The notes beneath the pieces were generated by a model. The model was not told the origin of the DNA. It saw only the letters and a program-made list of their open reading frames with translations, and ran no database searches. This document shows, piece after piece, positions 1 through 64,000 of a DNA stretch of 64,000 bases (the stretch's first letter is position 1; every line of letters begins with the position of its first letter). The stretch covers positions 4,255 to 68,254 of the forward strand of contig PEZY01000012.1 in assembly GCA_002773855.1 (NCBI GenBank), read 5' to 3'. The DNA comes from Candidatus Buchananbacteria bacterium CG10_big_fil_rev_8_21_14_0_10_33_19. GTDB lineage: Bacteria; Patescibacteriota; Patescibacteriia; 2-01-FULL-39-33. A program made the position numbers and the translations under genes.

Positions 1-279
1 CCATTTATTGGTGCTATACCAGCTATTTTTATCGCTCTAACTCAGGCTCCAATTTTAGCCTTATTTGTCTTGATAGTTTATGTTATAATTCAGCAGTTGG
101 AAAATCATGTCATAGTGCCAAAGGTGATGCAAAAAGCCGTTGGCTTAAATCCAATCATAACTATTATTTCTATGATGATTGGCTTTAAATTAGCTGGAGT
201 ATTGGGTATTGTGATTGCCATTCCGGTGGCTACGGCTATAAGTATCGCTTTGAGCGATGTCTTGGAAATTAAAGAATAA
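1..279 (+). CDS. AI-2E family transporter (PerM/UPF0118-like), C-terminal fragment; the ORF is open from base 1
   Basis: Frame 1 is open from position 1 (PFIGAIPAIFIALTQAPILALFVLIVYVIIQQLENHVIVPKVM...). The C-terminal pattern iiQQ.EN..vvPkvm.k.vgL.P...ii....g..l.G..G...aiPv matches the conserved C-terminus of AI-2E/PerM permeases. Confidence 0.55.
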   Translation, partial: PFIGAIPAIFIALTQAPILALFVLIVYVIIQQLENHVIVPKVMQKAVGLNPIITIISMMIGFKLAGVLGIVIAIPVATAISIALSDVLEIKE

Positions 280-377
280 AAAAATAATTTATTAATTAAT
301 AAGTTTTTTGTGAACGCGGAATAGAATTTATTGATAATTATTATTCTGCCATTTGCGAAAAATAAGGGGAAAAAATA

Positions 378-935
378 ATGGCTTACAAAAAAAGAGGTGG
401 GCGTCAGGTTTCAGAAATAATTCCTGATGAGCAGGGTGATATAGATCAAGGAATACAGGATTTTGCATATGATGGTAATAGTGGCGGTGCAATGAAATTT
501 GTGATTGTTGCTTTGGTTGCAGTTATAATTTTAGTCGGTGGTTGGTATTTATTGGATAATTATACCAATATTAATTTGCCAGGCATGAGTAGTGATCAAA
601 ACTTATCTAACGGTTGGCAAGCTATATTCTTGTCTAATGGTCAGGTTTATTTTGGTAAGGTAGAAAAAATTACTGATCGAGATTTAGTTTTAACTGATAT
701 TTATTATCTTCAGGTTGTGACTAAGCCATTACAACAAAGTCAAGAAGCGCCAACAGTTGAACAGACTCAATCTCAACAAGAATTGACCTTAGCTAAATTA
801 GGTAATGAGTTACATGGTCCAGTTGATCGGATGGTAATTAATCGCGATCAGATTTTATTAACCGAACAATTAAAAGAAGACTCTAAAGTGGTGACCGCGA
901 TTACTGCTTATGTAACAGAGCAAGCTCAAAAGTAA
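378..935 (+). CDS. hypothetical membrane-anchored protein (single TM, then a Q/S-rich stretch)
   Basis: 185-aa ORF. The hydrophobic helix MKFVIVALVAVIILVGGWYLL follows a charged N-terminus. No recognisable catalytic motif. Confidence 0.45.
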   Translation: MAYKKRGGRQVSEIIPDEQGDIDQGIQDFAYDGNSGGAMKFVIVALVAVIILVGGWYLLDNYTNINLPGMSSDQNLSNGWQAIFLSNGQVYFGKVEKITDRDLVLTDIYYLQVVTKPLQQSQEAPTVEQTQSQQELTLAKLGNELHGPVDRMVINRDQILLTEQLKEDSKVVTAITAYVTEQAQK

Positions 936-957
936 TTATTGGTAATTTGTAAGTAAT

Positions 958-990
958 AAAAGGACGTGTAAAAGCACGTCCTTTTGTGTT
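958..990 (+). terminator. rho-independent terminator hairpin (AGGACGTG-taaaag-CACGTCCT plus T-rich tail)
   Basis: Perfect 8-bp stem with a 6-nt loop followed by TTTGTGTT, directly after the stop codon of the 378..935 gene. Confidence 0.6.
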
Positions 991-1025
991 ATAATTAATT
1001 TATAAATTAAGGTTTATTTATTCTT

Positions 1026-1763
1026 ATGTTACCTAATACTGCTAAAATTTTTAATGATGATAATGAATACGTTACTTTGGCTGATCTAGCAAAATCAGAG
1101 AGTTATAGTTTGGAATATTTATCTGATTTAGCTAGTCGTGGCAAGCTAAAATCTTTTAAAATGGGTGATGAGTGGATTACAACTTTGGATTGGTTTAATG
1201 ATCATAAAAAGTTCATTAAAAAAGCCATTGAATTAGAAATAGCTAACCATCCAATTCATTATGAAACTAATTGGGTCGATTATGTCACAGATCATAATCC
1301 ATTTTTGAGATTTTCTAGGCAGTTGGTTATCATATTAGTTATTTTTTCATTTATTTCTTTTTCTTTGAGTTGGTTAATATTTTCTCCAACTGGTCATAAA
1401 TTTGCGGTAAATAGTAGGGAATTAACTAATAAAAAATATGTAATTGGTAATTATTTTTTATATTATACTGATAAAGTTATGACCCATAGTAATAATTATT
1501 TTTCCTATGTGGTTACAAATTCAATTAATTCAGTTGATCGATTGTCTAAGTCATTGGCTGTAGCCAGTCAAGATACAATCTATTTAGTTAAAGTAGTTGA
1601 TCAAAATATTGGTCAAAATAAAATATCAGATGAAATCATTACCAATAAATTAGATCAGTTAGTTGAGGGGATTAAGGCTAAATATCAAGCAGTAGCCGGA
1701 GACAGCGCTATTAGGCAACAAATCTATTTTAATGAGTGGGAAAATATTGGGAATACTAAATAG
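1026..1763 (+). CDS. hypothetical membrane protein with N-terminal excisionase/MerR-like HTH-looking segment
   Basis: 245 aa. The N-terminus YVTLADLAKSESYSLEYLSDLASRGKLKSFKMGDEWITTLDWFNDH resembles HTH_17/excisionase-type DNA-binding domains. A central TM helix (LVIILVIFSFISFSLSWLIF) follows. Confidence 0.4.
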   Translation: MLPNTAKIFNDDNEYVTLADLAKSESYSLEYLSDLASRGKLKSFKMGDEWITTLDWFNDHKKFIKKAIELEIANHPIHYETNWVDYVTDHNPFLRFSRQLVIILVIFSFISFSLSWLIFSPTGHKFAVNSRELTNKKYVIGNYFLYYTDKVMTHSNNYFSYVVTNSINSVDRLSKSLAVASQDTIYLVKVVDQNIGQNKISDEIITNKLDQLVEGIKAKYQAVAGDSAIRQQIYFNEWENIGNTK

Positions 1764-1855
1764 TTAACTCAAGTTGTCAAAAGAGGTTTTTTTAGCTAAG
1801 ATAGTCTAGTTAGACTTTGGATTTTTAAGGTTAAGATAAATTATATAAAATACTT

Positions 1856-3232
1856 ATGTCGGTTAAAAAAGATGATTTAATGCAAAAAATAGTCTCTTTC
1901 TGTAAAAGAAGGGGCTTTGTTTTCCCTTCGTCAGAAATTTATGGTGGCTTTGCTAATGCTTATAGTTATGGTCCTTATGGCACAGAATTAAAAAACAATA
2001 TTAAAAAATTATGGTGGAAAAAATTTGTTCAAGATAGAGAGGATATTGTAGGTTTAGATGGTCCAATTATGCTTAATCCTAAATTGTGGCAAGCCTCTGG
2101 TCATACTAGTGGCTTTAATGATGCTATGGTTGATTGCAAGGACTGTAAAAAAAGATTTAGAGCTGATCATTTAGTTGAAGAATCAACCGGACAAGATTTA
2201 GAGGGGGATTTAGGGGCGATGTCTAAAACTTTAGTAACTGAAAAGGTTAAATGCCCTAATTGCGGTAAATCTAATTGGACTGAGGCCAGAAATTTTAACA
2301 TGATGTTTAAGACCGAAATGAATGGGATTGATGAGCCAGTTTATTTACGACCAGAAACAGCTGGTGCGATTTTTGTAGATTTTAAAAATGTCTTAGATTC
2401 TATGCGAGTTAAAATTCCATTTGGCATTGCTCAAATAGGTAAGGCTTTTCGTAACGAAATTATTGCTGGTAATTTTATTTTTCGTTTGCGGGAATTTGAA
2501 CAAATGGAAATAGAATATTTTATTGATCCAGAAATGAAATGGGAGCCATTGTTTGATAAGTGGTTGGATGTTCAGGAGGAATTTGTGTTAGCCTTGGGAG
2601 CTAATAAAGATGATATTAAGAGATACGAACATCCTAAAGAAAAATTATCACATTATTCTAAAAAAACCGTAGATATTCAGTATAATTTTCCATTTGGTTT
2701 TAGCGAACTTTATGGTTTGGCTCATCGTGGTGATTTTGATCTGTCTCAGCATGCCAAAGCATCTGGTGAAGATCTGGCTTATTTAGACCAGTCTGATAAT
2801 AATCGTAAATATATTCCTCATGTCTTAGAACCAACTTTTGGTGTTGATAGGAGCGTTCTAGTAGCGTTAACCGCTGCCTATACCGAAGAGGTAGTAGGTG
2901 ATGAAAGTCGAACGGTATTAAAATTTCCTAAGTCCATTGCTCCAATTAAAGTCGCTATTTTCCCATTATTAAAAAACAAAGAGAATTTAGTGTCCAAAGC
3001 TAAAGAAGTTTTTGATTCTTTAAAAGATAGTTTTATGTGTGAATTTGATGATAATGGTAACATTGGCAAAAGGTATAGACGACAAGATGAAATCGGCACA
3101 CCTTACTGTGTGACCATCGATTTTGATACCTTAGAAGACAACACAGTTACCATTCGTGATCGTGATAGTATGATTCAAGATAGAATATCTTTAGACTCGC
3201 TAAAAGATTATTTGGTTAAAAATCTTATTTAG
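1856..3232 (+). CDS. glyQS: glycine--tRNA ligase, dimeric class II type (GlyQS)
   Basis: 458 aa. N-terminal FVFPSSEIYGGFANAYSYGPYGTELKNNIKKLWW and later FRNEIIAGNFIFRLREFEQMEIEYF are hallmark class-II GlyRS motifs. The Zn-ribbon insertion CKDCKKRF...CPNCGK is present. Confidence 0.9.
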   Translation: MSVKKDDLMQKIVSFCKRRGFVFPSSEIYGGFANAYSYGPYGTELKNNIKKLWWKKFVQDREDIVGLDGPIMLNPKLWQASGHTSGFNDAMVDCKDCKKRFRADHLVEESTGQDLEGDLGAMSKTLVTEKVKCPNCGKSNWTEARNFNMMFKTEMNGIDEPVYLRPETAGAIFVDFKNVLDSMRVKIPFGIAQIGKAFRNEIIAGNFIFRLREFEQMEIEYFIDPEMKWEPLFDKWLDVQEEFVLALGANKDDIKRYEHPKEKLSHYSKKTVDIQYNFPFGFSELYGLAHRGDFDLSQHAKASGEDLAYLDQSDNNRKYIPHVLEPTFGVDRSVLVALTAAYTEEVVGDESRTVLKFPKSIAPIKVAIFPLLKNKENLVSKAKEVFDSLKDSFMCEFDDNGNIGKRYRRQDEIGTPYCVTIDFDTLEDNTVTIRDRDSMIQDRISLDSLKDYLVKNLI

Positions 3233-3316
3233 AATTTTTATTCTAAAAAATTAAATAGTTCTAGTGTTTTTTGACAATAGGAGTTATTTAATCATCTAAA
3301 AAATATTATTTAAATA

Positions 3317-4573
3317 ATGTATAAATTAAAAAAATTAGCCAACAATGTTCAATTAATTACTACGCCAATAGTTGGCACGCAAACTGCTAGTCTGCTAGTT
3401 ATGGTGAAAGTTGGTTCTCGTCAAGAATCAGGTAGGCTTATTGGTATTTCTCATTTTATTGAACACCTAATGTTTAAGGGTACTAAAAGGAGACCAACCA
3501 CTTCAGATATTTCTAAGGAACTAGATGGTGTTGGTGCTGAGTTTAATGCTTTTACTGGCAAGGATTATACTGGTTATTATATTAAATCTGATACCAAACA
3601 TTTATCACTGGCTATTGATATTTTATCTGACATGTTAACTGCTTCGAAATTTGATCCAAAGGAAATTGAAAGAGAGAAGGGTGTGATTGTAGAAGAAATT
3701 AATATGTACGAGGATAATCCAATTATGCACGTGGAAGATTTATTGGAAAATATTATGTATAGTCCTCATCAATTAAGCGTAGATATTATTGGTACTAGAG
3801 AGACTGTTAAAGGCATGAGTCGAGAAGATTTAGTAACGTTTAAAGAGCGATTTTACGGTGGCGATAATATAGTTATCTCTTTAGCTGGTAATTTTACTGA
3901 TGGTCATATTACAGAAATTGAAAACAGTTTTAATTTTAAAACTGAACATGAGACTGTAGAAATTGATAGAATTTTTATTGATCAGGAGTCACCACGAGTT
4001 TCTGTGTCCTATAAAGAAACAGAACAAACACAACTAGCTATGGGTTTTCCAGCCTATTCTCATACAGATGAACGCTTACCAGCTTTGAGTTTGTTGTCAT
4101 TAGTATTGGGGGGTAATATGAGTTCAAGATTATTTATTTCTATTAGAGAGCGTAGTGGCTTGGCATATTCGATTAGATCTGGTTTAGATGTTCATGAGGA
4201 TATTGGTGCTTTAGTAATTAGAGCTGGACTAGATAAGTCTCGAATTGATGACGCAATTAAATTGATTTTAGTTGAACTTAATAAAATAAAAGAAGGCGTA
4301 ACTGAAGATGAACTAGCTAAAGCTAAAGAATGCCTGTTTGGTCGTACTGCTATTGATTTGGAAGATAGCTCTAGTGTGTCTAGTTGGTATGCGACTCAGC
4401 ATTTAATGACAGGAGAAGTGTTAACTCCAGCTGAAAAAAACGCTAAAATTAGCGCAGTTACTTTAGATGATATTGTGAAGGTGGCTAATGATGTTATTAA
4501 TTTAAATAAACTTAGCCTAGCAATTATTGGACCATTTAAGGATGATGAAAAATTTAAAAATCTCTTAAAATAA
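3317..4573 (+). CDS. M16 family (pitrilysin/insulinase-like) zinc peptidase
   Basis: 418 aa. Inverted zinc-binding motif HxxEH is present as HFIEHLMFKGT near the N-terminus, followed by the downstream EREKGVIVEEI glutamate region typical of M16. Confidence 0.8.
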   Translation: MYKLKKLANNVQLITTPIVGTQTASLLVMVKVGSRQESGRLIGISHFIEHLMFKGTKRRPTTSDISKELDGVGAEFNAFTGKDYTGYYIKSDTKHLSLAIDILSDMLTASKFDPKEIEREKGVIVEEINMYEDNPIMHVEDLLENIMYSPHQLSVDIIGTRETVKGMSREDLVTFKERFYGGDNIVISLAGNFTDGHITEIENSFNFKTEHETVEIDRIFIDQESPRVSVSYKETEQTQLAMGFPAYSHTDERLPALSLLSLVLGGNMSSRLFISIRERSGLAYSIRSGLDVHEDIGALVIRAGLDKSRIDDAIKLILVELNKIKEGVTEDELAKAKECLFGRTAIDLEDSSSVSSWYATQHLMTGEVLTPAEKNAKISAVTLDDIVKVANDVINLNKLSLAIIGPFKDDEKFKNLLK

Positions 4574-4576
4574 AAT

Positions 4577-5842
4577 ATGAGAATAGGTATTGATTGCCGG
4601 ACAATTTTAAATGTTCAAAAAGGTGAAAGAGCTGGCGTTGGCCATTATACTTATTTTTTGGTTAAAAATCTTATTGCTATTGATAAAATAAATAGTTATG
4701 TATTATTTTTTGATGATCGCTTAAAAGAAGACGTTGAAGAATTTAGAAAATATAGTAACGTGACGGTTAAATTTTTTCCATTTTATAGATATAAAAAATA
4801 TTTACCAATAGTGTACTCTCAATTATTTGTGAGTTTTATACTAAACCAAGAGAACTTAGACATATATCATTCTCCAGCTAATGTTATTCCATTTTTTTAT
4901 AATAAAAAATCAGTTGTTACAGTTCATGATTTAGGAATATATAAATATCCAGAATTTTTTCCTAGAAAATCATTAAGTCGTCAGTGGTTACCTAAAAAAA
5001 TATTTGTTCCTAATTCATTAAAAAAATCCGAAATAATTATTGCGGTATCTAAAAATACTAAAAAAGATATTATTGAGCAATTTAATATTTCTGAGGAAAA
5101 AATTGAAGTTATTTATGAAGGTCGTCCTGATGATTTAGAATCTTGTTCGTCAATTGGCGATTTTCAAATCATTGCCGACAAATACGGTATTGGTGGTAAG
5201 TTTGTTTTGTTTTTAGGCACTATTGAACCACGTAAAAATATTGTTAACTTAATTAAAGCTTTTAGAAGCTTACATTTAAGTTTTGATTCACCTTTGTCTG
5301 ATTACCAGTTAATTATCGCTGGTAACCAAGGTTGGGATTATAGGCCGATTTATCAAACTATCTCTGATGCTAATGCTAGTATTTTGGGTATTAAAAATAA
5401 GAGAACTAGTATAGAGAGACGTAATCAAATAATAAATATTGAAAATGAGAGACGCAGTGGTAGTGGTCGCAGGAAAAAACAACCAATTAAATACATTGGT
5501 TATGTTACTCATGATGAGAAAATTGGTCTGTTATGTAATTCAAAATGTTTTGTTTTCCCAAGTTTTTATGAAGGTTTTGGTTTGCCGGTTTTAGAGGCTA
5601 TGAGCTTGGGAGTGCCAGTTATTACATCTAATTTAAGTTCATTGCCAGAAATAACCGGAGAAGATGGGGCTATATTAATAAATCCCAATAAAGAATCAGA
5701 AATCAGTGAAGCAATCCATCAGATTATTACTAATGAAACAACCAGAGAATTGCTAATTAAAAATGGCTTAAAACGAGCTGATCATTTCCATTGGCGTAAA
5801 TGTGCTAGAGAGACGATTGCAATATATAATTCTATTAAATAA
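4577..5842 (+). CDS. GT4-family glycosyltransferase (GT-B fold), with a low-complexity insert
   Basis: 421 aa. C-terminal FPSFYEGFGLPVLEAMSLGVPVITSN is the classic GT4 EX7E region. An R/K/S-rich insert (RRNQIINIENERRSGSGRRKKQP) is unusual. Confidence 0.8.
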   Translation: MRIGIDCRTILNVQKGERAGVGHYTYFLVKNLIAIDKINSYVLFFDDRLKEDVEEFRKYSNVTVKFFPFYRYKKYLPIVYSQLFVSFILNQENLDIYHSPANVIPFFYNKKSVVTVHDLGIYKYPEFFPRKSLSRQWLPKKIFVPNSLKKSEIIIAVSKNTKKDIIEQFNISEEKIEVIYEGRPDDLESCSSIGDFQIIADKYGIGGKFVLFLGTIEPRKNIVNLIKAFRSLHLSFDSPLSDYQLIIAGNQGWDYRPIYQTISDANASILGIKNKRTSIERRNQIINIENERRSGSGRRKKQPIKYIGYVTHDEKIGLLCNSKCFVFPSFYEGFGLPVLEAMSLGVPVITSNLSSLPEITGEDGAILINPNKESEISEAIHQIITNETTRELLIKNGLKRADHFHWRKCARETIAIYNSIK

Positions 5843-5843
5843 A

Positions 5844-5874
5844 AACTTCCCAATAGTAGGGAAGTTTTTATTTA
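5844..5874. terminator. bidirectional terminator hairpin between convergent genes
   Basis: AACTTCCC-aatagta-GGGAAGTT flanked by A-run and T-run; sits between the + gene ending at 5842 and the - gene ending at 5885. Confidence 0.6.
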
Positions 5875-5884
5875 ATATTTTAAT

Positions 5885-6385
5885 TTAAGAAATGAAGTAT
5901 ATAACCCAAGTTAGAAGCGTTAAAACAATTATTTGCATAAGTACACCGTATTGTAAAGGAAGGTCAAAGTTAATTTTATTAACTAAGATATTATGATTTT
6001 TGTTGTGGGCTTTATAAAACCATTTAATTGCTTTTAGTTCTTTGATTTTATAAAAAGCAACAGTGACGTCTGGAATAATACTACCAACTATCGCCCAGAT
6101 AACGTTATCGGCACGAGTAAATTCAAAGTTTTTAAAAATAAAAATAAGAAAGAAGGCTAAGACTAAACTATCAATGCTGCCGTAGAGAGCCATCATTTTT
6201 AGTTCACCATTGTCTTTTAGAAATTTAAGTTTTTCTGCCCAGAATTTTTTGCCCATGCGTGAGTCACCATGGGGTATTAAGTCTAGAATGAAGTGTGATA
6301 ACACACCAGCTAAAAATGCCAAAAAAGGATTGGGAATACTTTTACCAATAATGGTAGCTGCTGCAGCGTGTACAGTGATAAACAT
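5885..6385 (-). CDS. hypothetical polytopic membrane protein (His/Asp-containing, possibly a YdjM/DUF457-like membrane hydrolase)
   Basis: 166 aa with about 5 predicted TM helices. HFILDLIPHGD has spaced His/Asp residues. The family assignment is weak. Confidence 0.45.
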   Translation of the reverse strand: MFITVHAAAATIIGKSIPNPFLAFLAGVLSHFILDLIPHGDSRMGKKFWAEKLKFLKDNGELKMMALYGSIDSLVLAFFLIFIFKNFEFTRADNVIWAIVGSIIPDVTVAFYKIKELKAIKWFYKAHNKNHNILVNKINFDLPLQYGVLMQIIVLTLLTWVIYFIS

Positions 6386-6427
6386 ATATATAAAGGTTAA
6401 ATATAATCTATTGTATTATAGCAGATT

Positions 6428-6460
6428 TATTAAAATAAAAAAACGGCTTTAGCCGTTTTC
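6428..6460 (-). terminator. minus-strand terminator after tRNA-Leu (AAACGGC-ttta-GCCGTTT, then a T-run on the minus strand)
   Basis: Hairpin immediately 3' of tRNA-Leu(CAA) on the minus strand. The reverse complement gives the stem followed by TTTTTTTATTTT. Confidence 0.55.
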
Positions 6461-6545
6461 TGGTGCCGAAGGAGAGAATCGAACTCTCACTCCCGAAGGA
6501 ACACGATTTTGAGTCGTGCGCGTCTACCAATTCCGCCACTTCGGC
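6461..6545 (-). tRNA. tRNA-Leu(CAA), class II tRNA with long variable arm, CCA encoded
   Basis: The reverse complement folds as GCCGAAG/CTTCGGC acceptor, D-arm GCGGAATTGGTAGACGC, anticodon stem ACGAC/GTCGT with loop CUCAAAA, a long variable arm, T-arm GAGAGTTCGATTCTCTC, and 3' ACCA. Confidence 0.85.
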
Positions 6546-6552
6546 CAACTAG

Positions 6553-6624
6553 TAGCAGGGGCGGGAGTTGAACCCGCGACCAACGGCTTATGAGTCCGCT
6601 GCTCTACCACTGAGCTACCCTGCC
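6553..6624 (-). tRNA. tRNA-Met(CAT), elongator type (or tRNA-Ile2/lysidine type); CCA not encoded
   Basis: Reverse complement: GGCAGGG-TA-GCTC-AGTGGTA-GAGC-A-GCGGA-CUCAUAA-GCCGT-TGGTC-GCGGG-TTCAACT-CCCGC-CCCTGCT-A. Anticodon loop is CUCAUAA. There is a G1-U72 wobble and an A31-G39 mismatch. Confidence 0.75.
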
Positions 6625-6699
6625 ATACTAAATTTATTTTTTCTGAATTATTTCTCGCTACTTTCCAGAGTTAGCGTCAAATATCCTAGTTTAAAGTAA

Positions 6700-6743
6700 A
6701 AAGTTGAAAGGTAAAAGTAAGCACTTTATAGACTTTCAACTTT
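6700..6743. other. long inverted repeat (11-bp stem, about 22-nt loop) in the spacer between two minus-strand tRNA genes
   Basis: AAAGTTGAAAG...CTTTCAACTTT is a perfect 11-bp stem between the Met and fMet tRNA genes. It may be an RNA-processing or spacer structure in the tRNA operon. Confidence 0.4.
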
Positions 6744-6762
6744 CTAACTTTTAACTATCTTG

Positions 6763-6834
6763 TTGCGGGGGTGGGATTCGCACCCACGACCTCCAGGTTA
6801 TGGGCCTGGCGAGCTGCTACTGCTCTACCCCGCG
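6763..6834 (-). tRNA. initiator tRNA-fMet(CAT) with C1:A72 mismatch and A73; non-canonical C33 and G55
   Basis: Reverse complement: CGCGGGG-TA-GAGC-AGTAGCA-GCTC-G-CCAGG-CCCAUAA-CCTGG-AGGTC-GTGGG-TGCGAAT-CCCAC-CCCCGCA-A. The 5' CGCGGGG...CCCCGCAA closely matches E. coli tRNA-fMet acceptor features. The anticodon loop has C33 instead of U33, and the T-loop is TGCGAAT (G at position 55). Confidence 0.75.
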
Positions 6835-6839
6835 GAATA

Positions 6840-6868
6840 ATTGTAGCACATAAATATCATTTTGGCAA
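6840..6868 (-). promoter_or_regulatory. sigma70-like promoter for the minus-strand tRNA operon (TTGCCA-17-TACAAT)
   Basis: The reverse complement reads TTGCCA, then a 17-nt spacer, then TACAAT, ending 6 nt before C1 of tRNA-fMet. Confidence 0.5.
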
Positions 6869-6888
6869 GGTGTATTTGTATTTTTGTT

Positions 6889-6917
6889 TTGAAAGATTAG
6901 TATTTTTATGTTATAAT
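6889..6917 (+). promoter_or_regulatory. sigma70-like promoter for parA (TTGAAA-17-TATAAT); predicts a near-leaderless parA mRNA
   Basis: TTGAAA (6889-6894), 17-nt spacer, TATAAT (6912-6917). The parA ATG is at 6926, about 8 nt downstream of the -10 element. Confidence 0.5.
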
Positions 6918-6925
6918 AAAGTCAT

Positions 6926-7693
6926 ATGGGACAAGTAATTTCTGTTGTAAATCAAAAAGGCGGAGTTGGTAAAACAACTACAGCTGTTAATTTGGCGGCT
7001 TACCTTAGTCAATTAGGTAAGTTTGTTTTATTAATCGATTTAGATCCTCAAAGTAACGCCACTTCTAATTTAGGCGTTGCGAAGGATTTGGACAGGGGAG
7101 TTTATGAAGTTTTGACTGGACCATATTCCTTCAGGGAAGTAATGGTTGATACTGTTCATGAATATTATAAATTAATTCCAGCGACAGTTTCTTTGGCAGG
7201 TTCTAATGTGGAATTTGTTAATTTGGATCGTCGTGAGTTTAGGCTTTATGATAATTTATTAGAGATTAAAAATGATTTTGATTATATATTAATTGATTGT
7301 CCGCCATCGTTAGGTTTATTAACCATTAATGGTTTAGTAGCTTCTGATCGGGTTTTAATTCCCGTGCAGGCTGAGTATTTTGCTTTAGAAGGCTTGGGTC
7401 AGTTAATATCTACTATTGCTTTAATTCAAGAAAATGTTAAACCAGAGTTAGATGTTTTGGGAGCGGTCCTTACTATGTATGATAAGAGATTTAAATTAGC
7501 TAATGATGTGTTAATGGAGTTATATAAATATTTTCCTAATAAAATATTTAGATCAGTCATACCTCGTAATATTAAACTGTCAGAGGCACCTAGTCATGGT
7601 AAGACTATTTTAGCTTATGATCCAAAATCAAAAGGCGCGAAAGCCTATGATCGTTTGGCTAGAGAATTTGTTTATCATACTAATCATTATTAA
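6926..7693 (+). CDS. parA: chromosome partitioning ATPase ParA/Soj
   Basis: 255 aa. Deviant Walker A ISVVNQKGGVGKTTTAVNLA and Walker B ILIDCPPSLG are present. It lies directly upstream of parB. Confidence 0.9.
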   Translation: MGQVISVVNQKGGVGKTTTAVNLAAYLSQLGKFVLLIDLDPQSNATSNLGVAKDLDRGVYEVLTGPYSFREVMVDTVHEYYKLIPATVSLAGSNVEFVNLDRREFRLYDNLLEIKNDFDYILIDCPPSLGLLTINGLVASDRVLIPVQAEYFALEGLGQLISTIALIQENVKPELDVLGAVLTMYDKRFKLANDVLMELYKYFPNKIFRSVIPRNIKLSEAPSHGKTILAYDPKSKGAKAYDRLAREFVYHTNHY

Positions 7694-7718
7694 TTTTATT
7701 TAAAACTATAAAACTTCT

Positions 7719-8594
7719 ATGCAAAAAACATCTGGCCTCGGTCGAGGGTTGGGATCTTTAATCCCTAGCAAAAAACCAGTTAAAGAATTACTTGGCAGTG
7801 ATAGTGAAGTCGCTGATATTTTAGATACCAGAGAAAAAATTTCTCAATTGCCGGTTGGTCAAATTACACCAAATCCTCATCAGCCTAGGACTACTTTTAA
7901 TGAAGATGAATTACAAGAATTGGTTGATTCTATTAAAGAGCATGGCGTTATTCAACCAATTATTGTTACTAAGTTGGGAAATGGTTGGCAATTAATTGCC
8001 GGTGAAAGAAGATTACGTAGCTCTAAATTAGCTGGCTTGAATACAATCCCAGCTATTATTCGAGAGATGGACGAACAGAAAAAAATGGAGATTGCTTTGA
8101 TTGAAAATTTACAACGTAAAAATTTAAATTCACTGGAAACAGCTTTCGCTTATCAAAAATTAATAGATGAATTTAATTTAACTCAAGATCAATTATCTAA
8201 GCGAGTTGGTAAGAGTCGTAGTGCTGTAGCCAACACTCTTAGAATTTTAACAGTTATAGATGAAGTTAAAGAGGCGATTCGTGATGGTAAAATATCCGAA
8301 GGTCATGCCAGGGTTTTAGCTGGCTTGCCAGCAATCGATCAGTTGTCTACTTTGCAAAAAATTCTGTCAGATAGTCTAAGTGTGCGTGACACTGAGAAGG
8401 CTGGCAAAAAAGTGGTAGTAGAAAAACATATTCGTAAAGTAGCCTTTGATCCAGAGGTTAAAGCTAAAGAGGAATTGTTGCAATCAGCTTTGGGCACAAA
8501 AGTGGAAATTAAAAAAACTGGATCAACTGGACAAATTAACATTAAATTCTTTTCAGAAGAAGAGCTTAAAACTTTAATTGATAAATTAGTCTAA
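7719..8594 (+). CDS. parB: chromosome partitioning protein ParB/Spo0J
   Basis: 291 aa. ParB box QPRTTFNEDELQELVDSIKEHGVIQPIIV and the GERRLRSSKLAGL motif, plus an HTH segment (LTQDQLSKRVGKSRSAVANTLRIL). Confidence 0.9.
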   Translation: MQKTSGLGRGLGSLIPSKKPVKELLGSDSEVADILDTREKISQLPVGQITPNPHQPRTTFNEDELQELVDSIKEHGVIQPIIVTKLGNGWQLIAGERRLRSSKLAGLNTIPAIIREMDEQKKMEIALIENLQRKNLNSLETAFAYQKLIDEFNLTQDQLSKRVGKSRSAVANTLRILTVIDEVKEAIRDGKISEGHARVLAGLPAIDQLSTLQKILSDSLSVRDTEKAGKKVVVEKHIRKVAFDPEVKAKEELLQSALGTKVEIKKTGSTGQINIKFFSEEELKTLIDKLV

Positions 8595-8603
8595 GATAAT
8601 TTT

Positions 8604-8636
8604 AAAAAGCTACAGTTTATTATCTGTAGCTTTTTA
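8604..8636. terminator. bidirectional terminator between convergent parB (+) and rel (-)
   Basis: AAAAGCTACAG-tttattat-CTGTAGCTTTTT, an 11-bp stem with A/T runs on both sides. Confidence 0.6.
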
Positions 8637-10092
8637 ATTTAGATTTTTTTAAAGCCGATCTGATCTTGGATTTGGCCATAGATGTTTTAACGCTATCGAG
8701 CCAGTCCATACTAGGCATCTTCCTGTTTTTATCGGTAATTATTTCTACAATATCGCCACTTTTTAATTTGGAGTTTAAACTAACTAAGTGATCATTAACT
8801 CTAGCTCCTACACATTGATCACCAATTGATGAATGAACATGATAAGCAAAATCAATTGGAGTTGATTCTTCTGGTAAATCAATTACATCACCGGTTGGCG
8901 TAAATACAAAAATTCTGTTTTGAAAAATATCTAATTTAATGTCATTTAAAAATTGCTCGTTATCAGCAGTTTGTTTTTGCCATTTAACTAATTCTTGAAT
9001 CCACTTTATGCTTTTTTTATTGATATTGCCCTTGTTTTCTTTATAGTTCCAGTGAGCAGCAATACCAAATTCTGCTTCCTCATGCATTTCAGTAGTTCTG
9101 ATTTGAAACTCTACAATTTCACCATTTTCGGTAAAGACCGTGGTATGTAGTGATTGATAACCATTAGGCTTGGGTTGAGCAATGTAATCTTTAACTCTGC
9201 CAGGCATTGGTCTGTAAAGGTTGTGTAGTACGCCTAATGTAGAATAACAATCGGCCACCGTTGGCACAATTATTCTGAGGGCAATTAAATCGTAAACTTT
9301 AGATAAATCACGGTTGATTAGAGGTTTTAATAATTTTTTATATAGACTGTATAAATGTTTGGTACGGCCATGAATAGAAATATTTCTAAAAGTGATGCCA
9401 GCTTCGATTAATTTTTTGGTAACTCGTTTTTTTACTTTTTCTAAATGTTTTTCTTTTTCTTTATATTTATGTGGCAATATCTCTATTATCCATTTGTAAT
9501 CTTTAGGGTGAACATATTTAAAAGACAGGTCTTCTAGCTCACCTTTGATTTTACCAATGCCTAAGCGGTCGGCAATCGGCGCGTATATCTCAAGTGACTC
9601 AGTAGCAATTCTAATTTGTTTTTCTGGTGGCAAATAATCTAAGGTTTTTAGATTATGAATACGGTCAGCAAATTTAATTAGTATCACTCTAATGTCATTA
9701 CTCATAGCTACGAACATTCGCCTTAGGTTTTCGGCGTATCTTTCCATACCACGGTATTTTAGGGCGCCGAGTTTTGTAACACCAGAAACTAAAGTAGCCA
9801 CTTCTTTGCCAAAGTTCTTTTTAATATCTTCTATTGTCACGTCAGTGTCTTCTGGTACATCATGAAGTAGGCCAGCAATAATTGTGGGCATATCCATTTT
9901 AAATTCAGCTAAAAACTGAGCTGTAGCGATGGGGTGGATTATATAGTCGTTACCAGATTTTCTTTTTTGACCAGCATGAGCGTTATTGGCAAATTCATAA
10001 GCCAATTTAACCATATCTAAATCAGCATTAGGATGTGTTTCATTAATAGTTTTTAGAAGTTTTGTAAATTGTATTTCTTTATTGGTATCCAT
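8620..10092 (-). CDS. rel: bifunctional (p)ppGpp synthetase/hydrolase Rel/SpoT family, short form (HD + synthetase + TGS, no ACT domain)
   Basis: 490 aa. The HD hydrolase region has HDVPEDT. The synthetase region has RIIVPTVADCYSTLGVLHNLYRPMPGRVKDYIAQPKPNGYQSLHTTV. A C-terminal TGS-like segment (FVFTPTGDVIDLPEESTPIDFAYHVHSSIG) is present. The protein ends right after TGS. Confidence 0.85.
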   Translation of the reverse strand: MDTNKEIQFTKLLKTINETHPNADLDMVKLAYEFANNAHAGQKRKSGNDYIIHPIATAQFLAEFKMDMPTIIAGLLHDVPEDTDVTIEDIKKNFGKEVATLVSGVTKLGALKYRGMERYAENLRRMFVAMSNDIRVILIKFADRIHNLKTLDYLPPEKQIRIATESLEIYAPIADRLGIGKIKGELEDLSFKYVHPKDYKWIIEILPHKYKEKEKHLEKVKKRVTKKLIEAGITFRNISIHGRTKHLYSLYKKLLKPLINRDLSKVYDLIALRIIVPTVADCYSTLGVLHNLYRPMPGRVKDYIAQPKPNGYQSLHTTVFTENGEIVEFQIRTTEMHEEAEFGIAAHWNYKENKGNINKKSIKWIQELVKWQKQTADNEQFLNDIKLDIFQNRIFVFTPTGDVIDLPEESTPIDFAYHVHSSIGDQCVGARVNDHLVSLNSKLKSGDIVEIITDKNRKMPSMDWLDSVKTSMAKSKIRSALKKSKLKSYR

Positions 10093-10142
10093 ATTGTGAA
10101 GTATATTGTATTTTTAAAATTTAGGCAAAAAATAGAGATTAC

Positions 10143-10171
10143 AAAAACACTGCTGGTGGGCAGTGTTTTTA
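10143..10171 (-). terminator. terminator hairpin downstream of topA (AAAACACTGC-tggtgg-GCAGTGTTTT)
   Basis: 10-bp perfect stem flanked by A- and T-runs, between the topA stop (10187) and the rel start (10092). Confidence 0.55.
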
Positions 10172-10186
10172 TAGTGGTATTGAATT

Positions 10187-12427
10187 TTATTTACAGATTT
10201 TATTAGTACATTTAATGTTACCATTTTTGTCCTCACACATTGGGTAGCCACATTTCTCGCATTTTGTGTCTAGTGGTTTATACCAAGTAGCAAAATCACA
10301 TTTTGGATAAGTATCGCAACCGTAGAAAACTCCTTTTTTACTTCTTTTGGTCACTACATTACCATCTTTGCATTGTGGACATTTTAAATTTAAGTCCTTA
10401 GCTGCTTCATTTTTAATATACTTACACTTCGGATAATTAGAACAACCTTTAAATTCTCCATAGCGACCAGTTCTAAGTACTAAATGTGAACCACACTCAG
10501 GGCATTTCTCGTCTAATTTTTGAGGCTCAGCTCGTTCTTCGGTTTGACCATTGCTTAAAATCTTTTTGGTGTTTTTACAAGTTGGATAATTTGAACAGGC
10601 TAGAAATTTACCAAAACGACCGACTTTTATCACCATGTCCGATCCACATTTGTCACATTTTTCATCAGTCTTTTCTTCGGTGATTTCTTTTTTTGTTAGT
10701 TCTTGTTCTTTGGCCATAAGGTTTTGGTTAAAGGGTTCATAAAATTCTTTGATAACTGGTTGCCACTTTTTTTTGCCTTCGGATATATCGTCAAAATTGT
10801 CTTCCATTTTGGCGGTAAAATCGTAGTCAACTATATCTGCAAAATGTTTAACTAGTAGATCATTAACTACAAAAGCAATTTCGGTTGGCTTAAGCCGTCG
10901 ATTATCTATTCTTTCAGCATAACCTCTTTCGATGACTGTGGCAATAGTTGGAGCATAAGTAGATGGTCGACCAATACCTTTTTCTTCTAGAACTTTTACT
11001 AAACTAGCATCAGAATATCTGGCTGGTGGTTGAGTGAATTTTTGAATGGGTTTAATTGCAATTAATTCCGCTTTTTCGTTTTTATCCATTTGTGGCAAGA
11101 TTTCATCTTTGGTAGCAGTGGGGTATATTTTTAAGAAACCGTCAAATTTAATAACTTGACCACTAACTCGAAAGATATATTTATCATCTTTAGTGTTAAT
11201 ATCAACTGAAGTTGCTTCTAATCTAGCTGGTGACATTTGACTAGCCACAGCTCGTTGCCAAATTAATTGGTAAAGTTTAAATTGTTGATCGTTTAATGAT
11301 CTTGCAATAGATTCCGGAGTAATTACCACCGCTGTTGGACGAATCGCTTCATGAGCTTCTTGAGCACCTTTACTCTTGGTTTTAAATTCTTTACTACTTA
11401 AATAATCTTTACCTAGGTTATCTTTTATGTAGTCCGCTGCTTCAGCAGTAAATTTTTTAGATAGATTGGTGGAGTCGGTTCTCATATAAGTAATTAAACC
11501 CACAGAGTCACCATTTATTTCTATGCCTTCATAAAGTTTTTGAGCGACCATCATAGTTTGTTTAGCCGAAAAATGTAAGCGTCGATTAGCTTCTTGTTGT
11601 AGAGTGGAGGTGGTAAAAGGAGGATTAGAATTCCTTTTGGTTTCCTTTTTTACAATTTCAGAAATATAATAATCATTGCCTTCTAATTTTTCTTGTAGTT
11701 TTGTGGCTTCGGCTTCGTTTTTGATTGCTAATTTGTCCAAGGTTTTGCCACTTACTTTATGAAGTCTAGCAGTAAAGTCTTCTTGTTTTTCGGTTTTAAA
11801 GTCACCAGTTATTTCCCAATGCTCTTCAATTTTAAAATCTTGTATTTCCCTTTCTTTTTCTACTACTAGTCTTACTACTACTGATTGAACTCGACCAGCA
11901 GACAAGCCACGAGCTACTTTTTTCCACAAAAATGGTGATAGCTTATAACCAACTAGCCTGTCTAAAATTCTCCTAGCTTGTTGAGAATCTACCATATTAA
12001 TATCAATAGTACGGGGATTGTCTAAGGCCTCTTTGATAGCTTCCTCGGTAATTTCATGAAAAGTAATTCTCTTACTTTTGCTGGCTGGAGTTTTAAATAT
12101 TTGTGCTAAATGCCAAGAAATAGCTTCACCTTCACGGTCTTCGTCAGTAGCGAAATATACTAGGTCGGCTTTCTTGGCTAGTTCAGTCAATTCTTTGACT
12201 CGTTTTTTGGCTTTAGTAGGAATAGTATAGGTTGGTTCAAAATTGTTTTCAACATCGACACCGATTTTACTGGCTGGTAAATCTCGCACATGACCAAAAG
12301 AAGATTCTACTTTAAAATCTTTGGATAAAAATTTGGAGATTGTTTTGGCTTTAGTTGGTGACTCAACTATGACTAGATTTTTCATTTTGGTATGTTTAAT
12401 TTTTGATATAATTTTTCCCGCCAACAT
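10187..12427 (-). CDS. topA: DNA topoisomerase I with C-terminal zinc-ribbon repeats
   Basis: 746 aa. Toprim LVIVESPTKAKTI and FATDEDREGEAISWH are present, with the active-site Tyr region GLITYMRTDST. The C-terminus has three C4 zinc fingers (CDKCGS...C, CPECGS...C, CPQCKDG...C). Confidence 0.95.
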   Translation of the reverse strand: MLAGKIISKIKHTKMKNLVIVESPTKAKTISKFLSKDFKVESSFGHVRDLPASKIGVDVENNFEPTYTIPTKAKKRVKELTELAKKADLVYFATDEDREGEAISWHLAQIFKTPASKSKRITFHEITEEAIKEALDNPRTIDINMVDSQQARRILDRLVGYKLSPFLWKKVARGLSAGRVQSVVVRLVVEKEREIQDFKIEEHWEITGDFKTEKQEDFTARLHKVSGKTLDKLAIKNEAEATKLQEKLEGNDYYISEIVKKETKRNSNPPFTTSTLQQEANRRLHFSAKQTMMVAQKLYEGIEINGDSVGLITYMRTDSTNLSKKFTAEAADYIKDNLGKDYLSSKEFKTKSKGAQEAHEAIRPTAVVITPESIARSLNDQQFKLYQLIWQRAVASQMSPARLEATSVDINTKDDKYIFRVSGQVIKFDGFLKIYPTATKDEILPQMDKNEKAELIAIKPIQKFTQPPARYSDASLVKVLEEKGIGRPSTYAPTIATVIERGYAERIDNRRLKPTEIAFVVNDLLVKHFADIVDYDFTAKMEDNFDDISEGKKKWQPVIKEFYEPFNQNLMAKEQELTKKEITEEKTDEKCDKCGSDMVIKVGRFGKFLACSNYPTCKNTKKILSNGQTEERAEPQKLDEKCPECGSHLVLRTGRYGEFKGCSNYPKCKYIKNEAAKDLNLKCPQCKDGNVVTKRSKKGVFYGCDTYPKCDFATWYKPLDTKCEKCGYPMCEDKNGNIKCTNKICK

Positions 12428-13514
12428 CTTTTATTAGACCTTTTATTTCCATCATCGTCAAGGTGCTCAGTAAGACATTAATGTTAAGTGTACTCATTTT
12501 TTTGATTTTGTCAATGTGAAATGGTTCACGTGATAGTAAATTAAAAACAATTTTTTCGGCTTCGGTGTCAATTTTTGGTTCACATTTTATATCATCAAAG
12601 ACAGTTTGAATTTTTAATTCTTGTAGTATGTCGGCGGCATTGGTGACTAACTTGGCACCTTCTTTGATTAGATTATTAGTCCCTTCTGAATTATGATTAT
12701 AGATATTGCCTGGGATGGCAAAGATGTCTCTGTTTTGATCAAGAGCGTATTTGGCAGTAATTAACGAACCAGAGCTACGTGGCGCTTCTATAACCAGTAT
12801 AGCTTTGGATAAGCCAGAGACAATTCTGTTTCTCATAGGGAAAGTGTATTTGGTGGGATTGGTACCGACTGGATATTCACTAACAATACCACCGCCAGTA
12901 GCTAATATTCTGTCAGCGATATAGCGATTGCTGGAAGGATATACACATTGCTTGTCAGCGCCAGATCCTAGGACAGCCATAGTTTTGCCACTAGCGTCTA
13001 AACAGGTCTTATGCGCAATAACATCAATACCTAAGGCTAGACCAGAAATAATAGTAATGTTATTTTTGGTGAGTTGACCAACTATGTCTTCGGTTACTTG
13101 TTTGCCGTAGCTAGTAAATTTTCTGGTGCCAATAACTGCTAAACAAATATTGTTTAAAAAATCTAAAGAACCACGATAATATAAAATTGGTGGGGGATTA
13201 AATATTTCTTTTAAGTTAGTCGGATAATTATTATCAATTAAAGTAACAGCTAAAACATTTTCTTTGGCCATTAGTTCTATTTCAGCATCAGGATTTATGG
13301 CTGGACGGCTGATTATGATTTCGTTGACTAACTTTTCATCTAGGCCGGCCGATATTAATTCGTGGTGATTGGCTGCCCAGGCTTTTTTCATATCAGTAAA
13401 AAAATCGATCAGTTTTTTAAAATTTACTGGACCGATTTTGGAAATTTTAGAATAAGCCACCCAATATTTTAGGTGCTGATTAGTGTTTTTATTTTGTTCA
13501 TTTAATCCCTCCAC
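12396..13514 (-). CDS. dprA: DNA processing protein DprA (Smf), overlapping topA by 32 nt in the conserved dprA-topA arrangement
   Basis: 372 aa. Rossmann-like core ...IISGLALGIDVIAHKTCL...GKTMAVLGSGAD... plus a C-terminal winged-helix-like tail. Gene order dprA-topA is conserved. Confidence 0.85.
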   Translation of the reverse strand: MEGLNEQNKNTNQHLKYWVAYSKISKIGPVNFKKLIDFFTDMKKAWAANHHELISAGLDEKLVNEIIISRPAINPDAEIELMAKENVLAVTLIDNNYPTNLKEIFNPPPILYYRGSLDFLNNICLAVIGTRKFTSYGKQVTEDIVGQLTKNNITIISGLALGIDVIAHKTCLDASGKTMAVLGSGADKQCVYPSSNRYIADRILATGGGIVSEYPVGTNPTKYTFPMRNRIVSGLSKAILVIEAPRSSGSLITAKYALDQNRDIFAIPGNIYNHNSEGTNNLIKEGAKLVTNAADILQELKIQTVFDDIKCEPKIDTEAEKIVFNLLSREPFHIDKIKKMSTLNINVLLSTLTMMEIKGLIKDVGGKNYIKN

Positions 13515-13739
13515 TGGTTTAAATTATTAAAATAATTAATATTGACAAATGCGATTTAATGTGATAATGTCTGAAAATATAAGAAGGTAATAGATATTAT
13601 TCTGTCTGCTAGTTGATAGATCTAGTTATCCCCCCTCCTGGTGACTTGATTTATCGCCAAACTATGATTCATTCATTTATGGATGACTTCATATACTAGT
13701 AGGCAGTATAATATCTATTATTATTTGTACCTTTTCAAG

Positions 13740-13815
13740 GCGAGGGTAGCCAAATTGGTAAGGCGGAAGTCTGCAAAGCTTCTAATTGTTGGTTCGAGTC
13801 CAGCTCCTTGCTCCA
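13740..13815 (+). tRNA. tRNA-Cys(GCA), CCA encoded
   Basis: GCGAGGG-TA-GCC-AAATTGGTAA-GGC-G-GAAGT-CUGCAAA-GCTTC-TAATT-GTTGG-TTCGAGT-CCAGC-TCCTTGC-T-CCA. Canonical 76-nt cloverleaf with two G-U pairs in the acceptor stem. Confidence 0.85.
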
Positions 13816-13851
13816 AGCCTACAGTCGTGTTTTAAGACACGTTAGTTCTTA

Positions 13852-13927
13852 CGGGATATAGCTCAATGAATAGAGCGCTCTGCCTAGTGTAGAGAGGTTG
13901 GTGGTCCAAATCCACTTATCCCGACCA
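13852..13927 (+). tRNA. tRNA of uncertain identity; canonical 76-nt cloverleaf but atypical anticodon loop CCUAGUG (nominal anticodon UAG; C33 and U37)
   Basis: CGGGATA-TA-GCTC-AATGAATA-GAGC-G-CTCTG-CCTAGTG-TAGAG-AGGTT-GGTGG-TCCAAAT-CCACT-TATCCCG-A-CCA. The short variable arm argues against a standard tRNA-Leu despite the UAG triplet. An alternative fold gives a 6-bp stem with a 5-nt loop CUAGU. Confidence 0.65.
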
Positions 13928-13942
13928 ATAACATTAACCAGT

Positions 13943-14029
13943 GCTCGTGTGGTGAAATTGGCAGACACGACGGACTTAAAATCCGTTGATCGTAAGATCA
14001 TGAGGGTTCAAGTCCCTTCTCGAGCACCA
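13943..14029 (+). tRNA. tRNA-Leu(TAA), class II with long variable arm, CCA encoded
   Basis: GCTCGTG-TG-GTGAAATTGGCAGACAC-G-ACGGA-CUUAAAA-TCCGT-TGATCGTAAGATCATGA-GGGTTCAAGTCCCTT-CTCGAGC-A-CCA. One U-U mismatch in the acceptor stem. A T-run follows the gene. Confidence 0.85.
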
Positions 14030-14042
14030 TTTTTTATAAAGT

Positions 14043-14118
14043 GGGAGTGTTAATTCAATTGGTTAGAACGTCGGCCACTGCCGATTAATGGGGGTTCGAG
14101 TCCCTCACGCTCCCGCCA
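14043..14118 (+). tRNA. tRNA-like gene with canonical D and T arms but an anomalous anticodon arm (6-nt loop CCACUG; no position 26), possible G-1/C73 His-like acceptor; possible tRNA pseudogene
   Basis: It has a perfect B-box (GGTTCGAGTCC) and a D-loop AATTGGTTAGAAC. The acceptor GGAGTGT pairs with ACGCTCC. Positions 1-73 span only 71 nt. No canonical 5-bp/7-nt anticodon arm can be drawn. The 3' end is C-GCCA. Confidence 0.4.
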
Positions 14119-14119
14119 T

Positions 14120-14686
14120 TTAATTAAACTTGTTCATGGCACTAGTTAGCGAAACATTCGTCACCTCTTCAATTGCGGAGGTGACTTTTTTTATTACTTC
14201 TTTTGCCTTGCTAGATTGTAATAAGCCAATTTTGGTCATGACATAATTAGCGCTGCCGATTTTTTCTTTTTTAGGTGTAGTTATGCCAATTTTAATTCTG
14301 ATAAAATCTTGAGTTTTAAGATATTGAATTATAGATTTAATACCATTGTGGCCGCCGGCTGATGAATTTTTGATTATCTTTAGACGACCTAATGGCAAAT
14401 CAATGTCATCATGAATAACAATAATGTCTTCAGGGTTTAGTTTATAATATTTAGCTATGGTTAGAACTGCGGACCCAGAATTATTCATAAAAGTTAACGG
14501 TTTTACGAGAATAATTTTTTCGTCACCAATATGACCGGTGGTTATTTCGGCTTTAAATTTTTTGTCAGCTTTAAATTTTTCAAAATTAAAAACATCAGCA
14601 ATATTATCCAAAGCTAAAAAACCAATGTTGTGCCAAGTTTTTAAATATTCTTTGCCCGGATTACCCAGGCCGATAACAAGCTTCAT
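14120..14686 (-). CDS. pth: peptidyl-tRNA hydrolase
   Basis: 188 aa. The protein starts MKLVIGLGNPGKEYLKTWHNIGFLALD. The catalytic His is in HNIG, and later GGHNGIKS. Bacterial Pth family. Confidence 0.9.
   Translation of the reverse strand: MKLVIGLGNPGKEYLKTWHNIGFLALDNIADVFNFEKFKADKKFKAEITTGHIGDEKIILVKPLTFMNNSGSAVLTIAKYYKLNPEDIIVIHDDIDLPLGRLKIIKNSSAGGHNGIKSIIQYLKTQDFIRIKIGITTPKKEKIGSANYVMTKIGLLQSSKAKEVIKKVTSAIEEVTNVSLTSAMNKFN
14160..14193 (+). terminator. plus-strand terminator for the tRNA cluster, embedded inside the 3' coding end of convergent pth
   Basis: GTCACCTC-ttcaattgcg-GAGGTGAC followed by TTTTTTT, about 42 nt downstream of the last tRNA-like gene. It lies within the last roughly 25 codons of pth on the opposite strand. 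Confidence 0.55.
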
Positions 14687-14710
14687 AAATATTTTATTAA
14701 ATAATTTTAC

Positions 14711-14998
14711 TTAGTTATACAAACTGAAGTAATATAATATAACTGCCATATTAATAAAAACTAGAGAAGAAAAAATAATGATAAGTGGTCTGCTTTTTGA
14801 AATATCTTTAGTCCTAAAAATAATCGCAAGTAAAATTATTTGGAAAACATTAAAACAAACTGCAAACCAAAAAAATAATACTGAGTATCCTCTTAGTATT
14901 ATCGCTGCTGAAAATGCTATATTTGCTAGAAGTGATAAAGCAAATAAAACTAGTGAAATTGGAAAAAATATTGATAGAAAATTATTTAATAGTCGCAT
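14711..14998 (-). CDS. hypothetical small membrane protein (3 TM) between der and pth
   Basis: 95 aa, strongly hydrophobic with 3 predicted helices. Same strand and tight spacing as der and pth. No motif. The overlapping + ORF 14778..15020 is presumed spurious. Confidence 0.35.
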   Translation of the reverse strand: MRLLNNFLSIFFPISLVLFALSLLANIAFSAAIILRGYSVLFFWFAVCFNVFQIILLAIIFRTKDISKSRPLIIIFSSLVFINMAVILYYFSLYN

Positions 14999-15021
14999 TC
15001 TCTTTAAAATTAATTTTTAAA

Positions 15022-16488
15022 TTATTTTTTATTTTTCTTTTTTTCGTTTTTCTTTTTGCCCAGTCCAGATGATCTGCGTTTAGCAATGTCTTCAGTAGTG
15101 CCGTATTTTTTGTTTTCTTTGGATTCAATGGATACATTCCATTTTTTAGTTTCTAGTTGAATTGGTGTGCCTAAGATATTAAATTTAGTACGGATATTAT
15201 TTTGTAAAAATCTTAAATAAGAGAAATGTAGAATCACTGGATCATTAACGTAAACCAAAAATCTGGGAGGATTAATGCCAATTTGTTCTATTTTATAAAT
15301 GTATGGATTTTTTAAACCTCGGCCACGAGATGGTCGATGACGACTGATTTGATATTTTAGAAATTTATCTAATTGACTGTTAGAAATTTGAATTTGTTTG
15401 GATTTTTGAATGTCAATTATCATGTCTAATATTTTTCTGGTTCTGACCTCGTCTTTAGCCGAAACAAAAATAATTGGGGCCCACCACAAATAAGGAAATT
15501 GGTTGTAATAATATTCCACGTATTGATTAATAGTGTTGGTATCCTTCTCGGGAATTAAATCCCATTTATTGGCGACGATAATAAGTGATTTACCACTTTC
15601 TAATATTTCTTGAGTTACTTTTTTATCAATAGAATCAATTTTCTTTTGTGACTCAGTCACAAAAACCACTACATCAGCTTGATCAATAGTACTGATAGAT
15701 TTTTCGATAGATTTTCGTTCTAAAGTTTTATGACCAACTTTGCTTTTTCTAACAATACCAGCGGTATCAATTAAAATAAAATTATTGTCCTTGTAAGAGA
15801 ATTCAATATCATGTGATTCGCGAGTAGTGTGAGCCACATCGGTAACAATTACTCGTTCTTCGCCCAGAATAGAATTTAAAATAGAAGATTTACCAACATT
15901 GGGTTTGCCGACAATAGCCACTTTAACTTCTGGTTGTTTTTTTTCTGGTTTTATTTTTATTTTTCTTTTTGGTAGTAACCCAGACAATACATCTAGTAAA
16001 TCACCACAACCAGAGCCATTGGCCGCCGAGATCATATGAGGCTCGCCCAGATTAAGAGAATAAAGATCACCAGCCATTTGGTGATATTTTAGAGAGTCAG
16101 CTTTATTGCCAACTAGTACTACTTTGTCTCTTTTACCGTTTTTAATTATTTCTCTGGCTAGCTCTTTATCCATTGGCATAATGCCATCTTTAATATCAAT
16201 CATAAATAATATGATATCGGCGTCTTCGATGGCTTTGTAGGCTTGTTTGACGATATTCTTTTCGATTTTGCCGGCCTTGTTCTTTTCGATATCTAGACCA
16301 CCAGTATCAATTAAGATAAAGGTTTTACCCTGCCAAGAAACTTTATCAATATTACGGTCACGAGTCGTACCAGAGATAGGCGAAACAATCGCCTTGTTTT
16401 TTTCAACTAAGCGATTAAAGAGGGTGGATTTGCCAACATTGGCTCGGCCAACCATGGCAATTTGTGGTAATGTTGTTTTCATAATCAT
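15022..16488 (-). CDS. der: ribosome-associated GTPase Der/EngA (tandem GTPase domains + KH-like domain) with lysine-rich C-terminal tail
   Basis: 488 aa. Two G1 motifs (GRANVGKSTLFN and GKPNVGKSSILN), two DTGG/DTAG G3 motifs, and NKAD/NKWD G4 motifs. C-terminal basic tail GLGKKKNEKKKNKK. Confidence 0.9.
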   Translation of the reverse strand: MIMKTTLPQIAMVGRANVGKSTLFNRLVEKNKAIVSPISGTTRDRNIDKVSWQGKTFILIDTGGLDIEKNKAGKIEKNIVKQAYKAIEDADIILFMIDIKDGIMPMDKELAREIIKNGKRDKVVLVGNKADSLKYHQMAGDLYSLNLGEPHMISAANGSGCGDLLDVLSGLLPKRKIKIKPEKKQPEVKVAIVGKPNVGKSSILNSILGEERVIVTDVAHTTRESHDIEFSYKDNNFILIDTAGIVRKSKVGHKTLERKSIEKSISTIDQADVVVFVTESQKKIDSIDKKVTQEILESGKSLIIVANKWDLIPEKDTNTINQYVEYYYNQFPYLWWAPIIFVSAKDEVRTRKILDMIIDIQKSKQIQISNSQLDKFLKYQISRHRPSRGRGLKNPYIYKIEQIGINPPRFLVYVNDPVILHFSYLRFLQNNIRTKFNILGTPIQLETKKWNVSIESKENKKYGTTEDIAKRRSSGLGKKKNEKKKNKK

Positions 16489-16522
16489 TATAGTAGCTTA
16501 AATCGCCATTTTTAGCAATAGT

Positions 16523-17962
16523 TTGTCAAATAAAATTATTATTCAGAGTTTAATAAAATATTTGGGATATGCTATTATATATCATGTAAATAGAATTAAT
16601 ATTAATATGAATCCAGAAAAACAAAACAATATGCCAATAGAATCTTTGGGGTATTATAGTATGGACATGGAGCAGAAAACACCAGAGGAAAGAGAGATAA
16701 TTTTAGACCAAATGCTAGAAGCAGTTTTTAGTAGTGAAGCAGCTGTTAAAATTAATGAAGGTAATAATGGTGTTATTTTGGAATTAGATACTACTGATTT
16801 ACCAGCCGAAGTACGAGATTATTTTTTGACTGATTTAGAAGATGAAGGCGATGATGATGATAAAATAGCTGTGAAGTTACTAAAAATATATACCGGCACC
16901 GAAGGCCGCAAGGAATATGAACTTCAAAAAAAAGCCAGAAATATTTTAAAAGCCGAAGATATAGAAGGAGTTAAGGTGCCCAAACCTCGAAAATTTAGAG
17001 AACTAGAAATTAACAATGACGATGTAGCTAAACATTTAGAATCACTGGGTGTTAAAATTGGCAAGGATAGAATTGTTGAAATAATCGCGATGGACTTAGT
17101 AGCTGGTCAGGATTTAGCGACTATTATGTATGAGGCCTACGTTAAAAATCATGAGGCTGATTTTAAAGCTATGTATCCAGACTTAGAATTAGAATCTTAT
17201 TTAGAACAAATTAACATAGATGCCTTAATAGATTTAGTGCATAAAATGTCTGGCATTAAAAGTAAATATAATAATTTAGATAATTCGCCAGCCGCGGTTC
17301 AGGAACGGGCCCAAATTGCCAAGGCTATTAGTCAGGGCATAGCCTATAAAAGTGTTTTGGACAAAAAACATGCCAGTGGTTTGCTAGAAGCGGTAAATGC
17401 TTTGCACGCTCAGGGGCTTTATCATCGTGATTTGCATCCGCGTAATGTGATGGTTGATAATGATGGTAATTTAGAGATTATTGATTTTGGCTTAGCCAAA
17501 GAAATTGATCCAAAAAATTCACTAGAAGTCAAAAGTGTTTATGTGGCTGGCCCAGAGTCTAGTTATTTGTCTGATCAAGGTATTATAAATATTGCCCAAC
17601 AATTAGCTAAAACCGAAGCCGATTTAAAAGTAGAACAAAGGATTAGTCGATTAGGGGATCCAGAAACATTATTAAATAGATTAGCAGCTAGAAAGCCAGA
17701 AATTTGGCAAGACTTTATAAAAGATATTAATGACAATCAAGATATTGGTAGGATTTTAGGCTTGTATGAAAATAAATTTGGTGGTACCAATGATCATAAA
17801 GTACGAGTAGCTTTGTTATTAGAAATTTCTAAACAAAATAAAAAAAGTGAAGTGATAGATTTTCTAAAAGCCACTATTGAAAAAGAAAATGAGAGAAAAA
17901 AAGAATATCGTTCCGATTTTTTAATTAATCAGTATCAATCGTTGTTAGATTTTTTGTCTTAA
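16523..17962 (+). CDS. eukaryotic-like protein kinase (ePK) domain protein, divergent (no obvious Gly-rich loop)
   Basis: 479 aa. Catalytic loop HRDLHPRNVMV (HRDLKPxN-like), DFG in IIDFGLAKE, an APE-like AGPES, and a VAIK-like IAVKLLK. The true start may be the internal Met at 16607 (MNPEKQNN). Confidence 0.55.
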   Translation: MSNKIIIQSLIKYLGYAIIYHVNRININMNPEKQNNMPIESLGYYSMDMEQKTPEEREIILDQMLEAVFSSEAAVKINEGNNGVILELDTTDLPAEVRDYFLTDLEDEGDDDDKIAVKLLKIYTGTEGRKEYELQKKARNILKAEDIEGVKVPKPRKFRELEINNDDVAKHLESLGVKIGKDRIVEIIAMDLVAGQDLATIMYEAYVKNHEADFKAMYPDLELESYLEQINIDALIDLVHKMSGIKSKYNNLDNSPAAVQERAQIAKAISQGIAYKSVLDKKHASGLLEAVNALHAQGLYHRDLHPRNVMVDNDGNLEIIDFGLAKEIDPKNSLEVKSVYVAGPESSYLSDQGIINIAQQLAKTEADLKVEQRISRLGDPETLLNRLAARKPEIWQDFIKDINDNQDIGRILGLYENKFGGTNDHKVRVALLLEISKQNKKSEVIDFLKATIEKENERKKEYRSDFLINQYQSLLDFLS

Positions 17963-18171
17963 GATTTTATTTGAAAAATATTTTTAGTACTTAGTATTTT
18001 TTATTTTTAAAATTAATGCTATAATAATCTTAAGTCAAACTCACCAGGAGGTGTCTATGCTTGTCTTCAACTAGTGTTGAAAAAATAATTTTATTTTTTA
18101 GTCTCGATAATTTAGATTATTGAGATTTTTTTTATTAATTATTAGACTGTCTTACTTTTACTAAATTATTT

Positions 18172-18180
18172 TGGTATAAT
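18172..18180 (+). promoter_or_regulatory. extended -10 promoter element TGGTATAAT upstream of the 18209 gene
   Basis: TGnTATAAT consensus match 29 nt upstream of the start codon, in a 246-nt AT-rich intergenic region. Confidence 0.4.
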
Positions 18181-18208
18181 TAAATAGTAAAATAATAATC
18201 TTAAATTT

Positions 18209-19045
18209 ATGAATCCATTGCCACAATCACCGCTGATGGCTCCACCTCAGCCAGATTATACCTATACTGGTCCGGAGCAGGTAGATTACAAGGACCGTCA
18301 AATCCATTACGAAAGAAAAAAGCGTCATTGGCAACGTTGGGTGTTTTATGTAGTTTTGTCCGTGGTTTTTTTGGCGATGACAGCTTATGCTGTTTACATT
18401 TATAGCGAAAATACTAAATTAGTAAATAGTATTACCGAGGCCAATGCTAGTTTAAAGATTACCACTCAAAATTTAAGTGATTCCGAAAAGCAATCACTAG
18501 AAAGACAACGCAAAGTGGCAGAGTTAGAAAAATCTTTAGCTGATAGTCAGGCCGATTTGGACAAACAGACTGCCGATTTACAAAAAGCCGGTGAAGATAA
18601 AACCAAACTACTAAGTAGCTACAATGATTTTAAAGTTTCTTTGGGTTCTTCGGATGCTAATATTTATTCTTTCTTGATAAATTATGGGGTGGGTGTGACC
18701 GCAGATAATTTGATAAAAATTCCATTGGCCGATTATAATTTGGGTGGTTTAGATACCGATGGCGATGGTTTGTCGGATACTATTGAAGTGGCTATTGGTA
18801 CCGATGCTAGTAAGAGTGATAGTGACGGCGATGGCTTTTCTGATCGTGATGAATTATTGGCTGGCTACAACGCTTTGGGCGAAGGCAAATTGCCAGTTGA
18901 TGCGGCTTTTGTCGATTTGAATCGCGGTTCTATTTTAATACAAGTAGAACAAAACCAAGGCGCTTGGTATATTAATCCTAAAGATGGCAAACGCTACTTC
19001 CTAGGCAACCCAGCCAAGGCACTGCAAGCGATAGAGAAGTTGTAA
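18209..19045 (+). CDS. membrane-anchored coiled-coil protein with TSP3-type (DxDxDG) calcium-binding repeats
   Basis: 278 aa. Pro-rich N-terminus, one TM (VFYVVLSVVFLAMTAYAVYIY), then a coiled coil (LQKAGEDKTKLL...). It has DTDGDGLSDTIE and DSDGDGFSDRDE repeats. Paralogous in architecture to the genes at 57066 and 57845. Confidence 0.55.
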   Translation: MNPLPQSPLMAPPQPDYTYTGPEQVDYKDRQIHYERKKRHWQRWVFYVVLSVVFLAMTAYAVYIYSENTKLVNSITEANASLKITTQNLSDSEKQSLERQRKVAELEKSLADSQADLDKQTADLQKAGEDKTKLLSSYNDFKVSLGSSDANIYSFLINYGVGVTADNLIKIPLADYNLGGLDTDGDGLSDTIEVAIGTDASKSDSDGDGFSDRDELLAGYNALGEGKLPVDAAFVDLNRGSILIQVEQNQGAWYINPKDGKRYFLGNPAKALQAIEKL

Positions 19046-19056
19046 TTTGATTAATC

Positions 19057-19087
19057 AAAAACAGCTGACATATTCAGCTGTTTTTTG
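19057..19087 (+). terminator. rho-independent terminator (AAAACAGCTGA-catatt-TCAGCTGTTTT)
   Basis: 11-bp stem followed by TTTTTTG, immediately after the stop codon at 19045. Confidence 0.65.
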
Positions 19088-19098
19088 TTATATATTTT

Positions 19099-19154
19099 AA
19101 CACTTCAAGCTAGGCTTGAAGTGTTCAATTTGGCTAAATTTAGGGGTTGATTTT
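19099..19154 (+). repeat. palindromic repeat element copy 1 (AACACTTCAAGC-TAG-GCTTGAAGTGTT plus conserved tail CAATTTGGCTAAATTTAGGGGTTGATTTT), followed by AATACTTGACAAA -35-like box
   Basis: Perfect 12-bp inverted repeat with a 3-nt loop. The same element recurs at 21162, 23775, 33909 and 35689 in the same orientation. Confidence 0.8.
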
Positions 19155-19283
19155 AATTAATGGAATACTTGACAAAATTTTTAAAAAAGGGTAGTCTAGT
19201 TGTAGTTGTATTATGGTAATACACATCAAGAAAACCAGACTAATACATAAGGTATAAGTCTACAACCAGAAAAGGGTATAGGT

Positions 19284-19571
19284 ATGTCAAACATTACCGA
19301 CATCCAAGAAGATGACAAGAAGCACCTTCGCAATGTAAAATTTGAGAATACTGATTTTCGAAAAGCCAGGCCAACCTTGATGCGCAGAATTTGTGTCATG
19401 GTGGCGTATCGTGATGGCGCTATTGGGGTTCGAGATTCCAAAGACGCCTCCAGAACGACACTTGTCTTCAATGAAGATGAGTGGAATGCCTTCATCACTG
19501 GCGTTAAGGATGGCGAATTTGATATTGATGTTTTAAAGGTTGCTTTACCTGGCGCATTAGAACGCGTTTAA
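19284..19571 (+). CDS. DUF397-like small protein
   Basis: 95 aa. VAYRDGAIGVRDSKDASRTTLVFNEDEWNAFITGVKDGEFD matches the DUF397 signature (VRDSK...LvF...eW.aFl.gvK.GeFD) known from actinobacterial XRE-associated pairs. Confidence 0.5.
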   Translation: MSNITDIQEDDKKHLRNVKFENTDFRKARPTLMRRICVMVAYRDGAIGVRDSKDASRTTLVFNEDEWNAFITGVKDGEFDIDVLKVALPGALERV

Positions 19572-19667
19572 TTTTAATTCCGAAATGGAATGTGTAGGAG
19601 TAGTTGAAATATATTGCTCCTTTTTTATTTACATTTAAACATATATATATTAATATACTAGTATATT

Positions 19668-20408
19668 ATGCAAGAAAAAAATCTTAAAATTAAATTAGCA
19701 GACGGCCACACTTTGTATGGTAAATTTTCTGGTTCATTTACTGAACCATTGTTTATTGTTTTGCACGGCATGACTGGTGATATGGAAGATGAGCTTTATA
19801 CTATGGCTGTAAACTGGTTTCAAAAAAAACAGTTTGCTACTTTTAGATTTAATTTTTATGGTTTTCAAAAAGACGCTCGTCAGTTGATGGATTCGACTAT
19901 TAAAATTCAAAGTTCGGATTTAGATAGAGTGGTTAAATATTTTAGAAATAAAGGCGTCAAGAAAATTTTTATTGTGGCCCATAGTTTTTCTGGGCCTGTT
20001 GTCTTGTCTTCGGTTGATCGCGACTTTGACGCTGTAGTTTTTTGGGATCCGACGTATAGAATTTCGTTTACCAAGGGTACCAAGGATTTTCCAAGCGGCA
20101 AATATATAAAAGAAGTTGATGCCTATGCTATGCATTGGGGGGTAAATATATTAATCAGTCGAGCATTGGCCAAAGAAGTGGATTCATTCCCTTGGAATAC
20201 AATTACTAAAGATTTGGCAGTGCCATTAAAAATTATTATTGGTGACAATAGTGAATTAAAAGGTTCTAAGAAATATTTAAATGTTTTGAAAGCCGAAAAA
20301 GAATTTGAGGCGCTCAAGGGTGGCACTCATACTTTTAATGATTCAGACAAGATTAGAGAGGCACTATTTAAATCCACTTATTCATGGTTTAAAAAGTTTT
20401 TAAAATAA
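19668..20408 (+). CDS. alpha/beta-fold hydrolase (esterase/dienelactone-hydrolase-like)
   Basis: 246 aa. Nucleophile elbow VAHSFSGPV (GxSxG-type), a preceding HG motif (FIVLHGMTG), and a C-terminal His region (GGTHTF). Confidence 0.65.
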   Translation: MQEKNLKIKLADGHTLYGKFSGSFTEPLFIVLHGMTGDMEDELYTMAVNWFQKKQFATFRFNFYGFQKDARQLMDSTIKIQSSDLDRVVKYFRNKGVKKIFIVAHSFSGPVVLSSVDRDFDAVVFWDPTYRISFTKGTKDFPSGKYIKEVDAYAMHWGVNILISRALAKEVDSFPWNTITKDLAVPLKIIIGDNSELKGSKKYLNVLKAEKEFEALKGGTHTFNDSDKIREALFKSTYSWFKKFLK

Positions 20409-20420
20409 TTAAAATCAAAA

Positions 20421-20453
20421 AACCTCTAGTTAATTTAGCTAGAGGTTTTTTAT
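20421..20453. terminator. bidirectional terminator (CCTCTAG-ttaatttag-CTAGAGG with a T-run); part of a roughly 107-nt segment duplicated at 35455..35560
   Basis: Hairpin with flanking A6 and T6 runs between the convergent hydrolase (+) and TPR (-) genes. Confidence 0.6.
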
Positions 20454-21041
20454 TTGGTTTTCTAAATCACTAATGATTTCTTTTTCTGTTTTTGATAGTT
20501 TCTGTGACCGACTTAATTTTTTGCCATGATCTAGTATCTCCTGGGCTTTTTTCTTTTGATTGGTTCGAATTAGAAGTCTGACAAAATTAAAGTAAGTGCC
20601 ATATGTTGCTTGGGAGGTGGCAATAGCCTTTTGATAGTATTGTTGTGCTTGTTTATCATCCCCGGACATTTTATAGACATTAGCCATGGAGTTTAATATT
20701 TGAGCGTCATTAGGTGTTATGGCTAAAGCTTGATTGTAATAACTTAAGGATTTGGAGGCCTTATTTTTGTGCCAGTATATTCGACCCAGGCCAATTAAGC
20801 CTTTTTTAGATTTTGGATAGTGCTTTAAAATTTGTTGATAAATATTTTTGGCTTTGTGATGTAATAATAATTTTTTACATATAATTTTTTTAGTTTGAGC
20901 TAGGTGGTCATATAAAATTCCCAAACTATAAAGTAGGTCCTCGTTTTGCGGATCGGTTTTTAGAGCGCTCTTTATTTGAGGTATTGGCTCTTTGTAGTTA
21001 CCATTTTTGAGAGCTGAGTCTATTAATTTTTCGAGTTTTTT
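20439..21041 (-). pseudogene. TPR-repeat protein gene, apparently 5'-truncated; the frame is open for about 39 codons upstream of the first possible start (TTG at 20924) and abuts a repeat-element copy
   Basis: The ORF-track protein (161 aa) shows TPR-like helices (YYNQALAITPNDAQILNSMANVYKMSGDDKQAQQYYQKAIA). The upstream in-frame translation LEYDKKLEKLIDSALKNGNYKEPIPQIKSALKTDPQNEDLLYSLG continues TPR-like sequence with no ATG/GTG/TTG before a stop at about 21042. The repeat element begins at about 21110. Confidence 0.45.
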
Positions 21042-21109
21042 ATCATATTCTAATTATAGTTGGAATGTGTTAATAAAACAATATTTTTTCTTTTCTTTGT
21101 TACCTTTCA

Positions 21110-21226
21110 TATTATTGTCATTGTGAGCTCGCGAAGCAATCTCATTTTATTACACTTTTCTAACACTTTACACTAGGCTTGAAGTGTTCGATTTGGCTAA
21201 ATTTAGGGGTTGATTTTTTGGGTAAT
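21110..21226 (+). repeat. palindromic repeat element copy 2, long form (GTCATTGyGAG...GAAGCAATCyCATTTT... plus degenerate hairpin plus GGCTAAATTTAGGGGTTGATTTT tail)
   Basis: About 120 nt alignable to 23730..23848. Here the left hairpin arm is degenerate (AACACTTTACAC vs GCTTGAAGTGTT). Confidence 0.75.
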
Positions 21227-21228
21227 AC

Positions 21229-21260
21229 TTGACAAATCTAATTAATCATGATAATAATAT
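21229..21260 (+). promoter_or_regulatory. repeat-borne sigma70-like promoter (TTGACA-17-TAATAA) reading into the graspetide precursor gene
   Basis: TTGACA at 21229-21234 lies within the conserved AATACTTGACAAA box at the element's end. A -10-like TAATAA is at 21252-21257. Confidence 0.45.
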
Positions 21261-21407
21261 AACTATAAGTTGTACATTATATAAATTCAAGAGTTTTGGC
21301 GACTTATTTATCTTTATTTCTGGCGCATATCGCTAATATAAAACCAATGTTGGTTTTTAGCCAGTGATTAGGATAATAAGTATAACAGAATAGAAAGGAC
21401 TAGTATT

Positions 21408-21524
21408 ATGTGCGCAAAAGCTAACCTACCATTTATTCTTGGTTATTTAGAGCATCATGTCGGCGCTATGTCTGCGACTACCAGTGGTACTCCAGGCGAT
21501 ATCGACTGTTTTGATGAGACTTAG
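21408..21524 (+). CDS. candidate graspetide (microviridin-like RiPP) precursor peptide, 38 aa; absent from the supplied ORF track
   Basis: ATG at 21408 is preceded by AAAGGA 8 nt upstream. Translation: MCAKANLPFILGYLEHHVGAMSATTSGTPGDIDCFDET. The leader motif LPFILGYL resembles the microviridin PFFARFL recognition helix. The C-terminal core is rich in Thr/Ser donors and Asp/Glu acceptors. The gene sits immediately upstream of the ATP-grasp gene. Confidence 0.5.
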   Translation: MCAKANLPFILGYLEHHVGAMSATTSGTPGDIDCFDET

Positions 21525-21535
21525 GAAATTATAAT

Positions 21536-21572
21536 GGGAGGTGGAAATACATATTCACCTCCCATTTTTTTT
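21536..21572 (+). terminator. intrinsic terminator/attenuator between precursor and ATP-grasp genes (GGGAGGTG-12 nt-CACCTCCC-A-T8)
   Basis: Perfect 8-bp GC-rich stem followed by TTTTTTTT, placed 12 nt after the precursor stop and 26 nt before the ATP-grasp start. This precursor-attenuator-enzyme layout is typical of RiPP operons. Confidence 0.6.
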
Positions 21573-21597
21573 CATAAAAAACAAAAGGAGAGTAAAG

Positions 21598-22560
21598 ATG
21601 ATATTAGCTATTGGTAATTCAGGCTCATATGAGGTAGCAGCATTTAATTCCGTCTTAGAAGAATTGAAGAAAAATGGCGAAGAAGCAGTTCTATTTAAAC
21701 AAGATAAATGTCTCGATGGTGAATATTTAGTATTTGAAAGTAATAATGGAGTTACTGTTTATAACGTAATTATTGATGGTAAAGAATATAATATTGATTC
21801 CTTTTCTGCTATTTGGTATATGAAACCTCATCTACCATTAGAGCTAATGGAATTTGAGCCAGCCAAATATCAGCAATTTATTCAGCGTCAGTTTATTGCC
21901 ATGCGAAAAGCACTTTGGTATCTTTTTAAAGATAAAAAATGGATTGATGATCCAATTGTTATTGATAGGGCGGAAAATAAAATATTTCAATTAACCCTAG
22001 CAGAAAAGGCAGGCCTTTTATTGCCAGATACACTAATAACCTCTGATCCAGATAGAATAAGAAAATTTTATGTCGATACCAGTGGCGATTTGGTTGTTAA
22101 ATTATTAGGGTCTAGTCCAATGGTTAATGAAGTCATTTTTACTAATGTGGTAACGCCTGAGTATATGGTTAAAATAGATTCGGTAAAAATGTCACCCTCT
22201 ATTTTTCAACGACGTATTCTAAAAGCCTATGAATTGAGGATAACAATTGTTGGTGATAAAATTTTCCCGATAAAAATTTATTCTCAGGGCGATGAACAAT
22301 TGGAATTGGATTGGCGTAGAAAGCCCAAACTTAATGATTTTGAAGCTAAGATGGAATTAACATCTCTGCCCAGTGAGGTAGAGAAAAAATTAGTATCATT
22401 TATGAAATTAATTGGTTTGCGTTTTGGCTGTATTGATATGATAGTTACTCCAGATGGGGAATATGTCTTTTTAGAAATTAATCCAAATGGGCAGTGGTAT
22501 TTTATCCAACTTCGTATTGAAGTTGAAATAGCCAAAGCGATAGCTACACTTTTACTATAA
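21598..22560 (+). CDS. ATP-grasp ligase, RimK/MdnC-like (candidate graspetide macrocyclase)
   Basis: 321 aa from ATG 21598 (RBS AAAGGAG). The track's 21541 start overlaps the terminator hairpin. N-terminal pre-ATP-grasp domain MILAIGNSGSYEVAAFNSVLEELKKNGEEAVLF, a central ATP-grasp region, and C-terminal GCIDMIVTPDGEYVFLEINPNGQW (E-x-N plus NGQW, as in microviridin-type ligases). Confidence 0.6.
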   Translation: MILAIGNSGSYEVAAFNSVLEELKKNGEEAVLFKQDKCLDGEYLVFESNNGVTVYNVIIDGKEYNIDSFSAIWYMKPHLPLELMEFEPAKYQQFIQRQFIAMRKALWYLFKDKKWIDDPIVIDRAENKIFQLTLAEKAGLLLPDTLITSDPDRIRKFYVDTSGDLVVKLLGSSPMVNEVIFTNVVTPEYMVKIDSVKMSPSIFQRRILKAYELRITIVGDKIFPIKIYSQGDEQLELDWRRKPKLNDFEAKMELTSLPSEVEKKLVSFMKLIGLRFGCIDMIVTPDGEYVFLEINPNGQWYFIQLRIEVEIAKAIATLLL

Positions 22561-22563
22561 AAT

Positions 22564-22606
22564 AAGAGGGAGGGATTAATACATCTTTACCTCTTTTATT
22601 TTCTAT
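22564..22606 (+). terminator. weak terminator-like hairpin after the ATP-grasp gene
   Basis: AAGAGG...CCTCTT stem with a long loop followed by TTATTTT. Confidence 0.3.
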
Positions 22607-22645
22607 ATATTATTGATATTATACTAATATAGATACAAATAAATT

Positions 22646-23209
22646 ATGAAACAAAAAATTAATGAAAATTTATTAAAGAACATCAAAGAGATGTTTGATG
22701 CTGACCAAGATTTAAGGAATCTTTGGGATAATAAAGATCTAACCAAACCACTTGCGCAGTGGAGTGGTAAAAATTCGGCAAAAAATAAATTAAATTTTGG
22801 CTTAATTAATTATTTAGTTTATTTTGTCGATGCAGCGCACAATCCTAGACTTCATCGAATAATAGAACAATATGGCTATCCCACCACCAAGTTACTTGGC
22901 AAGAAAGGGATGTTATATTTTTTTGTTTTAATTGATCATCAGGATTATGATATTGATTTACAAAAAGCGTGTTTGGCAAAATGTGATTTCGAAAAAAAAC
23001 ATATAGCCAATTTAACAGATAGAATTTTACTTCACGAAGGTAAAAAGCAGATATATGGCACAATGTTCCAGCGAGATTCTAAGGGTCAGAAAATAATTTC
23101 TCAACCAATTGCCGATAAGAAAAATGTTGATAAGAAAAGAAAAGAAATGGGCCTTGGGCCACTGCAGATTGCTTTGGATTCTATGAATAAAAAGTTTTAT
23201 AAAAAATAA
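22646..23209 (+). CDS. hypothetical protein of unknown family (paralog of 23246..23644)
   Basis: 187 aa. It shares ...A.L.DRI...KKQIYGT.F......Q.I..P.........KRKEMGL.P... with the neighbouring minus-strand ORF. No motif is recognised. Confidence 0.45.
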   Translation: MKQKINENLLKNIKEMFDADQDLRNLWDNKDLTKPLAQWSGKNSAKNKLNFGLINYLVYFVDAAHNPRLHRIIEQYGYPTTKLLGKKGMLYFFVLIDHQDYDIDLQKACLAKCDFEKKHIANLTDRILLHEGKKQIYGTMFQRDSKGQKIISQPIADKKNVDKKRKEMGLGPLQIALDSMNKKFYKK

Positions 23210-23245
23210 TATTTAGTAAATAAAAAGTGATAACTGTAATTATTA

Positions 23246-23644
23246 TCACTTTTTTTGTAGATTTTTTTGAGATTCTGATAATTTATTTTTATATTTTTCA
23301 AATGGCTCCAGACCCATTTCTTTTCTTCGCTTGTTGAGTGTCGATTTATTTTTGATTGGCCGATTTATAAACCTTCTATTTTTTGTTAAATAAAATTGAG
23401 TGCCATAGATTTGCGGCAGTTTTTTGTTGGTTTGAATTCGGTCTGTTAAATAGGCTAGTTGCCATAGTGGCACTTGTTTGGCTTTCATTAGTTCTAGACA
23501 TTGTTCCTGAAATTTAATGTCTTTGTCAGCATGTTGTGCGATAAGCCAAGCACCAGATGACGCCTTCTCGCCAACAATTTTAATATCGGGCCAGCCATAT
23601 TTGTCTATTATTTTTTTGTCATCCCGCACCCAACCACTTGTCAT
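23246..23644 (-). pseudogene. N-terminally truncated paralog of the 22646 gene, abutting a repeat element
   Basis: 132 aa aligning to the C-terminal ~130 residues of the 187-aa paralog (IIDKYGWPDIKIVGEK... vs IIEQYGYPTTKLLGKK...; QIYGTQF..RKEMGLEP). The 5' end coincides with repeat-derived sequence (TTGTCATCTC...). Confidence 0.4.
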
Positions 23645-23681
23645 CTCGACCCCATTCGACTACGCTCAAGGTAAACTCCGC

Positions 23682-23706
23682 GGAGCGGAGTGGAGTGGAG
23701 TGGAGT
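23682..23706. repeat. pentanucleotide tandem repeat (GGAGY)x5 adjacent to a 10-bp palindrome CTCCGCGGAG
   Basis: GGAGC GGAGT GGAGT GGAGT GGAGT read directly; it lies inside the repeat-element mosaic. Confidence 0.7.
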
Positions 23707-23729
23707 GATCCCTTTTCTATTTGTCATCT

Positions 23730-23848
23730 CATCTATCACCGTCATTGCGAGGGACGAAGCAATCCCATTTTTATCGCACTCTAGCGAACACTTCAATCTA
23801 GGCTTGAAGTGTTTGTTTTTGGCTTAATTTAGGGGTTTATAGTTATTG
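23730..23848 (+). repeat. palindromic repeat element copy 3, long form (GTCATTGCGAGGGACGAAGCAATCCCATTTT...AACACTTCAATC-TAG-GCTTGAAGTGTT...GGCTTAATTTAGGGGTTTATAG)
   Basis: Alignable over about 120 nt with copy 2. Partial extra fragments (TTGTCATCTC) lie upstream at 23637 and 23717. Confidence 0.75.
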
Positions 23849-23849
23849 T

Positions 23850-23878
23850 TTGACTTATTGTAATAAATACTGTATAGT
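23850..23878 (+). promoter_or_regulatory. sigma70-like promoter TTGACT-17-TATAGT; predicts a leaderless transcript of the half-size hsdS gene
   Basis: The -10 TATAGT ends at 23878. The hsdS-half ATG is at 23885, about 7 nt downstream, so the A of the ATG is at the expected +1. Confidence 0.5.
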
Positions 23879-23884
23879 ACCTAC

Positions 23885-24469
23885 ATGTATAAAAAAATAA
23901 AAGAATTAACTAATATATCATCTGGGTATACTTTTCGCGGATCTATCAAAAATGATTCAAAAGGAAATATTTTTGTAATCCAGGCAAAAAATATTTATGC
24001 TAATAAAGATATTATAAATATTGATGGCTTTTCGACAATATTAGATGATTCTATAAGAAATCCATTTTTTTTAGAATATAATGATATATTACTGGTTAGT
24101 AGAGGTTCTGGCTTTAATTCTTTTCGTTCTGCTGTTTTTACATCTAATATAAAGAATGTAATGCCATCGTCTTCAGTACATGTGATTCGTGTTAAAGATG
24201 TGAATATAATTCCAAAATATCTGTCTTTATATTTAAATTCAGATATTGGACAAAAATCATTATATCAAATTGTTACTGGTGGTGCATATATTCAGAGTAT
24301 GCTCATTAAGGATTTAAATGAATTAGAAATTCCAATACCACCTATTAATACCCAAAAATCTATTATAGCAATTCACGAAAACGCAGCAAAACAAGAATTA
24401 TTGTATACAAGAAAACAAGAGATTCAAAAAAACATTATTAATTCAATATTTATTAATCTGACAAAATAA
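23885..24469 (+). CDS. hsdS: Type I R-M specificity subunit, half-size (single target-recognition domain)
   Basis: 194 aa, a single TRD followed by the conserved HsdS helical region LNELEIPIPPINTQKSIIAIHENAAKQELL (compare LP.L.EQ..I). It is half the length of the downstream hsdS. Confidence 0.65.
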   Translation: MYKKIKELTNISSGYTFRGSIKNDSKGNIFVIQAKNIYANKDIINIDGFSTILDDSIRNPFFLEYNDILLVSRGSGFNSFRSAVFTSNIKNVMPSSSVHVIRVKDVNIIPKYLSLYLNSDIGQKSLYQIVTGGAYIQSMLIKDLNELEIPIPPINTQKSIIAIHENAAKQELLYTRKQEIQKNIINSIFINLTK

Positions 24470-24473
24470 TTTT

Positions 24474-24704
24474 ATGAAGAACAAGCCATACAAGACAATT
24501 AAAGAAACACCTTCTGGTCGCAATAAGAAAAGTATTAATTTAAATAATCTTTCAAGGGAAAAGAATAAAGAACTGATTAAAAAAGTAGAGACTGTAGGCG
24601 TACCAGGTTATCACGTTGTAAAGCGTAAAGGTGAGAAAAAATTTTTACGATCTAATCTTGATCGAAGGAAAAAGAATAATCTAGATCCTAAAATTAATAA
24701 ATAA
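24474..24704 (+). CDS. hypothetical small lysine-rich protein
   Basis: 76 aa, 30% K/R, tightly packed between hsdS-half and hsdM. No motif. Confidence 0.3.
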   Translation: MKNKPYKTIKETPSGRNKKSINLNNLSREKNKELIKKVETVGVPGYHVVKRKGEKKFLRSNLDRRKKNNLDPKINK

Positions 24705-24705
24705 T

Positions 24706-26217
24706 ATGACTACAAAAAAATACACACAAGAAGATTTGAATAAAATCCTCTGGCAAGCAGCGGATTCTTCACGCACTCAAGTAGATGCAGGGATCTATAA
24801 AGACTATGTGCTTGTAATGCTTTTTTTTAAATATCTTTCTGACCTTTCAAAGAAAAAGCATAATGAGTATAAAGAGCGTTTTGGTAATGACGAAAAGCGT
24901 ATTGAAGAGAAGATGAAACTCGATCGTTTTTATCTACCGCCAAAAGTTTCTTTTGATTATATTTATAAAGTTATTGAACAAGACAATCTCGGAGAAGAAA
25001 TAGACAAAGCACTTCACGCAATCGAAGACGCAAACAAAGAAAAACTTGAGAATATGTTTTTAAATGTGTCATTTAATTCTGAAGTCTTAGGGAAAAGCCA
25101 AGAACGAAACAAGATGCTTCGGCACCTTGTGCATGATTTTGCAAAAATAGATTTGTCAGATGTAAAAGACGACATCATTGGTAATTCATATATGTATATG
25201 ATCGAACGCTTTGGAGCCGATGCGGGCAAAAAAGCGGGAGAATTCTTTACTGTCAGAAATGTTGCACATCTTGTAGCAAAATTCGCTGAACCAAAGGCAG
25301 GAAGTCGTATTTGTGATCCTTGTATGGGTTCAGGTGGACTACTCCTTCTTGCGGGTGAAGAGGTAGAAAAACTAGGCTCAAAAAATTATGCTCTGTATGG
25401 ACAAGAATCTACTGGTTCAACCTATCAATTAGCACGGATGAACATGTTCCTTCATGGAAAAGATTCTGCACGACTGGAGTGGGGCGACACACTAAACAAT
25501 CCACTCCTTGTTGAAAATGACAAGTTGATGAAATTTGACACCATTGTTGCTAATATGCCATTTTCTCTCAGCAAATGGGGTGCTGAAAATGCCGGCGGAG
25601 ATAAATATAACCGCTTTTGGAGAGGTGTTCCGCCAAAGGACAAAGGAGATTTTGCTTTCATAACTCATATGGTTGAAACACTTAAGGCAAAAACTGGACG
25701 AATGGTGGCCATTGCTCCTCACGGGGTACTCTTTAGAGGTGGTGCCGAGGGGAAGATTCGAGAACAATTACTTAAAGAAAATGTGATCGATGCAGTGATC
25801 GGACTTCCTGCAGGACTTTTCCAAACAACTGGTATTCCTGTGGCAATTCTTATTCTTGATCGAACGCGTGAAAAAGGTGGAGAAAATGAAAAAACAAAAG
25901 ATGTCTTCTTTATTGAAGCATCAAAAGAATTCAAAGCACAAAAGGCTCAGAATATTTTGACTGATGAGAATATTGAAAAAATTTATTCTACCTACAAAAA
26001 GCGCAAGGATGTAGAAAAACTTGCTCGTAAGGTTTCTATCAAAGAGATTGAAGAAAATGATTTCAATCTTAATATAACTCGGTATGTTGACACCTTTGTC
26101 GAAGAAGAACCTGTCGACATCAAGGCAAACCTTGAGGAATTGGCGAAACTTGAACCAGAACTTCAAAAACTTGAAAAACAAATGGTCGAATATTTAAAGG
26201 AATTAGGAATCAAATAA
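24706..26217 (+). CDS. hsdM: Type I R-M N6-adenine DNA methyltransferase subunit
   Basis: 503 aa. N-terminal HsdM_N-like region (LWQAADSSR...[16 protein letters not shown]), AdoMet motif [13 protein letters not shown], and motif IV VANMPFS (NPPF-like). Confidence 0.9.
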
Positions 26218-26221
26218 ATAT

Positions 26222-27511
26222 ATGAATGAAATAATATGTCCAAATTGTAGTAAAGCATTTAAAGTTGACGAAGCAGGGTTTGCTGAGATTTTGAAGCAAG
26301 TTCGTGATCATCAGTTTGATGAAGAGTTACAAAAGAGGCTAAGTCTTGCAGACAAAGAAAAAGAAAGTGCAGTAAAATTAGCAGAAGCAAATATTAAAAA
26401 TTCTTTTCAAGAGCAACTTGCAAAAAAAGATAATGAGTTAACAGAATTAAAATCTCAAAGTGAGTTAGAGTTATCTGAAAAACTTGGCAAAAAAGAAGCT
26501 GAGATAACTCAACTAAAAGCAAAAATTGACAACATTGAAGTTGAAAAAAAACTTGCTATGAATGAAGCGGTGCAAAAGATTGAGAAAGAACGGGACATCT
26601 TATCTAATGATCTGAAAACAATAGAATTAGAAAAACAAAACCTTGAAAGTTCTTTGAAGCAACAATTTTCAACAGAACTGCAAAATAAAGATGCAATAAT
26701 AAAATATAAAGATGATGAAATTGCTCGTGTGAGAGATATGAAGTTAAAACTCTCGACTAAAATGTTAGGAGAAACACTTGAACAACATTGTGAAATTGAA
26801 TTTAACAAACTTCGTGCAACAGCATTTCAAAAAGCATATTTTGAAAAAGATAATGACTCAAAGTCTGGTAGTAAGGGAGACTTTATTTATAGAGAGAATG
26901 ACGAATTAGGAAATGAAATTATTTCAATAATGTTTGAAATGAAAAATGAGGGTGATGAAACAGCAACCAAGAAAAAGAATGAAGATTTTTTAAAGGAGCT
27001 TGACAAAGACCGTACAGAGAAAAATTGTGAGTATGCTGTTCTTGTTTCTCTCTTAGAATCAGAGAGTGAATTTTATAATTCAGGTATTGTGGATGTCTCA
27101 CATAAATACAGTAAGATGTATGTTGTTAGACCTCAATTTTTTATTCCCATAATAACCTTACTTCGAAATGCTGCAGTGAACTCTATGCAGTATAAAGCAG
27201 AACTCTCATTAGTTAGAAATCAAAATATTGATATTACTAACTTTGAAGAAAAAATGAACAAGTTTAAGGAAGGGTTTGCAAAGAATTACGATTTGGCAAG
27301 TCGTAAATTCAAGGAAGCAATAGACGGAATTGATAAAACAATAAAGGAATTAGAAAAAACCAAGCTTGCTTTGTTGTCGTCTGAAAATAATTTGCGACTT
27401 GCAAATGATAAAACAGAAGAGTTAACTATTAAGAAATTAACTCATGATAATCCCACAATGAAAGATAAATTTAAAAAACTAAGTAATTCCAATGAAAATT
27501 TAGAATTATAA
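26222..27511 (+). CDS. DUF2130-like protein (N-terminal zinc ribbon, long coiled coil, C-terminal globular domain) embedded in the R-M operon
   Basis: 429 aa. It starts [15 protein letters not shown] (C-x2-C ribbon), then an extensive heptad-rich region, then a conserved C-terminal block ([24 protein letters not shown]). This is the architecture of DUF2130 proteins commonly found in R-M and defence loci. Confidence 0.55.
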
Positions 27512-27563
27512 AAATTCGACTGAATAGTCGCTAAACTAATTATTAATTAATAAAATATTATTT

Positions 27564-27887
27564 ATGCAAAATAAAGAAAATTTTCTAAAGGCAATTGATG
27601 AAAAGTTGAAAATAAAAATAACTTTTAACTCAATTGAAAAAGGAGAAATCACTAGAACTTGTGTTCCTTTTGATTTTGGTCCATCACAAAAAGATGATGC
27701 AATTGATAAATCAAATAAATATCATGTTCTAGATTTAGATTCGCCAGAAGGAAAACCGCATAATCTTGCTGTCGCAGAAGACAAAATGATTAATATTGAA
27801 ATTCTTCAAGAAAAATTTAATCCAGATGATTATGTAACTTGGACTCCTAACTGGATTTACCCAAGAGATTGGGGTAATAAATCATAG
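27564..27887 (+). CDS. hypothetical protein
   Basis: 107 aa ORF between DUF2130 and hsdS, with no motif. Codon usage is similar to the surrounding R-M genes. Confidence 0.35.
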   Translation: MQNKENFLKAIDEKLKIKITFNSIEKGEITRTCVPFDFGPSQKDDAIDKSNKYHVLDLDSPEGKPHNLAVAEDKMINIEILQEKFNPDDYVTWTPNWIYPRDWGNKS

Positions 27888-27952
27888 TTTTAAGTTAGTT
27901 AGATACACGTATTTAAATAGGTGTATCTATACTGTTTTAAAACAGTAATTTT

Positions 27953-29146
27953 ATGAAAACTAATCAAACACAAAAAAATATTCCTACTGAATGGCAAGAA
28001 ACAAGGCTTGTTGATATTGGCGTATTTTCAAAAGGTTCTGGGATAACGAAAGATCAACTTATAGTGACTGGTCATAACGCTATTCGATATGGTGAATTAT
28101 ATACAAAATATAATTTTAAAATTGAAAAAGTTTATTCACATATACCGACAGAAATAATACCCACAACAACTAAAATTAAATATGGAGACATCTTGCTTGC
28201 AGGGTCTGGTGAAACTAATGAAGAAATTGGAAAATCAGCAACCTATCTTTTACATGAAGACTGTTACGCTGGGGGTGATTTAATTATATTTAGTCCTAAA
28301 AATGCAAATAGTTTATTTCTATCGTATTTTTTAAACATCGGAGAAGGTAGGAAAAAATTAACTGAGTTAGGGCAAGGTCAGTCCGTTGTGCATATCTATA
28401 AAAGTGAAGTTGAGAAATTAAAACTACATTTACCATCTCTTCCTGAACAGAATAGGATTGTTTCAGTTATAGAAACTTGGGATAAATCTATTGAAAAACT
28501 TTCAAATAAAATTGAAATTAAAAAACAAATAAAAAAAGGTTTGATGCAAGATTTGTTGACCGGAAAGAAGAGGTTGCAGGGATTTAATGATAAATGGAGA
28601 TTTGTAAATCTTGGTGGTACTTGTCAGGAGATTAAAACTGGAAAGTTGGATGCAAATGCAATGGTAAAAAATGGTAAGTATAGATTTTATACTTGTGCTA
28701 AAGATTTTTATCTTATTGATGATTATGCTTTTGATACAGAGGCACTACTTGTATCTGGCAACGGTGCAAATGTTGGATATGTTCATTATTACAAAGGCAA
28801 GTTCAATGCGTACCAAAGGACATACGTATTGTATGAATTTAATGAAAATATTCTATTTATTAAATATTTATTAGATATATTTCTAAAGATTCGAATAAAA
28901 GAAGAAGTTCGTGAAGGTAATACACCTTATATAACTATGGATACGCTGACGGATATGAGTTTGAAAATACCGTCGAAGAAAGAACAGCAAAGAATTGTAA
29001 ATATATTAAGCACTGCAGACGAAGAAATAAAAAGACTTGAGAATAAATTAAAGATACTAAAAGAACAAAAACGATACCTCCTCAACAATCTCATCACTGG
29101 CACAATTCGTACACCAGAAACTTTATTAGCAAAATTAACCAAATAA
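27953..29146 (+). CDS. hsdS: Type I R-M specificity subunit, full length (two TRDs)
   Basis: 397 aa with two repeats of the conserved HsdS spacer helices: LPSLPEQNRIVSVIETWDKSIEKL and IPSKKEQQRIVNILSTADEEIKRLE. Confidence 0.85.
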   Translation: MKTNQTQKNIPTEWQETRLVDIGVFSKGSGITKDQLIVTGHNAIRYGELYTKYNFKIEKVYSHIPTEIIPTTTKIKYGDILLAGSGETNEEIGKSATYLLHEDCYAGGDLIIFSPKNANSLFLSYFLNIGEGRKKLTELGQGQSVVHIYKSEVEKLKLHLPSLPEQNRIVSVIETWDKSIEKLSNKIEIKKQIKKGLMQDLLTGKKRLQGFNDKWRFVNLGGTCQEIKTGKLDANAMVKNGKYRFYTCAKDFYLIDDYAFDTEALLVSGNGANVGYVHYYKGKFNAYQRTYVLYEFNENILFIKYLLDIFLKIRIKEEVREGNTPYITMDTLTDMSLKIPSKKEQQRIVNILSTADEEIKRLENKLKILKEQKRYLLNNLITGTIRTPETLLAKLTK

Positions 29147-29150
29147 ATAT

Positions 29151-32100
29151 ATGTCACTAGAAAAAGTAAATTTCGATGAAGCAAGGCAATCACAACTCGC
29201 ACTAGTAGAGCTTCTTTTGAATATGGGATATGAATATATATCTGCAGAAGATACGCTTAAACAGCGTGGTGACACAACAAACTTCATTCTTGCTGATATT
29301 GCATCTGAAAAACTGATGGAGATAAACAGTTATGAGGTTGGCGGTACCGAGTATAAATTTAGTGAGAAAGATGTTCGAGATGCAGTCGATGAACTGGAAC
29401 ATATCCAATACGAAGGATTAATTGATACGGCTCAGAAGATATACAACATCATCATGCCAACGAGTGGTGGTAAAACTATTAAGGTAAATCATGGAGGCAA
29501 GAAAGTATCGAAGAACTTTAAGTTTATTGATTTCCAGAACCCTAAAAATAATGCGTTCCACGTAACTGTCGAATTCCAAGCGACAGGTAAGCAAAATATT
29601 CGTCCCGATATCGTATGTTTTATAAATGGTATTCCTTTTGCGGTTATTGAGAACAAGAAGTCTAGCGTACCTGTAGCTGAAGCTTTGAATCAAATGAATC
29701 GCAATCAAGGTCCAGAATTTTGTCCGAAATTATATACCTACACTCAACTTCTTGTTGGTACAAATGGTAAGGATTTGCAGTATGGAACAACGGGTACTCC
29801 AAATAAGTTTTATGCATTATGGAAAGAAAAAGGATCTGATGTTGAAATTCTGAATAAAGAAATTAGTGATCTAATTCAAAAACCAATTAATATAGAGGTA
29901 TATGCAAAAGTATTACAAGATTTGAACGGATACACACAGAGACATACTCAAAGAACTAATCGTATTCCGACTGAACAAGATCGAGGGGTATATTCATTAT
30001 TCCGCCCAGAAAGACTTCTTGATCTTACTAAAAATTACATCCTGTTTGATGCAGGTGTAAAAAAGCTTTCACGTTATCAGCAGTATTTTGCAATACATAA
30101 AATGCTAGGGCGTGTGGAAGAAACAGAAACTACGGAACAAGGTATTACTCGCAGAAAAGGTGGGCTTGTTTGGCATACTCAAGGATCAGGAAAGTCTTTA
30201 ACCATGGTTATGTTTGTGAAGGCACTTATTGAAAATCCCAACATCTTGAATCCTAGGGTTATTATTGTTACCGACCGTCGAGACTTGGATAAACAGATAA
30301 AGGATACTTTCAAAAACTGTAATCTTAAGAAGGAAGTCATCCAAGCTACAAGTGGTCAGAACTTGATCGATTTAATTAAAGAGAAAAATCTTTCTGTTGT
30401 AACAACGCTTGTTCATAAATTTGAATCCGCCGCAAAGAAAAGTTCAGGACTGGTTGATACTGATGAAAATATATTCGTTCTTATTGATGAAGCTCACCGC
30501 AGTCAAAATGGTGTAGCGAACTTTGAAATGAACCGTATTATTCCAAATGCATGCTATATCGGGTTTACTGGTACTCCACTCATGAAAGATGAGAAAGAGA
30601 GTTGGAGAAAGTTTGGTGGCTATATTGATAAATATACGATTGACGATGCGTTAGCAGACAACATTATTCTTCCTCTGATTTATGAGGGTCGTTACGTTGA
30701 TCTTATTCAGAATGCAGAACAGATTGATCGTCATGTGGAACGTATTACAGAAGTATTAAACGACAAGCAAAAGAAAGAATTACAGAGATATGTTGGAAGT
30801 AAGATAATTAAGGATAATCCACAGCGTATTGTTGAGATTGCTTATGATATTGAAAAACACTTCACTGAGAATTTTCAGAACACTGGGTTAAAAGCACAGA
30901 TTGTTGCTCCATCTAAATATTCAGCGATTCTATTCCAGAAGTTTTTTGAGAATCGTGGAAACATCAGAACGGCGGTTATCATTTCTGATGAACACGAGGA
31001 TGGCGATGAGGTTAATCTTCATAAGAAAGAAGTGGTTTTATATCTTGATGGTGTTAGGAAAAACCACAGTAATGTTGATAAATATGAGAAAGATGTGGTT
31101 GATAGTTTTAAGCACAATGAAGATGGAATTGAAATGATTATTGTTTGCGATAAACTGCTTACTGGATTTGATGCCCCTAGGAATACTGTTTTATATTTGG
31201 CCAAAGATTTGCGCGATCATAATTTACTTCAGGCCATTGCTCGCGTAAATCGCTTATTTGAAAATAAAAAAGAAAAACCAAAAACCGCTGGATACATTGT
31301 GGACTATTCAGAAAATGCTAAAAATATAGACACAGCAATGAAGCTTTTTGGTAATTATGATGAAAATGATGTTAAGGGAACCTTGATTGATGTCTCTGAA
31401 AAAATCCAAGAGCTTGAGCAAAGTTACTCACTGGTCCATGACCTATTCAAAAAGATTAAAGGTTCAAATGATGACGAAGTATATCTGCAATTCCTAGCTG
31501 ATCAACCAAAGAGAGAAATATTCTATAAAACACTCAATTCGTTTATTAAAAACCTAAGTGAATGTTTTGTCTTACAAGATTTTGTACATGAATTCAAACA
31601 CCTTGATCTCTACAAGCGTGAGTTGAAGAAATTTGCTGAACTTCGTAAAGCGGCTAGTTTGCAATACGCTGATCGTGTAGATCTTCTGGAATATAAACAA
31701 TCACTTATTAATATTCTTGATAAGTATGTTGATGCTCGTGGTGTTGAATTGCTTACCAAACAAGTAAATATTACAGATAGGAAAATGTTTGAAGAAGCAA
31801 TAGAAAATCTCGGATCTGATAAATCAAAAGCAGAAGCTATTGCTGCACAAACACAAAAAACTATTACAGAGAAGATTAACACAGATCCTGAATTTTATGA
31901 GAAGTTTTCTAAAAAGATTTTCGAGATTCTTGAAAAGATGCGACAAGGAAAACTTGCTGACGTTGAGACCTTGAAACAAATGAAGTTAATTCATGAGGAC
32001 GTAGTTAATAAAAAGGACGATAGTCTTCCAGAGAAGATTGAGTTAGAAAAAGGATCAGATGTGTTTTATAGAAATCTACGAACACAGTTTGAGGGTCTTA

Positions 32101-32342
32101 AAATCGATGAGAAAACTTATATTTCTGTAATTCTGGATATCTTCTCAATCATAAAAAATGAAGCTATTGTTGATTGGTATAAAAATATTGATGTAAAAAG
32201 AAAGATGAGAAATAGCATAGATGATTACTTATATGATATTGTTAAAGGAGATAAAAGAATTACTATTACAAATGATGATATAAAAATTATTATTGATACA
32301 GCAATACAGTTGGCGGAAAATAATTATGATTTATTTTTATAA
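29151..32342 (+). CDS. hsdR: Type I restriction enzyme R subunit (endonuclease + SF2 helicase)
   Basis: 1063 aa. N-terminal nuclease region, helicase motif I HTQGSGKSLTM, motif II VLIDEAHRSQ (DEAH), motif III GFTGTP, and motif VI region QAIARVNR. Confidence 0.9.
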   Translation: MSLEKVNFDEARQSQLALVELLLNMGYEYISAEDTLKQRGDTTNFILADIASEKLMEINSYEVGGTEYKFSEKDVRDAVDELEHIQYEGLIDTAQKIYNIIMPTSGGKTIKVNHGGKKVSKNFKFIDFQNPKNNAFHVTVEFQATGKQNIRPDIVCFINGIPFAVIENKKSSVPVAEALNQMNRNQGPEFCPKLYTYTQLLVGTNGKDLQYGTTGTPNKFYALWKEKGSDVEILNKEISDLIQKPINIEVYAKVLQDLNGYTQRHTQRTNRIPTEQDRGVYSLFRPERLLDLTKNYILFDAGVKKLSRYQQYFAIHKMLGRVEETETTEQGITRRKGGLVWHTQGSGKSLTMVMFVKALIENPNILNPRVIIVTDRRDLDKQIKDTFKNCNLKKEVIQATSGQNLIDLIKEKNLSVVTTLVHKFESAAKKSSGLVDTDENIFVLIDEAHRSQNGVANFEMNRIIPNACYIGFTGTPLMKDEKESWRKFGGYIDKYTIDDALADNIILPLIYEGRYVDLIQNAEQIDRHVERITEVLNDKQKKELQRYVGSKIIKDNPQRIVEIAYDIEKHFTENFQNTGLKAQIVAPSKYSAILFQKFFENRGNIRTAVIISDEHEDGDEVNLHKKEVVLYLDGVRKNHSNVDKYEKDVVDSFKHNEDGIEMIIVCDKLLTGFDAPRNTVLYLAKDLRDHNLLQAIARVNRLFENKKEKPKTAGYIVDYSENAKNIDTAMKLFGNYDENDVKGTLIDVSEKIQELEQSYSLVHDLFKKIKGSNDDEVYLQFLADQPKREIFYKTLNSFIKNLSECFVLQDFVHEFKHLDLYKRELKKFAELRKAASLQYADRVDLLEYKQSLINILDKYVDARGVELLTKQVNITDRKMFEEAIENLGSDKSKAEAIAAQTQKTITEKINTDPEFYEKFSKKIFEILEKMRQGKLADVETLKQMKLIHEDVVNKKDDSLPEKIELEKGSDVFYRNLRTQFEGLKIDEKTYISVILDIFSIIKNEAIVDWYKNIDVKRKMRNSIDDYLYDIVKGDKRITITNDDIKIIIDTAIQLAENNYDLFL

Positions 32343-32345
32343 TTT

Positions 32346-33050
32346 ATGAAATTTATTTTTGGAACATTTATATATGACTATCAGAGAATAACTCAAAATC
32401 GTAAAACTTTGAGTTTAACTGTTTCCCCTGATTCCAGTATTACTCTTAAATGTCCGGATAATATTGATAATGAAAAAATACAGTTATTTTTACAAAAAAA
32501 GTGGTTTTGGCTGGAAAAGCAATTATCTTTTTTTAAGCAATATCAGCGGAAAATTTATAAAAGAGAATATATTTCTGGTGAGGGATGTTTATATCTAGGA
32601 AGACAATATAAAATTGTTATCAAAAATAGCACCGAAGATAAAGTTGTTCTTACTAGGGGTCAGCTTATTGTTAATACCAGAAGACAGGTTTCAAATAGTA
32701 GTTATAATAAGAAACTTATTGATGAGTGGTTTTTAAACAGAATAAAAGTTGTTTTTGATGACAGATTTTCAGAAATACAGTCAAAATTTGGTTATCATGA
32801 CACATCAGGATACTCTATTAGAGAAATGAGACGTCGATGGGGTAGTATTTTAAAACAGAAAAAGGTTTTATTAAATCCAAAATTAATTCATGCATCAAAA
32901 GATTGTATTGACTATGTGATAACTCATGAATTATGTCATAGAAAATATAAAAATCACGATAAAAGATTTTATAAATATCTTCAAGAAAAATATCCAAGAT
33001 GGGAAAAAGTAAAGGATAAGTTGGAGATATTAGGATCAATGATTTATTAA
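32346..33050 (+). CDS. DUF45/YgjP-family predicted zinc metallohydrolase (frequently linked to hsdR)
   Basis: 234 aa. C-terminal HELCHRKYKNHDKRFY matches the YgjP HExxH...NH motif. The gene starts 4 nt after the hsdR stop. Confidence 0.7.
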   Translation: MKFIFGTFIYDYQRITQNRKTLSLTVSPDSSITLKCPDNIDNEKIQLFLQKKWFWLEKQLSFFKQYQRKIYKREYISGEGCLYLGRQYKIVIKNSTEDKVVLTRGQLIVNTRRQVSNSSYNKKLIDEWFLNRIKVVFDDRFSEIQSKFGYHDTSGYSIREMRRRWGSILKQKKVLLNPKLIHASKDCIDYVITHELCHRKYKNHDKRFYKYLQEKYPRWEKVKDKLEILGSMIY

Positions 33051-33065
33051 TTATTTATTGTAATA

Positions 33066-33524
33066 ATGGATCTAAAAAAAATAAATGAATTTTCTGCAGC
33101 AAAGATATATATTAGATCGTTAAAATTAAATTTCTCTGATAAAGATTTTGAATTTCCACCACAATACGATAATATCGATATTGTTTATAAACCATTAAAT
33201 TTTAAATTTCAGATAACTTCTGTCGATGGAGGACCAAATAAATTACTGCGTCATGGTCAATATGAATATCAAATTAAAGTCGATAAACTAATTGAGGAAT
33301 ATGTTTTATTTCCTATAAATAAAAAATATGATGCGTATAAAGGAGGTGGAGTTGATGATATTATTTTGTTAATACATGTATTAAGAAAACCATTTAGAGA
33401 TAATTTATTTGATTTAGAAATTGATAAAAATATAGGTATAATAAAAGAATGTGCTTTAAGGAGCAAATTTAAGTCAATTTATTTAGTATTTGATTTTAAA
33501 AATGAAGTAATTCGTATTTGGTAA
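33066..33524 (+). CDS. hypothetical protein
   Basis: 152 aa, no recognisable motif. Tightly linked downstream of DUF45. Confidence 0.35.
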   Translation: MDLKKINEFSAAKIYIRSLKLNFSDKDFEFPPQYDNIDIVYKPLNFKFQITSVDGGPNKLLRHGQYEYQIKVDKLIEEYVLFPINKKYDAYKGGGVDDIILLIHVLRKPFRDNLFDLEIDKNIGIIKECALRSKFKSIYLVFDFKNEVIRIW

Positions 33525-33549
33525 AATTTTAATTATTAATCATAATCCC

Positions 33550-33903
33550 ATGCTTCAATCTCTCTTTGCCATCTCTATTATCCTCCTAATTTTGGCCCTC
33601 TTTAAAATTAAATCTTTAAAGCAGGAAATTACGGCCCTAACTGCCGAAGCTTCCAGCGAGCACAAAGAATTATCCTATTTATCGGAGTATAATAATAAGG
33701 TGCAGGAAATTAAAACGCAAAAAGAGAATCAGATTTTGGAACTTTTTACTAAAGAGGCTAAAGTGTCTAATCGGGATGTGGTAAAATTATTACAAATTTC
33801 TAGTGCCACGGCTTTTCGGTATTTGGACGATTTAGAAAAAGCGGGTAAAATCGCCCAAAACGGCAAATTTGGTAAAACGGTATTTTATAGTAAAATTAAA
33901 TAA
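33550..33903 (+). CDS. membrane-anchored protein with C-terminal winged-helix/HTH-like domain
   Basis: 117 aa. N-terminal TM (LFAISIILLILALF), a coiled segment, and a C-terminal VVKLLQISSATAFRYLDDLEKAGKI resembling an HTH recognition helix. Confidence 0.35.
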   Translation: MLQSLFAISIILLILALFKIKSLKQEITALTAEASSEHKELSYLSEYNNKVQEIKTQKENQILELFTKEAKVSNRDVVKLLQISSATAFRYLDDLEKAGKIAQNGKFGKTVFYSKIK

Positions 33904-33908
33904 ATTCT

Positions 33909-33940
33909 AACACTTCAAGCCTAGTCTGAAGTGTTCGAAA
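33909..33940 (+). repeat. palindromic repeat element copy 4 (hairpin only: AACACTTCAAGCC-TAG-TCTGAAGTGTT)
   Basis: Same hairpin with 2 mismatches, 14 nt upstream of the sppA start codon. Confidence 0.7.
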
Positions 33941-33953
33941 TTAATATCAATAT

Positions 33954-34829
33954 ATGATCACTAAAATCAAAAAAATCATGTTTATGAAAATCGACTTGGC
34001 TGGGCTTAAAAAGCTTGCCATTGGCCTAGTTGTTTTAGCCGCTTTTATTACTGTCGCCAATGAAGCCTATTACTGGTTTGGCGATAGCTCTAGTTATGAT
34101 GAGTTAAGTGAGGAGAGTTTGGCCGAAAATGATTGTAATGTTATTGGCATTGAACTGCATGGTGATTTATATACATATTTAAGTCCAGATAATAAAGATG
34201 CCGATGGCTTGCCCCTAGTAAATGAAGTGGCTTCGGAAAGTATTATGGGGATGATTAATAGCGCTGAAGAAGATGAAAACATAAAAGCCATTTTATTAGA
34301 AGTGGATTCCTATGGCGGTTTGCCTGTAGCCGGTGAAGAAGTGGCTAAGGCTATGAAGAATACCACCAAGCCAACCGTTACTATGATTCGTAGCGCTGGC
34401 ACCTCGGCCGCTTATTGGGCGGCGACTGGCGCCGATATTATTTTTGCATCTCGTAATTCTGATGTGGGCGGGATTGGCGTGACGATGTCGTATGTGGATA
34501 ATGTGACACAAAATAAAAATGACGGTCTAACTTATAATAGTTTGAGTACTGGCAAGTATAAAGACTATGGCGATCCTAATAAGCCATTAACTGTAGAAGA
34601 AAAGCAACTTTTCCAGCGTGATTTAAATATCCTGCATCAAAATTTTATAGAGGCAGTAGCGGAGAGCCGGAATTTGGATATTAAGACCGTGGCCAAATTA
34701 GCCGATGGTTCTACAATGTTAGGGGCAATGGCTTTGGAAAATGGTTTGATTGATAGAATTGGCGGTATAATCGAAGTAAATAATTATCTTAAAGAACAGA
34801 TTGGCGGAGAGCCGGAAATTTGTTGGTAA
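33954..34829 (+). CDS. sppA: signal peptide peptidase SppA (S49 family, 36K type)
   Basis: 291 aa. N-terminal TM, and the S49 core LLEVDSYGGLPVAGEEVAKAM...SAGTSAAYWAATGADIIFASRNSDVGGIGV with the catalytic Ser/Lys context. Confidence 0.75.
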   Translation: MITKIKKIMFMKIDLAGLKKLAIGLVVLAAFITVANEAYYWFGDSSSYDELSEESLAENDCNVIGIELHGDLYTYLSPDNKDADGLPLVNEVASESIMGMINSAEEDENIKAILLEVDSYGGLPVAGEEVAKAMKNTTKPTVTMIRSAGTSAAYWAATGADIIFASRNSDVGGIGVTMSYVDNVTQNKNDGLTYNSLSTGKYKDYGDPNKPLTVEEKQLFQRDLNILHQNFIEAVAESRNLDIKTVAKLADGSTMLGAMALENGLIDRIGGIIEVNNYLKEQIGGEPEICW

Positions 34830-34844
34830 TAAATAATATAAATT

Positions 34845-35447
34845 ATGAAACAAGTTTTAATAATAAATGGTGGCAGTACTTTTGATTCTGATGAAGACTA
34901 TTTAGAATCTCTTAAAAATAAAGTTTTGTCATTAAATAAAATGAAGCTTCAATTAGATTGGAAAAATAGTCTGCAGGCTGATTTGGGCGATAAATATCAA
35001 GTCTTGGTGCCAAGAATGCCAAATACTAGTAATGCTAAATATAATGAATGGAAGATTTGGTTTGAAAAGACAGTCGCTATACTAAATGATAATTTTATTT
35101 TGATTGGCCATTCGTTGGGTGGAATTTTTATAGCTAAATATTTATCGGAAAATAAAATTGCTAAAAAAATTATAGCTACTATTTTAGTCGCGCCTCCACA
35201 TGGTGATATTATTGGTGGTGAAAGTCTAGGATCTTTTAATTTACTAAATGATTTAAAATTATTTGGCGAACAGGCTAGCAGTATTACAATATTTTTTAGC
35301 CGTGATGATGTCGTCGTGCCAATTGAACATATGGCAAAATATCAAAATGATTTGCCAGAGGCTAAGTATATTGTTTTTGATGACCGTGGTCATTTTAATA
35401 CGTTGGAATTTTCTGAATTAGTGGAGGAGATTAAAAGTTTAAATTAG
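34845..35447 (+). CDS. alpha/beta hydrolase, RBBP9/YdeN-like serine hydrolase
   Basis: 200 aa. Nucleophile elbow LIGHSLGG, then later D (DDVV) and H (GHF) for the triad. The size and motif spacing fit the YdeN/DUF1234-type hydrolases. Confidence 0.6.
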   Translation: MKQVLIINGGSTFDSDEDYLESLKNKVLSLNKMKLQLDWKNSLQADLGDKYQVLVPRMPNTSNAKYNEWKIWFEKTVAILNDNFILIGHSLGGIFIAKYLSENKIAKKIIATILVAPPHGDIIGGESLGSFNLLNDLKLFGEQASSITIFFSRDDVVVPIEHMAKYQNDLPEAKYIVFDDRGHFNTLEFSELVEEIKSLN

Positions 35448-35454
35448 TTATAAT

Positions 35455-35560
35455 AAAAAATCCCTAGTTAATTTAACTAGAGATTTTTTATTTGGTTTTC
35501 TAAGTCAATTATGATTTCTTTTTCAGTTTTTGATAGTTTTTGTAACTGACTTAATTTTTT
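35455..35560. repeat. duplicated ~107-nt segment (about 90% identical to 20416..20522): terminator hairpin plus a relic of the TPR gene 3' end
   Basis: AAAAAATCCCTAGTTAATTTAACTAGAGATTTTTTATTTGGTTTTCTAAGTCAATTATGATTTCTTTTTCAGTTTTTGATAGTTTTTGTAACTGACTTAATTTTTTT versus the sequence downstream of the 19668 hydrolase gene. In this copy the minus-strand TPR reading frame is not maintained as an ORF. Confidence 0.7.
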
Positions 35561-35688
35561 TAATTGTTTGGTCATGTGTAGATTATAATTGGATTTTTTT
35601 AATGTGACAATGATTAATACATATGGTAAAAATAGCCTAAAATAGTAGTATTTTCTATGCTATGTTTTATGGTAAAATAAGCCAAAAT

Positions 35689-35722
35689 TTAACACTTCAA
35701 GCATAGGTTGAAGTGTTAGAAT
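35689..35722 (+). repeat. palindromic repeat element copy 5 (AACACTTCAAGC-ATAG-GTTGAAGTGTT)
   Basis: Same hairpin family, followed 10 nt later by a TTGACA box. Confidence 0.7.
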
Positions 35723-35731
35723 ATTTTTGTC

Positions 35732-35760
35732 TTGACATTTTGTTAATTTTATGATAAATA
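35732..35760 (+). promoter_or_regulatory. sigma70-like promoter TTGACA-17-TAAATA downstream of repeat copy 5
   Basis: Read directly; it predicts a transcription start near 35767 for the gene starting at 35805 (RBS AGGGAGA). Confidence 0.45.
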
Positions 35761-35804
35761 TATTTAAGGACATTTTTAACTGCAACAGTAAAGGGAGAAC
35801 ACAA

Positions 35805-36146
35805 ATGTCAATCCTCAATACTAATAGAGCACTGTTTGACGGAAAACTAAAAGACAATAGTGTGGTAGTGACTTATCATGAAGTTAAATGTGAGTTTTGT
35901 GGCAGTAAATATAATCCGGGTATTAATGAGGATAGTGAAAAAACTGGTGCTCCAATTCTAGTCACTGATTTCGCCAACAAACAAGTATGTGCCTGTTGTT
36001 TTCCGGCTATCGAGGAATCAGTAAAAAGATTAATGCCAGATGTAATTAATTGGTATGCTAATTATTTGCAAAGGTCAAAACTTGAATTATATGATGCTAT
36101 TGCTTCTCTGAAGCCTCTTATTGCGATAAAAAACTCGTTGAGTTAA
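35805..36146 (+). CDS. hypothetical Cys-rich small protein (putative zinc ribbon)
   Basis: Preferred start at Met 35805 (MSILNTN; SD AGGGAGA 7 nt upstream) rather than the track's 35751. It has CEFCGSKY...CACCFP cysteine pairs. Confidence 0.4.
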   Translation: MSILNTNRALFDGKLKDNSVVVTYHEVKCEFCGSKYNPGINEDSEKTGAPILVTDFANKQVCACCFPAIEESVKRLMPDVINWYANYLQRSKLELYDAIASLKPLIAIKNSLS

Positions 36147-36160
36147 TAATGATCAGGAAT

Positions 36161-36197
36161 ATATCTCTCTTTCAACGTAAGGAGAGATTTTTTTATT
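36161..36197 (+). terminator. rho-independent terminator (ATCTCTC-loop-GAGAGAT-T7)
   Basis: 7-bp stem followed by TTTTTTT, 15 nt after the stop of the 35805..36146 gene. Confidence 0.6.
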
Positions 36198-36310
36198 GTT
36201 TAATTAATAGCTTGTTGTGGTTTACTGTTTATTATATAATTACCAAATAATATTAATTATATTTTTGTGTTTAATATTTAAATAAGTAAATGTTATAGTA
36301 AAATAATATA

Positions 36311-36625
36311 ATGAAAAACTCCGAAAACAATATTATTCCCTTTCCATCCAGAGAAGTTAAGCAAGAAACTATAGAGTCTGGCTCAAATTTGGATTTAAAT
36401 AATCTAACTAAAATGTTGGAGTATTTAACGGCCTTGATAAATAGTAGTGGTAAGCCCAGCACCTATAGTTTGGAATTTAAAAAAGAAATATTGGACAATA
36501 AGAATGATGAAGAATTAATAGATATTTTAAATAGCAGTAGCGAAACTAATTGGCAATCTCATCCCGCTTATTATCAGGCGTTAGTAGCTGTATTGATTAG
36601 TCGAAAGTTAATTCCCAAGTTATAA
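36311..36625 (+). CDS. hypothetical protein
   Basis: 104 aa, no motif. Immediately upstream of the GIY-YIG gene, with a 2-nt gap. Confidence 0.35.
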   Translation: MKNSENNIIPFPSREVKQETIESGSNLDLNNLTKMLEYLTALINSSGKPSTYSLEFKKEILDNKNDEELIDILNSSSETNWQSHPAYYQALVAVLISRKLIPKL

Positions 36626-36627
36626 TA

Positions 36628-36882
36628 ATGTATTACCTCTATATTTTAAAATGCACTGATCAGACACTTTATACTGGTATCACCACGGATTTGGAGCGTC
36701 GACTAAAAGAACATAATTCCTCGGCTTTGGGCGCCAAATATACTCGTGGTCGTCGGCCAACTAAATTAGTTTATAGTCAAAAATTTAAAAATCGCTCGTT
36801 AGCTCAACAGGCCGAGGCCAAAATTAAAAAATTATCACGCCTAGATAAATTGAAATTAATAAAAAGTATAGTAGCCGCCTAA
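36628..36882 (+). CDS. GIY-YIG nuclease superfamily protein (UPF0213-like)
   Basis: 84 aa. The protein starts MYYLYILKCTDQTLYTGITTDLERRLKEHN, the canonical GIY-(10-11)-YIG plus Arg/Glu/Asn core. Confidence 0.8.
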   Translation: MYYLYILKCTDQTLYTGITTDLERRLKEHNSSALGAKYTRGRRPTKLVYSQKFKNRSLAQQAEAKIKKLSRLDKLKLIKSIVAA

Positions 36883-36929
36883 ATGGCGGTTTTGTGGTAT
36901 AATTAATTGGTACAAATAATCATAAATAT

Positions 36930-37292
36930 ATGGCTTATACTAAATTAACTCCCGAGGAGGAAAGAGTAATATTACACAAGGGGACCGAAACACCGTTTAG
37001 TGGCGAGTACGAAAAACATTCTGAACAGGGCATTTATATTTGTAAGCAGTGTGGTGCTGAACTATTTAAATCTGACGACAAGTTTGATGCCCATTGTGGC
37101 TGGCCTAGTTTTGACGACGAAATTTCTGGGGCCATCTTAAAGACGCCAGATGCTGATGGTAGTCGGACGGAGATTCAATGTGCCAAATGCCAAGGTCATT
37201 TGGGGCATGTGTTTACTGGTGAAAACATGACCGAAAAAAATAAACGCTATTGTGTTAATTCTATCTCTTTGAAATTTAACGCTGTTAAGTAA
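36930..37292 (+). CDS. msrB: peptide-methionine (R)-S-oxide reductase
   Basis: 120 aa. CxxC zinc pairs (CKQCGAELF; [12 protein letters not shown]) and the catalytic RYCVNS with the CGWPSF motif. Confidence 0.9.
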
Positions 37293-37310
37293 ATTTTTAA
37301 TTTTATTTAG

Positions 37311-37844
37311 ATGAAAAATAATCAAGAAATAATTTTGGGCGGCGGTTGTTTCTGGTGCACCGAGGCGGTTTTTGCTGGTATGGCAGGCGTTATCGAAACT
37401 TACCCTGGGTATAGCGGTGGCACCACTGCTAATCCAACTTATGAACAAGTATGTAGTGGCACGACTGGCCACGCCGAAGTAATGAAACTAGTTTACGATG
37501 AAGAGGTTTTGCCACCTCATAAAATATTGCAAATATTTTTTACGATGCACGATCCCACATCATTAAACAAGCAAGGTAACGATACCGGTACTCAGTATCG
37601 CTCGGTGATTTATTATACAAGCCCAGATCAACAGAAAATAATTGAAGATTTTATAGCCGAAGCAGCCAAAGATTATACCAAGCCAATTGTGACCGAGGTA
37701 AAGCCACTGGATCAGTTTTATTCAGCCGAAGACTATCATTATAATTATTTTAAAAATAATCCAGAACAAGCTTATTGTTCATTTGTCATAGCCCCCAAAG
37801 TTAAAAAAATTCAAGAAAAATTCACCCTGTCAAATAATATTTAA
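37311..37844 (+). CDS. msrA: peptide-methionine (S)-S-oxide reductase
   Basis: 177 aa. N-terminal active-site GGGCFWC, and later HDPT and QYRS motifs. Confidence 0.9.
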   Translation: MKNNQEIILGGGCFWCTEAVFAGMAGVIETYPGYSGGTTANPTYEQVCSGTTGHAEVMKLVYDEEVLPPHKILQIFFTMHDPTSLNKQGNDTGTQYRSVIYYTSPDQQKIIEDFIAEAAKDYTKPIVTEVKPLDQFYSAEDYHYNYFKNNPEQAYCSFVIAPKVKKIQEKFTLSNNI

Positions 37845-37863
37845 TAGAATAAAACTAAAAAAT

Positions 37864-38415
37864 ATGAAAAAAATAATTTTTATTAGTTTACTGGTTATTT
37901 TGGTGGTAACAGCTATTGGGTTATTAGTCTATTTTGGTAATTACAATAGCCAAAATTACAAACTAGAATTAAAATCGGTGAATACTTTTCAGGAGTGTGC
38001 AGATGCTGGCCAGCCAATTATGGAAAGCTACCCCCGACAGTGTAATTATGGTGGCAAGAATTTTGTCGAGGATATTGGCAATGAACTAGAAAAGACTAAT
38101 TTAATTAGACTAGATAATCCACGACCTAATCAAAAAATTACTAGTCCACTAGTAGTAGCTGGTGAGGCTCGGGGTAATTGGTTTTTTGAAGCTAGTTTTC
38201 CAGTTGAATTACATGATAGTAATAATAATTTGCTCGGCACTGGTATTGCCACGGCTCAAGGTGATTGGATGACTACCAATTTCGTGCCATTTTATGTGTC
38301 GATGACTTTTACAACTCCACAAACTTCAAATGGCAATTTAATTTTAAAAAAGGACAATCCATCTGGTTTACCAGAGCATGATGATCAGTTAATTGTGCCA
38401 GTTTTGTTTCAGTAA
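37864..38415 (+). CDS. hypothetical secreted/membrane-anchored protein
   Basis: 183 aa. N-terminal signal-anchor (IIFISLLVILVVTAIGLLVYF), no catalytic motif. Confidence 0.4.
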   Translation: MKKIIFISLLVILVVTAIGLLVYFGNYNSQNYKLELKSVNTFQECADAGQPIMESYPRQCNYGGKNFVEDIGNELEKTNLIRLDNPRPNQKITSPLVVAGEARGNWFFEASFPVELHDSNNNLLGTGIATAQGDWMTTNFVPFYVSMTFTTPQTSNGNLILKKDNPSGLPEHDDQLIVPVLFQ

Positions 38416-38459
38416 AATATAAGTTATAATTAATAACATAAATAATTTTTGTTAATTTT

Positions 38460-39266
38460 ATGAGTGAAAAATCAAGCAATAAAGACTATAAACCATTTAA
38501 TGATGACAATTTTGCAGGTGAAAAAGAGTATTTAGATGATTTAAAGAAACAAGAATCAGAAAGTGTAAGTGAAGAGTTTGAAAAATATGATGATGATTTG
38601 AAAGTTGGTCTTATTGAATCGATGGTTGATAAAAATAAAAATCAACCGGATTATTCTAAGCCACCAAAATTAGAATTAAAAGATATGATGAACAAAGAAG
38701 GTGAAGTCGTAGATTTTAGTAAAGCTAAAAATTATCATGAATTAATTGAAATGATTACTAGAGAAGGTACTATCTCTAATCAATTGGGCCAGGAATTGCC
38801 AGCTGAGTCAGTAATTAATTTAATTTATAAATTAACTTATCAAGATTTAAAAAAGCATCAAAAGGAGGACTGGACCAATATTACTTTGCGTCATAAATTG
38901 CGTGAAACAGTAGCTAAATTAATTTATGAATATAAGAAAACTGATGAGTATAAAACTTTAATGAATGTTGATTTGAGTGGCGCCAGTAGTATTGAGGCAG
39001 TATTAGATATCGTAGATCAACAACAAGAATTAATTGATGCACAAGGTAATCACGTAGAGCCAGAAATTATACTTGATAATATTAAAGAGGGCAGGCTACA
39101 TTTGTTGCCAGAGCCGATTAGGTTTAAAGTTATAGAAATTAATAGACGAAATAATGAGCAAGAGATGATAGATAATGAAAAAAATAAATCAACTAGTAAA
39201 TCCGGCTCATCGTTGTTTGGACGTTTAGGTAGGGCTCTATCTCAATTAAAATTCTGGGGTAAATAA
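38460..39266 (+). CDS. hypothetical acidic protein
   Basis: 268 aa, D/E/K-rich, no motif. Confidence 0.35.
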   Translation: MSEKSSNKDYKPFNDDNFAGEKEYLDDLKKQESESVSEEFEKYDDDLKVGLIESMVDKNKNQPDYSKPPKLELKDMMNKEGEVVDFSKAKNYHELIEMITREGTISNQLGQELPAESVINLIYKLTYQDLKKHQKEDWTNITLRHKLRETVAKLIYEYKKTDEYKTLMNVDLSGASSIEAVLDIVDQQQELIDAQGNHVEPEIILDNIKEGRLHLLPEPIRFKVIEINRRNNEQEMIDNEKNKSTSKSGSSLFGRLGRALSQLKFWGK

Positions 39267-39320
39267 ATTTATTAATCAAAAAACCACTAAAGTTATTAGT
39301 GGTTTTTTGGCGGCCTTATT

Positions 39321-40916
39321 TTAATTTCTGCCCAAGATGATTAGGAAATTAGCTTTAGAGGTAATAGTAATTGGCAACAGAGTGGTAATTTTAACACCAT
39401 AAGTTTTAGCTAGTTCGTCAGCAGTGCCAGGATTTTTGCCATTAGATAAATCGTAAATAATAGTTTTTTCATAGTCATGATTGTCAGCATTGCCAGTGCT
39501 AATTACATCTAGACCCTTCTTTTCTAATTGAGTTTGTTGTTGTCCAGCATAACCAGTTATCCAAGTGCCGTTTTGAATTTCGATAGTGGCGCTTTCATTT
39601 TGGTAATCATTACTACTGCTAACTGGCAAAGTATTTGTTACTTCGGTTTCTACTGCTTCTGCAGTTTTTGTGGTGTTATTAATTTTATCTTCTAAAACAG
39701 TTGGCTTAATGTCACCTTTAATAATCAGTTCAGCGCCCTCACTATAGAAAATATTTTTCCATAGGGCTTTAATAGCCGCAAAATTACCATCGTTGGGAAT
39801 TAAAACATAAGCCCCATTAACAATTTGGGAATGAACTAAGCCACCTGATGCATCAGATAGAGTATGACTAATTATTTTACTAGTATCAATATCTTTAGAC
39901 ATTTGAGCTAGCTTTAATAATTGCCAAATTTCTAAATTAGTATCAATGTGGTCGTTGTAGGCACTAAGGAGGCTGTTTATTTTTTTAGGATTTAAAATAG
40001 TATCAACGGTAAAAATCTTTTCTTTTAAGGCGGATAAAATCTTTTGTTGTCTTTTAGATCTAGCAAAATCAGAACCCTCTCCACCTAAAGCGTGACGTGA
40101 CCGGGCATATTTTAGGGCGAGCGCTCCATCCATATGTTGTTGGCCTTGTTTGATGTTTAAGGTTTCGTAGCGATTTTCGATAGGGAAAATATCTTCTTTA
40201 CCACGAGTAGGGTATTCATAATCAATTAAATCTCTTTCTACATAAATATCAACTCCACCAAATTCATCAATTAATCTTTCAAAGCCAGAAAAATCAACAG
40301 TGACATAATAGGCTATGTTGGTTTCTAGGAGATCGTTTATAGCGTTAATCATTTCACCGCCACCGCTACCCTCGGCTTTTCTTTCGGCGTAGGCGTTAAT
40401 GGCGTTAATTTTTGTCCAATCGTAGCTGCTAGTTTTAATACTGAGGTCTCGAGGGATAGACAGCATCGCTACTTGATTGGCGCTAGGTTTTAAAGAACCA
40501 AGAATTATAGTATCGGCTAGGGTGCCACCTTCATGGCCTTTACCGCCAATGCCAATTAGTAAAATATTAATACGGTCTTCTGGTTCACCAACTAGTTCTT
40601 TGCTACCGGAACCAATTAATTTACCCATTTGTTGGAGTAGATTTAGTTTGGATAGGTTTCTGACTAAATTCTCATCAGAAAAAACTATTGAAGAAGAAAA
40701 AACTGCCAAGCAGATTATTATGACTATAACTATGCTGGCAATTAATTTTTTGATATTATATTTTCTTTTTGGCCTATAGTGTTTTGTTGGTTCAGTGTTT
40801 ATTGAGGTTTCAGCGGTTTTTATGTCCTCTTTGTTTTCTTCTGATAATAGGTTAACCTTGACTTTTTCCATTATTTTTTGTAAATTAAGTTTTCTTGTAT
40901 GTATTAATTCAAACAC
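39321..40916 (-). CDS. LytR-CpsA-Psr (LCP) family cell-envelope phosphotransferase with C-terminal LytR_C-like domain
   Basis: 531 aa. N-terminal TM, and the LCP core INILLIGIGGKGHEGGTLADTIILGSL...MLSIPRDL...GGGE... . The C-terminal extension resembles the LytR C-terminal attenuator domain. Confidence 0.75.
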   Translation of the reverse strand: MFELIHTRKLNLQKIMEKVKVNLLSEENKEDIKTAETSINTEPTKHYRPKRKYNIKKLIASIVIVIIICLAVFSSSIVFSDENLVRNLSKLNLLQQMGKLIGSGSKELVGEPEDRINILLIGIGGKGHEGGTLADTIILGSLKPSANQVAMLSIPRDLSIKTSSYDWTKINAINAYAERKAEGSGGGEMINAINDLLETNIAYYVTVDFSGFERLIDEFGGVDIYVERDLIDYEYPTRGKEDIFPIENRYETLNIKQGQQHMDGALALKYARSRHALGGEGSDFARSKRQQKILSALKEKIFTVDTILNPKKINSLLSAYNDHIDTNLEIWQLLKLAQMSKDIDTSKIISHTLSDASGGLVHSQIVNGAYVLIPNDGNFAAIKALWKNIFYSEGAELIIKGDIKPTVLEDKINNTTKTAEAVETEVTNTLPVSSSNDYQNESATIEIQNGTWITGYAGQQQTQLEKKGLDVISTGNADNHDYEKTIIYDLSNGKNPGTADELAKTYGVKITTLLPITITSKANFLIILGRN

Positions 40917-41031
40917 ATCTTTTATTGTAGTTGATTAGTTGATATTTGACAAGGTTTTGTGTTATAACAAAACTTGTAAAATATCGTTTTAACTGCTATA
41001 ATTTCACTATTAATAGTTTAGATTAAAATCA

Positions 41032-41664
41032 GTGGATAATTTTTCAGATTACAATTCAAGTATGGGTCAGTATTCATTTGGTGAACCACCCAAAAGTCGT
41101 TTAAAGAAAACTTTAGAGTTTGTTTGGGAGATGACCAAAATCACTTGTATCTCTTTGGTAATCATATTACCAATCAGATATTTTTTGATTCAGCCTTTTT
41201 ATGTTAAAGGAGCTTCCATGGAGCCAAATTTTTATGACCATGAATACTTAATTATTGATGAAATCACTTATCGTTTTAACGAGCCTAAGCGTGGTGATAT
41301 TATAGTGTTTAAATATCCTAAAGATCCTAGACAATTTTTTATTAAAAGAGTGATTGGTTTACCTGGTGAAACTGTTAAAATTAAAGATGGTTTGATTTTT
41401 ATTACTTCAGTTGACGGTCAGGAGAATGTTTTATCAGAAGATTATTTGCCTAGTGATATTGAAAATGTATTACCAGTTAGTGGTTATGGCGAGGTGGTTT
41501 TAAATAATGATGAATATTATTTGATGGGTGATAACCGTGATCAAAGTTTGGATTCACGAGTTTTCGGTCCAGTAAAGGCTGACTACATTATTGGTCGGAC
41601 TTGGCTACGCGGTTGGCCGTTTAATCGGTTGACTTTATTTAATACTCCAGAGTACGGATTTTAA
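41032..41664 (+). CDS. lepB: signal peptidase I
   Basis: 210 aa. Box B GASMEPNF (catalytic Ser), box D KRVIGLPGE (catalytic Lys), box E GDNRDQSLDSRVFG. Confidence 0.85.
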   Translation: MDNFSDYNSSMGQYSFGEPPKSRLKKTLEFVWEMTKITCISLVIILPIRYFLIQPFYVKGASMEPNFYDHEYLIIDEITYRFNEPKRGDIIVFKYPKDPRQFFIKRVIGLPGETVKIKDGLIFITSVDGQENVLSEDYLPSDIENVLPVSGYGEVVLNNDEYYLMGDNRDQSLDSRVFGPVKADYIIGRTWLRGWPFNRLTLFNTPEYGF

Positions 41665-41691
41665 TTATAAATATATCAACACAATTACAGT

Positions 41692-43191
41692 ATGCCTAAG
41701 AAAAAAGTAGTGATCACTAAAAAAACTGACAAGCCAGCCGAAAAAAAAGTGGCCAAGGAAGTTAAAAAAACCAAAAGATCTAAAAAAGATTTGATTACCG
41801 TTACCGGTATGCGTGATATTTTGCCTCAAGATCAGAGGTATTGGGAAAAAGTTCGCGCAGTAGCTAAACAAATTTCTAAGGACTATGGCTATGATCGAAT
41901 TGATACGCCAATTTTGGAGTACGCAGATTTATTTACTAGAGGTATTGGTTCACAAACTGATGTGGTTGAAAAAGAAATGTTTGCTTTTACCGATCAGGGT
42001 GGTGACGATTTAGCTTTGCGGCCAGAAGGCACTGCTTCGGTAGTTAGAGCTTATATTCAGCATGGCATGTTAAATAATACCCAGCCAGTAAAATTTTTTT
42101 ACATGGGGCCATTGTTTAGACACGAAAAGCCTCAGTCTGGCCGATACAGACAGTTTTTCCAATTTGGTTTTGAAGCCATTGGTGAAGATAATCCAGCCTT
42201 AGATGCCCAGTTGATTTTAATGGGTTGGAATGCTTTAAATGATTTGGGTATTGAATCAGTAATCCAGGTTAACAGTATTGGTTGTCGTGATTGTCGAGAA
42301 GAATACAAAAAGGCTTTGGTTAAATATTATAAAACCAAATCTAAATCATTGTGTGAAAGTTGTAAGACTAGAATTTCTAAAAATCCTCTAAGATTGTTAG
42401 ACTGTAAGGAAGATAGTTGTAAGGAAATTAAAAAAGACGCTCCACAGATATTGGATTATTTAGACAATAATTGTAAGGATCATTTTATGAAAGTAATTGG
42501 TTATTTAGATGAACTCGATTTGCCTTATGTGCTTAGTCCGTTTACAGTTAGAGGCTTGGATTATTATACTAGAACTATATTTGAATACTGGGCTGTTGAT
42601 GATAGTGAAGGTAAAAACGCCTTAGGTGGTGGTGGCAGGTATGATAGTCTGGTGAAAATATTAGGCGGCCGTGAAGAAACTCCAGCTTGTGGCTTGGCAA
42701 TGGGTGTTGATAGAATTGTGGCTAAAATGCGAGAAAAAAATATAGAAGTTGCTGAAGAAAGAATTGATGTTTTTGTAGCTCAGCTGGGCGATGCGGCTAA
42801 AAAGAAAGCTATGGTGATGTATGAGACTCTCAGAAAAAATGGTAGCTTTACAGTGTCTCAGGCTTTTCATAAGGATAGTTTAAAAAAGCAGTTGGAAATT
42901 GCCAATAAAATGCGAGTTAAGTTTACAGTGATTATTGGTCAAAAAGAAGTTGGCGATGGCACTATTATGCTAAGAGATATGCAGGGTGGTGTTCAGGAGG
43001 TGATTGATTTTAATAAAATAGAAAGAGAGTTAAAAAAACGGTTAGAAAAGTATCGCGAAGGCGCAGTTATCGACTTAACTCAAGGTGAAGAAAATAATAA
43101 TAAAATGTCTGGCAATGTTTCTGGTGGCATTAATGAAAATGAAGAAAAAAATGAAGAAATAGAAGCAACAGAGAGATTGGACTTAGAATAA
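41692..43191 (+). CDS. hisS: histidine--tRNA ligase with a lysine-rich N-terminal extension and a Cys-rich insertion
   Basis: 499 aa. Class II motifs are present (GMRDILP; FAFTDQGGDDLALRPEGTA; GGGGRYD). About 35 extra basic residues precede the conserved GMRD start (MPKKKVVITKKTDKPAEKKVAKEVKKTKRSKKD). Confidence 0.9.
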   Translation: MPKKKVVITKKTDKPAEKKVAKEVKKTKRSKKDLITVTGMRDILPQDQRYWEKVRAVAKQISKDYGYDRIDTPILEYADLFTRGIGSQTDVVEKEMFAFTDQGGDDLALRPEGTASVVRAYIQHGMLNNTQPVKFFYMGPLFRHEKPQSGRYRQFFQFGFEAIGEDNPALDAQLILMGWNALNDLGIESVIQVNSIGCRDCREEYKKALVKYYKTKSKSLCESCKTRISKNPLRLLDCKEDSCKEIKKDAPQILDYLDNNCKDHFMKVIGYLDELDLPYVLSPFTVRGLDYYTRTIFEYWAVDDSEGKNALGGGGRYDSLVKILGGREETPACGLAMGVDRIVAKMREKNIEVAEERIDVFVAQLGDAAKKKAMVMYETLRKNGSFTVSQAFHKDSLKKQLEIANKMRVKFTVIIGQKEVGDGTIMLRDMQGGVQEVIDFNKIERELKKRLEKYREGAVIDLTQGEENNNKMSGNVSGGINENEEKNEEIEATERLDLE

Positions 43192-43250
43192 TAATAAATA
43201 ATAAGTTATAATTAGTATAATATAACTCATAGAAAGCGAGGTGAAACCCA

Positions 43251-43487
43251 GTGGCGGAAGTTAAAAGAAAAAAAGGTGAAACATTTGAAGCTTTAGTTAG
43301 AAGATTCAGTAAGAAGATTCAACAAAGTGGACGATTGATTCAATCAAGAAAAATTAGATATTACGAACCAAAAAAGAATAAAACAGCTGTTAGATCAGCA
43401 GCTTCTCGAAGAGAAGAAATATCTGAAAAAAGAGAATATTTAAAGAAAATCGGCAAACTAGTTGATGAAAGAGATAAGAGAAGATAA
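43251..43487 (+). CDS. rpsU: 30S ribosomal protein bS21, GTG start
   Basis: 78 aa. MAEVKRKKGETFEALVRRFSKKIQQSGRLIQSRKIRYYEPKKNK is the bS21 signature. SD GAGGTG lies 8 nt upstream of the GTG at 43251. Confidence 0.85.
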   Translation: MAEVKRKKGETFEALVRRFSKKIQQSGRLIQSRKIRYYEPKKNKTAVRSAASRREEISEKREYLKKIGKLVDERDKRR

Positions 43488-43563
43488 TCAAGTTTGTAGA
43501 GCATATTAGGCTGAGAAAATGTTTTTCAGCCTCATAGCCTTATAAGTTTAATTAGTAATTACC

Positions 43564-44022
43564 ATGTCCTTAGCCGAACAAATTAATCAAGATTTTTTAG
43601 TAGCGTTTAAAAGTAAAAATAGTGATGTGGTGGCTGTTTTGCGTATGCTTAAATCATCATTGACTAATAAAGAAATTGAAAAAAAATTACCCAAGAGTGA
43701 AGCTTTGTCTGATGATGATGTAATAGCTATTATAAAATCAGAAATTAAAAAAAGAAAAGATTCTTATACATCATATACTGAAGCTAATAGAAATGATCTA
43801 GCCGAAAAAGAAGAACAGGAAATTAAAATTTTAGAAAAATATTTACCAGAGCAGATGTCCGATGATCAGATAAAAGATATTGTTTTACAAGTTGTCACAG
43901 AAACCGGCGCCAGTAGTCCAGCTGATTTTGGTAAAGTGATGGGAGCAGTTATGGCCCAAACTAAAAATCAGGCCGATGGTCAATTAGTATCTAGTCTAGT
44001 GAAGGCAGTACTAGCCAAATAA
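43564..44022 (+). CDS. GatB/YqeY domain protein
   Basis: 152 aa. The protein starts MSLAEQINQDFLVAFKSKNSDVVAVLRMLKSSL..., the YqeY family pattern. This gene is commonly linked to rpsU. Confidence 0.8.
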   Translation: MSLAEQINQDFLVAFKSKNSDVVAVLRMLKSSLTNKEIEKKLPKSEALSDDDVIAIIKSEIKKRKDSYTSYTEANRNDLAEKEEQEIKILEKYLPEQMSDDQIKDIVLQVVTETGASSPADFGKVMGAVMAQTKNQADGQLVSSLVKAVLAK

Positions 44023-44049
44023 CAAGAACTAAATAAATTAACATGCTTT

Positions 44050-46974
44050 ATGTTTAGGACACGACTTTCAACCATGCAAAAGTCGAAAATCGCTAAAAAG
44101 ATGATCTTAGCGTCTTTTTTGGTGGTTTTTTTGGTTTTAATTTTGCCAAATGTCGGTTTGGCTCAAACTACCGCTGATAATCGTTTTGGCTTAGCTGATG
44201 CAGCGAGTATTGGCTTGGGACAAACTGATTTAAGAGTGGCCATCGTTAGAATTATTCAAATAATTTTAAGTTTCGTGGGTATTATTGCGGTGATTATGGT
44301 TTTATATGGTGGTTTTATTTGGATGACTTCCGGTGGGGATCCAGCCAAAATTGAAAAGGCCAAAAAAATCTTAATTAACACTATTATTGGTATAATTGTT
44401 ATTTTATCGTCTTATATTATTACCGCGTTTATTATCGGCGCTTTGACTGGTGCTGGCGGTGGCGGTGGTGGTTGGGGTCCTGGTGGCGGTGGCCCAGATG
44501 ATTTCGGGCGTTGGGGTATTGGCGTGGGGCCAATTGAAAGTGTTTATCCAGAACCAGGTCAAATTGATGTGCCAATTAATACGGCTTTAGCTGTCACCTT
44601 TAAAGAGGTGATTAATCCACAAACTATTTGCGGTGCTTCTGCTTGTGACGGTTTAACTACCAAGATTTCTAATGTCGAAATTTGTCAGGTAGATAACAGT
44701 GGTATTTGTCAGCCAGAAGGTGAAGAATTTTCTGCTCAGGCTTTTGTTGATAGCGTGGTCAAGAGTAATGACAATAGAACTTTTACTATTGTTCCTAATA
44801 AATATTTAGGTTTGGAAGATTTTATCAATAGAAGATTTAAGGTGACTTTAAAGTCTGGTATTGAGACAGTGGCCGAACCGGGAAAATCAGTTTTTGATAG
44901 CTTATTTAATAGTGAGTATGCTTGGCATTTTACTACTAATGGGGCTCTAGATTTGGATCCACCAGAAGTGATTGATATTACTGGTATTTATCCATATCCA
45001 GACAACGAAATAGATACTTACGGTGTAGCAACTGGTCCAACCGCTACGGAGTTTTCGGTAACTTTAATCCCAGCTAATATTAAAAAAGAAGTTTTGGCAT
45101 CATATGATAGTGACGCTATTGAAGGAGCAGGCACTACGATTAAGGGAACTTTAACTGGTAATTATGGTGGAGCCGGTAGTGGTGTGGTGACTGTTAATGT
45201 TAATTCGGCTACTGGCGAAATAAAGACTACTTGGCCAGCTGGGATGGGCACGTTTTCTAGTGGTCAATTCGATCCAACAGGCGCAGTATTAAATATTGGT
45301 CCTTATGGTTTAGTTTTTAATGTTGATGGTGTAGTGTCTCGAGGTAATTCTTGGACTTTTAATGTGACGGCTCATCAAACTGGTGATCAATTAGAACTTA
45401 AAGACAATAGTAATGTCATTAAAACTTATACTTTTGGCACCGATATCCCTAATCCGGTAGATTTTGATGATAAATTAATTAGCGATACTAGTTTATTTGA
45501 AACTTGTGGTATTAATTGTATTAAAACCAAACAAACAGGAGATGGTAGCGCTAGGTATAATTTAAATTATACGGGAGCGAGTGGTAATTTTGTGATCACT
45601 AAAACTAGTGGTCAAGACGAGCAGCCCAATAGACAACAAAATGGCTTATTAGATGCTTATCGTAATACTGTTATTCAAATTAATTTTAACGAAGCAATTA
45701 ACCCAGCCACTATTGCTGACAATATTTATGTTGGTAAGGTAGGTGGTGGTGAAGTAACTGGTTATACTATGCAAATATCTAATCAGTATAAAACCGTAGA
45801 ATTAACAGGCCCCGATCAATGTGGTACAAATAGCTGTGGTGACGAAATATTTTGTTGGCCGGTTAACAATGATTCTGAACCATATGAAGTAAAAATATCG
45901 GCAGCCACATTAATGAATGCTAGTGATGCTAAATGTTCGGCCTGGGGTGGTGTTGGCGACGGCAATGGTCGTTGTGTCAAAGAAATAAATAACAAACAAG
46001 TCTTTTATCCATTATCACCATCAGTAGATGGTTTAGTAGATATGAGTTTTAATTCTTTTAATGGTAGTTTTGATACTTATCAATCTAGTAATAAGACCTT
46101 AGGTATTGCCCAGGGCAAATCTGGTGCTGGTAGTGGCTATTCGGGACGAGATAAATATAATTTAAATTTGGGCATAGAGTGTACACCGGGGGCTTGTGGT
46201 ACGGCTGGATCTAGAGTGGTTAGTTATGGCGTATCAACTCCAGTGTATAATGCCAGTGGTTTTGGTGATGATTTTTATTGGTCATTTTTTATGTCTAGTG
46301 AAATAGATACCAAGGCTCCATTAATTAAAACCGATTCACCAACTGGTGATGAGGACGTTAGTAGTCCAGAGACTAAAATTAATTTTCATTTTGATAGATT
46401 AATGCGAAGCTCTACCTTAAAACCAGGCTGGAATTATGGTTCTAATTCAAAAGAAAAATCAGTTAGGTATTTAGTTTTACAAACTATTTCTGAATCAGCT
46501 TTACCAGTTGGCTATTGGACGGTTAAAACTGATTTAGATGAGAATTTTGATGGCTGGGCAGATTATACTAGAGCTGTTTTAAATCATAATAATTTTGATT
46601 TGGCTACCAAATATGGTCCACTCTCTGGTTCTGGTATTCAGTCCATTACTCAAAATTGCTTCTTACCTAGTGCTGGTCCTAAAGAAGCGGCTCAGGCTGG
46701 TCAGGAATGTGTTTATAATGGTGATGCTTTATCTGGTGGCTGTGCTTCAGTGGTGCCGACCAATCCAGCTTCTTATGGTTATTTAAATTGTTCAGAAATT
46801 GTCAATGCTACAACTTGTGCGGCAACGACTCAGGATTGTAAGGTCTTATACTATAATGTAAGTGATGCTACTACTGATTTGGGCGGTAGTTGGATTATTA
46901 CTAAAGATTTTAGTTCGGTAGCTGGTGATGGTAGTACTGGTTGTTGTTTTGGTACTTGCGTAGGTAAGCCTTAA
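44050..46974 (+). CDS. large secreted protein (974 aa) with N-terminal VirB2/TrbC-pilin-like double-TM domain, Gly-rich linker and beta-rich extracellular region
   Basis: Signal/TM (ILASFLVVFLVLILPNVGLAQ), then RVAIVRIIQIILSFVGIIAVIMVLYGGFIWMTSGGDPAKIEKAKKILINTIIGIIVILSSYIITAFIIGALTGAGGGGGG. That is two hydrophobic helices around a short WM..GG loop ending LTG-Gly-run, as in conjugative T-pilins. The N-terminal ~130 aa are paralogous to the next gene. Confidence 0.65.
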   Translation: MFRTRLSTMQKSKIAKKMILASFLVVFLVLILPNVGLAQTTADNRFGLADAASIGLGQTDLRVAIVRIIQIILSFVGIIAVIMVLYGGFIWMTSGGDPAKIEKAKKILINTIIGIIVILSSYIITAFIIGALTGAGGGGGGWGPGGGGPDDFGRWGIGVGPIESVYPEPGQIDVPINTALAVTFKEVINPQTICGASACDGLTTKISNVEICQVDNSGICQPEGEEFSAQAFVDSVVKSNDNRTFTIVPNKYLGLEDFINRRFKVTLKSGIETVAEPGKSVFDSLFNSEYAWHFTTNGALDLDPPEVIDITGIYPYPDNEIDTYGVATGPTATEFSVTLIPANIKKEVLASYDSDAIEGAGTTIKGTLTGNYGGAGSGVVTVNVNSATGEIKTTWPAGMGTFSSGQFDPTGAVLNIGPYGLVFNVDGVVSRGNSWTFNVTAHQTGDQLELKDNSNVIKTYTFGTDIPNPVDFDDKLISDTSLFETCGINCIKTKQTGDGSARYNLNYTGASGNFVITKTSGQDEQPNRQQNGLLDAYRNTVIQINFNEAINPATIADNIYVGKVGGGEVTGYTMQISNQYKTVELTGPDQCGTNSCGDEIFCWPVNNDSEPYEVKISAATLMNASDAKCSAWGGVGDGNGRCVKEINNKQVFYPLSPSVDGLVDMSFNSFNGSFDTYQSSNKTLGIAQGKSGAGSGYSGRDKYNLNLGIECTPGACGTAGSRVVSYGVSTPVYNASGFGDDFYWSFFMSSEIDTKAPLIKTDSPTGDEDVSSPETKINFHFDRLMRSSTLKPGWNYGSNSKEKSVRYLVLQTISESALPVGYWTVKTDLDENFDGWADYTRAVLNHNNFDLATKYGPLSGSGIQSITQNCFLPSAGPKEAAQAGQECVYNGDALSGGCASVVPTNPASYGYLNCSEIVNATTCAATTQDCKVLYYNVSDATTDLGGSWIITKDFSSVAGDGSTGCCFGTCVGKP

Positions 46975-46998
46975 AATATTTTTCGATTCTAATATTCT

Positions 46999-49900
46999 AT
47001 GATATTTAAAAAGACAATTCAAAAAAATATTTTAGCTTTGCTTTTGATGCTAATGATTTTTGGAGTTTTTGGTTTTTTTGGAGTGGCTTTGGCTCAGGAT
47101 AGATTCGGACTAGAAACAGCTACTGGCGTGGGCTTAGCTCAAACTGATTTACGAGTAGCGATAGTTAATATTGTTAGAATTATTTTAGGCTTTTTAGGAA
47201 TTGTAGCCGTGGGTATTATTATGTGGGGTGGCTATCTTTGGATGACTGCCGGTGGTGATGCAACCAAAGTAGATAAGGCTAAAAAAACTTTAATTTCAGC
47301 GGTAATTGGGTTAGTGATTATTTTGTCAGCTTTTATTATTGCTTCTTTTATTATTAATTCATTGCAAGGTGCTTTGTGTGAGGGTGATAATTGTCCAACA
47401 GCAACTTGTCCATCACCACCATGTTCGCCTACTTGTACTACACCACCATGTACTCCTGGTTCATCAACTCAATATACTTATATTAATAAATTTAGAGATA
47501 TTTCTATTCCATGGACCAGACTAATTGGCTCAGGTTTTAATGGTGTGGTTAATATACCAAATAGTGAAACCTTAGAAGTTGGTGGCTATGCTAAAAATTT
47601 GAGTGGTACAATTTCGAGCATGGAATTATTTACAGCACCACTTGCTGATATTTTTGTCGCTCAAAGTGTCTTTATTGATGTGCCAGCCGATCAGGAGATA
47701 GTCGATAATGTTTTTGCTTCTTGGAATACGTTAGCTTATACTATTGGCGATCAATTTAAATCTAGGATTTCGGCTTTATTGTCTGGGGGCTCGACTGTTG
47801 AATCTAAAGAAGTAAAAACTATTATCAAACCATTACACTGCTTTAATAATGTTCAAGACCAAGGTGAAACTGGAGTTGATTGCGGCGGTGATCCAGATGT
47901 CTTAGGTGATGATTATTGTGGTGCTTGTGGCGGTGGCACTTGTCAAAACGACAGTGATTGTTCTTCTGGGGTCTGTTTGCCAGAAGGCGTTTGTGCTATT
48001 GCTCCATTTATTTCTAGTGTTAGTCCAGACAATGGTGCTAGTGGTAATTATATTACTATTTGGGGTAGTAACTTTGGTGAAACGCCAGGTTCAGTGATGA
48101 TTGTCAAAGACGATGCCGTGATAGCTTTTGCTAATATTAATTTAAATTCCCAGTGCTTGAATGGTTGGAATGACACTCAAATTATTTTTGAGGTGCCAGA
48201 TATTTTGTTAGATAATTATGAGGTAGTGGTAGAAAATAGTATTGGCTTAACTAGTAATTCTGAAACTTTTGAGATTAATGAAACTCAACGACCTGGTATA
48301 TGTTCGGTTAATCCAAATTTTGGTATTAATCCAGATCCAATAACTATTATTGGTAATAATTTCCCATCTAGCCCAGATGGTGAGATTCAGTGGAATTTTA
48401 CTCCTGAAGTTTTTTCTAGTTCAGAAGTTAGTTGGTTAAGTGATACCGAGGCTAGTGATGTGGTACCAGCCAGTGGGGTGGGTGCAACTAGTATCAGAAT
48501 TTATTCTGGCACAGAATATAGTAATTATTTTAATTTTGTTATCAGTCACGGTGAAATAGGTGACCCTTGTGGTGAGCCGGGGGCGGCTGTGTGTTCAGCC
48601 GAGAATGCTTGTAGCACTGGCTTGTCCTGTGATCCTAATCAGGATTGTACTTGCCAGGCTATCATTAATGCTTGTGAGCCTGGTTTTTCTAGACCATGTG
48701 ATATCGATGGTAATACTTGTGCAGCTACTGAAGTGTGTCCAACTAGTGGTAACTGGGATGATGCAACGTGTACGCAAGTTGATTCGACTTGTACTCCAGG
48801 GGTGACAGTGGCACCGGCCACTCAATCGATTTTTGCTTGGGCTTTTACTTATAGTAATGGTTATGGCTTTGAGCCGCCACAGATTGTGGAGGATTGTAGC
48901 CGTGTTCGTGACTGTTTTCCTAATCAAAAATTACCTAGTCCAGCTCCTTGGTATGAGGGTAGCAATGCTAGTGAAGGTTGGGATCCAGTAATTCATCCTG
49001 GTTTATATATTGAAGATCCTAAGGCTTGTGTGAATGCGACTATTACTGCTCGGTTTACCGAAGTTATGGATGATCAATCTGTTAAAGATAATATAACAGT
49101 TTTGAAGTGTACAGAAAAAGAAGGCACTTCTTGTACTAAGGTTAATGGTGAAGTGGCAGTTTATCCAACTGATGCTGGAGATTATTTTGTCTTTGGTAGT
49201 CCAACTATAGTTAATCAAGCGGCTTTTGAGTCTAAATTTTGGTATAAGGTGGTTGTAACCAAAGGAGTTAAAAGTTTGGTTAATGTGGAAATGGAAACTA
49301 ATGAACAGGTAGTTAATAATCGGTTTTGTAATGTCGCTGGTATTGGTGATGCGGTTTATTGTTGGAATTTTAAAACCAGAGATGATGCTACCTATTGTGA
49401 TGCTGGTTGTCCAGAATGTAATCCAGATTTTAAAACTTTAAATTATTATTTCCAAACTCAGCAGTTTAACACAGAACTAGTAAGTGATGATAATGTATGT
49501 TTGACCATTGATCCTTGGGCGTATACTTGGGATTGGTCATCAGAGGATGATACTAAAGTCCAAATTACTAATGATGGTGGCAATCCTCAGCAAACTGGTA
49601 CGGCTTATGGTGAGAATTATAATATCGCGCCTTATTATACCAAGGTTTTTGCGGAACTAACGCAAAATGGTAACAACGATTATTGTCGAGTGATTACTGA
49701 TTTTACTAATCCCGTAGTCATAGAAAATTCATATTGTTCACCGGGGATTATTCAAAGTCCAACGCCATGGATTAATTCTAAAGACGCTTGCCGTAATGCT
49801 TTAATAGCGGCTAAGTTTAGCCGGGATATGAATGATCCAAGTTTAACTTTAAATACAGTTACTGGCCTTAAAGAGGGTAATAATGGTAATAATGGTAATA

Positions 49901-52900
49901 TTATTGTCGAACAATGTGATAGTAGTGATGAATTTGAAGGTGCTTTTACAAGTTGTAAAAGTATTAAAATTACTGATTCTTCAAATTTAACTATTTTTAC
50001 TTATAGTCATAATGTTGATGTTCAGGGCTTGTTGACTGGCGATAATAGTTTTGGTGATGGTTTGGCTGAAGGTTTTGTCATTGATGTTACTAGTAAAGAT
50101 CTAGAAGGTAAAAAAGCCGCTAATGGTTATTTGGCTGATAATACATGGTATCGAGTGATTATTTTGGGTGGTCCAAATGGTGTGGGTGGGGCTGATAATA
50201 CCGGAGATGGGATTCCAGACGGAATTCTGTTAACTGATAATAGTATTATTTCAACAGTTAAAGCTGGCTGGGATTATAATGGTGATGGTTTTGATGATTA
50301 TTATTGGGTATTTAAGACTAGCAACCAAATTTGTGATGTAAATAGTATTCAAGTTACTCCAGCCGAGAATTTCTTAGAATTTACCGATCAAACTAGCAAA
50401 TATAATGCTTTTCCACAAGCCGCTAATTGTAATTTATTGGCGCGTTGTTTGTTGAATTGGACTTGGAAGTCATTAATAGAATTAGGAGATAACACTGAAA
50501 GTGGTGATCCAATTGCCTCAATCACCAAATTAGCTAATCAAGCTGGTGTTTGTGGTGGTTTTGATGATGGTATTGTGGATCCAGTTCAGACGGCAACTGC
50601 TAAGTTAGATGGTGAAACTAATATTGTGGCTAATGAACCAGGTGGTAAATCTGGCTCTGGTCATTTACAAGTTGGTTATGGTCAGTTAGCAGTGATCAAA
50701 TACAATCCTAGTAATCTAGTTCATTTTGAAGAAAGAAATATTGATACTTACTTTAATATTGACGCCAAAACAAATTCAGTTCGTTTGAATAATGTAGTCA
50801 ATCATAATGTTAATTTGTATAAGTGTACCAATGCCTTAGCTTACTACAAATTAAATGGTAATACTAATGACAGTTCTGGTAATAAATATAATGGTGATAA
50901 TAAATCAACATCATTTGTGTCTGGTTATCTAAATGAAGCGGCTAGGTTTAATGGAGCGGCTGGCCGTTATATTCAGCTTAATAATCCAGCTTTAAAAATT
51001 GCCGGAGCCATGACAGTTTCAGCTTGGGTGAAGCCAATGGCTCCCGCTCAGGGTGTCGGACAGGTTATAATTTCTAGTTATTATGGTGGAGATCATCCAG
51101 AGAATCAAAGGGGCTGGACACTTGGTCAAATATCTGGTTGTAATCTTGCTAATCCTAACTGTGATTCAGTTACTGATCGCATTTACTTTTCAGTTAATGA
51201 TAGTAATGGTAATAATACATTAGCCCCAGTTCCTAATTTCTTTGCCACCTATCAAGATCAATGGGTGCATGTTACCGGTGTGTTTAAGCCAGGCGTATCA
51301 GTGGCTATTTATATTAATGGTAAATTAGTTAGTTCAAAAAGTACTACTATTTCTACTATCGGTTATCAGCCAGATATTTTTACTAGAATTGGTTATATGG
51401 CTGATCGTGATAATCAGGGTATGTGGATTGGTTTAATTGATGAAGTGAAAATTTATAATAGTGCTTTGTCTGATGTTGATGTTAGTAGAATGTATTCTGC
51501 TAATAATGAATGTCCAGTTTATGACTTAGTTGCTAAAACTTTAGAGCCGGTCTTGCCAGCTCCCGGTAATAATCCAGAGTTATCTAAAAAATTAGCTGTT
51601 AAATACAATGCTAATTATCAAGTGGGAGCTGAATACCGCATGATATTAAAGGGTGGACCAAACGGTCTGATTGCTTGGAATGATACAGAATTATCTAGAT
51701 TAAATTTTAATAGTACTGGTGAAGGTGGTGGCGAAGAATGTGAGCCAGGTATTTATCCTTGGAATGATGCAACTAATATTTGCACTAATAGTTGTTTGCT
51801 TAATTCGTCGTTTAATTTATGTACTTTAGATAATGGTCGGTTTGCCGAATGTAAAGAGGGCTCTGACTATTGTAGTGGTACTTGTCATAATGAAGGTAAT
51901 AACAATGCCGATTCTTGCGGTGATAACGTAGTGGGACCAAATGAAGAATGTGATGATGGCAACGCTAACAATGGTGATGGTTGTACTTCTAGTTGTTTAT
52001 GGGAAGGGGCTGATGATAGCTGGGGTTCTATTTGTGGTAACGCGGTTATTGAATATGGTGAGAGCTGTGATGATGGCAATGCGGGTAATTGTGAGGCTAA
52101 TTGTTTAAAGAAATCTAATATATCAACTGGTTCTCAATCTAATGTCCCAGTTTGTGGTAATGGTATTAAAGAACAGGGTGAAGATTGTGATGATAGTAAT
52201 AAGACTAGCGGCGATGGTTGTTCTAATAAATGTTTATTAGAAGGCTTTAGCTCGGCCTATGGTTCTACTTGTAATAATGATTTAGTAGAGACAGGTCAGG
52301 CTGATAGTTTTTCTTGGACTTTTACTGCGGTTAATGATCCGTCGGTTAATATTAATATGAATAATTGTAGTAATGGTATTTGGCAGGTAGAAGTAAAACG
52401 GGGAAACATTACTGCTGATGATATATATATATGTAAACGAAATCCAGCTGTCGCTTTTTCGGAAAATAATGTTTGGGGTAAAATTATTGCCAAAATAAAA
52501 TTAGTTATTGCTAAAGTTTTTGGTAGTAGTCAGGCTTTAGCTGGCAGTGGTGATGGCTGTGGAGCTGGCTATGAATTAGTGACTCAGAATACTACTAATT
52601 TTGAAGAGCGTTTAGAGTATATGAATCAAGATAGTCATATTTATGCTTATATTAAAAATGGTTATTGGGATATTGATGCAAAATACAAAATAAATGTTTA
52701 TGAAGGAGCTTATGATCCAATTACTAATAATACCTCAAAGGCTTCTAGTGAGGTAACTATTAAGGAATATTGTGTTTTAGATGATGTTAGAGTAGAAATT
52801 TGGCCTCGTGGTGAAGTAAGTTCTAATGATAATTTCTTTTGTATTGGTGATGATTGTGGTTCTAGTACGACTAATTTGTATGATGATGATATTTCTTCGG

Positions 52901-55900
52901 CCACTAATAATGACGCGCCAGATCCTAATTATGATTTTCCATATTTGAAGGTTAATGGTGCTAATAAAACCGATCCTAATTTAGGCGGTAATCAGCATTT
53001 ATATATGGCTTGGGGGGTTAATGAGTTTGGTTATCTAATTAAAGCCGAAGGTGGTTTTAATTGGAGCTTGGCTAATTTACCAATATTTGATTTAGCGGTG
53101 ACATCTTATGATGGTACTAGTTATACTGGTGATCAATGGTTAAGTTTAAAGGGCTATAAAGCCACTGGAGAAATTGATGGTCGTGATGTGGTAACAGTAT
53201 CAGCGACTCAGTCTGGAGTAAATCCAACTCCCGTTATTGAATCAAAAGACATAGATGTTAGAGTTTTCTTATGTAATAATCCTTGGCCAGCACCAGAAAA
53301 TTTCCCATATCAAGATTCTTTAAATAATTGTACTAATGGCAATTGTCCAAATACTAATTTTGAGATTTATTATTGTCGTGATAATGGTGTAGTCGGTGAA
53401 GCGGAAGATTTGGCTGCTCTAGATACTAGCACTATTGTTTACGATGCTAATCCATTTAAAAAAGAATTTTTATTGCAACGTGATGATAATAATGATGCTG
53501 TGGGTATTAGAGTAGTAGCTAATAATAATCATTACTCACCACTAGCTTGGTATCAAGAAAACTTTGATCAGGAAAGACAGGGCAATTCTAGGAGCATTAA
53601 AGTTAATGGTTATGAGGCCATAGCCGAAGGCCGAACGATTTATGTTAATGCGGTTAATGTTGAAAATACAATTTCTTCACCAAAATCGCTGTATTCACAA
53701 ATTTATGTGATGTCTTATAATGATGGTGCTGATAATAATACTAAAAATATTTATGATCAGATGGCCAAATTTATGAAGTTTAATGTGGGCACTTCACTCG
53801 AAGGCGGTTTATCAGACGTTGGGGTATGTAAAGATAATTCTAGTTACAATTGTATTAATGATAGCGATTGTCAGGCAGTTAATGCTGGAGTTTGTTTATC
53901 GCCAAAAGGCAGTGCAACTCGTGATATTAAACGTTTATCTGATTTACAAGATATTAATTTATTGTTGGATGAATATCATAGTCAAAAACGTTGTAGTAAT
54001 GACAAGTTTACTACTTGTTATAGTAACGCTCAATGTTATGGTGGTGGTACTTGTGGTAATTACTATCCAGACTTGCCGGCTGGTACTTATATTTCGGCTC
54101 GTAGTTTTAGTGTTTGGCCTTCTTGGCAAGCTACCTTGGGCAATGTTTTAGGCTCGGCTTTACCAGTTGACCCATTAAATAATGGTGCTAGTACTGATTA
54201 TTTTGCTGTGGATGGTTATGGTTTTAACGGTTGTTCTGAGCCATATGATTCAATTACTTGTTGGGATGATGTTAATAAGAAAATGCAGTGCCCAAATACA
54301 GCCCAGGCTTACGCTTATTTCTCTAACAATAATGGTAATAATAAGGGTGTTTATGCTTTTGCTGAATTTCCTAAATCTGGTTCTGGATCGGCTATCTGGT
54401 TGCCTATAAATTGGGACAATGTCAGATTTTTTGGTAATCAGGATGGGAATAATACTAATGATAATAACCCATTTAGTTTTACTGTTAGTAATACTTGTGA
54501 AGTTTATTCTAGTTCTTGTGGTAATGGCACAATTCAAGCTGGCGAAAATTGTCATAGTTGTCCGTTTGATGTGAGTTGCGGGGCTGGTACTTCTTGTCGA
54601 GAAGCTAGTGGTAGTTGGTCCTGTACTCCAGACTCGACGGTTATTGATTCAGACGGCGACAGTATTATAAATAATAATGATAATTGTCCGTTTATTGCTA
54701 ATACTAATCAAGTGGATTCTGATGGTGATGGCATTGGTGATGTCTGTGATAATTGTTTTAGTATTAAAAATGGTTCAACTAATTCGACTGCCACTTGTCT
54801 GGATAAAAATAATAACGGTAATTTAAGTGTGGCTGAAAAAGCGGTTTGTAATCAAGCAGACAAAGACGGTGATACTTATGGTGATGCTTGTGATACTTGT
54901 CCTGCTGATTACAATCAAGATCAAAGTGTGAAACCTTGCGTGTTGGCTGGTTGTGGTGACGATGTAATACAGGCTGGTGAGTTTTGTGACGAATTAGAAA
55001 ATCCACCGACTGATGCTGGTACTTGTAATGCCACTTGTAGTGCGGCTACTTTTTGTGGTGATGGTGTAATCCAGAGTTTAAATGGTTATGGTGATTTAGA
55101 AACCTGTGATGATGGTAATAGTTTTAACGGTGATGGTTGCTCTAAAACCTGTACTATCGAAGCTGGTTGGGAGTGCTCTGGTACACCAAGTAGTTGTAAT
55201 GTGCCATTTTGTGGTGACGGCATAAAACAGGCTTCTGAGACTTGTGATTGTGGCGATGCTCCAGGTCCACTAGGTGCTCCGTCTAATTGTGGTAATTCTG
55301 GTCAAACTTACACTACTCATAATATTCCTCCAAAAGCTAATCTGGACACTTACTTTAATCCTTTCTGGAATATTACTTCAGTATCAAAGAATTATTGTAG
55401 TAGTTCTTGTAAGAATATGTCTATAGATTTGTTATATTGCGGTGATAGTGAATGGAAACAGTCTCAAGAAGAATGTGAAAAAAATGGTGCTGGTGATGGT
55501 AGTTTTGGTTGGGGATTAGCCACTGGGGCTGATAATCAGTGGTCTTGTAGCACTACTTGTACAGATACTGGTGGTTGGTGTGGTGATGGCACGGTTCAAA
55601 CTGCCAAGGAACAATGTGATCCTAGTGATAGTGGAATTAACAATATTTACAATAGTCTTTGCCAAACTGATGGCGTCAATAAATGTAAATGGGAAGCTTG
55701 TCCACCGTATATTACTAATCAAGCAGTTAATTTTGAATCACCAACTGGTGGAGCGTTAGTGGCTGGTAACAGTGTTAAGTTCACTGACAATGGTCAAACC
55801 GTTAACATAGTTTTTCCTAATTGTAGTTTGGTAGAAAATAATCAATTAAATACTACTGTCACAGTTGTAGGTGAAGTGCCAACAACTGATGTGGTGTTTG

Positions 55901-57009
55901 TAACTTCTCTATCTCAGACTATGAATCCAACAAGTATAACATCTTATGATTGTCAATGTGGTTTTTTTGGCTGTGACACTTGTAATGAAACTTGTCGGCT
56001 AACTGATTGGGGTAATAACAGTAGATATCCTGTAGATATTGGTAATACAAATTTAAGTTTTTGTAATCCAAAGGCATTTTTTAATGGTAGTAGTGGTGAT
56101 GGTTGTTGGTTTGCATCATCTAGCTATGATGCTTGTCAAGCTCCGCCAGGTAATAATTTGCAATCATACTTAAAAAATTCAGTAGCTAATTTGTTTAATG
56201 GTGTATCTAGTTATCCTATTTCAGTGTTAAAGATTGGTTTAGTCGAGTTTAGTGACGTAGCTTCTAATTCTAGTATTGTTACGAGTAATAATTTAGGCAC
56301 GTTAAATAATAGAATTAATAATTATATAACTATGGATGCGTCTCGCACTGATTTGGGTATTAAAAAGGCCAGAGAAATGTTGGCTGGTAGTTCAGCTGAT
56401 AATAAGATTATTGTTTTATTGAGTAATGGTAATACTGATAATGCCACAGCAACTTTAAATGAGGCTAATACGGCTAAAAACACTACCAATAAAATAAAAA
56501 TTTATTCAGTGGCTTTTGGTGCTTCCAATGTAGGAAATATGAATAGTTGGTCGTCTAATAATGGTCAATATCAATGTAATTATGACTATTGTTTTCAGTC
56601 TACTGATACTAATACTAGTATTATTTCTGATATCTTAGGTAACCTTAAATTAAATGCGACTTTGAGTATTGGCGGACAAGATACGAGTTATACTCTTGAT
56701 TATTCAGACGGTGGTACAGCGATTTATAGTAACCAGATTATGAAATTACCAAGTAATATTTGTACTTCTGATAATAAAACCGTTGCCATTAGTGGTTTAA
56801 AAGCTGGTAACACTATTACTTTCTCTAGTCCGACTTTTAACTATTGTCCATATCATCCACCAGTATCTGCTATTTTTACTAGCAATGAAATTGATGGTAA
56901 TGTAGCTGGAGCTTCTGATAACATACTTAATAACTCATTCAATAGATTCTTAAATTTAGGCAGTGATCTTAAAAAAATATTTATCAGTTTACTAAGTATG
57001 ATATTTTAA
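46999..57009 (+). CDS. giant surface protein (3336 aa): VirB2/TrbC-pilin-like N-terminal anchor followed by a multidomain extracellular region (IPT/TIG, LamG, Myxococcus-type Cys-rich repeats/DUF4215, TSP3 Ca-binding repeats, vWA); putative adhesin
   Basis: N-terminus RVAIVNIVRIILGFLGIVAVGIIMWGGYLWMTAGGDATKVDKAKKTLISAVIGLVIILSAFIIASFIINSL. IPT/TIG at about 48.0 kb (PFISSVSPDNGASGNYITIWGSNFG). LamG at about 50.85-51.5 kb (YYKLNGNTNDSSGN...MTVSAWVKP...IDEVKIYNSALS). Cys-rich repeats at about 51.9-52.3 kb (CGDNVVGPNEECDDGNANNGDGCTSSC, three copies). TSP3 at about 54.65-54.92 kb (DSDGDGIGDVCDNC; DKDGDTYGDACDTC). vWA at about 55.9-56.5 kb (VVFVTSLSQTM...IIVLLSNGNTDNA). Single uninterrupted ORF. 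Confidence 0.75.
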   Translation: MIFKKTIQKNILALLLMLMIFGVFGFFGVALAQDRFGLETATGVGLAQTDLRVAIVNIVRIILGFLGIVAVGIIMWGGYLWMTAGGDATKVDKAKKTLISAVIGLVIILSAFIIASFIINSLQGALCEGDNCPTATCPSPPCSPTCTTPPCTPGSSTQYTYINKFRDISIPWTRLIGSGFNGVVNIPNSETLEVGGYAKNLSGTISSMELFTAPLADIFVAQSVFIDVPADQEIVDNVFASWNTLAYTIGDQFKSRISALLSGGSTVESKEVKTIIKPLHCFNNVQDQGETGVDCGGDPDVLGDDYCGACGGGTCQNDSDCSSGVCLPEGVCAIAPFISSVSPDNGASGNYITIWGSNFGETPGSVMIVKDDAVIAFANINLNSQCLNGWNDTQIIFEVPDILLDNYEVVVENSIGLTSNSETFEINETQRPGICSVNPNFGINPDPITIIGNNFPSSPDGEIQWNFTPEVFSSSEVSWLSDTEASDVVPASGVGATSIRIYSGTEYSNYFNFVISHGEIGDPCGEPGAAVCSAENACSTGLSCDPNQDCTCQAIINACEPGFSRPCDIDGNTCAATEVCPTSGNWDDATCTQVDSTCTPGVTVAPATQSIFAWAFTYSNGYGFEPPQIVEDCSRVRDCFPNQKLPSPAPWYEGSNASEGWDPVIHPGLYIEDPKACVNATITARFTEVMDDQSVKDNITVLKCTEKEGTSCTKVNGEVAVYPTDAGDYFVFGSPTIVNQAAFESKFWYKVVVTKGVKSLVNVEMETNEQVVNNRFCNVAGIGDAVYCWNFKTRDDATYCDAGCPECNPDFKTLNYYFQTQQFNTELVSDDNVCLTIDPWAYTWDWSSEDDTKVQITNDGGNPQQTGTAYGENYNIAPYYTKVFAELTQNGNNDYCRVITDFTNPVVIENSYCSPGIIQSPTPWINSKDACRNALIAAKFSRDMNDPSLTLNTVTGLKEGNNGNNGNIIVEQCDSSDEFEGAFTSCKSIKITDSSNLTIFTYSHNVDVQGLLTGDNSFGDGLAEGFVIDVTSKDLEGKKAANGYLADNTWYRVIILGGPNGVGGADNTGDGIPDGILLTDNSIISTVKAGWDYNGDGFDDYYWVFKTSNQICDVNSIQVTPAENFLEFTDQTSKYNAFPQAANCNLLARCLLNWTWKSLIELGDNTESGDPIASITKLANQAGVCGGFDDGIVDPVQTATAKLDGETNIVANEPGGKSGSGHLQVGYGQLAVIKYNPSNLVHFEERNIDTYFNIDAKTNSVRLNNVVNHNVNLYKCTNALAYYKLNGNTNDSSGNKYNGDNKSTSFVSGYLNEAARFNGAAGRYIQLNNPALKIAGAMTVSAWVKPMAPAQGVGQVIISSYYGGDHPENQRGWTLGQISGCNLANPNCDSVTDRIYFSVNDSNGNNTLAPVPNFFATYQDQWVHVTGVFKPGVSVAIYINGKLVSSKSTTISTIGYQPDIFTRIGYMADRDNQGMWIGLIDEVKIYNSALSDVDVSRMYSANNECPVYDLVAKTLEPVLPAPGNNPELSKKLAVKYNANYQVGAEYRMILKGGPNGLIAWNDTELSRLNFNSTGEGGGEECEPGIYPWNDATNICTNSCLLNSSFNLCTLDNGRFAECKEGSDYCSGTCHNEGNNNADSCGDNVVGPNEECDDGNANNGDGCTSSCLWEGADDSWGSICGNAVIEYGESCDDGNAGNCEANCLKKSNISTGSQSNVPVCGNGIKEQGEDCDDSNKTSGDGCSNKCLLEGFSSAYGSTCNNDLVETGQADSFSWTFTAVNDPSVNINMNNCSNGIWQVEVKRGNITADDIYICKRNPAVAFSENNVWGKIIAKIKLVIAKVFGSSQALAGSGDGCGAGYELVTQNTTNFEERLEYMNQDSHIYAYIKNGYWDIDAKYKINVYEGAYDPITNNTSKASSEVTIKEYCVLDDVRVEIWPRGEVSSNDNFFCIGDDCGSSTTNLYDDDISSATNNDAPDPNYDFPYLKVNGANKTDPNLGGNQHLYMAWGVNEFGYLIKAEGGFNWSLANLPIFDLAVTSYDGTSYTGDQWLSLKGYKATGEIDGRDVVTVSATQSGVNPTPVIESKDIDVRVFLCNNPWPAPENFPYQDSLNNCTNGNCPNTNFEIYYCRDNGVVGEAEDLAALDTSTIVYDANPFKKEFLLQRDDNNDAVGIRVVANNNHYSPLAWYQENFDQERQGNSRSIKVNGYEAIAEGRTIYVNAVNVENTISSPKSLYSQIYVMSYNDGADNNTKNIYDQMAKFMKFNVGTSLEGGLSDVGVCKDNSSYNCINDSDCQAVNAGVCLSPKGSATRDIKRLSDLQDINLLLDEYHSQKRCSNDKFTTCYSNAQCYGGGTCGNYYPDLPAGTYISARSFSVWPSWQATLGNVLGSALPVDPLNNGASTDYFAVDGYGFNGCSEPYDSITCWDDVNKKMQCPNTAQAYAYFSNNNGNNKGVYAFAEFPKSGSGSAIWLPINWDNVRFFGNQDGNNTNDNNPFSFTVSNTCEVYSSSCGNGTIQAGENCHSCPFDVSCGAGTSCREASGSWSCTPDSTVIDSDGDSIINNNDNCPFIANTNQVDSDGDGIGDVCDNCFSIKNGSTNSTATCLDKNNNGNLSVAEKAVCNQADKDGDTYGDACDTCPADYNQDQSVKPCVLAGCGDDVIQAGEFCDELENPPTDAGTCNATCSAATFCGDGVIQSLNGYGDLETCDDGNSFNGDGCSKTCTIEAGWECSGTPSSCNVPFCGDGIKQASETCDCGDAPGPLGAPSNCGNSGQTYTTHNIPPKANLDTYFNPFWNITSVSKNYCSSSCKNMSIDLLYCGDSEWKQSQEECEKNGAGDGSFGWGLATGADNQWSCSTTCTDTGGWCGDGTVQTAKEQCDPSDSGINNIYNSLCQTDGVNKCKWEACPPYITNQAVNFESPTGGALVAGNSVKFTDNGQTVNIVFPNCSLVENNQLNTTVTVVGEVPTTDVVFVTSLSQTMNPTSITSYDCQCGFFGCDTCNETCRLTDWGNNSRYPVDIGNTNLSFCNPKAFFNGSSGDGCWFASSSYDACQAPPGNNLQSYLKNSVANLFNGVSSYPISVLKIGLVEFSDVASNSSIVTSNNLGTLNNRINNYITMDASRTDLGIKKAREMLAGSSADNKIIVLLSNGNTDNATATLNEANTAKNTTNKIKIYSVAFGASNVGNMNSWSSNNGQYQCNYDYCFQSTDTNTSIISDILGNLKLNATLSIGGQDTSYTLDYSDGGTAIYSNQIMKLPSNICTSDNKTVAISGLKAGNTITFSSPTFNYCPYHPPVSAIFTSNEIDGNVAGASDNILNNSFNRFLNLGSDLKKIFISLLSMIF

Positions 57010-57065
57010 ATGTAAATATATCAAAAATATTGTATAATGTAATTAATATATATTTAATCAAAATT

Positions 57066-57818
57066 ATGTTTGACCAAAATCCCAATAAACCATCTGGACA
57101 AATGTCCAATTCAACTCAAAGACAATCTCCGCCGCCACCAGGTTTGCCAGCAGAGCCAAAATCAGTTCCTCAGCCACCACCAGTGGAGGATATATTTTCT
57201 AAAACAGAAAATTTCTCACAGGCTCAAATTACTAGACCAATGCAACCGGGTCAGGCGACTCAAATGCAAGTTTCAGGTGATATGTACGGCGGTAAATCTA
57301 TTTGGGATAATAAAATTTTGTTAGTACTACTAATAGTTATTGGTTTGGCTGTAATTGGTGGTGTAGTATTTGCGGCAATTATGTTTTTTAGTAACCAAAG
57401 TTCTACACCAAATACCAATATAGATGATAATATGACAACCAATATTAACACTAATGATAATGTCAATAGCGTTAATAACAATACTAATGACAACACTAAT
57501 ACAGAAGTTAATACTAATACCGAAGTTAATATTAATGCTGAAATTAATACTAATACTGAAGTCAACACTAATACAGTTGTTGGTAAAGACAGTGATAACG
57601 ATGGCTTAAGTGATGAAGAGGAAAAACAATTAAGTACTAATCCTAATAATTTTGATACTGATGGTGATGGTTTGATTGATAGAGTAGAGGTGCGGATATA
57701 CCATACTGATCCACTTAAGAAAGATACTGATGGTGATGGTTATAATGATGGTGATGAAGTGGTAAATGGTTTTGATCCAGCTTTAGGTGGTGGCGCCAGG
57801 TTATTTGATGTGCCTTAA
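57066..57818 (+). CDS. membrane protein with Pro-rich N-terminus, one TM, N/T-rich tandem repeats and TSP3-type Ca-binding repeats
   Basis: Preferred start at Met 57066 (MFDQNPNKP) rather than the track's 57030. TM ILLVLLIVIGLAVIGGVVFAAIMFF. Six-residue repeats NTNTEV/NINAEI (18-nt DNA period). DSDNDGLSDEEE, DTDGDGLIDRVE and DTDGDGYNDGDE motifs. Confidence 0.5.
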   Translation: MFDQNPNKPSGQMSNSTQRQSPPPPGLPAEPKSVPQPPPVEDIFSKTENFSQAQITRPMQPGQATQMQVSGDMYGGKSIWDNKILLVLLIVIGLAVIGGVVFAAIMFFSNQSSTPNTNIDDNMTTNINTNDNVNSVNNNTNDNTNTEVNTNTEVNINAEINTNTEVNTNTVVGKDSDNDGLSDEEEKQLSTNPNNFDTDGDGLIDRVEVRIYHTDPLKKDTDGDGYNDGDEVVNGFDPALGGGARLFDVP

Positions 57819-57844
57819 TTTATAATTATAAATATATAAGTATT

Positions 57845-58915
57845 ATGTTTGGTTCTAAAAAAAATAATATTACACCGCTTAAAGATGTTATGCCAGCTTC
57901 CTCCGAAGACGTTTATGTTATGCCAGAGAAATTTCATTCACAGAGGTCAGGCGGTTCTTCTGATAAAACTTTAATGATCGTGATTATTATCTTGGTGTTG
58001 ATAATGACTGCCATTGGTTCTTATTTTATTTATAATAGTTGGCAAAAAAATCAAAACCAAACCAATCAAAACATCAATCAAAATATTGCCATTGTTAATC
58101 AAAATGTTAACGATAATCAAAATATTAATGGTTCCAGAAATTTTAATAGTAATGAAAACATTAATGTAAATGGCAATGAAAATGTTAATAGTAATTTAAA
58201 TGCTAATTCTGATGGTAGTGATAATCAAAATAGCACTAGCACCGCTCCAGTTATTAATGAATTAGTGCCACCAGCTATAAGTGGTGATGCTGATAAGGAC
58301 GGCTTAACTGATTTAGAAGAGTCACTAATTGGTACTTCAGCTAGTTCACCCGATTCAGATTTAGATGGTTATTTAGATAGTGATGAATTAATTGGTGGCT
58401 ACAATCCTATTATTAATCCTAATAGTGGTAGTCTTATTAAATTAATTGATGCCAGTTTTGTAAGTAAATTAATGACAGATTTTCCAACTAATAATTTTAA
58501 AACACTTTACATTAAGGGCTGGTCCGTAAGTATGATTGAAGCTTTACATGAGGCTAGAATTATTACGGGCACTGGCGAGATGATTAAAATATCTGTAATT
58601 AACAATGCAGATCAAGTCTCAGCCGCTAATTGGTATTTGCTTGGTCATCCTCAGATTACTTTAAGTCAATTGGGCAATTTGGAATTTGGTAACTTCAAGG
58701 GTATTAGAGCACCGAATGGCTTGGCAGTGTATTTAACCGATCAAAAACGCGAGAAGATATATGTTATAGAATATGATTTAGATACGTCAACAGAGTTTAG
58801 ATACCCATCTATTTTTGAAATGGTAATTAGAAATTTTGATTTAATTGGTGAGTCAATAAAGGTAATTGATGATACTACTAATAATAATTCAGCTTCGACT
58901 TCACCAGTGCTGTAA
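57845..58915 (+). CDS. membrane protein with N/Q-rich low-complexity region, TSP3-type repeats and C-terminal globular domain (paralogous architecture to 18209 and 57066)
   Basis: 356 aa. TM LMIVIIILVLIMTAIGSYFIY, a NQNQTNQNINQNIAIVNQNVNDNQNIN stretch, and DADKDGLTDLEE / DSDLDGYLDSDE motifs. Confidence 0.5.
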   Translation: MFGSKKNNITPLKDVMPASSEDVYVMPEKFHSQRSGGSSDKTLMIVIIILVLIMTAIGSYFIYNSWQKNQNQTNQNINQNIAIVNQNVNDNQNINGSRNFNSNENINVNGNENVNSNLNANSDGSDNQNSTSTAPVINELVPPAISGDADKDGLTDLEESLIGTSASSPDSDLDGYLDSDELIGGYNPIINPNSGSLIKLIDASFVSKLMTDFPTNNFKTLYIKGWSVSMIEALHEARIITGTGEMIKISVINNADQVSAANWYLLGHPQITLSQLGNLEFGNFKGIRAPNGLAVYLTDQKREKIYVIEYDLDTSTEFRYPSIFEMVIRNFDLIGESIKVIDDTTNNNSASTSPVL

Positions 58916-58923
58916 GTTATACT

Positions 58924-59412
58924 ATGTTATCATTTGAAATCAATAAACAAACTAGCATTATCATTTCTGGTGAATGGTTAAAGAAAATAGCTGATACTTT
59001 TTATCGAGAAAATAAGTTAAGGGGCCATTGGTATTTTTCGTTAGCTTTTGTTGATGATAAAACTATCAAGAAACTTAACAAAACTTATCGTGGTAAAAAT
59101 AAGGTCACTGATGTTTTAAGCTTTGAAGACAATTTTGAAAATTTTATTGACCTCTCTTCAAAAGAAAAATATTTGGGAGAAATTGTAATTTGCGTGCCTC
59201 AAGCCAAAAGGCAGGCTAAAGATGTGGGGTGTAGCTTAAATAATGAGGTGACTAGATTATTGATCCACGGTTTAGCTCATATATCTGGTTATGATCATGA
59301 GAATGTTAGTAAAATTGAAGCTGATAAAATGCTTAGATTAGAAAAGAAAATATTAATTAAATTAAAATTGTGGGATGTATTTAAATTTGAAGAGGAGCAG
59401 ATTGATGATTAA
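58924..59412 (+). CDS. ybeY: rRNA maturation endoribonuclease YbeY
   Basis: 162 aa. The zinc-binding H3xH5xH motif reads HGLAHISGYDH. Confidence 0.85.
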   Translation: MLSFEINKQTSIIISGEWLKKIADTFYRENKLRGHWYFSLAFVDDKTIKKLNKTYRGKNKVTDVLSFEDNFENFIDLSSKEKYLGEIVICVPQAKRQAKDVGCSLNNEVTRLLIHGLAHISGYDHENVSKIEADKMLRLEKKILIKLKLWDVFKFEEEQIDD

Positions 59413-59534
59413 TTTGATGCTGAACACATTTTTTATTCGATTGTTCACTTATTAACATTTGAGGTGAACACTTTTTTTTACTATAATTAAGGTAGCTTGA
59501 AATTAGTCACTGATTTCTAGTTTAATATAAACCC

Positions 59535-60785
59535 ATGCCTAGAGATAACTTAATAACTGGTTTAGATATTGGCTCGACTGCTATACGTATTGTGGTTGGT
59601 CAAAAATCTAAAGGAGAAGAAAAATTAAAAATCATTGGAGCTATAGAAGTACCTGCTCAAGGTATTAGCAAAGGTGTTGTAACTAGCGTGGAGGACGCCG
59701 TGTCTTCTATTTCTTCGTCATTAGAAAAAGTTGAACGTATGATTGGTCAACCAATAGAACACGCTTGGGTGGGTATTTCCGGTAGCCATATTATTGATCA
59801 GGAAAGTAAAGGTGTAGTCGCTGTGTCTAAAGCTGATGGTGAAATCAGAGAAGAAGATGTTGAACGTGTAGTTGAGGCAGCTAAGGCTATTGCGACACCG
59901 CCTAATTATGAAATTCTTCATGTCATTCCTAAAAGCTTTACTGTTGATTCTCAAACCGGTATTAAAGACCCCATTGGCATGAATGGCATTCGATTGGAAG
60001 TAGAAACCCAAATTATTCAAGGGTTGATTTCTCAGATTAAAAATTTAACTAAGTGCATTTATAGAACTGGCATTGATATTGATGATCTAGTTCTTTCTAT
60101 TTTAGCTACTTCGGAAAGTGTTTTAACTAATCGCCAAAAAGAATTAGGAGTTGTGGTAGTTAATTTAGGTGGCGCCACTTCTAGTATGGCAGTTTTTGAA
60201 GAGAACGATGTTTTGCATACAGCGGTTTTACCAGTTGGTTCTGATTATGTGACCAACGATATTGCTTTGGGTTTGAAGATTTCTATTGATACTGCTGAGA
60301 AAATAAAAATTAGAGAAGGTAGTTGTTCTCCAAAGGAATTCAGGAAAAATGATTATATTAAATATTCAGAATTAGGGGCTATTGAAGACGGAGAATTTAG
60401 TCAAAAAGAAGTAGCGGAAATTATTGAAGCCAGAATTGAAGAGATTATGGAAAGTGTTGATAAGGAATTAAAAAAGATAGGCAAGTCTGGTATGTTACCA
60501 GCTGGCGTAGTGTTGACTGGTGGTGGAGCTAAATTAGATGGTATTGTGGAAGTGGCTAAAAATGTTTTAAGATTGCCTGCTTCTCTAGGTCAGCCACAGG
60601 AGCTAGTATCTAATATTGGAAAAGTTAGTGATTTGTCATTTACTACGGCTATTGGGTTGGTATTGTGGGGTAGTCAATTACAAGATCGTGGACGACGCGG
60701 TGGTAAAATACCATCACAAATCGGTGGTAGTATAAATAATGTTACAAATCAAATGAAGAAGTGGTTTAGAAATATACTACCATAA
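59535..60785 (+). CDS. ftsA: cell division protein FtsA (actin-like ATPase)
   Basis: 416 aa. The protein starts LITGLDIGSTAIRIVVGQ... (phosphate 1). It has VVVNLGGATSSMAVF and a VLTGGGAKLDGI adenosine motif. It lies immediately upstream of ftsZ. Confidence 0.9.
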   Translation: MPRDNLITGLDIGSTAIRIVVGQKSKGEEKLKIIGAIEVPAQGISKGVVTSVEDAVSSISSSLEKVERMIGQPIEHAWVGISGSHIIDQESKGVVAVSKADGEIREEDVERVVEAAKAIATPPNYEILHVIPKSFTVDSQTGIKDPIGMNGIRLEVETQIIQGLISQIKNLTKCIYRTGIDIDDLVLSILATSESVLTNRQKELGVVVVNLGGATSSMAVFEENDVLHTAVLPVGSDYVTNDIALGLKISIDTAEKIKIREGSCSPKEFRKNDYIKYSELGAIEDGEFSQKEVAEIIEARIEEIMESVDKELKKIGKSGMLPAGVVLTGGGAKLDGIVEVAKNVLRLPASLGQPQELVSNIGKVSDLSFTTAIGLVLWGSQLQDRGRRGGKIPSQIGGSINNVTNQMKKWFRNILP

Positions 60786-60809
60786 TAAATATTAATTACT
60801 GTAAAATAT

Positions 60810-62003
60810 ATGCCAGAAGTAAGACTGGAAGTAGAACCATTTGCTAAAATTAAAGTTGTCGGAGTTGGTGGATCAGGTGGATCCGCTGTTAACCGTATGA
60901 TCGCCTCTAAAATAAAAGGGGTTGAGTTTATTGCTGTTAATACTGATATTCAAGCTTTGCATCATAATGATGCTAAACACAAGCTTCATATTGGCGAAGC
61001 AACTACCAAAGGTCTAGGCGCCGGAATGGATCCTAATGTTGGTTTTCAGGCTGCTCAAGAAAGTATTAATGAACTGCGGGAGATTCTAAAGGGTGCTGAC
61101 ATGGTATTTATTACTTGTGGCTTGGGCGGTGGTACTGGTACTGGTGCTTCACCAGTGGTCGCTCAAATTGCCAAAGAAATTGGCGCTTTGGTCATTGCCG
61201 TTGTTACTAAACCTTTTGCTTTTGAAGGAGCTAAAAGAAAAGAAATAGCGGAAAATGGCTATAAAGAATTAGAATCTAGAGTTGATACGATTATTACTAT
61301 TCCTAATGATAAAATTTTACAGATAATTGATAAAAAAACATCTTTACTTGATGCCTTTAAAACAGTTGATGATGTATTACGTCAAGGTATTCAGGGAATT
61401 TCTGAGGCGATTACTATTCCCGGTATTATTAATGTAGACTTTGCTGACGTTAAGGCAATTATGAATAACGCTGGCTCATCTTTAATGGGTATTGGTGAGG
61501 CCACTGGCGAAAATAGAGCTATCTCGGCTGCTAAAAAAGCCATATCTTCTCCGCTACTAGATATTTCTATTGATGGGGCTAGAGGTGTGATGTTTATTTT
61601 GACTGGTGGATCTAATTTAACTATGAATGAGGTCAATGATGTTGGTAATATCATAGCCGAAAGTGTTGATGCTAATGCGAAGATAATTTTTGGCACAGTG
61701 ATTGATGAGAATATGAAAGATAAAGTTAGGGTAACAGTAGTGGCTACTGGTTTTGATGATAATCGTCAGTCACAACCAATGTCTAGATCCACAACTTCTT
61801 TAGAAGAGCCAAAATATCATGTTAATAGACTTTTTTCTAAAAAGAATATCGATGATCGTATAGAAGAAGTCAAAAAAACCATTGAATCACCAAAAGAAGA
61901 AATTATTAAGCCAGCGACCATAGAATCAAAGCCATTTAAGCGAGTAGTGCCAGAAGAAGATGATTTGGAAATTCCCGCTTTTATTAGAAGAAAAATGAAA
62001 TAA
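60810..62003 (+). CDS. ftsZ: cell division GTPase FtsZ
   Basis: 397 aa. Tubulin signature GGGTGTGASPVVA, a T7 loop (NVDFADV), and a C-terminal conserved peptide DDLEIPAFIRRK. Confidence 0.95.
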   Translation: MPEVRLEVEPFAKIKVVGVGGSGGSAVNRMIASKIKGVEFIAVNTDIQALHHNDAKHKLHIGEATTKGLGAGMDPNVGFQAAQESINELREILKGADMVFITCGLGGGTGTGASPVVAQIAKEIGALVIAVVTKPFAFEGAKRKEIAENGYKELESRVDTIITIPNDKILQIIDKKTSLLDAFKTVDDVLRQGIQGISEAITIPGIINVDFADVKAIMNNAGSSLMGIGEATGENRAISAAKKAISSPLLDISIDGARGVMFILTGGSNLTMNEVNDVGNIIAESVDANAKIIFGTVIDENMKDKVRVTVVATGFDDNRQSQPMSRSTTSLEEPKYHVNRLFSKKNIDDRIEEVKKTIESPKEEIIKPATIESKPFKRVVPEEDDLEIPAFIRRKMK

Positions 62004-62101
62004 AATTATTTTATAATTCACCTCCGCTAGTGGAGGTGTTTTTGGTTTAGGCTTAATTAAAGCAAATGTGTTATAATAATTACAAATAATATTTTAAAAA
62101 T

Positions 62102-62407
62102 ATGGAAGAAGAATTTAATAGTTTAGATAAAAATAGTGTCAATAATAAATCGAGTATAGAAGATTTATTACGCGAAAATATCAGATATAACCGAGCAATT
62201 TTTTCTGATATGCAAAAAATTAAGCGTCATATGATGTGGCGAACAATCTTTAATGTTATTTGGTTGATATTGTTTGTCGCCCCACTTATTGTGGCCGCTA
62301 TTTGGTTGCCGTCATTTATTTCTGATTTTACTGCTCAGTTTCAGGGTTTCACTGGTAATAGTTCTAATACAATAGATCTCTTACAGCAATTACAGCAACT
62401 TAAATAA
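62102..62407 (+). CDS. hypothetical small membrane protein
   Basis: 101 aa with one TM (IFNVIWLILFVAPLIVAAIWL). No motif. Confidence 0.35.
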   Translation: MEEEFNSLDKNSVNNKSSIEDLLRENIRYNRAIFSDMQKIKRHMMWRTIFNVIWLILFVAPLIVAAIWLPSFISDFTAQFQGFTGNSSNTIDLLQQLQQLK

Positions 62408-62416
62408 GTCCAATAT

Positions 62417-63511
62417 ATGAAAGACGAAATAATAAAACTTAAGGAATTACAGGATTCTATTTTTGGCATTTGGCGTTTATTAAGTTTAGATAAACAAAAA
62501 GCAGAATTAATTGATTTGGAAATTAAAATATCAGCACCTGGCTTTTGGGATGATGTAGAAAATGCTAAAACTTTGTCCAAAAAATATGAAGATATTAAAT
62601 CAGAAATAGAAGCTTGGGGAAATTTAAAAAAAGAAGTTGATGAATTATTGTCTCTAGCAGAAATTACCAAAGACGCGGGTGAATTACAAGATGAAATAAC
62701 TTCCAAGTTAGAAAAATTAATAGAAAATTTTAAAAAATTAGAATTTTCTGTTTTGTTTTCTGGCGAGCATGATAAGGGTAGTGCTTTACTTTCTATTCAC
62801 GCTGGGACTGGTGGCGTGGATGCTCAGGATTGGTCTCAAATTTTACTACGAATGTATTTTCGGTTTTGTGAAAAACATAATTTTGCATTTAAAATAATTG
62901 ATCAGGTAGATGGTGCCGAAGCAGGCATTAAAAGTGTGGTTATAGAAGTAACCGGTCGTTACAGTTATGGCTGGTTAAAAAGTGAAAACGGGGTTCATCG
63001 GTTGGTGCGAATTTCGCCATTTGATGGTGAAGGTTTGCGTCACACCTCCTTTGCTTTGGTAGAAGTTTTACCAGAAATGGAAGATTCTATCAGTATAGAA
63101 ATTAAAGATGATGATTTAAGAATAGATGTGATGCGAGCTGGTGGTAATGGCGGTCAATCGGTTAATACGACTGATAGTGCTGTGCGAATTACTCACTTGC
63201 CAACAAATATAGTGGTTAAGTGTCAAACCGAACGCTCTCAATTACAAAACAAAAATAATGCTATGAAGATTTTAAAAGCTAAACTACTAAAGCATTATGA
63301 ATTAGAAGAAGAAAAAAGAATTCAGAGAATAAAAGGGGAGTACCAAAAAGCGGAGTGGGGCAACCAGGCTAGATCTTATGTGATGCAACCTTACAAATTA
63401 GTTAAAGATCATCGAACTGGTTATGAAACGCAAGAGGTGGATAAAGTTTTAGATGGTGATTTAAATGATTTTGTAGAGGAATACCTTAGGTCTCAGGTGC
63501 CACTGATATAA
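62417..63511 (+). CDS. prfB: peptide chain release factor 2, contiguous ORF (no programmed +1 frameshift site)
   Basis: 364 aa. SPF tripeptide in LVRISPFDGEG (RF2-type stop recognition), GGQ in GGNGGQSVNTTDSAVRITHLPT. The ORF runs uninterrupted from an N-terminus typical of RF2. Confidence 0.9.
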   Translation: MKDEIIKLKELQDSIFGIWRLLSLDKQKAELIDLEIKISAPGFWDDVENAKTLSKKYEDIKSEIEAWGNLKKEVDELLSLAEITKDAGELQDEITSKLEKLIENFKKLEFSVLFSGEHDKGSALLSIHAGTGGVDAQDWSQILLRMYFRFCEKHNFAFKIIDQVDGAEAGIKSVVIEVTGRYSYGWLKSENGVHRLVRISPFDGEGLRHTSFALVEVLPEMEDSISIEIKDDDLRIDVMRAGGNGGQSVNTTDSAVRITHLPTNIVVKCQTERSQLQNKNNAMKILKAKLLKHYELEEEKRIQRIKGEYQKAEWGNQARSYVMQPYKLVKDHRTGYETQEVDKVLDGDLNDFVEEYLRSQVPLI

Positions 63512-63526
63512 TTTATGATAAAATAT

Positions 63527-63551
63527 AAAACCGCTATTTAGCGGTTTTTAT
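63527..63551 (+). terminator. rho-independent terminator (AAACCGCTA-ttt-AGCGGTTTTT)
   Basis: 9-bp stem followed by TTTTT, 16 nt after the prfB stop. Confidence 0.6.
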
Positions 63552-64000
63552 AAATTTATGACAAAATCAAAAATATTTGTTTTGACTCTAATTAGTTTTG
63601 TGACTGGCATTGCGATAGCTAATTTTTTTATTTTAAATTTATTTTTTATTTTTTGTGCCCTTTTAATTTTAATATTTTTTTTAATAGTTTTTTGGTCAAA
63701 ATATAAATTAAGAATTTTTTTTATATTATTAATATTTTTGGGATTGGGAATTTATCGCTACCAAATATCACTGCCAAATATTAATGATGATAGTAAAATT
63801 TATTATTATAATAATAATCAGTCAATAGAGTTTTCTGGTCGAATACAAAAAGTAGACACTAGAATTGATCATCAAAAAATAACTATTGATGTTAAAAAAA
63901 TAACTAATAATTCTAAATCAGTTTCTGGTTTAGTGTTGGTGAATACTAATTTATACCCAGCCTATAATGTTGGTGATATAGTTAGTATTCAGTGTCAATT
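63548..64000 (+). CDS. comEC: competence protein ComEC/Rec2, N-terminal part (runs off the window end)
   Basis: N-terminal polytopic membrane region (MTKSKIFVLTLISFVTGIAIANFF...) followed by the OB-fold-like segment (IEFSGRIQKVDTRIDHQKITIDVKKI) typical of the ComEC N-terminal DUF4131 domain. The ORF is open to the window end. Confidence 0.5.

What the first reader, a model, noticed from the sequence alone, without database searches (positions are those of the whole stretch)
13852..14118. Two non-canonical tRNA genes in the plus-strand tRNA cluster
The gene at 13852..13927 is a perfect 76-nt cloverleaf with A73-CCA, but its anticodon loop reads CCUAGUG. That is C at position 33 (normally an invariant U), U at 37 (normally a purine) and a nominal anticodon UAG, with a short class-I variable arm, so it is not a normal tRNA-Leu. 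The same region can alternatively form a 6-bp stem with a 5-nt CUAGU loop. The gene at 14043..14118 has textbook A and B boxes but is 2 nt short. No 5-bp/7-nt anticodon arm can be drawn; the best fold has a 6-nt loop CCACUG. Its 3' end is C73 then GCCA, with a G at -1, which is tRNA-His-like. These could be decoding oddities, mis-annotated variants or decaying pseudogenes.
Basis: seen in the sequence. Interest (0 to 1): 0.55.

Follow-up and report, generated by a model that had tools for sequence, protein, structure and literature searches.

The report
Conserved tRNA look-alikes that cannot decode
Two genes in a tRNA operon of a tiny uncultured (CPR) bacterium fold like tRNAs but have ruined anticodon loops. 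Relatives keep the same two genes with intact bodies and ever-changing anticodon arms, so they look like retained non-decoding tRNA-like RNAs rather than errors, code changes or plain decaying pseudogenes.

Summary
Both objects are real. ARAGORN and Rfam call tRNAs at 13852-13927 and 14043-14118, with aberrant anticodon loops: CCUAGUG (C33, U37) and a 4-nt CACU loop.

The window comes from a Patescibacteria (Falkowbacteria-like) genome. Relatives with 66-88% Pth identity share the layout promoter, unknown ncRNA, tRNA-Cys, gene #2, tRNA-Leu(UAA), gene #4, terminator.

- **Gene #2** descends from tRNA-Pro(UGG): C1:G72, A73, T-loop UCCAAAU. Its orthologues read UGG, CGG or UAG, or have truncated or expanded arms. 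Two relatives also carry a separate canonical tRNA-Pro(UGG).
- **Gene #4** belongs to a discrete family with a covarying 8-bp acceptor stem, then G73 and CCA. Loops are 4, 7 or 8 nt, or sit on a 9-bp stem. It is not tRNA-His-like.

Stems are about 96% paired with compensatory changes. Bodies are as conserved as the neighbouring tRNA-Cys and tRNA-Leu, although synonymous sites are near saturation. CUA and CUG codons still align with Leu, never Pro. Independent assemblies give identical sequences.

Best reading: non-decoding tRNA-like RNAs kept for a role of the acceptor/T-arm half. That role is unknown; a processing handle or non-ribosomal partner is inferred. The main rival is slow, repeated inactivation of redundant tRNAs.

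The parts
13543..13571 (+). Conserved promoter-like element (TTGACA, 15 nt, GATAAT) at the head of the stable-RNA operon
   Evidence: Read from the sequence. The same TTGACA...GATAAT/GCTAAG arrangement is present upstream of the cluster in L211, L082, L083, L228, L212, L087 and L229. The consensus scan missed it because the spacer is 15 nt. Function is inferred.
13588..13720 (+). Unknown ~133-nt structured RNA with a C-rich loop (CCCCCCUCCUG), first gene of the operon
   Evidence: Nine homologues give 52 predicted pairs, 7 with compensatory change. No Rfam family matches.
13740..13815 (+). Canonical tRNA-Cys(GCA) with U73-CCA
   Evidence: ARAGORN. Rfam 58.7 bits. Present in all relatives that carry the Pro-like gene.
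13826..13841 (+). Small hairpin followed by a U-rich tract between tRNA-Cys and #2 (terminator-like or processing site)
   Evidence: Terminator-like hit. In L082 and L212 the hairpin is kept with a different sequence.
13852..13927 (+). Gene #2: tRNA-Pro(UGG)-derived tRNA-like RNA. It has C1:G72, A73-CCA, loop CCUAGUG (13883-13889; A35 at 13886), T-loop UCCAAAU and no G18G19
   Evidence: Detection. Orthologues: L211, L228, L082, L212, L227, L083, L085, L087. Stem covariation. Model R2 scores canonical tRNA-Pro 67-79 bits.
13943..14029 (+). Canonical class II tRNA-Leu(UAA) with A73-CCA
   Evidence: ARAGORN. Rfam 55.3 bits.
14043..14118 (+). Gene #4: tRNA-like RNA with an 8-bp acceptor stem (14043-14050 / 14107-14114), G73 (14115), CCA, a normal D/T elbow, and a closed anticodon hairpin UCGGC-CACU-GCCGA (14071-14084)
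   Evidence: Detection. Family members: L211, L212/L223, L230, L087. Pair counts. Model R1 separates the family (73-95 bits) from all other tRNAs (50 bits or less).
14160..14192 (+). Intrinsic-terminator-like hairpin plus T-run ending the operon, inside the 3' end of the convergent pth gene
   Evidence: 9-bp stem, 5 G-C pairs, tail TTTTTTTATT.

Best explanation
Both genes are tRNA-derived RNAs that are still made and shaped like tRNAs but no longer read codons.

Gene #2 is an old copy of tRNA-Pro(UGG). Relatives carry a second, canonical tRNA-Pro(UGG) in the same cluster, which would do the decoding. Gene #4 belongs to a separate family with an 8-bp acceptor stem plus G73-CCA.

In both families selection keeps the acceptor stem, discriminator, CCA, T-arm and the stems. 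The anticodon loop is free to mutate, shrink, close into a tight hairpin or expand.

Inferred steps, not shown: the operon is transcribed from the conserved promoter; RNase P and 3' trimming release both RNAs with CCA ends; they then act through the acceptor/T-arm 'top half'. Two roles seem most likely. One is a processing handle that gives RNase P a cut site next to neighbouring stable RNAs, like a t-element. The other is a ligand or carrier for a protein that recognises the acceptor end. The conserved 8-bp geometry of #4 favours a specific partner and would disfavour EF-Tu delivery.
For: 1. Real tRNA folds with aberrant loops.

2. Conserved synteny. Every relative that has tRNA-Cys in this cluster has the Pro-like gene right after it: L211 (88% Pth identity), L228 (80), L082 (76), L212 (76), L083 (72), L085 (69), L087 (66).

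3. Hypervariable anticodon arms.
- Gene #2 family loops: CCUAGUG, CCUGGUG, CCUGGGG, CCCGGUG, CCUAGGG, a 22-nt loop, an 11-nt whole arm, and an 11-nt loop.
- Gene #4 family loops: CACU, CAUCGUU, UCUAGUUA, a 9-bp stem with UGAUGA, and one canonical CUGAUAA.

4. Stems are maintained.
- Gene #2 family: 96.3% of cells paired, 7 pairs changed on both sides, covariation 0.304 against 0.218±0.021 in shuffles (0/500), and 29-49% paired when the partners are slid.
- Gene #4 family: 96.5% paired, the 8-bp acceptor is 100% paired with 5 compensatory pairs including the eighth, covariation 0.524 against 0.297±0.049 (0/500).
- Between the window and L211, every stem substitution in #4 preserves pairing.

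5. Purifying selection on the body.
- The Pro-like body has mean pairwise identity 0.81, against 0.83 for tRNA-Cys and 0.82 for tRNA-Leu.
- Four-fold degenerate sites of pth are only 26-49% identical to all relatives but L211, and 31% is expected at saturation.
- Against L211, spacers are 67-85% identical, #2 is 93% and #4 is 89%.

6. Redundancy. L228 and L085 carry both the Pro-like gene and a canonical tRNA-Pro(UGG).

7. No recoding. In the window, CUA aligns with Leu in 78% of columns and CUG in 89%; Pro is not among the residues tabulated.

8. Genuine decay looks different. L083 keeps only a truncated remnant of #4 that lacks the T-arm, yet its Pro-like body is intact.

9. An 8-bp acceptor stem lowers EF-Tu affinity about 100-fold in tRNA-Sec (review PMC7609411).
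Against: - No expression, processing or aminoacylation data exist. The function is pure inference.
- Three Pro-like orthologues have an acceptor-stem defect: U2xC71 in L082, A4xA69 in L085 and a bulge in L087. This fits relaxed constraint.
- Gene #4 is missing in L082, L085 and L213, absent or replaced by a different 7-bp tRNA-like in L228, and degraded in L083. Any role it has is dispensable.
- Four Pro-like orthologues keep a proline anticodon (UGG or CGG) in a 7-nt loop and might still decode. If so, body conservation could be inherited from recent function.
- The samples are small (9 and 5 sequences) and related by descent, so the shuffle controls overstate significance.
- The metagenome hits were selected by a pattern that required the T-loop and GACCA. 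Only the synteny-derived loci are unbiased.
- The rest of the window's genome could not be read, so a canonical tRNA-Pro(UGG) and tRNA-Leu(UAG) elsewhere are assumed, not shown.
Confidence: 0.55

Rival explanations
1. Redundant tRNA genes that have been knocked out repeatedly and recently. The Pro-like gene (and #4's ancestor) is a working but dispensable isodecoder in some lineages. Anticodon-arm mutations inactivated it independently in the window and in several relatives. The bodies look conserved only because too little time has passed, or because deletion is slow.
For: - Proline anticodons persist in L211, L228 and L227 (UGG) and in L082 (CGG).
- A canonical tRNA-Pro(UGG) makes the copy dispensable.
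- Acceptor-stem mismatches occur in L082, L085 and L087.
- Gene #4 is patchy and L083 holds a truncated remnant.
- The cluster is a hotspot of insertions and rearrangements.
Against: - At least 5 of 9 Pro-like lineages and 4 of 5 #4 lineages have a non-decoding arm, yet all keep about 96% stem pairing, with compensatory changes, invariant discriminator and CCA.
- Body identity equals that of functional tRNA-Cys and tRNA-Leu across lineages whose synonymous sites are near saturation.
- Even the 'UGG' versions carry C33 and a C32:G38 pair and lack G18G19, so the aberrant state is old and shared.
- Streamlined genomes of this kind are expected to delete dead genes. This is a general expectation and was not tested here.
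Confidence: 0.25
2. The variable anticodon arms are the functional part. The tRNA body would be a scaffold, and the loop a base-pairing module: a guide, decoy, or kissing partner for another RNA. One version is a loop-loop contact between #2 and #4.
For: - Stems are kept while loops change in length and sequence.
- In the three genomes that carry both genes with short loops, the two loops can form 4-5 contiguous pairs: AGUG/CACU in the window, UGGUG/CAUCG in L211, CUAGG/UCUAG in L212. The window-specific G35A change is matched by C to U in #4.
Against: Non-cognate combinations of loops pair just as well (4-5 pairs). With loops this short the complementarity is at chance level. No target was identified. 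Several lineages carry only one of the two genes.
Confidence: 0.08
3. They are working decoders with unusual loops. Gene #2 would be a tRNA(UAG) that inserts Pro or Leu at CUN, or suppresses UAG through a shifted CUA. Gene #4 would be a frameshift-type tRNA with a 6-nt loop.
For: Both have intact acceptor ends and CCA. UAG arose twice, in the window and in L212. The literature records tRNAs with non-7-nt loops that decode, such as the yeast mitochondrial tRNA-Thr(UAG) with an 8-nt loop (PMC7609411).
Against: - CUA (49 uses in five genes) and CUG align with Leu and never Pro in relatives.
- No class II variable arm is present for LeuRS, and A35 removes a key ProRS determinant (established identity rules).
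- The closest relative has UGG instead.
- The loop closes to 5 nt through C32:G38.
- Gene #4's loop differs in every orthologue, and its 8-bp acceptor stem disfavours EF-Tu.
Confidence: 0.05
4. Assembly or sequencing artefacts in a metagenome-assembled genome.
For: The window's exact variants (A35 in #2 within this lineage; the 3-nt shorter loop in #4) could not be re-checked in a second assembly of the same organism.
Against: - The same family-level oddities (C33, C32:G38, C55, 8-bp acceptor stem, odd loops) occur in relatives.
- Sequences are identical in independent assemblies from different sources: L210/L211, L081/L082, L083/L084/L214, L085/L086, L212/L223.
- The differences are not in homopolymers.
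Confidence: 0.02

Closest known systems
Bacterial tRNA-Pro(UGG)
   Same: Gene #2 has C1:G72, A73-CCA and a class I variable loop. It shares the T-arm GGUGG-UCCAAAU-CCACY with canonical tRNA-Pro(UGG) genes in other CPR-like contigs (L215, L216, L217, L222). Model R2 scores those canonical genes 69-79 bits, within the family range of 67-99. Close orthologues still read UGG or CGG.
   Different: The window copy reads UAG (A35). It has C33 and U37, a C32:G38 pair closing the loop to 5 nt, and no G18G19. Orthologues have truncated or expanded arms. A separate canonical tRNA-Pro(UGG) coexists in L228 and L085.
tRNA-Sec and allo-tRNAs (long acceptor stems)
   Same: Gene #4 has an 8-bp acceptor stem, a 5-bp T-stem, then G73-CCA. 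This is the 8/5 geometry of bacterial tRNA-Sec (PMC7609411).
   Different: No long variable arm, no 6-bp D-stem, no UCA anticodon. Allo-tRNAs are 8/4 or 9/3 (12 bp in total) with long variable arms (PMC5389517 abstract); #4 has 13 bp and a 5-nt variable loop.
tRNA-His (G-1:C73)
   Same: An extra G:C pair sits on top of the acceptor helix.
   Different: In tRNA-His the CCA follows C73 directly. Here an unpaired G73 intervenes in all five family members. There is no GUG anticodon in any member.
Pseudo-tRNA 'tRNA-Other' of Bacillus cereus, and non-proteinogenic tRNA-Gly of Staphylococcus
   Same: These are tRNA paralogues that do not serve ribosomal decoding yet are retained and have cellular roles (PMC3399842 abstract; the Staphylococcus case is from general knowledge). 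Altered D- and T-loop elements parallel #2.
   Different: Those RNAs keep a normal 7-nt anticodon loop and are recognised by an aaRS. Here the anticodon arm itself is the variable or destroyed part. The two genes form syntenic families across a CPR clade, and no phenotype or charging is known.
t-elements and other tRNA-like processing signals (plant mitochondria)
   Same: These are tRNA-like structures with a conserved acceptor/T-arm and a degenerate anticodon region. They lie inside polycistronic transcripts and are cut by RNase P and RNase Z to form neighbouring RNA ends (PMC1920247 abstract).
   Different: That is an organellar system. The genes here are full cloverleaves with encoded CCA and maintained anticodon stems, and cleavage has not been shown.

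Membership tests
Canonical decoding (elongator) tRNA | Cloverleaf with a 7-bp acceptor stem, discriminator and CCA | tested here: inconclusive
   Gene #2 meets it. Gene #4 has an 8-bp acceptor stem supported by covariation.
Canonical decoding (elongator) tRNA | 5-bp anticodon stem with a 7-nt loop, U33 and a purine at 37 | tested here: not met
   Gene #2 has C33, U37 and a C32:G38 closure. Gene #4 has a 4-nt loop, or 6 nt if the last pair opens.
Canonical decoding (elongator) tRNA | Anticodon conserved among orthologues | tested here: not met
   Gene #2 family: UAG, UGG, CGG, or no usable anticodon. Gene #4 family: five different arms.
Canonical decoding (elongator) tRNA | Elbow elements G18G19 and T54-U55-C56 | tested here: inconclusive
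   Gene #2 lacks GG and has C55. Gene #4 has GG and UUCGAGU. C55 also occurs in canonical-looking CPR tRNAs, so on its own it is not disqualifying.
tRNA-Leu(UAG) | Class II long variable arm | tested here: not met
   Gene #2 has a 5-nt variable loop. The genuine tRNA-Leu genes in the window are 85-87 nt with long arms.
tRNA-Pro(UGG) | Acceptor identity C1:G72 and A73, and overall sequence kinship | tested here: met
tRNA-Pro(UGG) | G35 and G36 in a normal anticodon loop | tested here: not met
   The window has A35 (13886). Orthologues with G35G36 still have C33 and C32:G38.
tRNA-His | G-1:C73 followed directly by CCA, and a GUG anticodon | tested here: not met
   The 3' end is an 8-bp helix, then G, then CCA in all five members. 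No member has GUG.
tRNA-Sec | 8/5 acceptor/T geometry with G73 | tested here: met
tRNA-Sec | Long variable arm, extended D-stem, UCA anticodon | tested here: not met
   5-nt variable loop, 3-4-bp D-stem, no UCA.
Allo-tRNA | 12-bp acceptor branch (8/4 or 9/3) with a long variable arm | tested here: not met
   Gene #4 is 8/5 (13 bp) with a short variable loop (definition from PMC5389517).
Neutrally decaying tRNA pseudogene | Substitutions accumulate at the neutral rate and without regard to pairing | tested here: not met
   Body identity is 0.81, against 0.26-0.49 at four-fold sites. About 96% of stem cells are paired, with compensatory changes. Some acceptor mismatches do exist (L082, L085, L087).
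t-element-like processing signal | Conserved acceptor/T-arm with a degenerate anticodon region, inside a polycistronic transcript | tested here: met
t-element-like processing signal | Demonstrated RNase P / RNase Z cleavage that forms neighbouring RNA ends | not testable with these tools
   Needs RNA end mapping or in-vitro cleavage.
Non-proteinogenic (non-ribosomal donor) tRNA | Aminoacylated by an aaRS and used by a transferase | not testable with these tools
   No charging data. The part of the window scanned with Pfam (about 20 of 48 ORFs) shows no Fem-type or related transferase. The only aaRS seen there is GlyRS (1856-3232).

The most novel reading that the evidence does not exclude
A clade of CPR bacteria maintains, under purifying selection, a class of 'anticodon-less' tRNA-like RNAs. 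These have full tRNA bodies with encoded CCA, and anticodon arms that are closed into tight hairpins or replaced by idiosyncratic insertions. One family has a tRNA-Sec-like 8/5 acceptor geometry but a class I body. They would serve a non-decoding role through the acceptor/T-arm half, for example as dedicated partners of an unknown protein or as RNase P handles in organisms with few RNases. Further examples in relatives (L228, L088, L227, L213, L229) suggest the phenomenon is broader than these two genes.
Probability: 0.4. Interest if true: 0.7.

Novelty: new variant of a known kind. Interest (0 to 1): 0.55.

Why it matters
tRNA-finders label such genes as tRNA-Leu(UAG), 'undetermined' or pseudogenes. 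That distorts tRNA inventories and genetic-code inference for CPR genomes, where a 'tRNA(UAG)' with a proline-type body could be mistaken for a code change.

If the two families are functional non-decoding RNAs, they add a bacterial example of tRNA bodies recruited for other work. They also provide a natural 8/5 class I scaffold, which is of interest for tRNA engineering. Finally, they give a concrete handle on how RNA processing or tRNA-dependent chemistry works in organisms with minimal gene sets. The operon also holds an undescribed structured RNA.

Tried and rejected
- **14-mer T-arm scan of viral contigs.** Specific patterns for #2 and #4 found nothing in viral contigs, so there is no sign of a phage origin.
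- **Recoding of CUN to Pro.** Rejected by the codon-alignment test.
- **tRNA-His reading of #4.** Rejected.
- **Loop-loop 'kissing' between #2 and #4.** Cognate loops pair over 4-5 nt, but non-cognate pairs do as well. Inconclusive at chance level.
- **Ancestry of #4.** A G·U pair that would be G3:U70 exists only in L230. Unresolved.
- **Intron explanation.** Small insertions in anticodon arms of relatives might be removed after transcription. This cannot explain the window genes, which have normal-length or shortened arms.
- **Rfam.** Nothing except RF00005 for the odd genes, and no family for the upstream ncRNA.
- **Literature searches.** No description of these CPR tRNA-likes was found.
- **Pfam/NCBIfam scan of about 20 window proteins.** No tRNA-dependent transferase was found.
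Full report
**Observation**

The plus-strand cluster at 13740-14118 holds four ARAGORN calls:
- tRNA-Cys(GCA), 13740-13815
- 'tRNA-Leu(tag)', 13852-13927 (called #2 here)
- tRNA-Leu(UAA), 13943-14029
- 'tRNA-???' with a 2-nt anticodon, 14043-14118 (called #4 here)

Rfam's tRNA model scores #2 and #4 at 47.3 and 46.1 bits. The gathering score is 29, and the window-wide E-values are 5e-7 and 1e-6. Both score below their neighbours (58.7 and 55.3), and in both alignments the model jumps over the anticodon loop.

Gene #2 reads CGGGAUA-UA-GCUC-AAUGAAUA-GAGC-G-CUCUG-CCUAGUG-UAGAG-AGGUU-GGUGG-UCCAAAU-CCACU-UAUCCCG-A-CCA.
- It also has C55 in the T-loop and no G18G19.
- The minimum-energy fold is a cloverleaf in which C32:G38 closes the loop to 5 nt.

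Gene #4 reads GGGAGUGU-UA-AUUC-AAUUGGUUA-GAAC-G-UCGGC-CACU-GCCGA-UUAAU-GGGGG-UUCGAGU-CCCUC-ACGCUCCC-G-CCA.
- Its anticodon arm is a 5-bp stem with a tetraloop.
- The acceptor helix has 8 pairs, followed by G73 and CCA.

**Context**

The Pth protein next to #4 is identical to one annotated in 'Candidatus Falkowbacteria bacterium', and the nearest relatives are Buchananbacteria or Patescibacteria MAGs. GC content is 31-38%.

The four genes lie in one apparent operon:
- a conserved TTGACA-N15-GATAAT promoter (13543-13571)
- an unknown ~133-nt structured RNA (13588-13720)
- tRNA-Cys
- a small hairpin with a U-tract (13826-13841)
- gene #2
- tRNA-Leu(UAA)
- gene #4
- a strong terminator-like hairpin (14160-14192)

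**Comparative evidence**

I fetched loci around Pth homologues: L211 (88% identity), L228 (80), L230 (77), L082 and L212 (76), L083 (72), L213 (71), L085 (69), L087 (66), L229 (63), L088 (59) and L089 (55). Most share the order Der, Pth, RNA cluster, DprA, TopA; the short contigs L228 and L230 show only part of it.

Every relative with tRNA-Cys in the cluster has a homologue of #2 directly after it. All have C1:G72, A73-CCA and the T-arm GGUGG-UCCAAAU-CCAYY. Their anticodon regions differ:

| Locus | Anticodon region of the #2 homologue |
|---|---|
| window | CCUAGUG |
| L211 | CCUGGUG |
| L228 | CCUGGGG |
| L227 (from the metagenome scan) | CCUGGGG |
| L082 | CCCGGUG |
| L212 | CCUAGGG |
| L083 | 22-nt loop containing an 11-nt tandem duplication |
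| L085 | whole arm reduced to 11 nt |
| L087 | 11-nt loop |

A pattern scan of metagenome contigs also returned canonical tRNA-Pro(UGG) genes. These have the same unusual T-loop, normal CU-UGG-GA loops and G18G19 (L215, L216, L217, L222). A covariance model of the #2 family scores these canonical genes at 69-79 bits, inside the family range of 67-99. Gene #2 is therefore a derivative of tRNA-Pro(UGG). L228 and L085 carry both the Pro-like gene and a separate canonical tRNA-Pro(UGG) in the same cluster, so in those relatives the Pro-like copy is redundant for decoding.

Gene #4 has homologues next to the pth 3' end in L211, L212 (identical in L223), L230 and L087. All have the 8-bp acceptor stem plus G73-CCA. 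Their anticodon arms all differ:

| Locus | Anticodon arm of the #4 homologue |
|---|---|
| window | 5-bp stem, loop CACU |
| L211 | loop CAUCGUU |
| L212 | loop UCUAGUUA, with a bulged stem |
| L230 | 9-bp stem, loop UGAUGA |
| L087 | canonical CUGAUAA |

A model of this family scores members at 73-95 bits and every other tRNA in 242 kb of CPR loci at 50 bits or less. It is a discrete family. It is absent from L082, L085 and L213. L228 has a different 7-bp tRNA-like with an ~85-nt insertion at that position. L083 retains only a truncated remnant without the T-arm.

**Selection**

*Stem pairing.* On the nine Pro-like sequences, 96.3% of stem cells are standard pairs and 7 of 21 pairs show changes on both sides. 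The covariation score is 0.304, against 0.218±0.021 in shuffles (0/500). Structures with the partners slid by 1-3 columns pair only 29-49%. On the five #4 sequences, 96.5% of cells pair. [quoted passage not shown] Covariation is 0.524, against 0.297±0.049 (0/500). These samples are small and related by descent, so the numbers indicate direction rather than formal significance.

*Rate of change.* The Pro-like body without its anticodon arm has mean pairwise identity 0.81. tRNA-Cys has 0.83 and tRNA-Leu(UAA) 0.82 over the same genomes. Four-fold degenerate sites of pth are only 26-49% identical between the window and every relative except L211 (78%). The expectation at saturation is 31%.

*Closest relative.* Against L211, spacers are 67-85% identical, tRNA-Cys 92%, tRNA-Leu 93%, #2 93% and #4 89%. 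All six substitutions in #4 lie in stems and preserve pairing: 29:41 and 49:65 change from G:C to A:U, and two pairs switch between wobble and Watson-Crick.

Neutral decay of the bodies is thus excluded. Change is concentrated in the anticodon loops and, for #2, in the D-loop.

**Not decoders, not artefacts**

Five window genes were aligned to the relatives:

| Codon | Aligned columns | Main aligned residue | Pro |
|---|---|---|---|
| CUA | 363 | Leu 78% | none tabulated |
| CUG | 72 | Leu 89% | none tabulated |
| CCA | 340 | Pro 86% | - |

CUA is used 49 times and CCA 48 times in these five genes, so real tRNA-Leu(UAG) and tRNA-Pro(UGG) genes must exist elsewhere in the genome. This is an inference.

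The odd genes are identical in assemblies made independently from different data sources: L210/L211, L081/L082, L083/L084/L214, L085/L086 and L212/L223.

**Mechanism (inferred)**

Three features stand out.
- What is conserved is what RNase P, 3' trimming enzymes and acceptor-end binding proteins see: the acceptor stem, discriminator, CCA and T-arm, plus enough stem structure to fold.
- What is free is what the ribosome and most aaRSs need: the anticodon loop and, in #2, the elbow G18G19.
- In several genes the anticodon arm has become a tight closed hairpin. Examples are 6 bp with 5 nt, 5 bp with 4 nt, 9 bp with 6 nt, and in relatives 12 bp with 4 nt and 7 bp with 4 nt.

I therefore read both genes as non-decoding tRNA-like RNAs kept for a 'top-half' role. 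Two concrete versions are plausible.
- They may be RNase P handles that define the ends of neighbouring stable RNAs. An example is freeing the 13-nt trailer of tRNA-Leu from the terminator hairpin. This is analogous to plant mitochondrial t-elements (PMC1920247).
- They may be ligands or carriers for a protein that reads the acceptor end. The covarying 8-bp acceptor stem of #4 favours this version. In tRNA-Sec the 8-bp acceptor stem weakens EF-Tu binding about 100-fold (PMC7609411).

Neither version is shown.

The main rival is that these are redundant tRNAs knocked out repeatedly. Evidence for it: acceptor mismatches in L082, L085 and L087, the patchy distribution of #4, and the UGG or CGG anticodons retained in four lineages. 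Evidence against it: pairing-preserving evolution and tRNA-like conservation persist in the lineages whose arms are already ruined.

**Comparison with known systems**

- Gene #2 is tRNA-Pro by descent but fails the anticodon-loop criteria.
- Gene #4 shares only the 8/5 geometry and G73 with tRNA-Sec. It fails the tests for tRNA-His, tRNA-Sec and allo-tRNA.
- The nearest functional analogies are retained pseudo-tRNAs (B. cereus tRNA-Other, PMC3399842), non-proteinogenic tRNAs and t-elements. Each differs in keeping a normal anticodon loop, or in being organellar.
- I found no description of such genes in CPR bacteria.

**Verdict**

The finding is real and moderately interesting. It is best filed as a new variant of the known kind 'tRNA-derived, non-decoding tRNA-like RNA'. 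I give about 55% confidence to retained function, about 25% to slow recurrent inactivation, and small residual probabilities to loop-based function, decoding and artefact.

Noticed in passing
window 13588-13720 (+), with promoter-like element at 13543-13571: Undescribed ~133-nt structured RNA at the head of the tRNA operon. It has a 25-bp closing helix, a hairpin presenting CCCCCCUCCUG (an anti-Shine-Dalgarno-like, C-rich loop), and a second variable hairpin that is missing in L085 and L213. Nine homologues give 52 pairs, 7 of them compensatory. No Rfam family matches.
   Followed up: partly
window 13826-13841 (+): Small hairpin plus U-tract between tRNA-Cys and #2. The structure is conserved but the sequence is replaced in L082 and L212. 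It could be a partial terminator or a processing site.
   Followed up: partly
L083 ~4830-4935 (-), L228 ~1300-1395 (-), L229 ~2665-2760 (-); L085 ~5180-5300 (-), L213 ~3860-3945 (-), L229 ~2770-2860 (-): Two further unknown structured RNAs sit in the same operon of relatives. One reads GAGGAGAUGGAUUUCU...CUUGGGAGAACCCAAGCAUCUCCUC. The other reads GACGGGGCGUGACU...GGCGCCCC. Neither reaches any Rfam gathering score, and both are absent from the window.
   Followed up: no
L228 908-996 and 657-810; L088 4847-4945; L227 983-1058; L213 3572-3642; L229 2869-2941 (all - strand): More tRNA-like genes with intact acceptor/T halves but closed or hugely expanded anticodon arms. Examples: a 12-bp stem with a tetraloop, an ~85-nt insertion, a 29-nt insertion, and a 7-bp stem with UAUU plus G73-CCA. 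The phenomenon seems general in this clade.
   Followed up: partly
L215, L216, L217, L221, L222, L226 (tRNA genes); window 6762-6834 (-): Otherwise canonical tRNA-Pro, tRNA-Lys and tRNA-Ile genes in CPR-like contigs have C at position 55 (T-loop UCCAAAU or UCCAAGU). The window's initiator-like tRNA-Met has UGCGAAU (G55). The near-universal U55 seems not to be required in these organisms. These hits were selected by a pattern, so no frequency can be stated.
   Followed up: no
L211 ~3650-3826 (-); L212 ~3590-3770 and ~3900-3990 (-): Insertions sit inside the tRNA cluster of relatives. L211 has ~180 nt between tRNA-Leu and #4 that ends with a duplicate of the tRNA-Leu 3' end, like a target-site duplication. 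L212 has repeated cctgcctg...ggcagg elements and a broken tRNA. These look like small mobile elements targeting tRNA genes.
   Followed up: no
L085 4651-4727 (-): The 'tRNA-Ala(UGC)' of this relative has a 5' acceptor strand (GGGGCGG) that pairs poorly with its 3' strand (CGUCUCC). That 3' strand resembles the 3' strand of the #4-family member in L087, which suggests a chimeric gene formed by recombination between tRNA genes.
   Followed up: no
window 14120-14192: The tRNA operon's terminator hairpin lies inside the 3' coding end of the convergent pth gene, and #4 ends 1 nt from the pth stop codon. The two transcription units must therefore overlap in antisense.
   Followed up: no
window 21541-22560; 23885-32342; 46999-57009: Three other features: an ATP-grasp ribosomal-peptide maturase-like gene; a type I restriction-modification region with two specificity subunits and a DUF2130 protein (the 1063-aa ORF at 29151-32342 was not scanned); and a giant 3336-aa ORF that was not scanned.
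   Followed up: partly

Follow-up and report, generated by a model that had tools for sequence, protein, structure and literature searches.

The 64-kb window, by which we mean the whole stretch of DNA analysed, belongs to a tiny, Falkowbacteria/Buchananbacteria-like groundwater member of the Patescibacteria and contains a hypervariable island (19046–36627) between a TSP3-repeat gene and a GIY-YIG gene, a swappable accessory or defence region. Its cargo includes a set of Type I restriction-modification (RM) genes on the plus strand (23885–33524), comprising half an hsdS, hsdM, a DUF2130 gene, hsdS, hsdR, a YgjP-like peptidase gene and small genes without known function. The last gene of this cargo operon (33550–33903, plus strand) encodes a 117-aa protein that starts with a membrane anchor, continues as a coiled coil and ends in a winged helix-turn-helix (wHTH) domain, with Pfam matches to HTH_24, IclR and DeoR. 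The AlphaFold model of this protein (pLDDT 90) consists of a helix at residues 2–68 and the wHTH at residues 71–115, and a Foldseek search with the model returned generic wHTH folds and nothing more specific. The window also encodes DprA and ParAB.

Sequence, position and orientation of the palindrome

Five copies of a 27-nt palindrome, AACACTTCA-N9-TGAAGTGTT, were counted in the 64-kb window, out of contigs of 438–565 kb. As the earlier note had reported, there are five and all five are intergenic; they lie within the 17.5-kb island, with none in the window's 47 kb of core genes. The same pattern gave no match in 100 shuffles, and nhmmer with all filters off detected no further copy in the whole 64 kb. 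The 9-mer arm occurs about ten times in the window, essentially as palindrome arms, nine exact instances being those of the five copies. Among Rfam covariance models, only those for tRNAs reached gathering thresholds in the window, with no match at the palindrome copies at E ≤ 1, and no published description of the palindrome was found in the literature.

Copy 1 (19099–19151, plus strand) contains an exact palindrome (19099–19125) and the tail CAATTTGGCTAAATTTAGGGGTTGAT, and is situated between the canonical terminator of the TSP3-repeat gene (19057–19085) on its 5' side and a DUF397 gene on its 3' side. Copy 2 (21162–21214, plus strand; palindrome 21162–21188) has three mismatches and a degenerate left arm (AACACTTTA), and is 83% identical to copy 1 across 95 nt (19083–19176 versus 21145–21236), the -35 box included. 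Copy 3 (23787–23840, plus strand; palindrome 23787–23813, one mismatch) is the left member of an inverted pair around the Type I cargo. The right member, copy 4 (33909–33935, two mismatches), matches best on the minus strand and begins 6 nt past the wHTH stop codon at 33903, so that its "tail" is made of the final codons of the wHTH gene (33879–33908). Copy 5 (35661–35717; palindrome 35691–35717, two mismatches) likewise matches best on the minus strand, has its tail leftward and is flanked by what resembles a decayed wHTH C-terminus (..FYGKIS). The start coordinates given previously hold for copies 1, 2 and 4, while 23775 becomes 23787 for copy 3 (12 nt off) and 35689 becomes 35691 for copy 5 (2 nt). 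The claim that all copies share one strand did not stand, as loop and tail, compared by BLAST and nhmmer, orient copies 1–3 rightward and copies 4–5 leftward.

The conserved tail GGCT(A/T)AATTTAGGGGTT(G/T)AT of copies 1–3 was found as described, and every copy carries YGATTTT after the stem on the tail side. The tail of any copy that does not adjoin a wHTH gene is homologous to the final ~20 nt of such a gene (score 2.28 versus -2.65 ± 0.57 in shuffles). The left extension of copies 2 and 3 does exist, but it measures ~45 nt rather than 70 and belongs to a repeat family of its own, GTCATTGYGAG-N5-GAAGCAATC; in copy 2 it corresponds to the REP-like repeat GTCATTGTGAGCTCGCGAAGCAATC (21117–21141, plus strand), whose partner lies left of copy 3 (23741–23765). 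Regarding the truncated genes said to abut two copies, the DUF6624 paralog by copy 3 lacks its 5' end, its Pfam match covering profile positions 49–166 of 173, and truncation of the TPR gene near copy 2 is plausible.

Properly spaced promoters had been proposed after four copies, of which those after copies 2 and 3 passed a simple sigma-70 scan. The promoter-like site TTGACA-18-AATAAT (21229–21258, plus strand; 11/12), 3' of copy 2, is situated 5' of a 38-aa graspetide precursor gene and an ATP-grasp gene, and TTGACT-17-TATAGT (23850–23878, plus strand; 10/12), 3' of copy 3, ends 6 nt short of the half-hsdS ATG. The sites after copies 1 and 5 combine a good -35 box with a -10 box matching at just 3/6 positions. 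Copy 5 does not share the box AATACTTGACAAA attributed to it; its tail points left toward a strong minus-strand promoter-like site, TTGTCA-17-TATAAT (35610–35582; 11/12), reading into a 32-aa TPR gene remnant. The region shows no excess of promoter-like sites (100, versus 90 ± 8 in shuffles). Measured from the inferred start sites of transcription, the palindrome centre lies at about -63, -70, -85, -90 and -92, with a gap of 14 to 52 nt between hairpin and -35 box, and because this distance varies, one helical face is not kept. The idea of an outward promoter loses both the co-orientation that motivated it and a fixed distance between palindrome and promoter.

The palindrome and the wHTH gene in related genomes

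The related genomes compared are designated here by L numbers. Orthologous loci, whose comparison had been proposed earlier as a check on mobility, have copies 4 and 5 at the same positions in L125, where copy 5 corresponds to the second hairpin and the wHTH protein is only 68% identical. L121 and L124 lack the island, and its cargo differs in L120, L126 and L051. Neither the wHTH gene nor the palindrome was found in L121 and L124 within 20 kb of otherwise syntenic DNA. Homologues of the wHTH protein are widespread in Patescibacteria, and the hairpin follows the wHTH stop codon by 5–6 nt in six genomes (the window, L120, L125, L126, L129 and L132), L127 being an exception with no hairpin after the gene. 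An inverted pair surrounds cargo and wHTH gene in four genomes, namely the window (copies 3 and 4), L120, L129 and L132, and the bracketed cargo is unrelated among them, consisting of Type I RM, Type III-like, Type IIG with PDDEXK and HNH, and DUF805 genes, respectively. The wHTH gene also accompanies non-RM cargo (L126, L132), and the wHTH unit occupies different chromosomal positions in the window, L129 and L132.

Copies are also found at synteny breaks, such as those after the TSP3-repeat gene (window, L051, L120) and after a hydrolase gene (window, L125). Five copies within 14 kb of L127 form a near-identical subfamily in which three are fused with a canonical terminator, and the left copy in L132 sits after a canonical terminator. 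In L069, L082 and L091, from another metagenome, the palindrome lies between housekeeping genes, at their 3' ends, with the look of a bidirectional terminator. A RAYT-like gene in L132 adjoins the wHTH gene and its hairpin and carries its own, different palindrome, GTAGAGACCCGAGGTCTACC. Searches of IMG/VR viral contigs and of phage and plasmid records yielded no copy, and species-representative genomes contained no related 9-N9-9 copy, their 29 hits being single matches with unrelated flanks.

The 9-nt arms AACACTTCA and TGAAGTGTT are identical in seven genomes (the window, L051, L120, L125, L126, L127 and L091). Since neighbouring proteins in the arm-sharing genomes are 49–80% identical and the spacers differ, this shows, at the sequence level, purifying selection on the arms. 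The spacer is similar within a genome and different between genomes in both sequence and length (8, 9 or 10 nt), giving sites of 26–28 nt with a 12-2-12, 12-3-12 or 12-4-12 layout. Pairing in the core helix, which is mostly invariant, reaches 98.5%; the outer 9 nt do not vary, and inner positions 10–11 are free. Columns 15 and 20 form a C..G pair in 21 of the 22 distinct copies, while the two adjoining pairs are unpaired in half. At the position just beyond the arms, complementarity is kept through four Watson-Crick pair types. In L132, a distant relative, both copies read AACACCTCA/TGAGGTGTT, so that C-G replaces T-A in a compensatory change, and the wHTH recognition helix of L132 is TVVRY instead of TAFRY, site and helix changing in a single lineage.

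Candidate functions of the palindrome

The palindromes had been interpreted either as a MITE-like mobile promoter cassette or as the common operator of a dimeric regulator. The former is poorly supported. No target-site duplications or direct repeats flank any copy or bracketed unit, the palindrome itself is the only terminal inverted repeat, and no transposase is encoded nearby; in L125, copies 4 and 5 have orthologues, and purifying selection, not drift, acts on the arms. The operator is the better of the two readings, with the wHTH gene as a specific candidate for the regulator; the palindrome abuts its stop codon at copy 4 and follows its orthologues in five other genomes as well. The likeliest role of the palindrome is that of a binding site for the wHTH protein, not of a jumping promoter element, and the protein encoded at 33550–33903 is its most likely binding partner.

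We favour, with a probability of roughly 0.4, a protein-recognised boundary or operator site of the wHTH protein. The recognition site would be composed of the two 9-nt half-sites, the conserved C..G pair and a spacer of 8–10 nt, and it would mark the borders of transcription units within the hypervariable accessory or defence island. The wHTH gene stands last in its cargo operon with one copy against its stop codon, and the second, inverted copy follows the terminator of the previous gene, 20–55 nt 5' of the promoter of the cargo operon. With a palindrome at both ends of the unit, the wHTH protein made from the operon could bind at both, and also at other units, namely those with copies 1, 2 and 5. 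Once bound, it would exert feedback control and protect the unit against transcription that enters from beyond its borders. We infer control of transcription, or insulation, through such binding. The conservation of the C..G pair despite its unpaired neighbours fits base-specific contacts better than stem stability.

Several observations speak against an operator. The half-site centres are 17–19 bp apart, a spacing that varies between genomes, and the distance to the promoter is not fixed (centre at about -63 to -92). A symmetric operator leaves unexplained why paired copies are always inverted, why the spacer is nearly the same within a genome and why complementarity at the outer position persists through four Watson-Crick pair types. 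The wHTH gene of L127 without a following hairpin and the copies amid housekeeping genes in L069, L082 and L091 likewise count against it, as does the widespread occurrence of wHTH homologues in Patescibacteria when species-representative genomes yielded no related 9-N9-9 copy.

A rather unlikely alternative is a REP-like dispersed structural repeat, whose hairpin and short U-tract would act as a directional RNA terminator, insulator or 3'-end stabiliser, and which would have spread by local duplication of the wHTH 3' end plus hairpin, with some other factor holding the stem constant. The hairpins are indeed stable (-12 to -18 kcal/mol, with z-scores of -2.6 to -4.7 in four of the five copies), and a scan flagged copy 3 (plus strand), copy 4 (minus strand) and copy 5 as terminator-like, with YGATTTT on the tail side of every copy. 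The homology between tails and the wHTH 3' end, near-identical subfamilies within a genome such as that of L127, the copies at housekeeping-gene 3' ends and the complementarity beyond the conserved arms all agree with such a repeat, as does the accumulation of further REP-like repeats at these junctions, and likewise the RAYT-like gene of L132. However, a plain terminator does not need such arm conservation, let alone an invariant stem across genomes this diverged, and since copies 2 and 3 are located between divergent genes, no gene ends there. Before copy 1, and likewise before the left copy in L132, a canonical terminator is already in place to end transcription, and read on the sense strand, the copy that follows the wHTH gene lacks a U-tract. 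No GTAG-like tetranucleotide is conserved in the flanks, which vary (TTTT, TTCT, AGCG, CCCG, TTTC and others), the window encodes no cognate RAYT, the RAYT-like gene of L132 has a different REP, and the window's 47 kb of core DNA is free of copies.

In another unlikely reading, gene cassettes would be exchanged here, much as dif modules, integron cassettes or mobile insertion cassettes are, and the palindromes would serve as their ends or as crossover sites; a recombinase or transposase encoded elsewhere would bind the arms, exchange strands in the spacer, move or swap cargo and so build the island. A copy at nearly every synteny break, including before each cargo operon and after the wHTH gene, conserved ends around unrelated cargo in four genomes, and the differing position of the wHTH unit would be expected of cassettes, and genes read as truncated abut copies 2, 3 and 5. 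The 12-2-12, 12-3-12 or 12-4-12 layout, with arms conserved between genomes and an asymmetric centre homogeneous within a genome, resembles binding arms around an overlap region, and inversely oriented sites flank modules as in the Acinetobacter dif modules (PMC6449649). Against this, none of the seven loci examined contains a recombinase or transposase gene, and the contigs of the source species are all 100% identical, so no rearranged variant is seen; no evidence of Xer or rearrangement was found in the loci and contigs compared. The variable site length (26 to 28 nt) and the lack of target-site duplications and of copies in viral, phage or plasmid records add to this, and fixed outer arms with free inner positions are the reverse of dif sites as described. 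Inverted sites would lead to segment inversion, not excision, and truncated neighbours suggest that recombination was illegitimate and not precise. A species-specific DNA uptake sequence or parS-like segregation site, suggested by DprA and ParAB in the window, is very improbable and largely refuted already. Uptake sequences of Neisseria and Haemophilus are often inverted pairs in terminators, but here genes in the window show no excess of single arms, 9 of ~10 being palindrome arms, the copies are restricted to the island, the 9-N9-9 layout differs from the 16-bp parS, and no canonical parS was found in the window.

Relation to known systems and meaning for Patescibacteria

Controller (C) proteins of RM systems are small HTH proteins encoded in the RM operon that bind a palindromic box and time expression of the operon. 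The wHTH gene is likewise small and located within an RM operon; C proteins, however, are XRE-type, soluble and bind just 5' of their own gene, whereas the wHTH gene accompanies non-RM cargo too (L126, L132). Regulators of the BrxR/CapW type are encoded by a small wHTH gene that accompanies many unrelated defence systems; the homodimer binds a specific site 5' of the operon, and a role in horizontal transfer has been proposed (10.1101/2021.12.19.473356). Our gene is alike as a small wHTH gene travelling with unrelated defence cargo. In contrast, BrxR is soluble, consists of wHTH, WYL and WCX domains and is encoded by the first gene of its operon, while the protein described here has 117 aa with membrane anchor, coiled coil and wHTH, is encoded last, and has its presumed site at both ends of the unit, inverted; no sequence similarity between the two was found.

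With REP/BIME elements the palindromes share a short intergenic form, both orientations, clustering with other repeats and terminator-like potential; unlike them, they have no GTAG-type 5' motif and no cognate RAYT was found, and the five copies in the window occupy one island, with arms conserved across genera. In Acinetobacter, cargo lies between inversely oriented ~28-bp palindromic dif sites and the recombinase is encoded elsewhere (PMC6449649). Discrete cargo modules, inverse palindromic sites, conserved arms and a variable centre are common to both systems, but the arm sequence here is unrelated to dif and the sites are chromosomal in Patescibacteria. A dif/pdif layout was rejected, given 26–28 nt with the outer 9 invariant as opposed to 28 bp arranged 11-6-11 with the inner arms most conserved. 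Integron attC sites are also imperfect palindromes punctuating unrelated accessory genes. They were rejected in view of the perfect 9–12 bp stem (9 bp in the arms), the lack of R''/L''/L'/R' boxes and extrahelical bases, the site lying with a promoter on the 5' side of the unit, and the absence of an integrase (intI) gene from the window.

Taken as a whole, the inverted palindrome pair and the membrane-tethered wHTH gene could represent an undescribed cassette or boundary system of Patescibacteria, which we consider quite unlikely. As a cassette system, the palindromes would be ends at which a trans-acting factor swaps or inverts unrelated defence cargo; as a boundary system, the membrane-anchored protein would bridge both ends and hold foreign DNA in an insulated, membrane-tethered loop. 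Either would be a functional parallel to integrons or dif modules built from unrelated parts. Patescibacteria have tiny genomes, and how defence genes are acquired and controlled in them is poorly understood. The architecture of the locus, with a palindrome at both ends, a membrane-anchored DNA-binding gene at the 3' side and varied cargo, recurs across several genera, and its cargo ranges from Type I, Type III-like and Type IIG restriction systems to biosynthetic genes. If the sites recombine, they would constitute a new gene-cassette system. If instead the wHTH protein binds the palindrome, the pair would form a simple regulator or boundary module for newly acquired genes, and the 27-nt motif would be a practical marker of variable islands in uncultured genomes.

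Palindrome copies in the accessory block

The five copies of the 27-nt palindrome described in the earlier note were all recovered in the window (0 expected, based on 100 dinucleotide-preserving shuffles), and an unfiltered profile search returned no sixth copy. Taking copy 1 (19099-19125, plus strand; 0 mismatches) as the reference, copy 2 (21162-21188, plus strand) carried three mismatches, copy 3 (23787-23813, plus strand) one, and copies 4 (33909-33935, minus strand) and 5 (35691-35717, minus strand) two each; the starts previously assigned to copies 3 and 5 were off by 12 and 2 nt, respectively. The tail shared by copies 1-3 is real. Contrary to the earlier note, the copies are not all co-oriented, as copies 4 and 5 match copies 1-3 in loop and tail only as the reverse complement. 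The left extension common to copies 2 and 3 also exists, but it measures about 45 nt instead of about 70 and is a member of a distinct repeat family, GTCATTGYGAG-N5-GAAGCAATC. This family, along with GTCATCCCGCAC, GTCATCTCGACC, and a GGAGT run, occurs at palindrome junctions in three genomes (window 21117-21141, 23618-23651, 23684-23706, and 23741-23765; contig L051, 100-260; contig L125, 655-735), and these short families look like REP-type repeats of Patescibacteria. The tail may contain a second small hairpin, AATTT-GGCT-AAATT, with an AT-rich and variable pattern.

Outward promoters had been proposed for four copies. The sites following copies 2 and 3 were among the best sigma-70-like matches of the region, while those after copies 1 and 5 had a weak -10 box; since promoter-like sites in the region scan showed no overall excess relative to shuffled sequence, the promoter inference was not strengthened. 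Copy 2 and the region's best promoter-like site are situated 150-250 nt upstream of a graspetide-type operon (21408-22560), in which a 38-aa precursor gene adjoins an MvdD/RimK-like ATP-grasp gene. G-U asymmetry, considered as a guide to the transcribed strand, provided few and mutually conflicting cases.

All five copies are located within the accessory block, flanked on the left by a TSP3-repeat gene (18209-19045) and on the right by a GIY-YIG gene (36628-36882), and none was found in 47 kb of core DNA in the window. The block is composed of genes encoding DUF397, a hydrolase, and a TPR protein, the graspetide operon, two DUF6624 genes, a Type I restriction-modification operon, the wHTH gene (33550-33903; predicted membrane anchor, coiled coil, and winged helix), an S49 peptidase, and a second hydrolase. 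A 130-nt duplication (20392-20522 and 35433-35560, 87% identical) comprises a bidirectional terminator and the 3' end of the TPR gene, its second copy leaving a 32-aa ORF (35482-35580, minus strand) downstream of a strong promoter-like site. The core genes in the window encode ParAB, RelA, TopA, DprA, Der, and HisRS. Elsewhere, two giant genes of 974 and 3336 aa (44050-57009), encoding T4SS-pilin-like, Laminin_G, and repeated Cys/Asp-rich motifs, keep their synteny in relatives, and within a tRNA cluster ARAGORN called a tRNA with an odd two-base anticodon (14043-14118). The window was 100% identical to contigs of several samples, namely JGI Ga0210043_1000004 (438 kb), ENA ERZ27293358, and Logan SRR6050905, and the contigs retrieved by exact look-ups with the MsrB and DUF397 proteins were all 100% identical. 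At NCBI, a protein with the same sequence as the window wHTH carries the label Candidatus Falkowbacteria.

Organization of the locus in relatives and conservation of the palindrome

The comparison with relatives suggested in the earlier note revealed presence-absence variation. In contigs L121 and L124 (TSP3 protein 73% and 67% identical), the TSP3 gene almost directly adjoins GIY-YIG or MsrB, with no island, wHTH gene, or palindrome at the locus. Contig L120 (TSP3 protein 80% identical) bears an island with Type III-like cargo, with a palindrome carrying the same tail upstream of the operon and an inverted copy directly after a 118-aa gene whose product is 71% identical to that of 33550-33903. 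In L125 (wHTH 68% identical), the order is wHTH, hairpin, S49 peptidase, hydrolase, and hairpin, the two hairpins being orthologous to copies 4 and 5, while L126 (58%) shows biosynthetic cargo followed by wHTH, hairpin, and GIY-YIG. An inverted palindrome pair surrounds a Type IIG-like system in the Buchananbacteria contig L129 (52%), and another surrounds DUF805, two unknown genes, and wHTH in L131-L140 (54% over 78% of the length). L127 (49%) carries GmrSD, NERD, and MmeI-like cargo and five palindrome copies in 14 kb, none of them directly after the wHTH gene; it is the sole relative lacking a hairpin there, and about seven tandem-like AAGATT motifs follow its wHTH stop codon (10355-10425). 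L051 contains an orthologue of the copy 1 site with a different gene downstream. These layouts indicate a recurring unit consisting of a palindrome with its tail inward, a promoter, variable cargo, the wHTH gene, and an inverted palindrome. In L069, L082, and L091, from another metagenome, palindrome copies are situated between housekeeping genes.

Several neighbouring genes were also recorded. Upstream of the wHTH gene, L120 (9876-10673), L125 (1-231), and L129 (8773-9528) carry a Cas4-like PDDEXK_1 nuclease gene; at 76-91% identity among the three it is better conserved than wHTH, and the window has an unrelated 152-aa ORF (33066-33524) at that position. In L120, a tRNA with a CTA (amber-reading) anticodon is located directly after the right-hand palindrome (11267-11339).

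Across 23 aligned palindrome copies, the nine outer pairs formed by the two 9-nt arms were almost invariant and 98.5% paired. The sole double change, T-A to C-G, occurred in both copies of contig L132 (site form AACACCTCA), whose wHTH recognition helix has TVVRY in place of TAFRY. A C..G pair lying three positions inward of the arms was kept in 21 of the 22 distinct copies, even though half of the copies leave the two intervening pairs unpaired, and all four Watson-Crick pair types occurred just outside the arms. The spacer of 8, 9, or 10 nt differs between genomes and is nearly identical among the copies of one genome, being inverted in bracketing pairs. The tails of copies away from the wHTH gene are homologous, as reverse complements, to the last ~20 nt of that gene; one such match is that of TTAGCCAAAATCG, preceding the hairpin, to TTAGCTAAAATCG, whose TAA is the stop codon (alignment score 2.28; shuffles -2.65 ± 0.57). 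Owing to this homology, every copy looks derived from the 3' end of wHTH plus the hairpin.

The wHTH protein and the reading of the palindrome

The protein encoded at 33550-33903 is hydrophobic at its N-terminus, and its AlphaFold model (mean pLDDT 90) consists of a long helix (2-68) and a winged helix (71-115). A PDB sequence search, NCBIfam, and Foldseek with the model gave no closer class than generic winged helices (eS25, ArsR/CadC, MarR, ROK). Patescibacteria commonly encode homologues of 113-122 aa, and the homologue search yielded roughly 200 proteins.

The invariance of the arms between genomes, together with the concerted evolution of the spacer, implies sequence-specific recognition of the arms, presumably by a protein. 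The palindrome has one conserved companion only, the wHTH gene, which directly adjoins a copy in six genomes; in L132, the single lineage with an altered site, this gene is altered as well. These points favour the palindrome being a boundary or operator site of this predicted membrane-tethered regulator; we assign this reading a probability of about 0.4. Binding of wHTH at the palindromes would place the island operons under feedback control and shield them from read-in transcription. A boundary or operator site does not account for why paired copies are obligatorily inverted, why spacers within one genome are homogeneous, why the palindrome-promoter distance varies, or why copies occur between housekeeping genes.

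These same four features keep two other explanations alive. The palindrome could be a REP-like hairpin that, with a U-tract, acts as a directional terminator, which we consider doubtful. A role as termini or crossover sites of exchangeable cassettes, in the manner of dif modules (PMC6449649), is improbable, given that recombinase and transposase genes are missing from all seven loci, that target-site duplications, which the earlier note proposed seeking around long-form copies, are absent, and that no rearranged variant was seen, the contigs available for comparison being 100% identical. Readings as an uptake sequence or as parS were rejected. So was a reading as the REP belonging to the RAYT-like gene of L132, since a different palindrome accompanies that gene. 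This RAYT-like Y1 transposase gene (L132, 3260-4085) lies directly after the wHTH-hairpin and contains a perfect 46-nt palindrome (GTAGAGACCCGAGGTCTACC...) inserted in frame and repeated just after the stop codon.

Distribution and relation to known systems

Among species-representative genomes, the palindrome pattern gave 29 single matches, which were dismissed as chance matches with unrelated flanks; the source species is thus either unrepresented or has a representative without the site. The metagenome scan gave 82 matches, half of which corresponded to an unrelated repeat from sample Ga0307512, where about 40 contigs (L033-L110) carry AACACTTCAAACTCTCTTTGAAGTGTT inside a long conserved repeat, probably eukaryotic and non-bacterial in appearance. 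Only L051, L069, L082, L091, and L101 were family members in that scan, with L072, L081, L099, and L065 uncertain. Viral contigs, phage records, and plasmid records contained no palindrome family member or wHTH homologue, Rfam matched nothing at the palindrome copies, and literature searches on the topic turned up no description of the element, the 27 papers containing both arm strings being apparently unrelated.

The nearest counterpart in function is the BrxR family, winged-helix regulators that likewise accompany diverse defence systems; the wHTH unit differs from it in domain make-up, gene position in the operon, and site layout. There is a modest chance that the element represents a new cassette system. 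We regard it as more probably the regulator plus site, or the boundary repeat, of a defence island, both being known kinds of system.

Follow-up and report, generated by a model that had tools for sequence, protein, structure and literature searches.

Results

The window analysed here is a stretch of 64,000 nucleotides from Candidatus Buchananbacteria bacterium CG10_big_fil_rev_8_21_14_0_10_33_19, and it carries, in immediate succession on the plus strand, three genes that very probably form a graspetide (omega-ester RiPP) cluster. They encode a 38-aa precursor peptide (21408..21524), an ATP-grasp macrocyclase of 320 aa (21598..22560) and a DUF6624 protein of 187 aa (22646..23209), and they are accompanied on the minus strand by the gene of a truncated DUF6624 paralogue of 132 aa (23246..23644).

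The precursor gene encodes MCAKANLPFILGYLEHHVGAMSATTSGTPGDIDCFDET and is conserved upstream of the ligase gene in relatives. It had been proposed as a 38-codon ORF by a previous, sequence-only reading of this DNA and is present at those coordinates, and the Shine-Dalgarno sequence suggested there, AAAGGA, is part of a GAAAGGA that can be read from the sequence 8 nt before the ATG (21393..21399, plus strand). Residues 1–20 constitute the leader, with PFILGYLE at residues 8–15 and Gly19-Ala20 at its end, and residues 21–38 the core, which carries Thr24, Thr25, Ser26, Gly27, Asp31, Asp33 and Asp36; the core-peptide codons TTSGTPGDIDCFDET (21477..21521, plus strand) are where Thr/Ser-to-Asp omega-ester crosslinks are predicted. 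The ORF had been described as missing from the annotation, and it is indeed unlisted by any NCBI source, even though NCBI lists the ligase, but the exact peptide has been called on 22 contigs by the gene finders of JGI/IMG, ENA and Logan. An 833-aa GyrB protein that shares the 90% cluster of the peptide was dismissed as a clustering artefact. A 38-codon ORF by itself is unremarkable, because 74 ORFs of at least 25 aa lie within 8 kb, and it is from its sequence conservation that this one takes its whole weight.

The start of the ligase gene is best set at the ATG at 21598, with AAGGAG at 21585–21590, and MILAIGNSG opens all homologues. The enzyme had been counted as 321 aa, a figure that took in the stop codon. 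Its assignment as a graspetide macrocyclase with a pre-ATP-grasp N-domain and an ATP-grasp domain draws on NCBIfam, the PDB and AF2/Foldseek comparisons. The FLEINPNGQW block that had been singled out is found at residues 291–300. Asp280, Glu293 and Asn295 lie in CIDM...FLEINPNGQW. These positions show no variation among 27 homologues and align with MdnB and MdnC, and we take the three residues to be the Mg-ATP site that characterises ATP-grasp enzymes (Asp, followed after 13 residues by Glu-x-Asn). The predicted N-domain is likewise borne out, as PF21068 matches residues 14–118 (E 3.6e-05) with 24.3 bits, slightly below the gathering score of 27, and the full-length model superposes on MdnC across ~325 alignment columns; many homologues of the ligase carry a precomputed PF21068 hit.

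A comparison with models of RiPP maturases and of RimK had been proposed as a check, and it clearly favoured the former. With matches to the maturase models over the full length, the ligase matched MvdC with 2.8e-64 (217 bits), MvdD with 4.2e-59 (200 bits), TIGR04187 with 8.1e-56 (189.5 bits) and RimK with 2.6e-12 (46.7 bits), which places MvdC ~170 bits above RimK. All these scores lie under the NCBIfam equivalog cut-offs (425 for MvdC, 475 for MvdD, 350 for TIGR04187), and the same is true for the housekeeping models (rimK_fam, 46.7 vs 143.4; glutathione synthase, 17.8 vs 272; Ddl, 15.6 vs 245.65). The nearest solved ligases are those of the microviridin system MdnA/MdnB/MdnC (group 1; PDB 5ig8, 5ig9), with E-values of 1.5e-41 for MdnB and 9.5e-40 for MdnC and TM scores of 0.82–0.86, and AMdnB, CdnC, PruB and PsnB were also among the PDB sequence matches. 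Foldseek searches with the AF2 model (pLDDT 88) agreed with this ranking: the top 32 hits were all graspetide ligases (TM 0.68–0.86), with CdnC, MdnC, AMdnB, MdnB, PruB and PsnB among them, and RimK came next (TM ~0.65). When superposed on the peptide complexes of CdnC and MdnC, the model reached TM 0.79–0.86. By sequence and by modelled fold, the ligase belongs with the graspetide macrocyclases, apart from RimK, GshB and Ddl.

The DUF6624 genes are a component of the cluster that the sequence-only reading overlooked. The first (PF20329, 6.5e-17) begins 85 nt past the end of the ligase gene, and the convergent second copy (PF20329, 7.5e-18) lacks ~95 N-terminal residues of the first while keeping the conserved H, D, D, Q, C, D and R columns. 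Among 20 related loci (L001–L020), DUF6624 is conserved in 18, and in 16 of the 20 it lies directly downstream of the ligase gene; the two loci of the clade that lack it are L012 and, within the 758 nt available downstream, L003. Invariant polar residues are His98, Asp100, Asp102, Gln106, Cys109, Asp125, Arg126 and Gln135. Comparisons of sequence and structure gave no similarity of DUF6624 to any characterised protein. The cluster encodes neither a peptidase nor an exporter, and there is no second ATP-grasp protein among the annotated neighbours. DUF6624 recurs in several graspetide groups.

A homologous small ORF precedes the ligase gene in 16 of the 18 full-length related loci. In L001–L011 and L013–L018 such an ORF is found at a distance of 15–105 nt; a three-frame reading was used to recover the precursors of L011, which is frameshifted, and L014, which has a non-ATG start. 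The flanks of the ORF are unalignable between loci, while the peptide is conserved at the protein level. With a profile built from 15 precursors, a search of 5.8 billion sequences retrieved 62 further short peptides of 32–70 aa, with E-values down to 1.5e-18. For about 20 of these peptides, the longest contig is equal in length to that of a homologue of the ligase. The conservation beside the ligase on which the proposal had been made to depend is thus found, and by sequence the small ORF can be taken as a genuine precursor gene that relatives have kept.

The family shares an almost indel-free block of 32 residues, xPFILxFLExxxGAxxxTTSGT(W/Y)xDIDxxDxx, for which the column statistics were taken from 69 distinct sequences, and in 53 of 63 peptides the distance from x-PFIL to the end of the peptide is exactly 32 residues. 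The description of the core as rich in Thr/Ser donors and acidic acceptors holds for the whole family, the respective columns being invariant or nearly so: T 69/69, T 68/69, S/T/C 69/69, G 69/69, D 60/69, D 68/69 and D 68/69. In the leader, P is found in 60/69 and L in 66/69, and Gly-Ala at block positions 13–14 in 64/69 and 55/69, respectively. Asp31 is substituted in 9/69 precursors and Thr28 in 8/69, and the window peptide has Pro29 in a column where Trp or Tyr is commonest.

Between the precursor and ligase genes lies an intrinsic-terminator-like hairpin with a T8 run (21533..21572, plus strand), as indicated by folding and conservation. A perfect 8-bp GC hairpin with T8 had been noted at 21536..21572; hairpin and T-run are present, but the stem is larger, with 13 pairs (six of them G-C) and an 8-nt loop in the hairpin proper (21533..21566), and the T8 run occupies 21565–21572. 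A folding energy of −23.4 kcal/mol (z = −6.4) was obtained for the 56 nt around it, and none of 200 shuffles was as stable. A hairpin is found at the same position in all 15 related loci that have a spacer (median z −4.0, range −2.2 to −6.7), its structure being conserved while the sequences are unrelated. Since the T-run is missing from about half of these hairpins, termination need not be their sole role. Rfam gave no match in 20900–23900 at E-values up to 1, and the 150-nt 5′ region therefore holds no known riboswitch or leader.

The best promoter-like site in 20900–23800 is TTGACA-18 nt-AATAAT (21229..21258, plus strand), 150 nt 5′ of the precursor ATG; this is purely a consensus match, at 11 of 12 positions, and promoter-like sites are not in excess of shuffles in this region (16 vs 13.7). 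A copy of a repeated intergenic element (21158..21217, plus strand) is 92% identical over 60 nt to 19095–19154. It contains the degenerate palindrome AACACTTTACAC-TAG-GCTTGAAGTGTT (21162–21188), followed by GGCTAAATTTAGGGGTTGATTTT, and it folds no better than shuffles (z +0.25); in the alignment, ACTTGACAAA is common to the copies at 19095 and 21158. The palindrome AACACTTCAA-N7-TTGAAGTGTT occurs five times in the window, against 0.01 copies expected, and the next copy, with perfect arms, marks the far cluster boundary upstream of a type I restriction-modification operon (23787..23813, plus strand). Of the earlier idea of a promoter carried on a repeated palindrome, the repeat is real; at 21162, however, it is present in degenerate form, and only position connects this copy with the promoter-like site. 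The palindrome was ruled out as a family feature, as none of 80 related loci has a copy, and it is specific to the genome of the window. The upstream repeat element is common to the cluster and the neighbouring DUF397/hydrolase operon.

Discussion

The cluster described here is a new member of a computationally known kind, and not a new kind of system. That RiPPs are rarely reported in CPR genomes, as the sequence-only reading had it, is outdated, as the same precursor family and the DUF6624 association have both been described (Makarova et al., 2022, Biol Direct 17:7, PMC8939145; Carter, Ramesh, Saad, Mubarik and Mitchell, 2026, ACS Chem Biol 21:698, PMC13097080). The former study lists the precursor cluster1865, encoded together with a 320-aa ATP-grasp protein in Candidatus Giovannonibacteria, a cluster of just three near-identical sequences that the main text mentions in passing (PMC8939145). 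Its representative P0139 (MEKVDLKQTKEQEPTRQLPFILGFLEYREGAMAPTTCGIITDIDAYDAA) is matched by our precursor profile at 1.6e-17. It shares with the window peptide the 32-residue block, a PFILGFLE leader, Gly-Ala, TT(S/C)G and DIDxxD; both partner ligases have 320 aa, and both systems come from CPR bacteria. The window locus belongs to a different lineage, however, its core has Ser26/Thr28/Pro29 where cluster1865 has Cys/Ile/Ile, and it encodes a single ligase, whereas the Giovannonibacteria locus contains a second system in tandem (cluster1874 with a 309-aa ligase).

In the latter study, group 42 comprises graspetide synthetases with DUF6624 from candidate phyla, and DUF6624 is present in 81.8% of its 22 BGCs (PMC13097080). 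The core of the group-42 representative, TTHGTPNDPDSGGTD, aligns with the window core, and its leader KPLILD has the same P-h-h-L motif, but beyond the core TTxGTPxDxD and this motif the two precursors have nothing in common. The representative belongs to a sister sub-clade that includes L014 and L016–L018, with ligases ~39–42% identical to that of the window. In the precursors of this sub-clade, the linker between leader and core is longer by ~8 residues, core position 3 lacks a nucleophile, and Gly replaces Asp as the third acceptor. Group 27 of the same study was rejected as a home of the window peptide, as the precursors are unrelated. Neither study reports a characterised member of the precursor family (PMC8939145, PMC13097080). 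Our analysis widens the family to at least 69 distinct precursors, compared with three (Makarova) and 21 (group 42). It also supplies an exact consensus and shows that the gene order and the hairpin between the genes are conserved.

Among characterised systems, the microviridin ligases share the domain organisation of the window enzyme, and the leader resemblance that had been pointed out between LPFILGYL and PFFARFL is one of sequence pattern, as PFILGYLE follows the pattern P-F-x-x-x-aromatic-L-E of PFFARFLE, with Ala-Arg replaced. Differences are found elsewhere: the window ligase scores far below the MvdC/MvdD equivalog cut-offs of the microviridin enzymes, microviridin systems have two ligases and the window one, with neither an acetyltransferase nor an ABC transporter, and the window core contains neither Lys nor PSD and does not conform to the microviridin motif TxKYPSDWE(E/D). 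An omega-amide is therefore not expected in the product. Of the label "microviridin-like graspetide", the graspetide ligase/precursor pair stands, by sequence and fold, but the core is not of the microviridin type. The plesiocin system (group 2, PsnA2/PsnB; PDB 7drm) also has a single ligase, and its cores, like that of the window, have adjacent Thr-Thr donors before acidic acceptors. By analogy, this arrangement suggests nested, hairpin-type ester rings, and a TTxxxxEE motif with a ring-in-ring topology has been described (PMC11626197). The acceptors of the window peptide are Asp residues at +5/+8/+12, unlike the adjacent Glu-Glu pair of plesiocin, its core is single and not repeated, and PsnB is much more distant from the window ligase (sequence E 1.1e-11, TM ~0.72) than the microviridin enzymes.

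We infer the chemistry by analogy with the MdnC, CdnC and PsnB complexes, and ring topology, hairpin function, leader removal and bioactivity are likewise put forward as proposals. The ligase would bind the 38-aa peptide by its leader helix, PFILGYLE, and use ATP to phosphorylate core Asp carboxylates, with the near-invariant Asp33 and Asp36 and the usually conserved Asp31 as candidates. The hydroxyls of Thr24, Thr25 and probably Ser26 would be steered onto the acyl phosphates, and the predicted product has two, probably three, macrolactone rings about an invariant Gly27 turn. The number of rings is uncertain because Asp31 is replaced in 9/69 and Thr28 in 8/69 precursors; the likeliest topology would be a nested hairpin, with Ser26-Asp31 within Thr25-Asp33 within Thr24-Asp36. 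The fixed 32 residues from the leader motif to the C-terminus may serve, like a ruler, to measure out the distance from the leader-binding site to the active site. The hairpin past the precursor stop may raise the level of precursor mRNA over that of ligase mRNA, by partial termination or by 3′-end stabilisation, and the leader may be cleaved off at Gly19-Ala20, as at a GG-type site. DUF6624 is taken here as a conserved accessory protein. The product would probably belong to the small protease-inhibitor-like peptides.

Two alternatives would deny the small ORF the role of a substrate. The ligase could be a housekeeping enzyme of the RimK/GshB type that acts on another substrate, with the ORF a chance or unrelated neighbour. 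Several sources do name its homologues "glutathione synthase/RimK-type ligase-like ATP-grasp enzyme", and there is a weak match to the Pfam RimK domain (18.7 bits), but the wide gap between the MvdC and RimK scores and the ranking of graspetide ligases above RimK by fold speak against such an enzyme. Protein-level conservation between unalignable flanks, in 16/18 loci and 62 database peptides, is equally at odds with a chance ORF, and we regard this explanation as highly improbable. The strong terminator-like hairpin, which follows 8 nt past the ORF stop and is conserved in the family, would suit a cis-acting leader peptide that attenuates the ligase gene at the terminator and is no substrate at all. 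Attenuation leaders conserve regulatory codons, however, and not a spaced Thr/Ser-plus-Asp pattern or a PFxxxFLE ligase-recognition motif, the hairpin lies entirely 3′ of the stop codon, an alternative anti-terminator pairing is not evident, and L009, with a 14-nt spacer and no hairpin, has nonetheless kept the peptide. We give this possibility hardly any credence.

Two further alternatives accept the precursor–ligase pair and differ in what the pair makes or needs. DUF6624 may be the key partner: the ligase may depend on it, or it may remove the leader or tailor the peptide. The ligase alone would then be inactive or its product incomplete. Its position immediately 3′ of the ligase gene in 16/20 loci and its invariant polar residues, which resemble an active or binding site, argue for this role; its lack of resemblance to any characterised protein in sequence or structure, and the two loci in which it is not seen (L003 within 758 nt downstream), argue against it, and an immunity or target-mimic protein would be equally compatible. 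We consider this role a tenable one, though not the one towards which we lean. Somewhat more doubtful to us is that the whole cross-linked peptide of 32–38 aa is the final product, neither exported nor cleaved, and acts in or on the producer; it could, for instance, inhibit or regulate a protease that belongs to the cell, to its host or to a phage. At issue here is the function of the peptide and not its chemistry. No peptidase or transporter gene is found in the cluster or conserved beside it, and, in the alignment, the DUF6624 proteins of the clade are without the hydrophobic N-terminal stretch that two more distant homologues possess. The precursor also appears already minimal, because several members, among them MPFILMFVEVREGMVCATTSGTWDDIDCSDQD with its 32 aa, have no extension left before PFIL. 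Against this, the Gly-Ala pair is strongly conserved and looks like the GG/GA leader cleavage motif that is present in about half of graspetide precursors (PMC11626197), and processing genes may sit elsewhere in the genome. A more far-reaching combination, in which DUF6624 represents a new accessory type (obligatory partner, Gly-Ala leader peptidase or tailoring enzyme, with a fold that has no solved relative) and the peptide is a protease-directed effector of an episymbiont against its host, competitors or phages and not a diffusible antibiotic, seems unlikely to us.

If the prediction of a graspetide cluster is true, a very small genome devotes three to four genes to a ring-locked peptide, for which host interaction, competition or phage defence are candidate roles. 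The family is compact and well delimited: the leader has 13 residues, the block is fixed at 32, and there is one ligase with one partner. It would therefore be an easy test bed for the leader-to-core distance rules of graspetide ligases, for ring topology and for the role of DUF6624.

As to the surroundings, the TPR protein (20439..20924), the alpha/beta hydrolase (19668..20408) and the DUF397 protein (19284..19571) were rejected as cluster members, since in L001–L020 none of them was located by tblastn next to the ligase gene. These three families have been reported near graspetide ligases elsewhere. The cluster directly adjoins the type I restriction-modification operon.

The ligase, its precursor and the DUF6624 gene

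The small ORF, the ATP-grasp gene and the hairpin between them are present as the sequence-only reading described them, and its interpretation of the locus as a graspetide cluster, predicted to produce a RiPP with side-chain ester or amide crosslinks made by an ATP-grasp ligase, was correct: the window encodes a graspetide-type ligase and its conserved cognate peptide, whose leader resembles a ligase-recognition motif, in a conserved gene order with a DUF6624 gene. The best start of the ligase gene (+ strand) is the ATG at 21598, since AAGGAG is found at 21585-21590 and MILAIGNSG opens all 26 aligned homologues; the gene extends to 22560 and encodes 320 residues, the 321st counted earlier being the stop codon. 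An HMM comparison with RiPP maturase models and RimK, as suggested in that reading, favors the maturases: the NCBIfam model MvdC matches the whole protein (2.8e-64, 217 bits), followed by MvdD (4.2e-59), TIGR04187 (8.1e-56) and grasp-with-spasm (6.5e-31), compared to 2.6e-12 and 46.7 bits for RimK and far lower scores still for GshB and Ddl. As the ligase scores under every equivalog cut-off, it is a relative of the MvdC/MvdD/TIGR04187-type families and a member of none. Among solved structures, sequence comparison gave MdnB (1.5e-41) and MdnC (9.5e-40), then AMdnB, CdnC, PruB and PsnB, and with an AlphaFold model (pLDDT 88, built on 27 homologues) the best 32 Foldseek matches were all graspetide ligases, led by the CdnC and MdnC peptide complexes (TM 0.79-0.86), with RimK next at a TM of about 0.65. 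Asp280, Glu293 and Asn295 of the CIDM...FLEINPNGQW region are invariant in the homologue alignment, with a spacing that we take to be that of the Mg-ATP ligands in ATP-grasp enzymes. An identical protein, encoded on a 565-kb contig, is in the databases as hypothetical protein GW933_00170 [Candidatus Falkowbacteria bacterium]. Nearly all of the best 120 database relatives, which are 46-70% identical, come from Patescibacteria or from metagenome contigs without a name.

The precursor ORF (21408..21524, + strand, 38 codons) encodes MCAKANLPFILGYLEHHVGAMSATTSGTPGDIDCFDET, and a Shine-Dalgarno-like GAAAGGA, read from the sequence, ends 8 nt before its ATG. As 74 ORFs of at least 25 aa occur in 8 kb of the surrounding DNA (34% G+C), a 38-codon ORF by itself says little, and the case for a precursor is made by comparative evidence. 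A scan in which each species was represented by a single genome yielded 80 loci, the 20 closest of which have ligases 39-70% identical to that of the window. Homologous precursor–ligase pairs, which the sequence-only reading proposed to look for, were indeed found: in 15 of these 20 loci, an ATG-started small ORF with the same leader and core ends 15-105 nt 5' of the ligase, and the ORF is also present in L011, with a one-base frameshift (at about 3820-3935, possibly an assembly error), and in L014, with a non-ATG start; L012 has no precursor ORF in the 400 nt read 5' of its ligase. When 5.8 billion proteins were searched with a profile of 15 precursors, 62 peptides of 32-70 aa were found (E down to 1.5e-18). 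About 20 of these agree with a ligase homologue in the length of their longest contig, which suggests that peptide and ligase lie on the same contigs. The exact 38-mer, which has no match among Pfam or NCBIfam models, is already predicted by the JGI/IMG, ENA and Logan gene finders, and no NCBI source lists it. An 833-aa GyrB sequence (P0136) in its 90%-identity cluster is a database clustering artefact with no biological link.

In 53 of 63 peptides, the stretch that starts one residue ahead of PFIL and ends at the C-terminus has exactly 32 residues. Column counts over 69 distinct blocks of this kind gave P at position 2 in 60 (Pro8 in the window peptide), F at position 3 in 60, L at position 5 in 66, E at position 9 in 55, G at position 13 in 64 (Gly19) and A at position 14 in 55 (Ala20). 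Further on, position 18 is T in all 69 (Thr24), 19 is T in 68 and S in one (Thr25), 20 is a nucleophile in every block (S 58, T 7, C 4; Ser26), 21 is always G (Gly27), 22 is T in 61 (Thr28), 23 is W in 31 or Y in 27, 25 is D in 60 (Asp31), 27 is D in 68 and N in one (Asp33), and 30 is D in 68 and E in one (Asp36). Thr/Thr and Asp/Asp of the core are thus invariant or nearly so. The window leader PFILGYLE follows the microviridin leader PFFARFLE in its P, F, aromatic residue, L and E, with the Ala-Arg replaced. As the extension before this motif can be anything from 0 to 38 residues long across the family, the functional leader comprises about 13 residues.

While precursor and ligase had been recognized as a two-gene locus, a third conserved gene was overlooked, the DUF6624 gene (22646..23209, + strand; PF20329, 6.5e-17), which begins 85 nt 3' of the ligase and is followed by a shorter convergent paralogue (23246..23644, - strand; 7.5e-18). 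By tblastn, 16 of the 20 closest loci have DUF6624 immediately 3' of the ligase and on its strand, and 18 have it within 2 kb. His98, Asp100, Asp102, Gln106, Cys109, Asp125, Arg126 and Gln135 do not vary across 14 DUF6624 sequences.

Proposed modification of the precursor

By analogy with MdnC, CdnC and PsnB, the PFILGYLE helix would be the docking site for the ligase, which would activate Asp33 and Asp36, and usually Asp31, to acyl phosphates, and Thr24, Thr25 and Ser26 would be closed into macrolactones around the Gly27 turn. The product would contain two to three rings, most simply in a nested arrangement, and esters alone are expected, since the precursor has no Lys and there is a single ligase. 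The sequences suggest that the third donor may move between core positions 3 and 5, because a sister sub-clade (L014, L016-L018) lacks the nucleophile at position 3 yet retains the Thr at position 5. Gly19-Ala20 is a possible cleavage site of the GG type, a motif shared by about half of graspetide precursors (PMC11626197); there is no peptidase or exporter gene near the window cluster.

Hairpin, promoter-like site and palindromic repeat

Between precursor and ligase, 13 pairs, 6 of them G-C, form a hairpin with a loop of 8 nt (21533..21566), which carries a T8 run at its 3' end (21565-21572), and the 56-nt hairpin stretch folds at -23.4 kcal/mol versus -8.3 +/- 2.35 in shuffles (z = -6.4). The spacer folds better than dinucleotide shuffles in all 15 related loci that have one (z -2.2 to -6.7, median -4.0), and the best hairpin of each is a strong G+C-rich stem; these hairpins are unrelated in sequence, and a T-run follows about half of them. 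The 14-nt spacer of L009, a Chitinophagaceae locus, is without a hairpin. Structure is thus kept while sequence is not, as would suit an element that affects transcript ratio or stability, the role that we infer.

The best promoter-like site found is the consensus match TTGACA-18-AATAAT at 21229..21258. Just 5' of it, 21158-21217 is 92% identical to 19095-19154, and in the alignment both copies run on into ACTTGACAAA. The window contains five copies of the palindrome AACACTTCAA-N7-TTGAAGTGTT versus 0.01 expected (19099-19125, 21162-21188, 23787-23813, 33909-33935 and 35691-35717), all of them intergenic and 45-250 nt 5' of a + strand gene. In the copy at 21162, ahead of the precursor, the left arm is degenerate, and this copy folds no better than shuffles. 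Of the earlier proposal that the promoter is carried on a repeated palindromic element, the adjoining position is what is confirmed; as none of the 80 related loci has a copy, the palindrome is a trait of this genome and is not shared by the graspetide family. It may represent an operator, a terminator or a REP-like element. Palindrome copies bracket gene cassettes, the graspetide cluster among them.

Published relatives and distribution

The statement of the sequence-only reading that RiPPs are rarely reported from genomes of the Candidate Phyla Radiation (CPR) type is outdated, as the family has already been catalogued computationally. CPR graspetide clusters are contained in Makarova et al. 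2022 (PMC8939145), whose supplementary precursor set cluster1865, from three Candidatus Giovannonibacteria genomes with a 320-aa ATP-grasp partner, includes MEKVDLKQTKEQEPTRQLPFILGFLEYREGAMAPTTCGIITDIDAYDAA, plainly of the same family as the window peptide; a recurrent uncharacterised 'cluster 23' protein was also pointed out there. Graspetide group 42 (Carter et al. 2026, PMC13097080) comprises 22 clusters, many from candidate phyla and 81.8% with DUF6624, and its representative precursor MKKNSTPKPLILDRLRQPIEDIYKGGEKAMEGFTTHGTPNDPDSGGTD matches the sister sub-clade. Neither study contains an experiment on this precursor family, and no further paper was found on DUF6624 or on CPR, RiPP and ATP-grasp combined. 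The window cluster is therefore a further member, from a different lineage, of a computationally catalogued CPR graspetide family, and is not new in kind. New here are the 69 distinct precursors, the fixed 32-residue block, the conserved hairpin and the precursor–ligase–DUF6624 order, which together are broader than the published definition.

The family is not limited to CPR bacteria, since the large Bacteroidota genome of L009 (a Chitinophagaceae MAG, 6.25-Mb chromosome) has a full precursor (…KPFILNFLTYRKGVTAPTTTGTWPDPDASDNS) at 3822-3986 and a ligase 47% identical to that of the window, with DUF6624 convergent. A number of other loci carry the name 'uncultured Gammaproteobacteria', perhaps as a label from binning. 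In some genomes the system is decaying: besides the frameshifted precursor of L011, an IS-type transposase ORF truncates the ligase of L019 at residue 109 (about 3200-4000), and the ligase of L020 is truncated too, its N-terminal third missing.

Neighbouring genes and other repeats

The repeat copy at 19095-19154 lies in front of a DUF397 gene (19284..19571; PF04149, 1.3e-10), which is followed by an alpha/beta hydrolase gene (19668..20408). The extended repeat ahead of the precursor (palindrome, GGCTAAATTTAGGGGTTGATTTT and ACTTGACAAA) is 92% identical to this copy, and the two neighbouring operons may share their regulation. In other phyla, DUF397 and alpha/beta hydrolases have been reported close to graspetide clusters; in this clade, they are not conserved next to the ligase. 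Directly after the graspetide cluster is a type I restriction-modification operon (23885..26217; HsdS-like PF01420, HsdM PF02384 4e-94), and beyond it a YgjP-like metallopeptidase gene (32346..33050). A 123-nt direct repeat at 20400-20522 spans the 3' ends of both the hydrolase gene and the TPR gene convergent with it and recurs, 85% identical, at 35438-35560, after a second serine-hydrolase gene (34845..35447); no TPR ORF of at least 60 aa remains at this second copy, which may be the leftover of a duplicated cassette. DTDGDG-type repeated coding units, which are bacterial TSP3 repeats (PF18884 in ORF 18209..19045), lie at 18733-18856, 54186-54753 and 57635-57761 in several large ORFs of the window, and these ORFs probably encode secreted or surface proteins.
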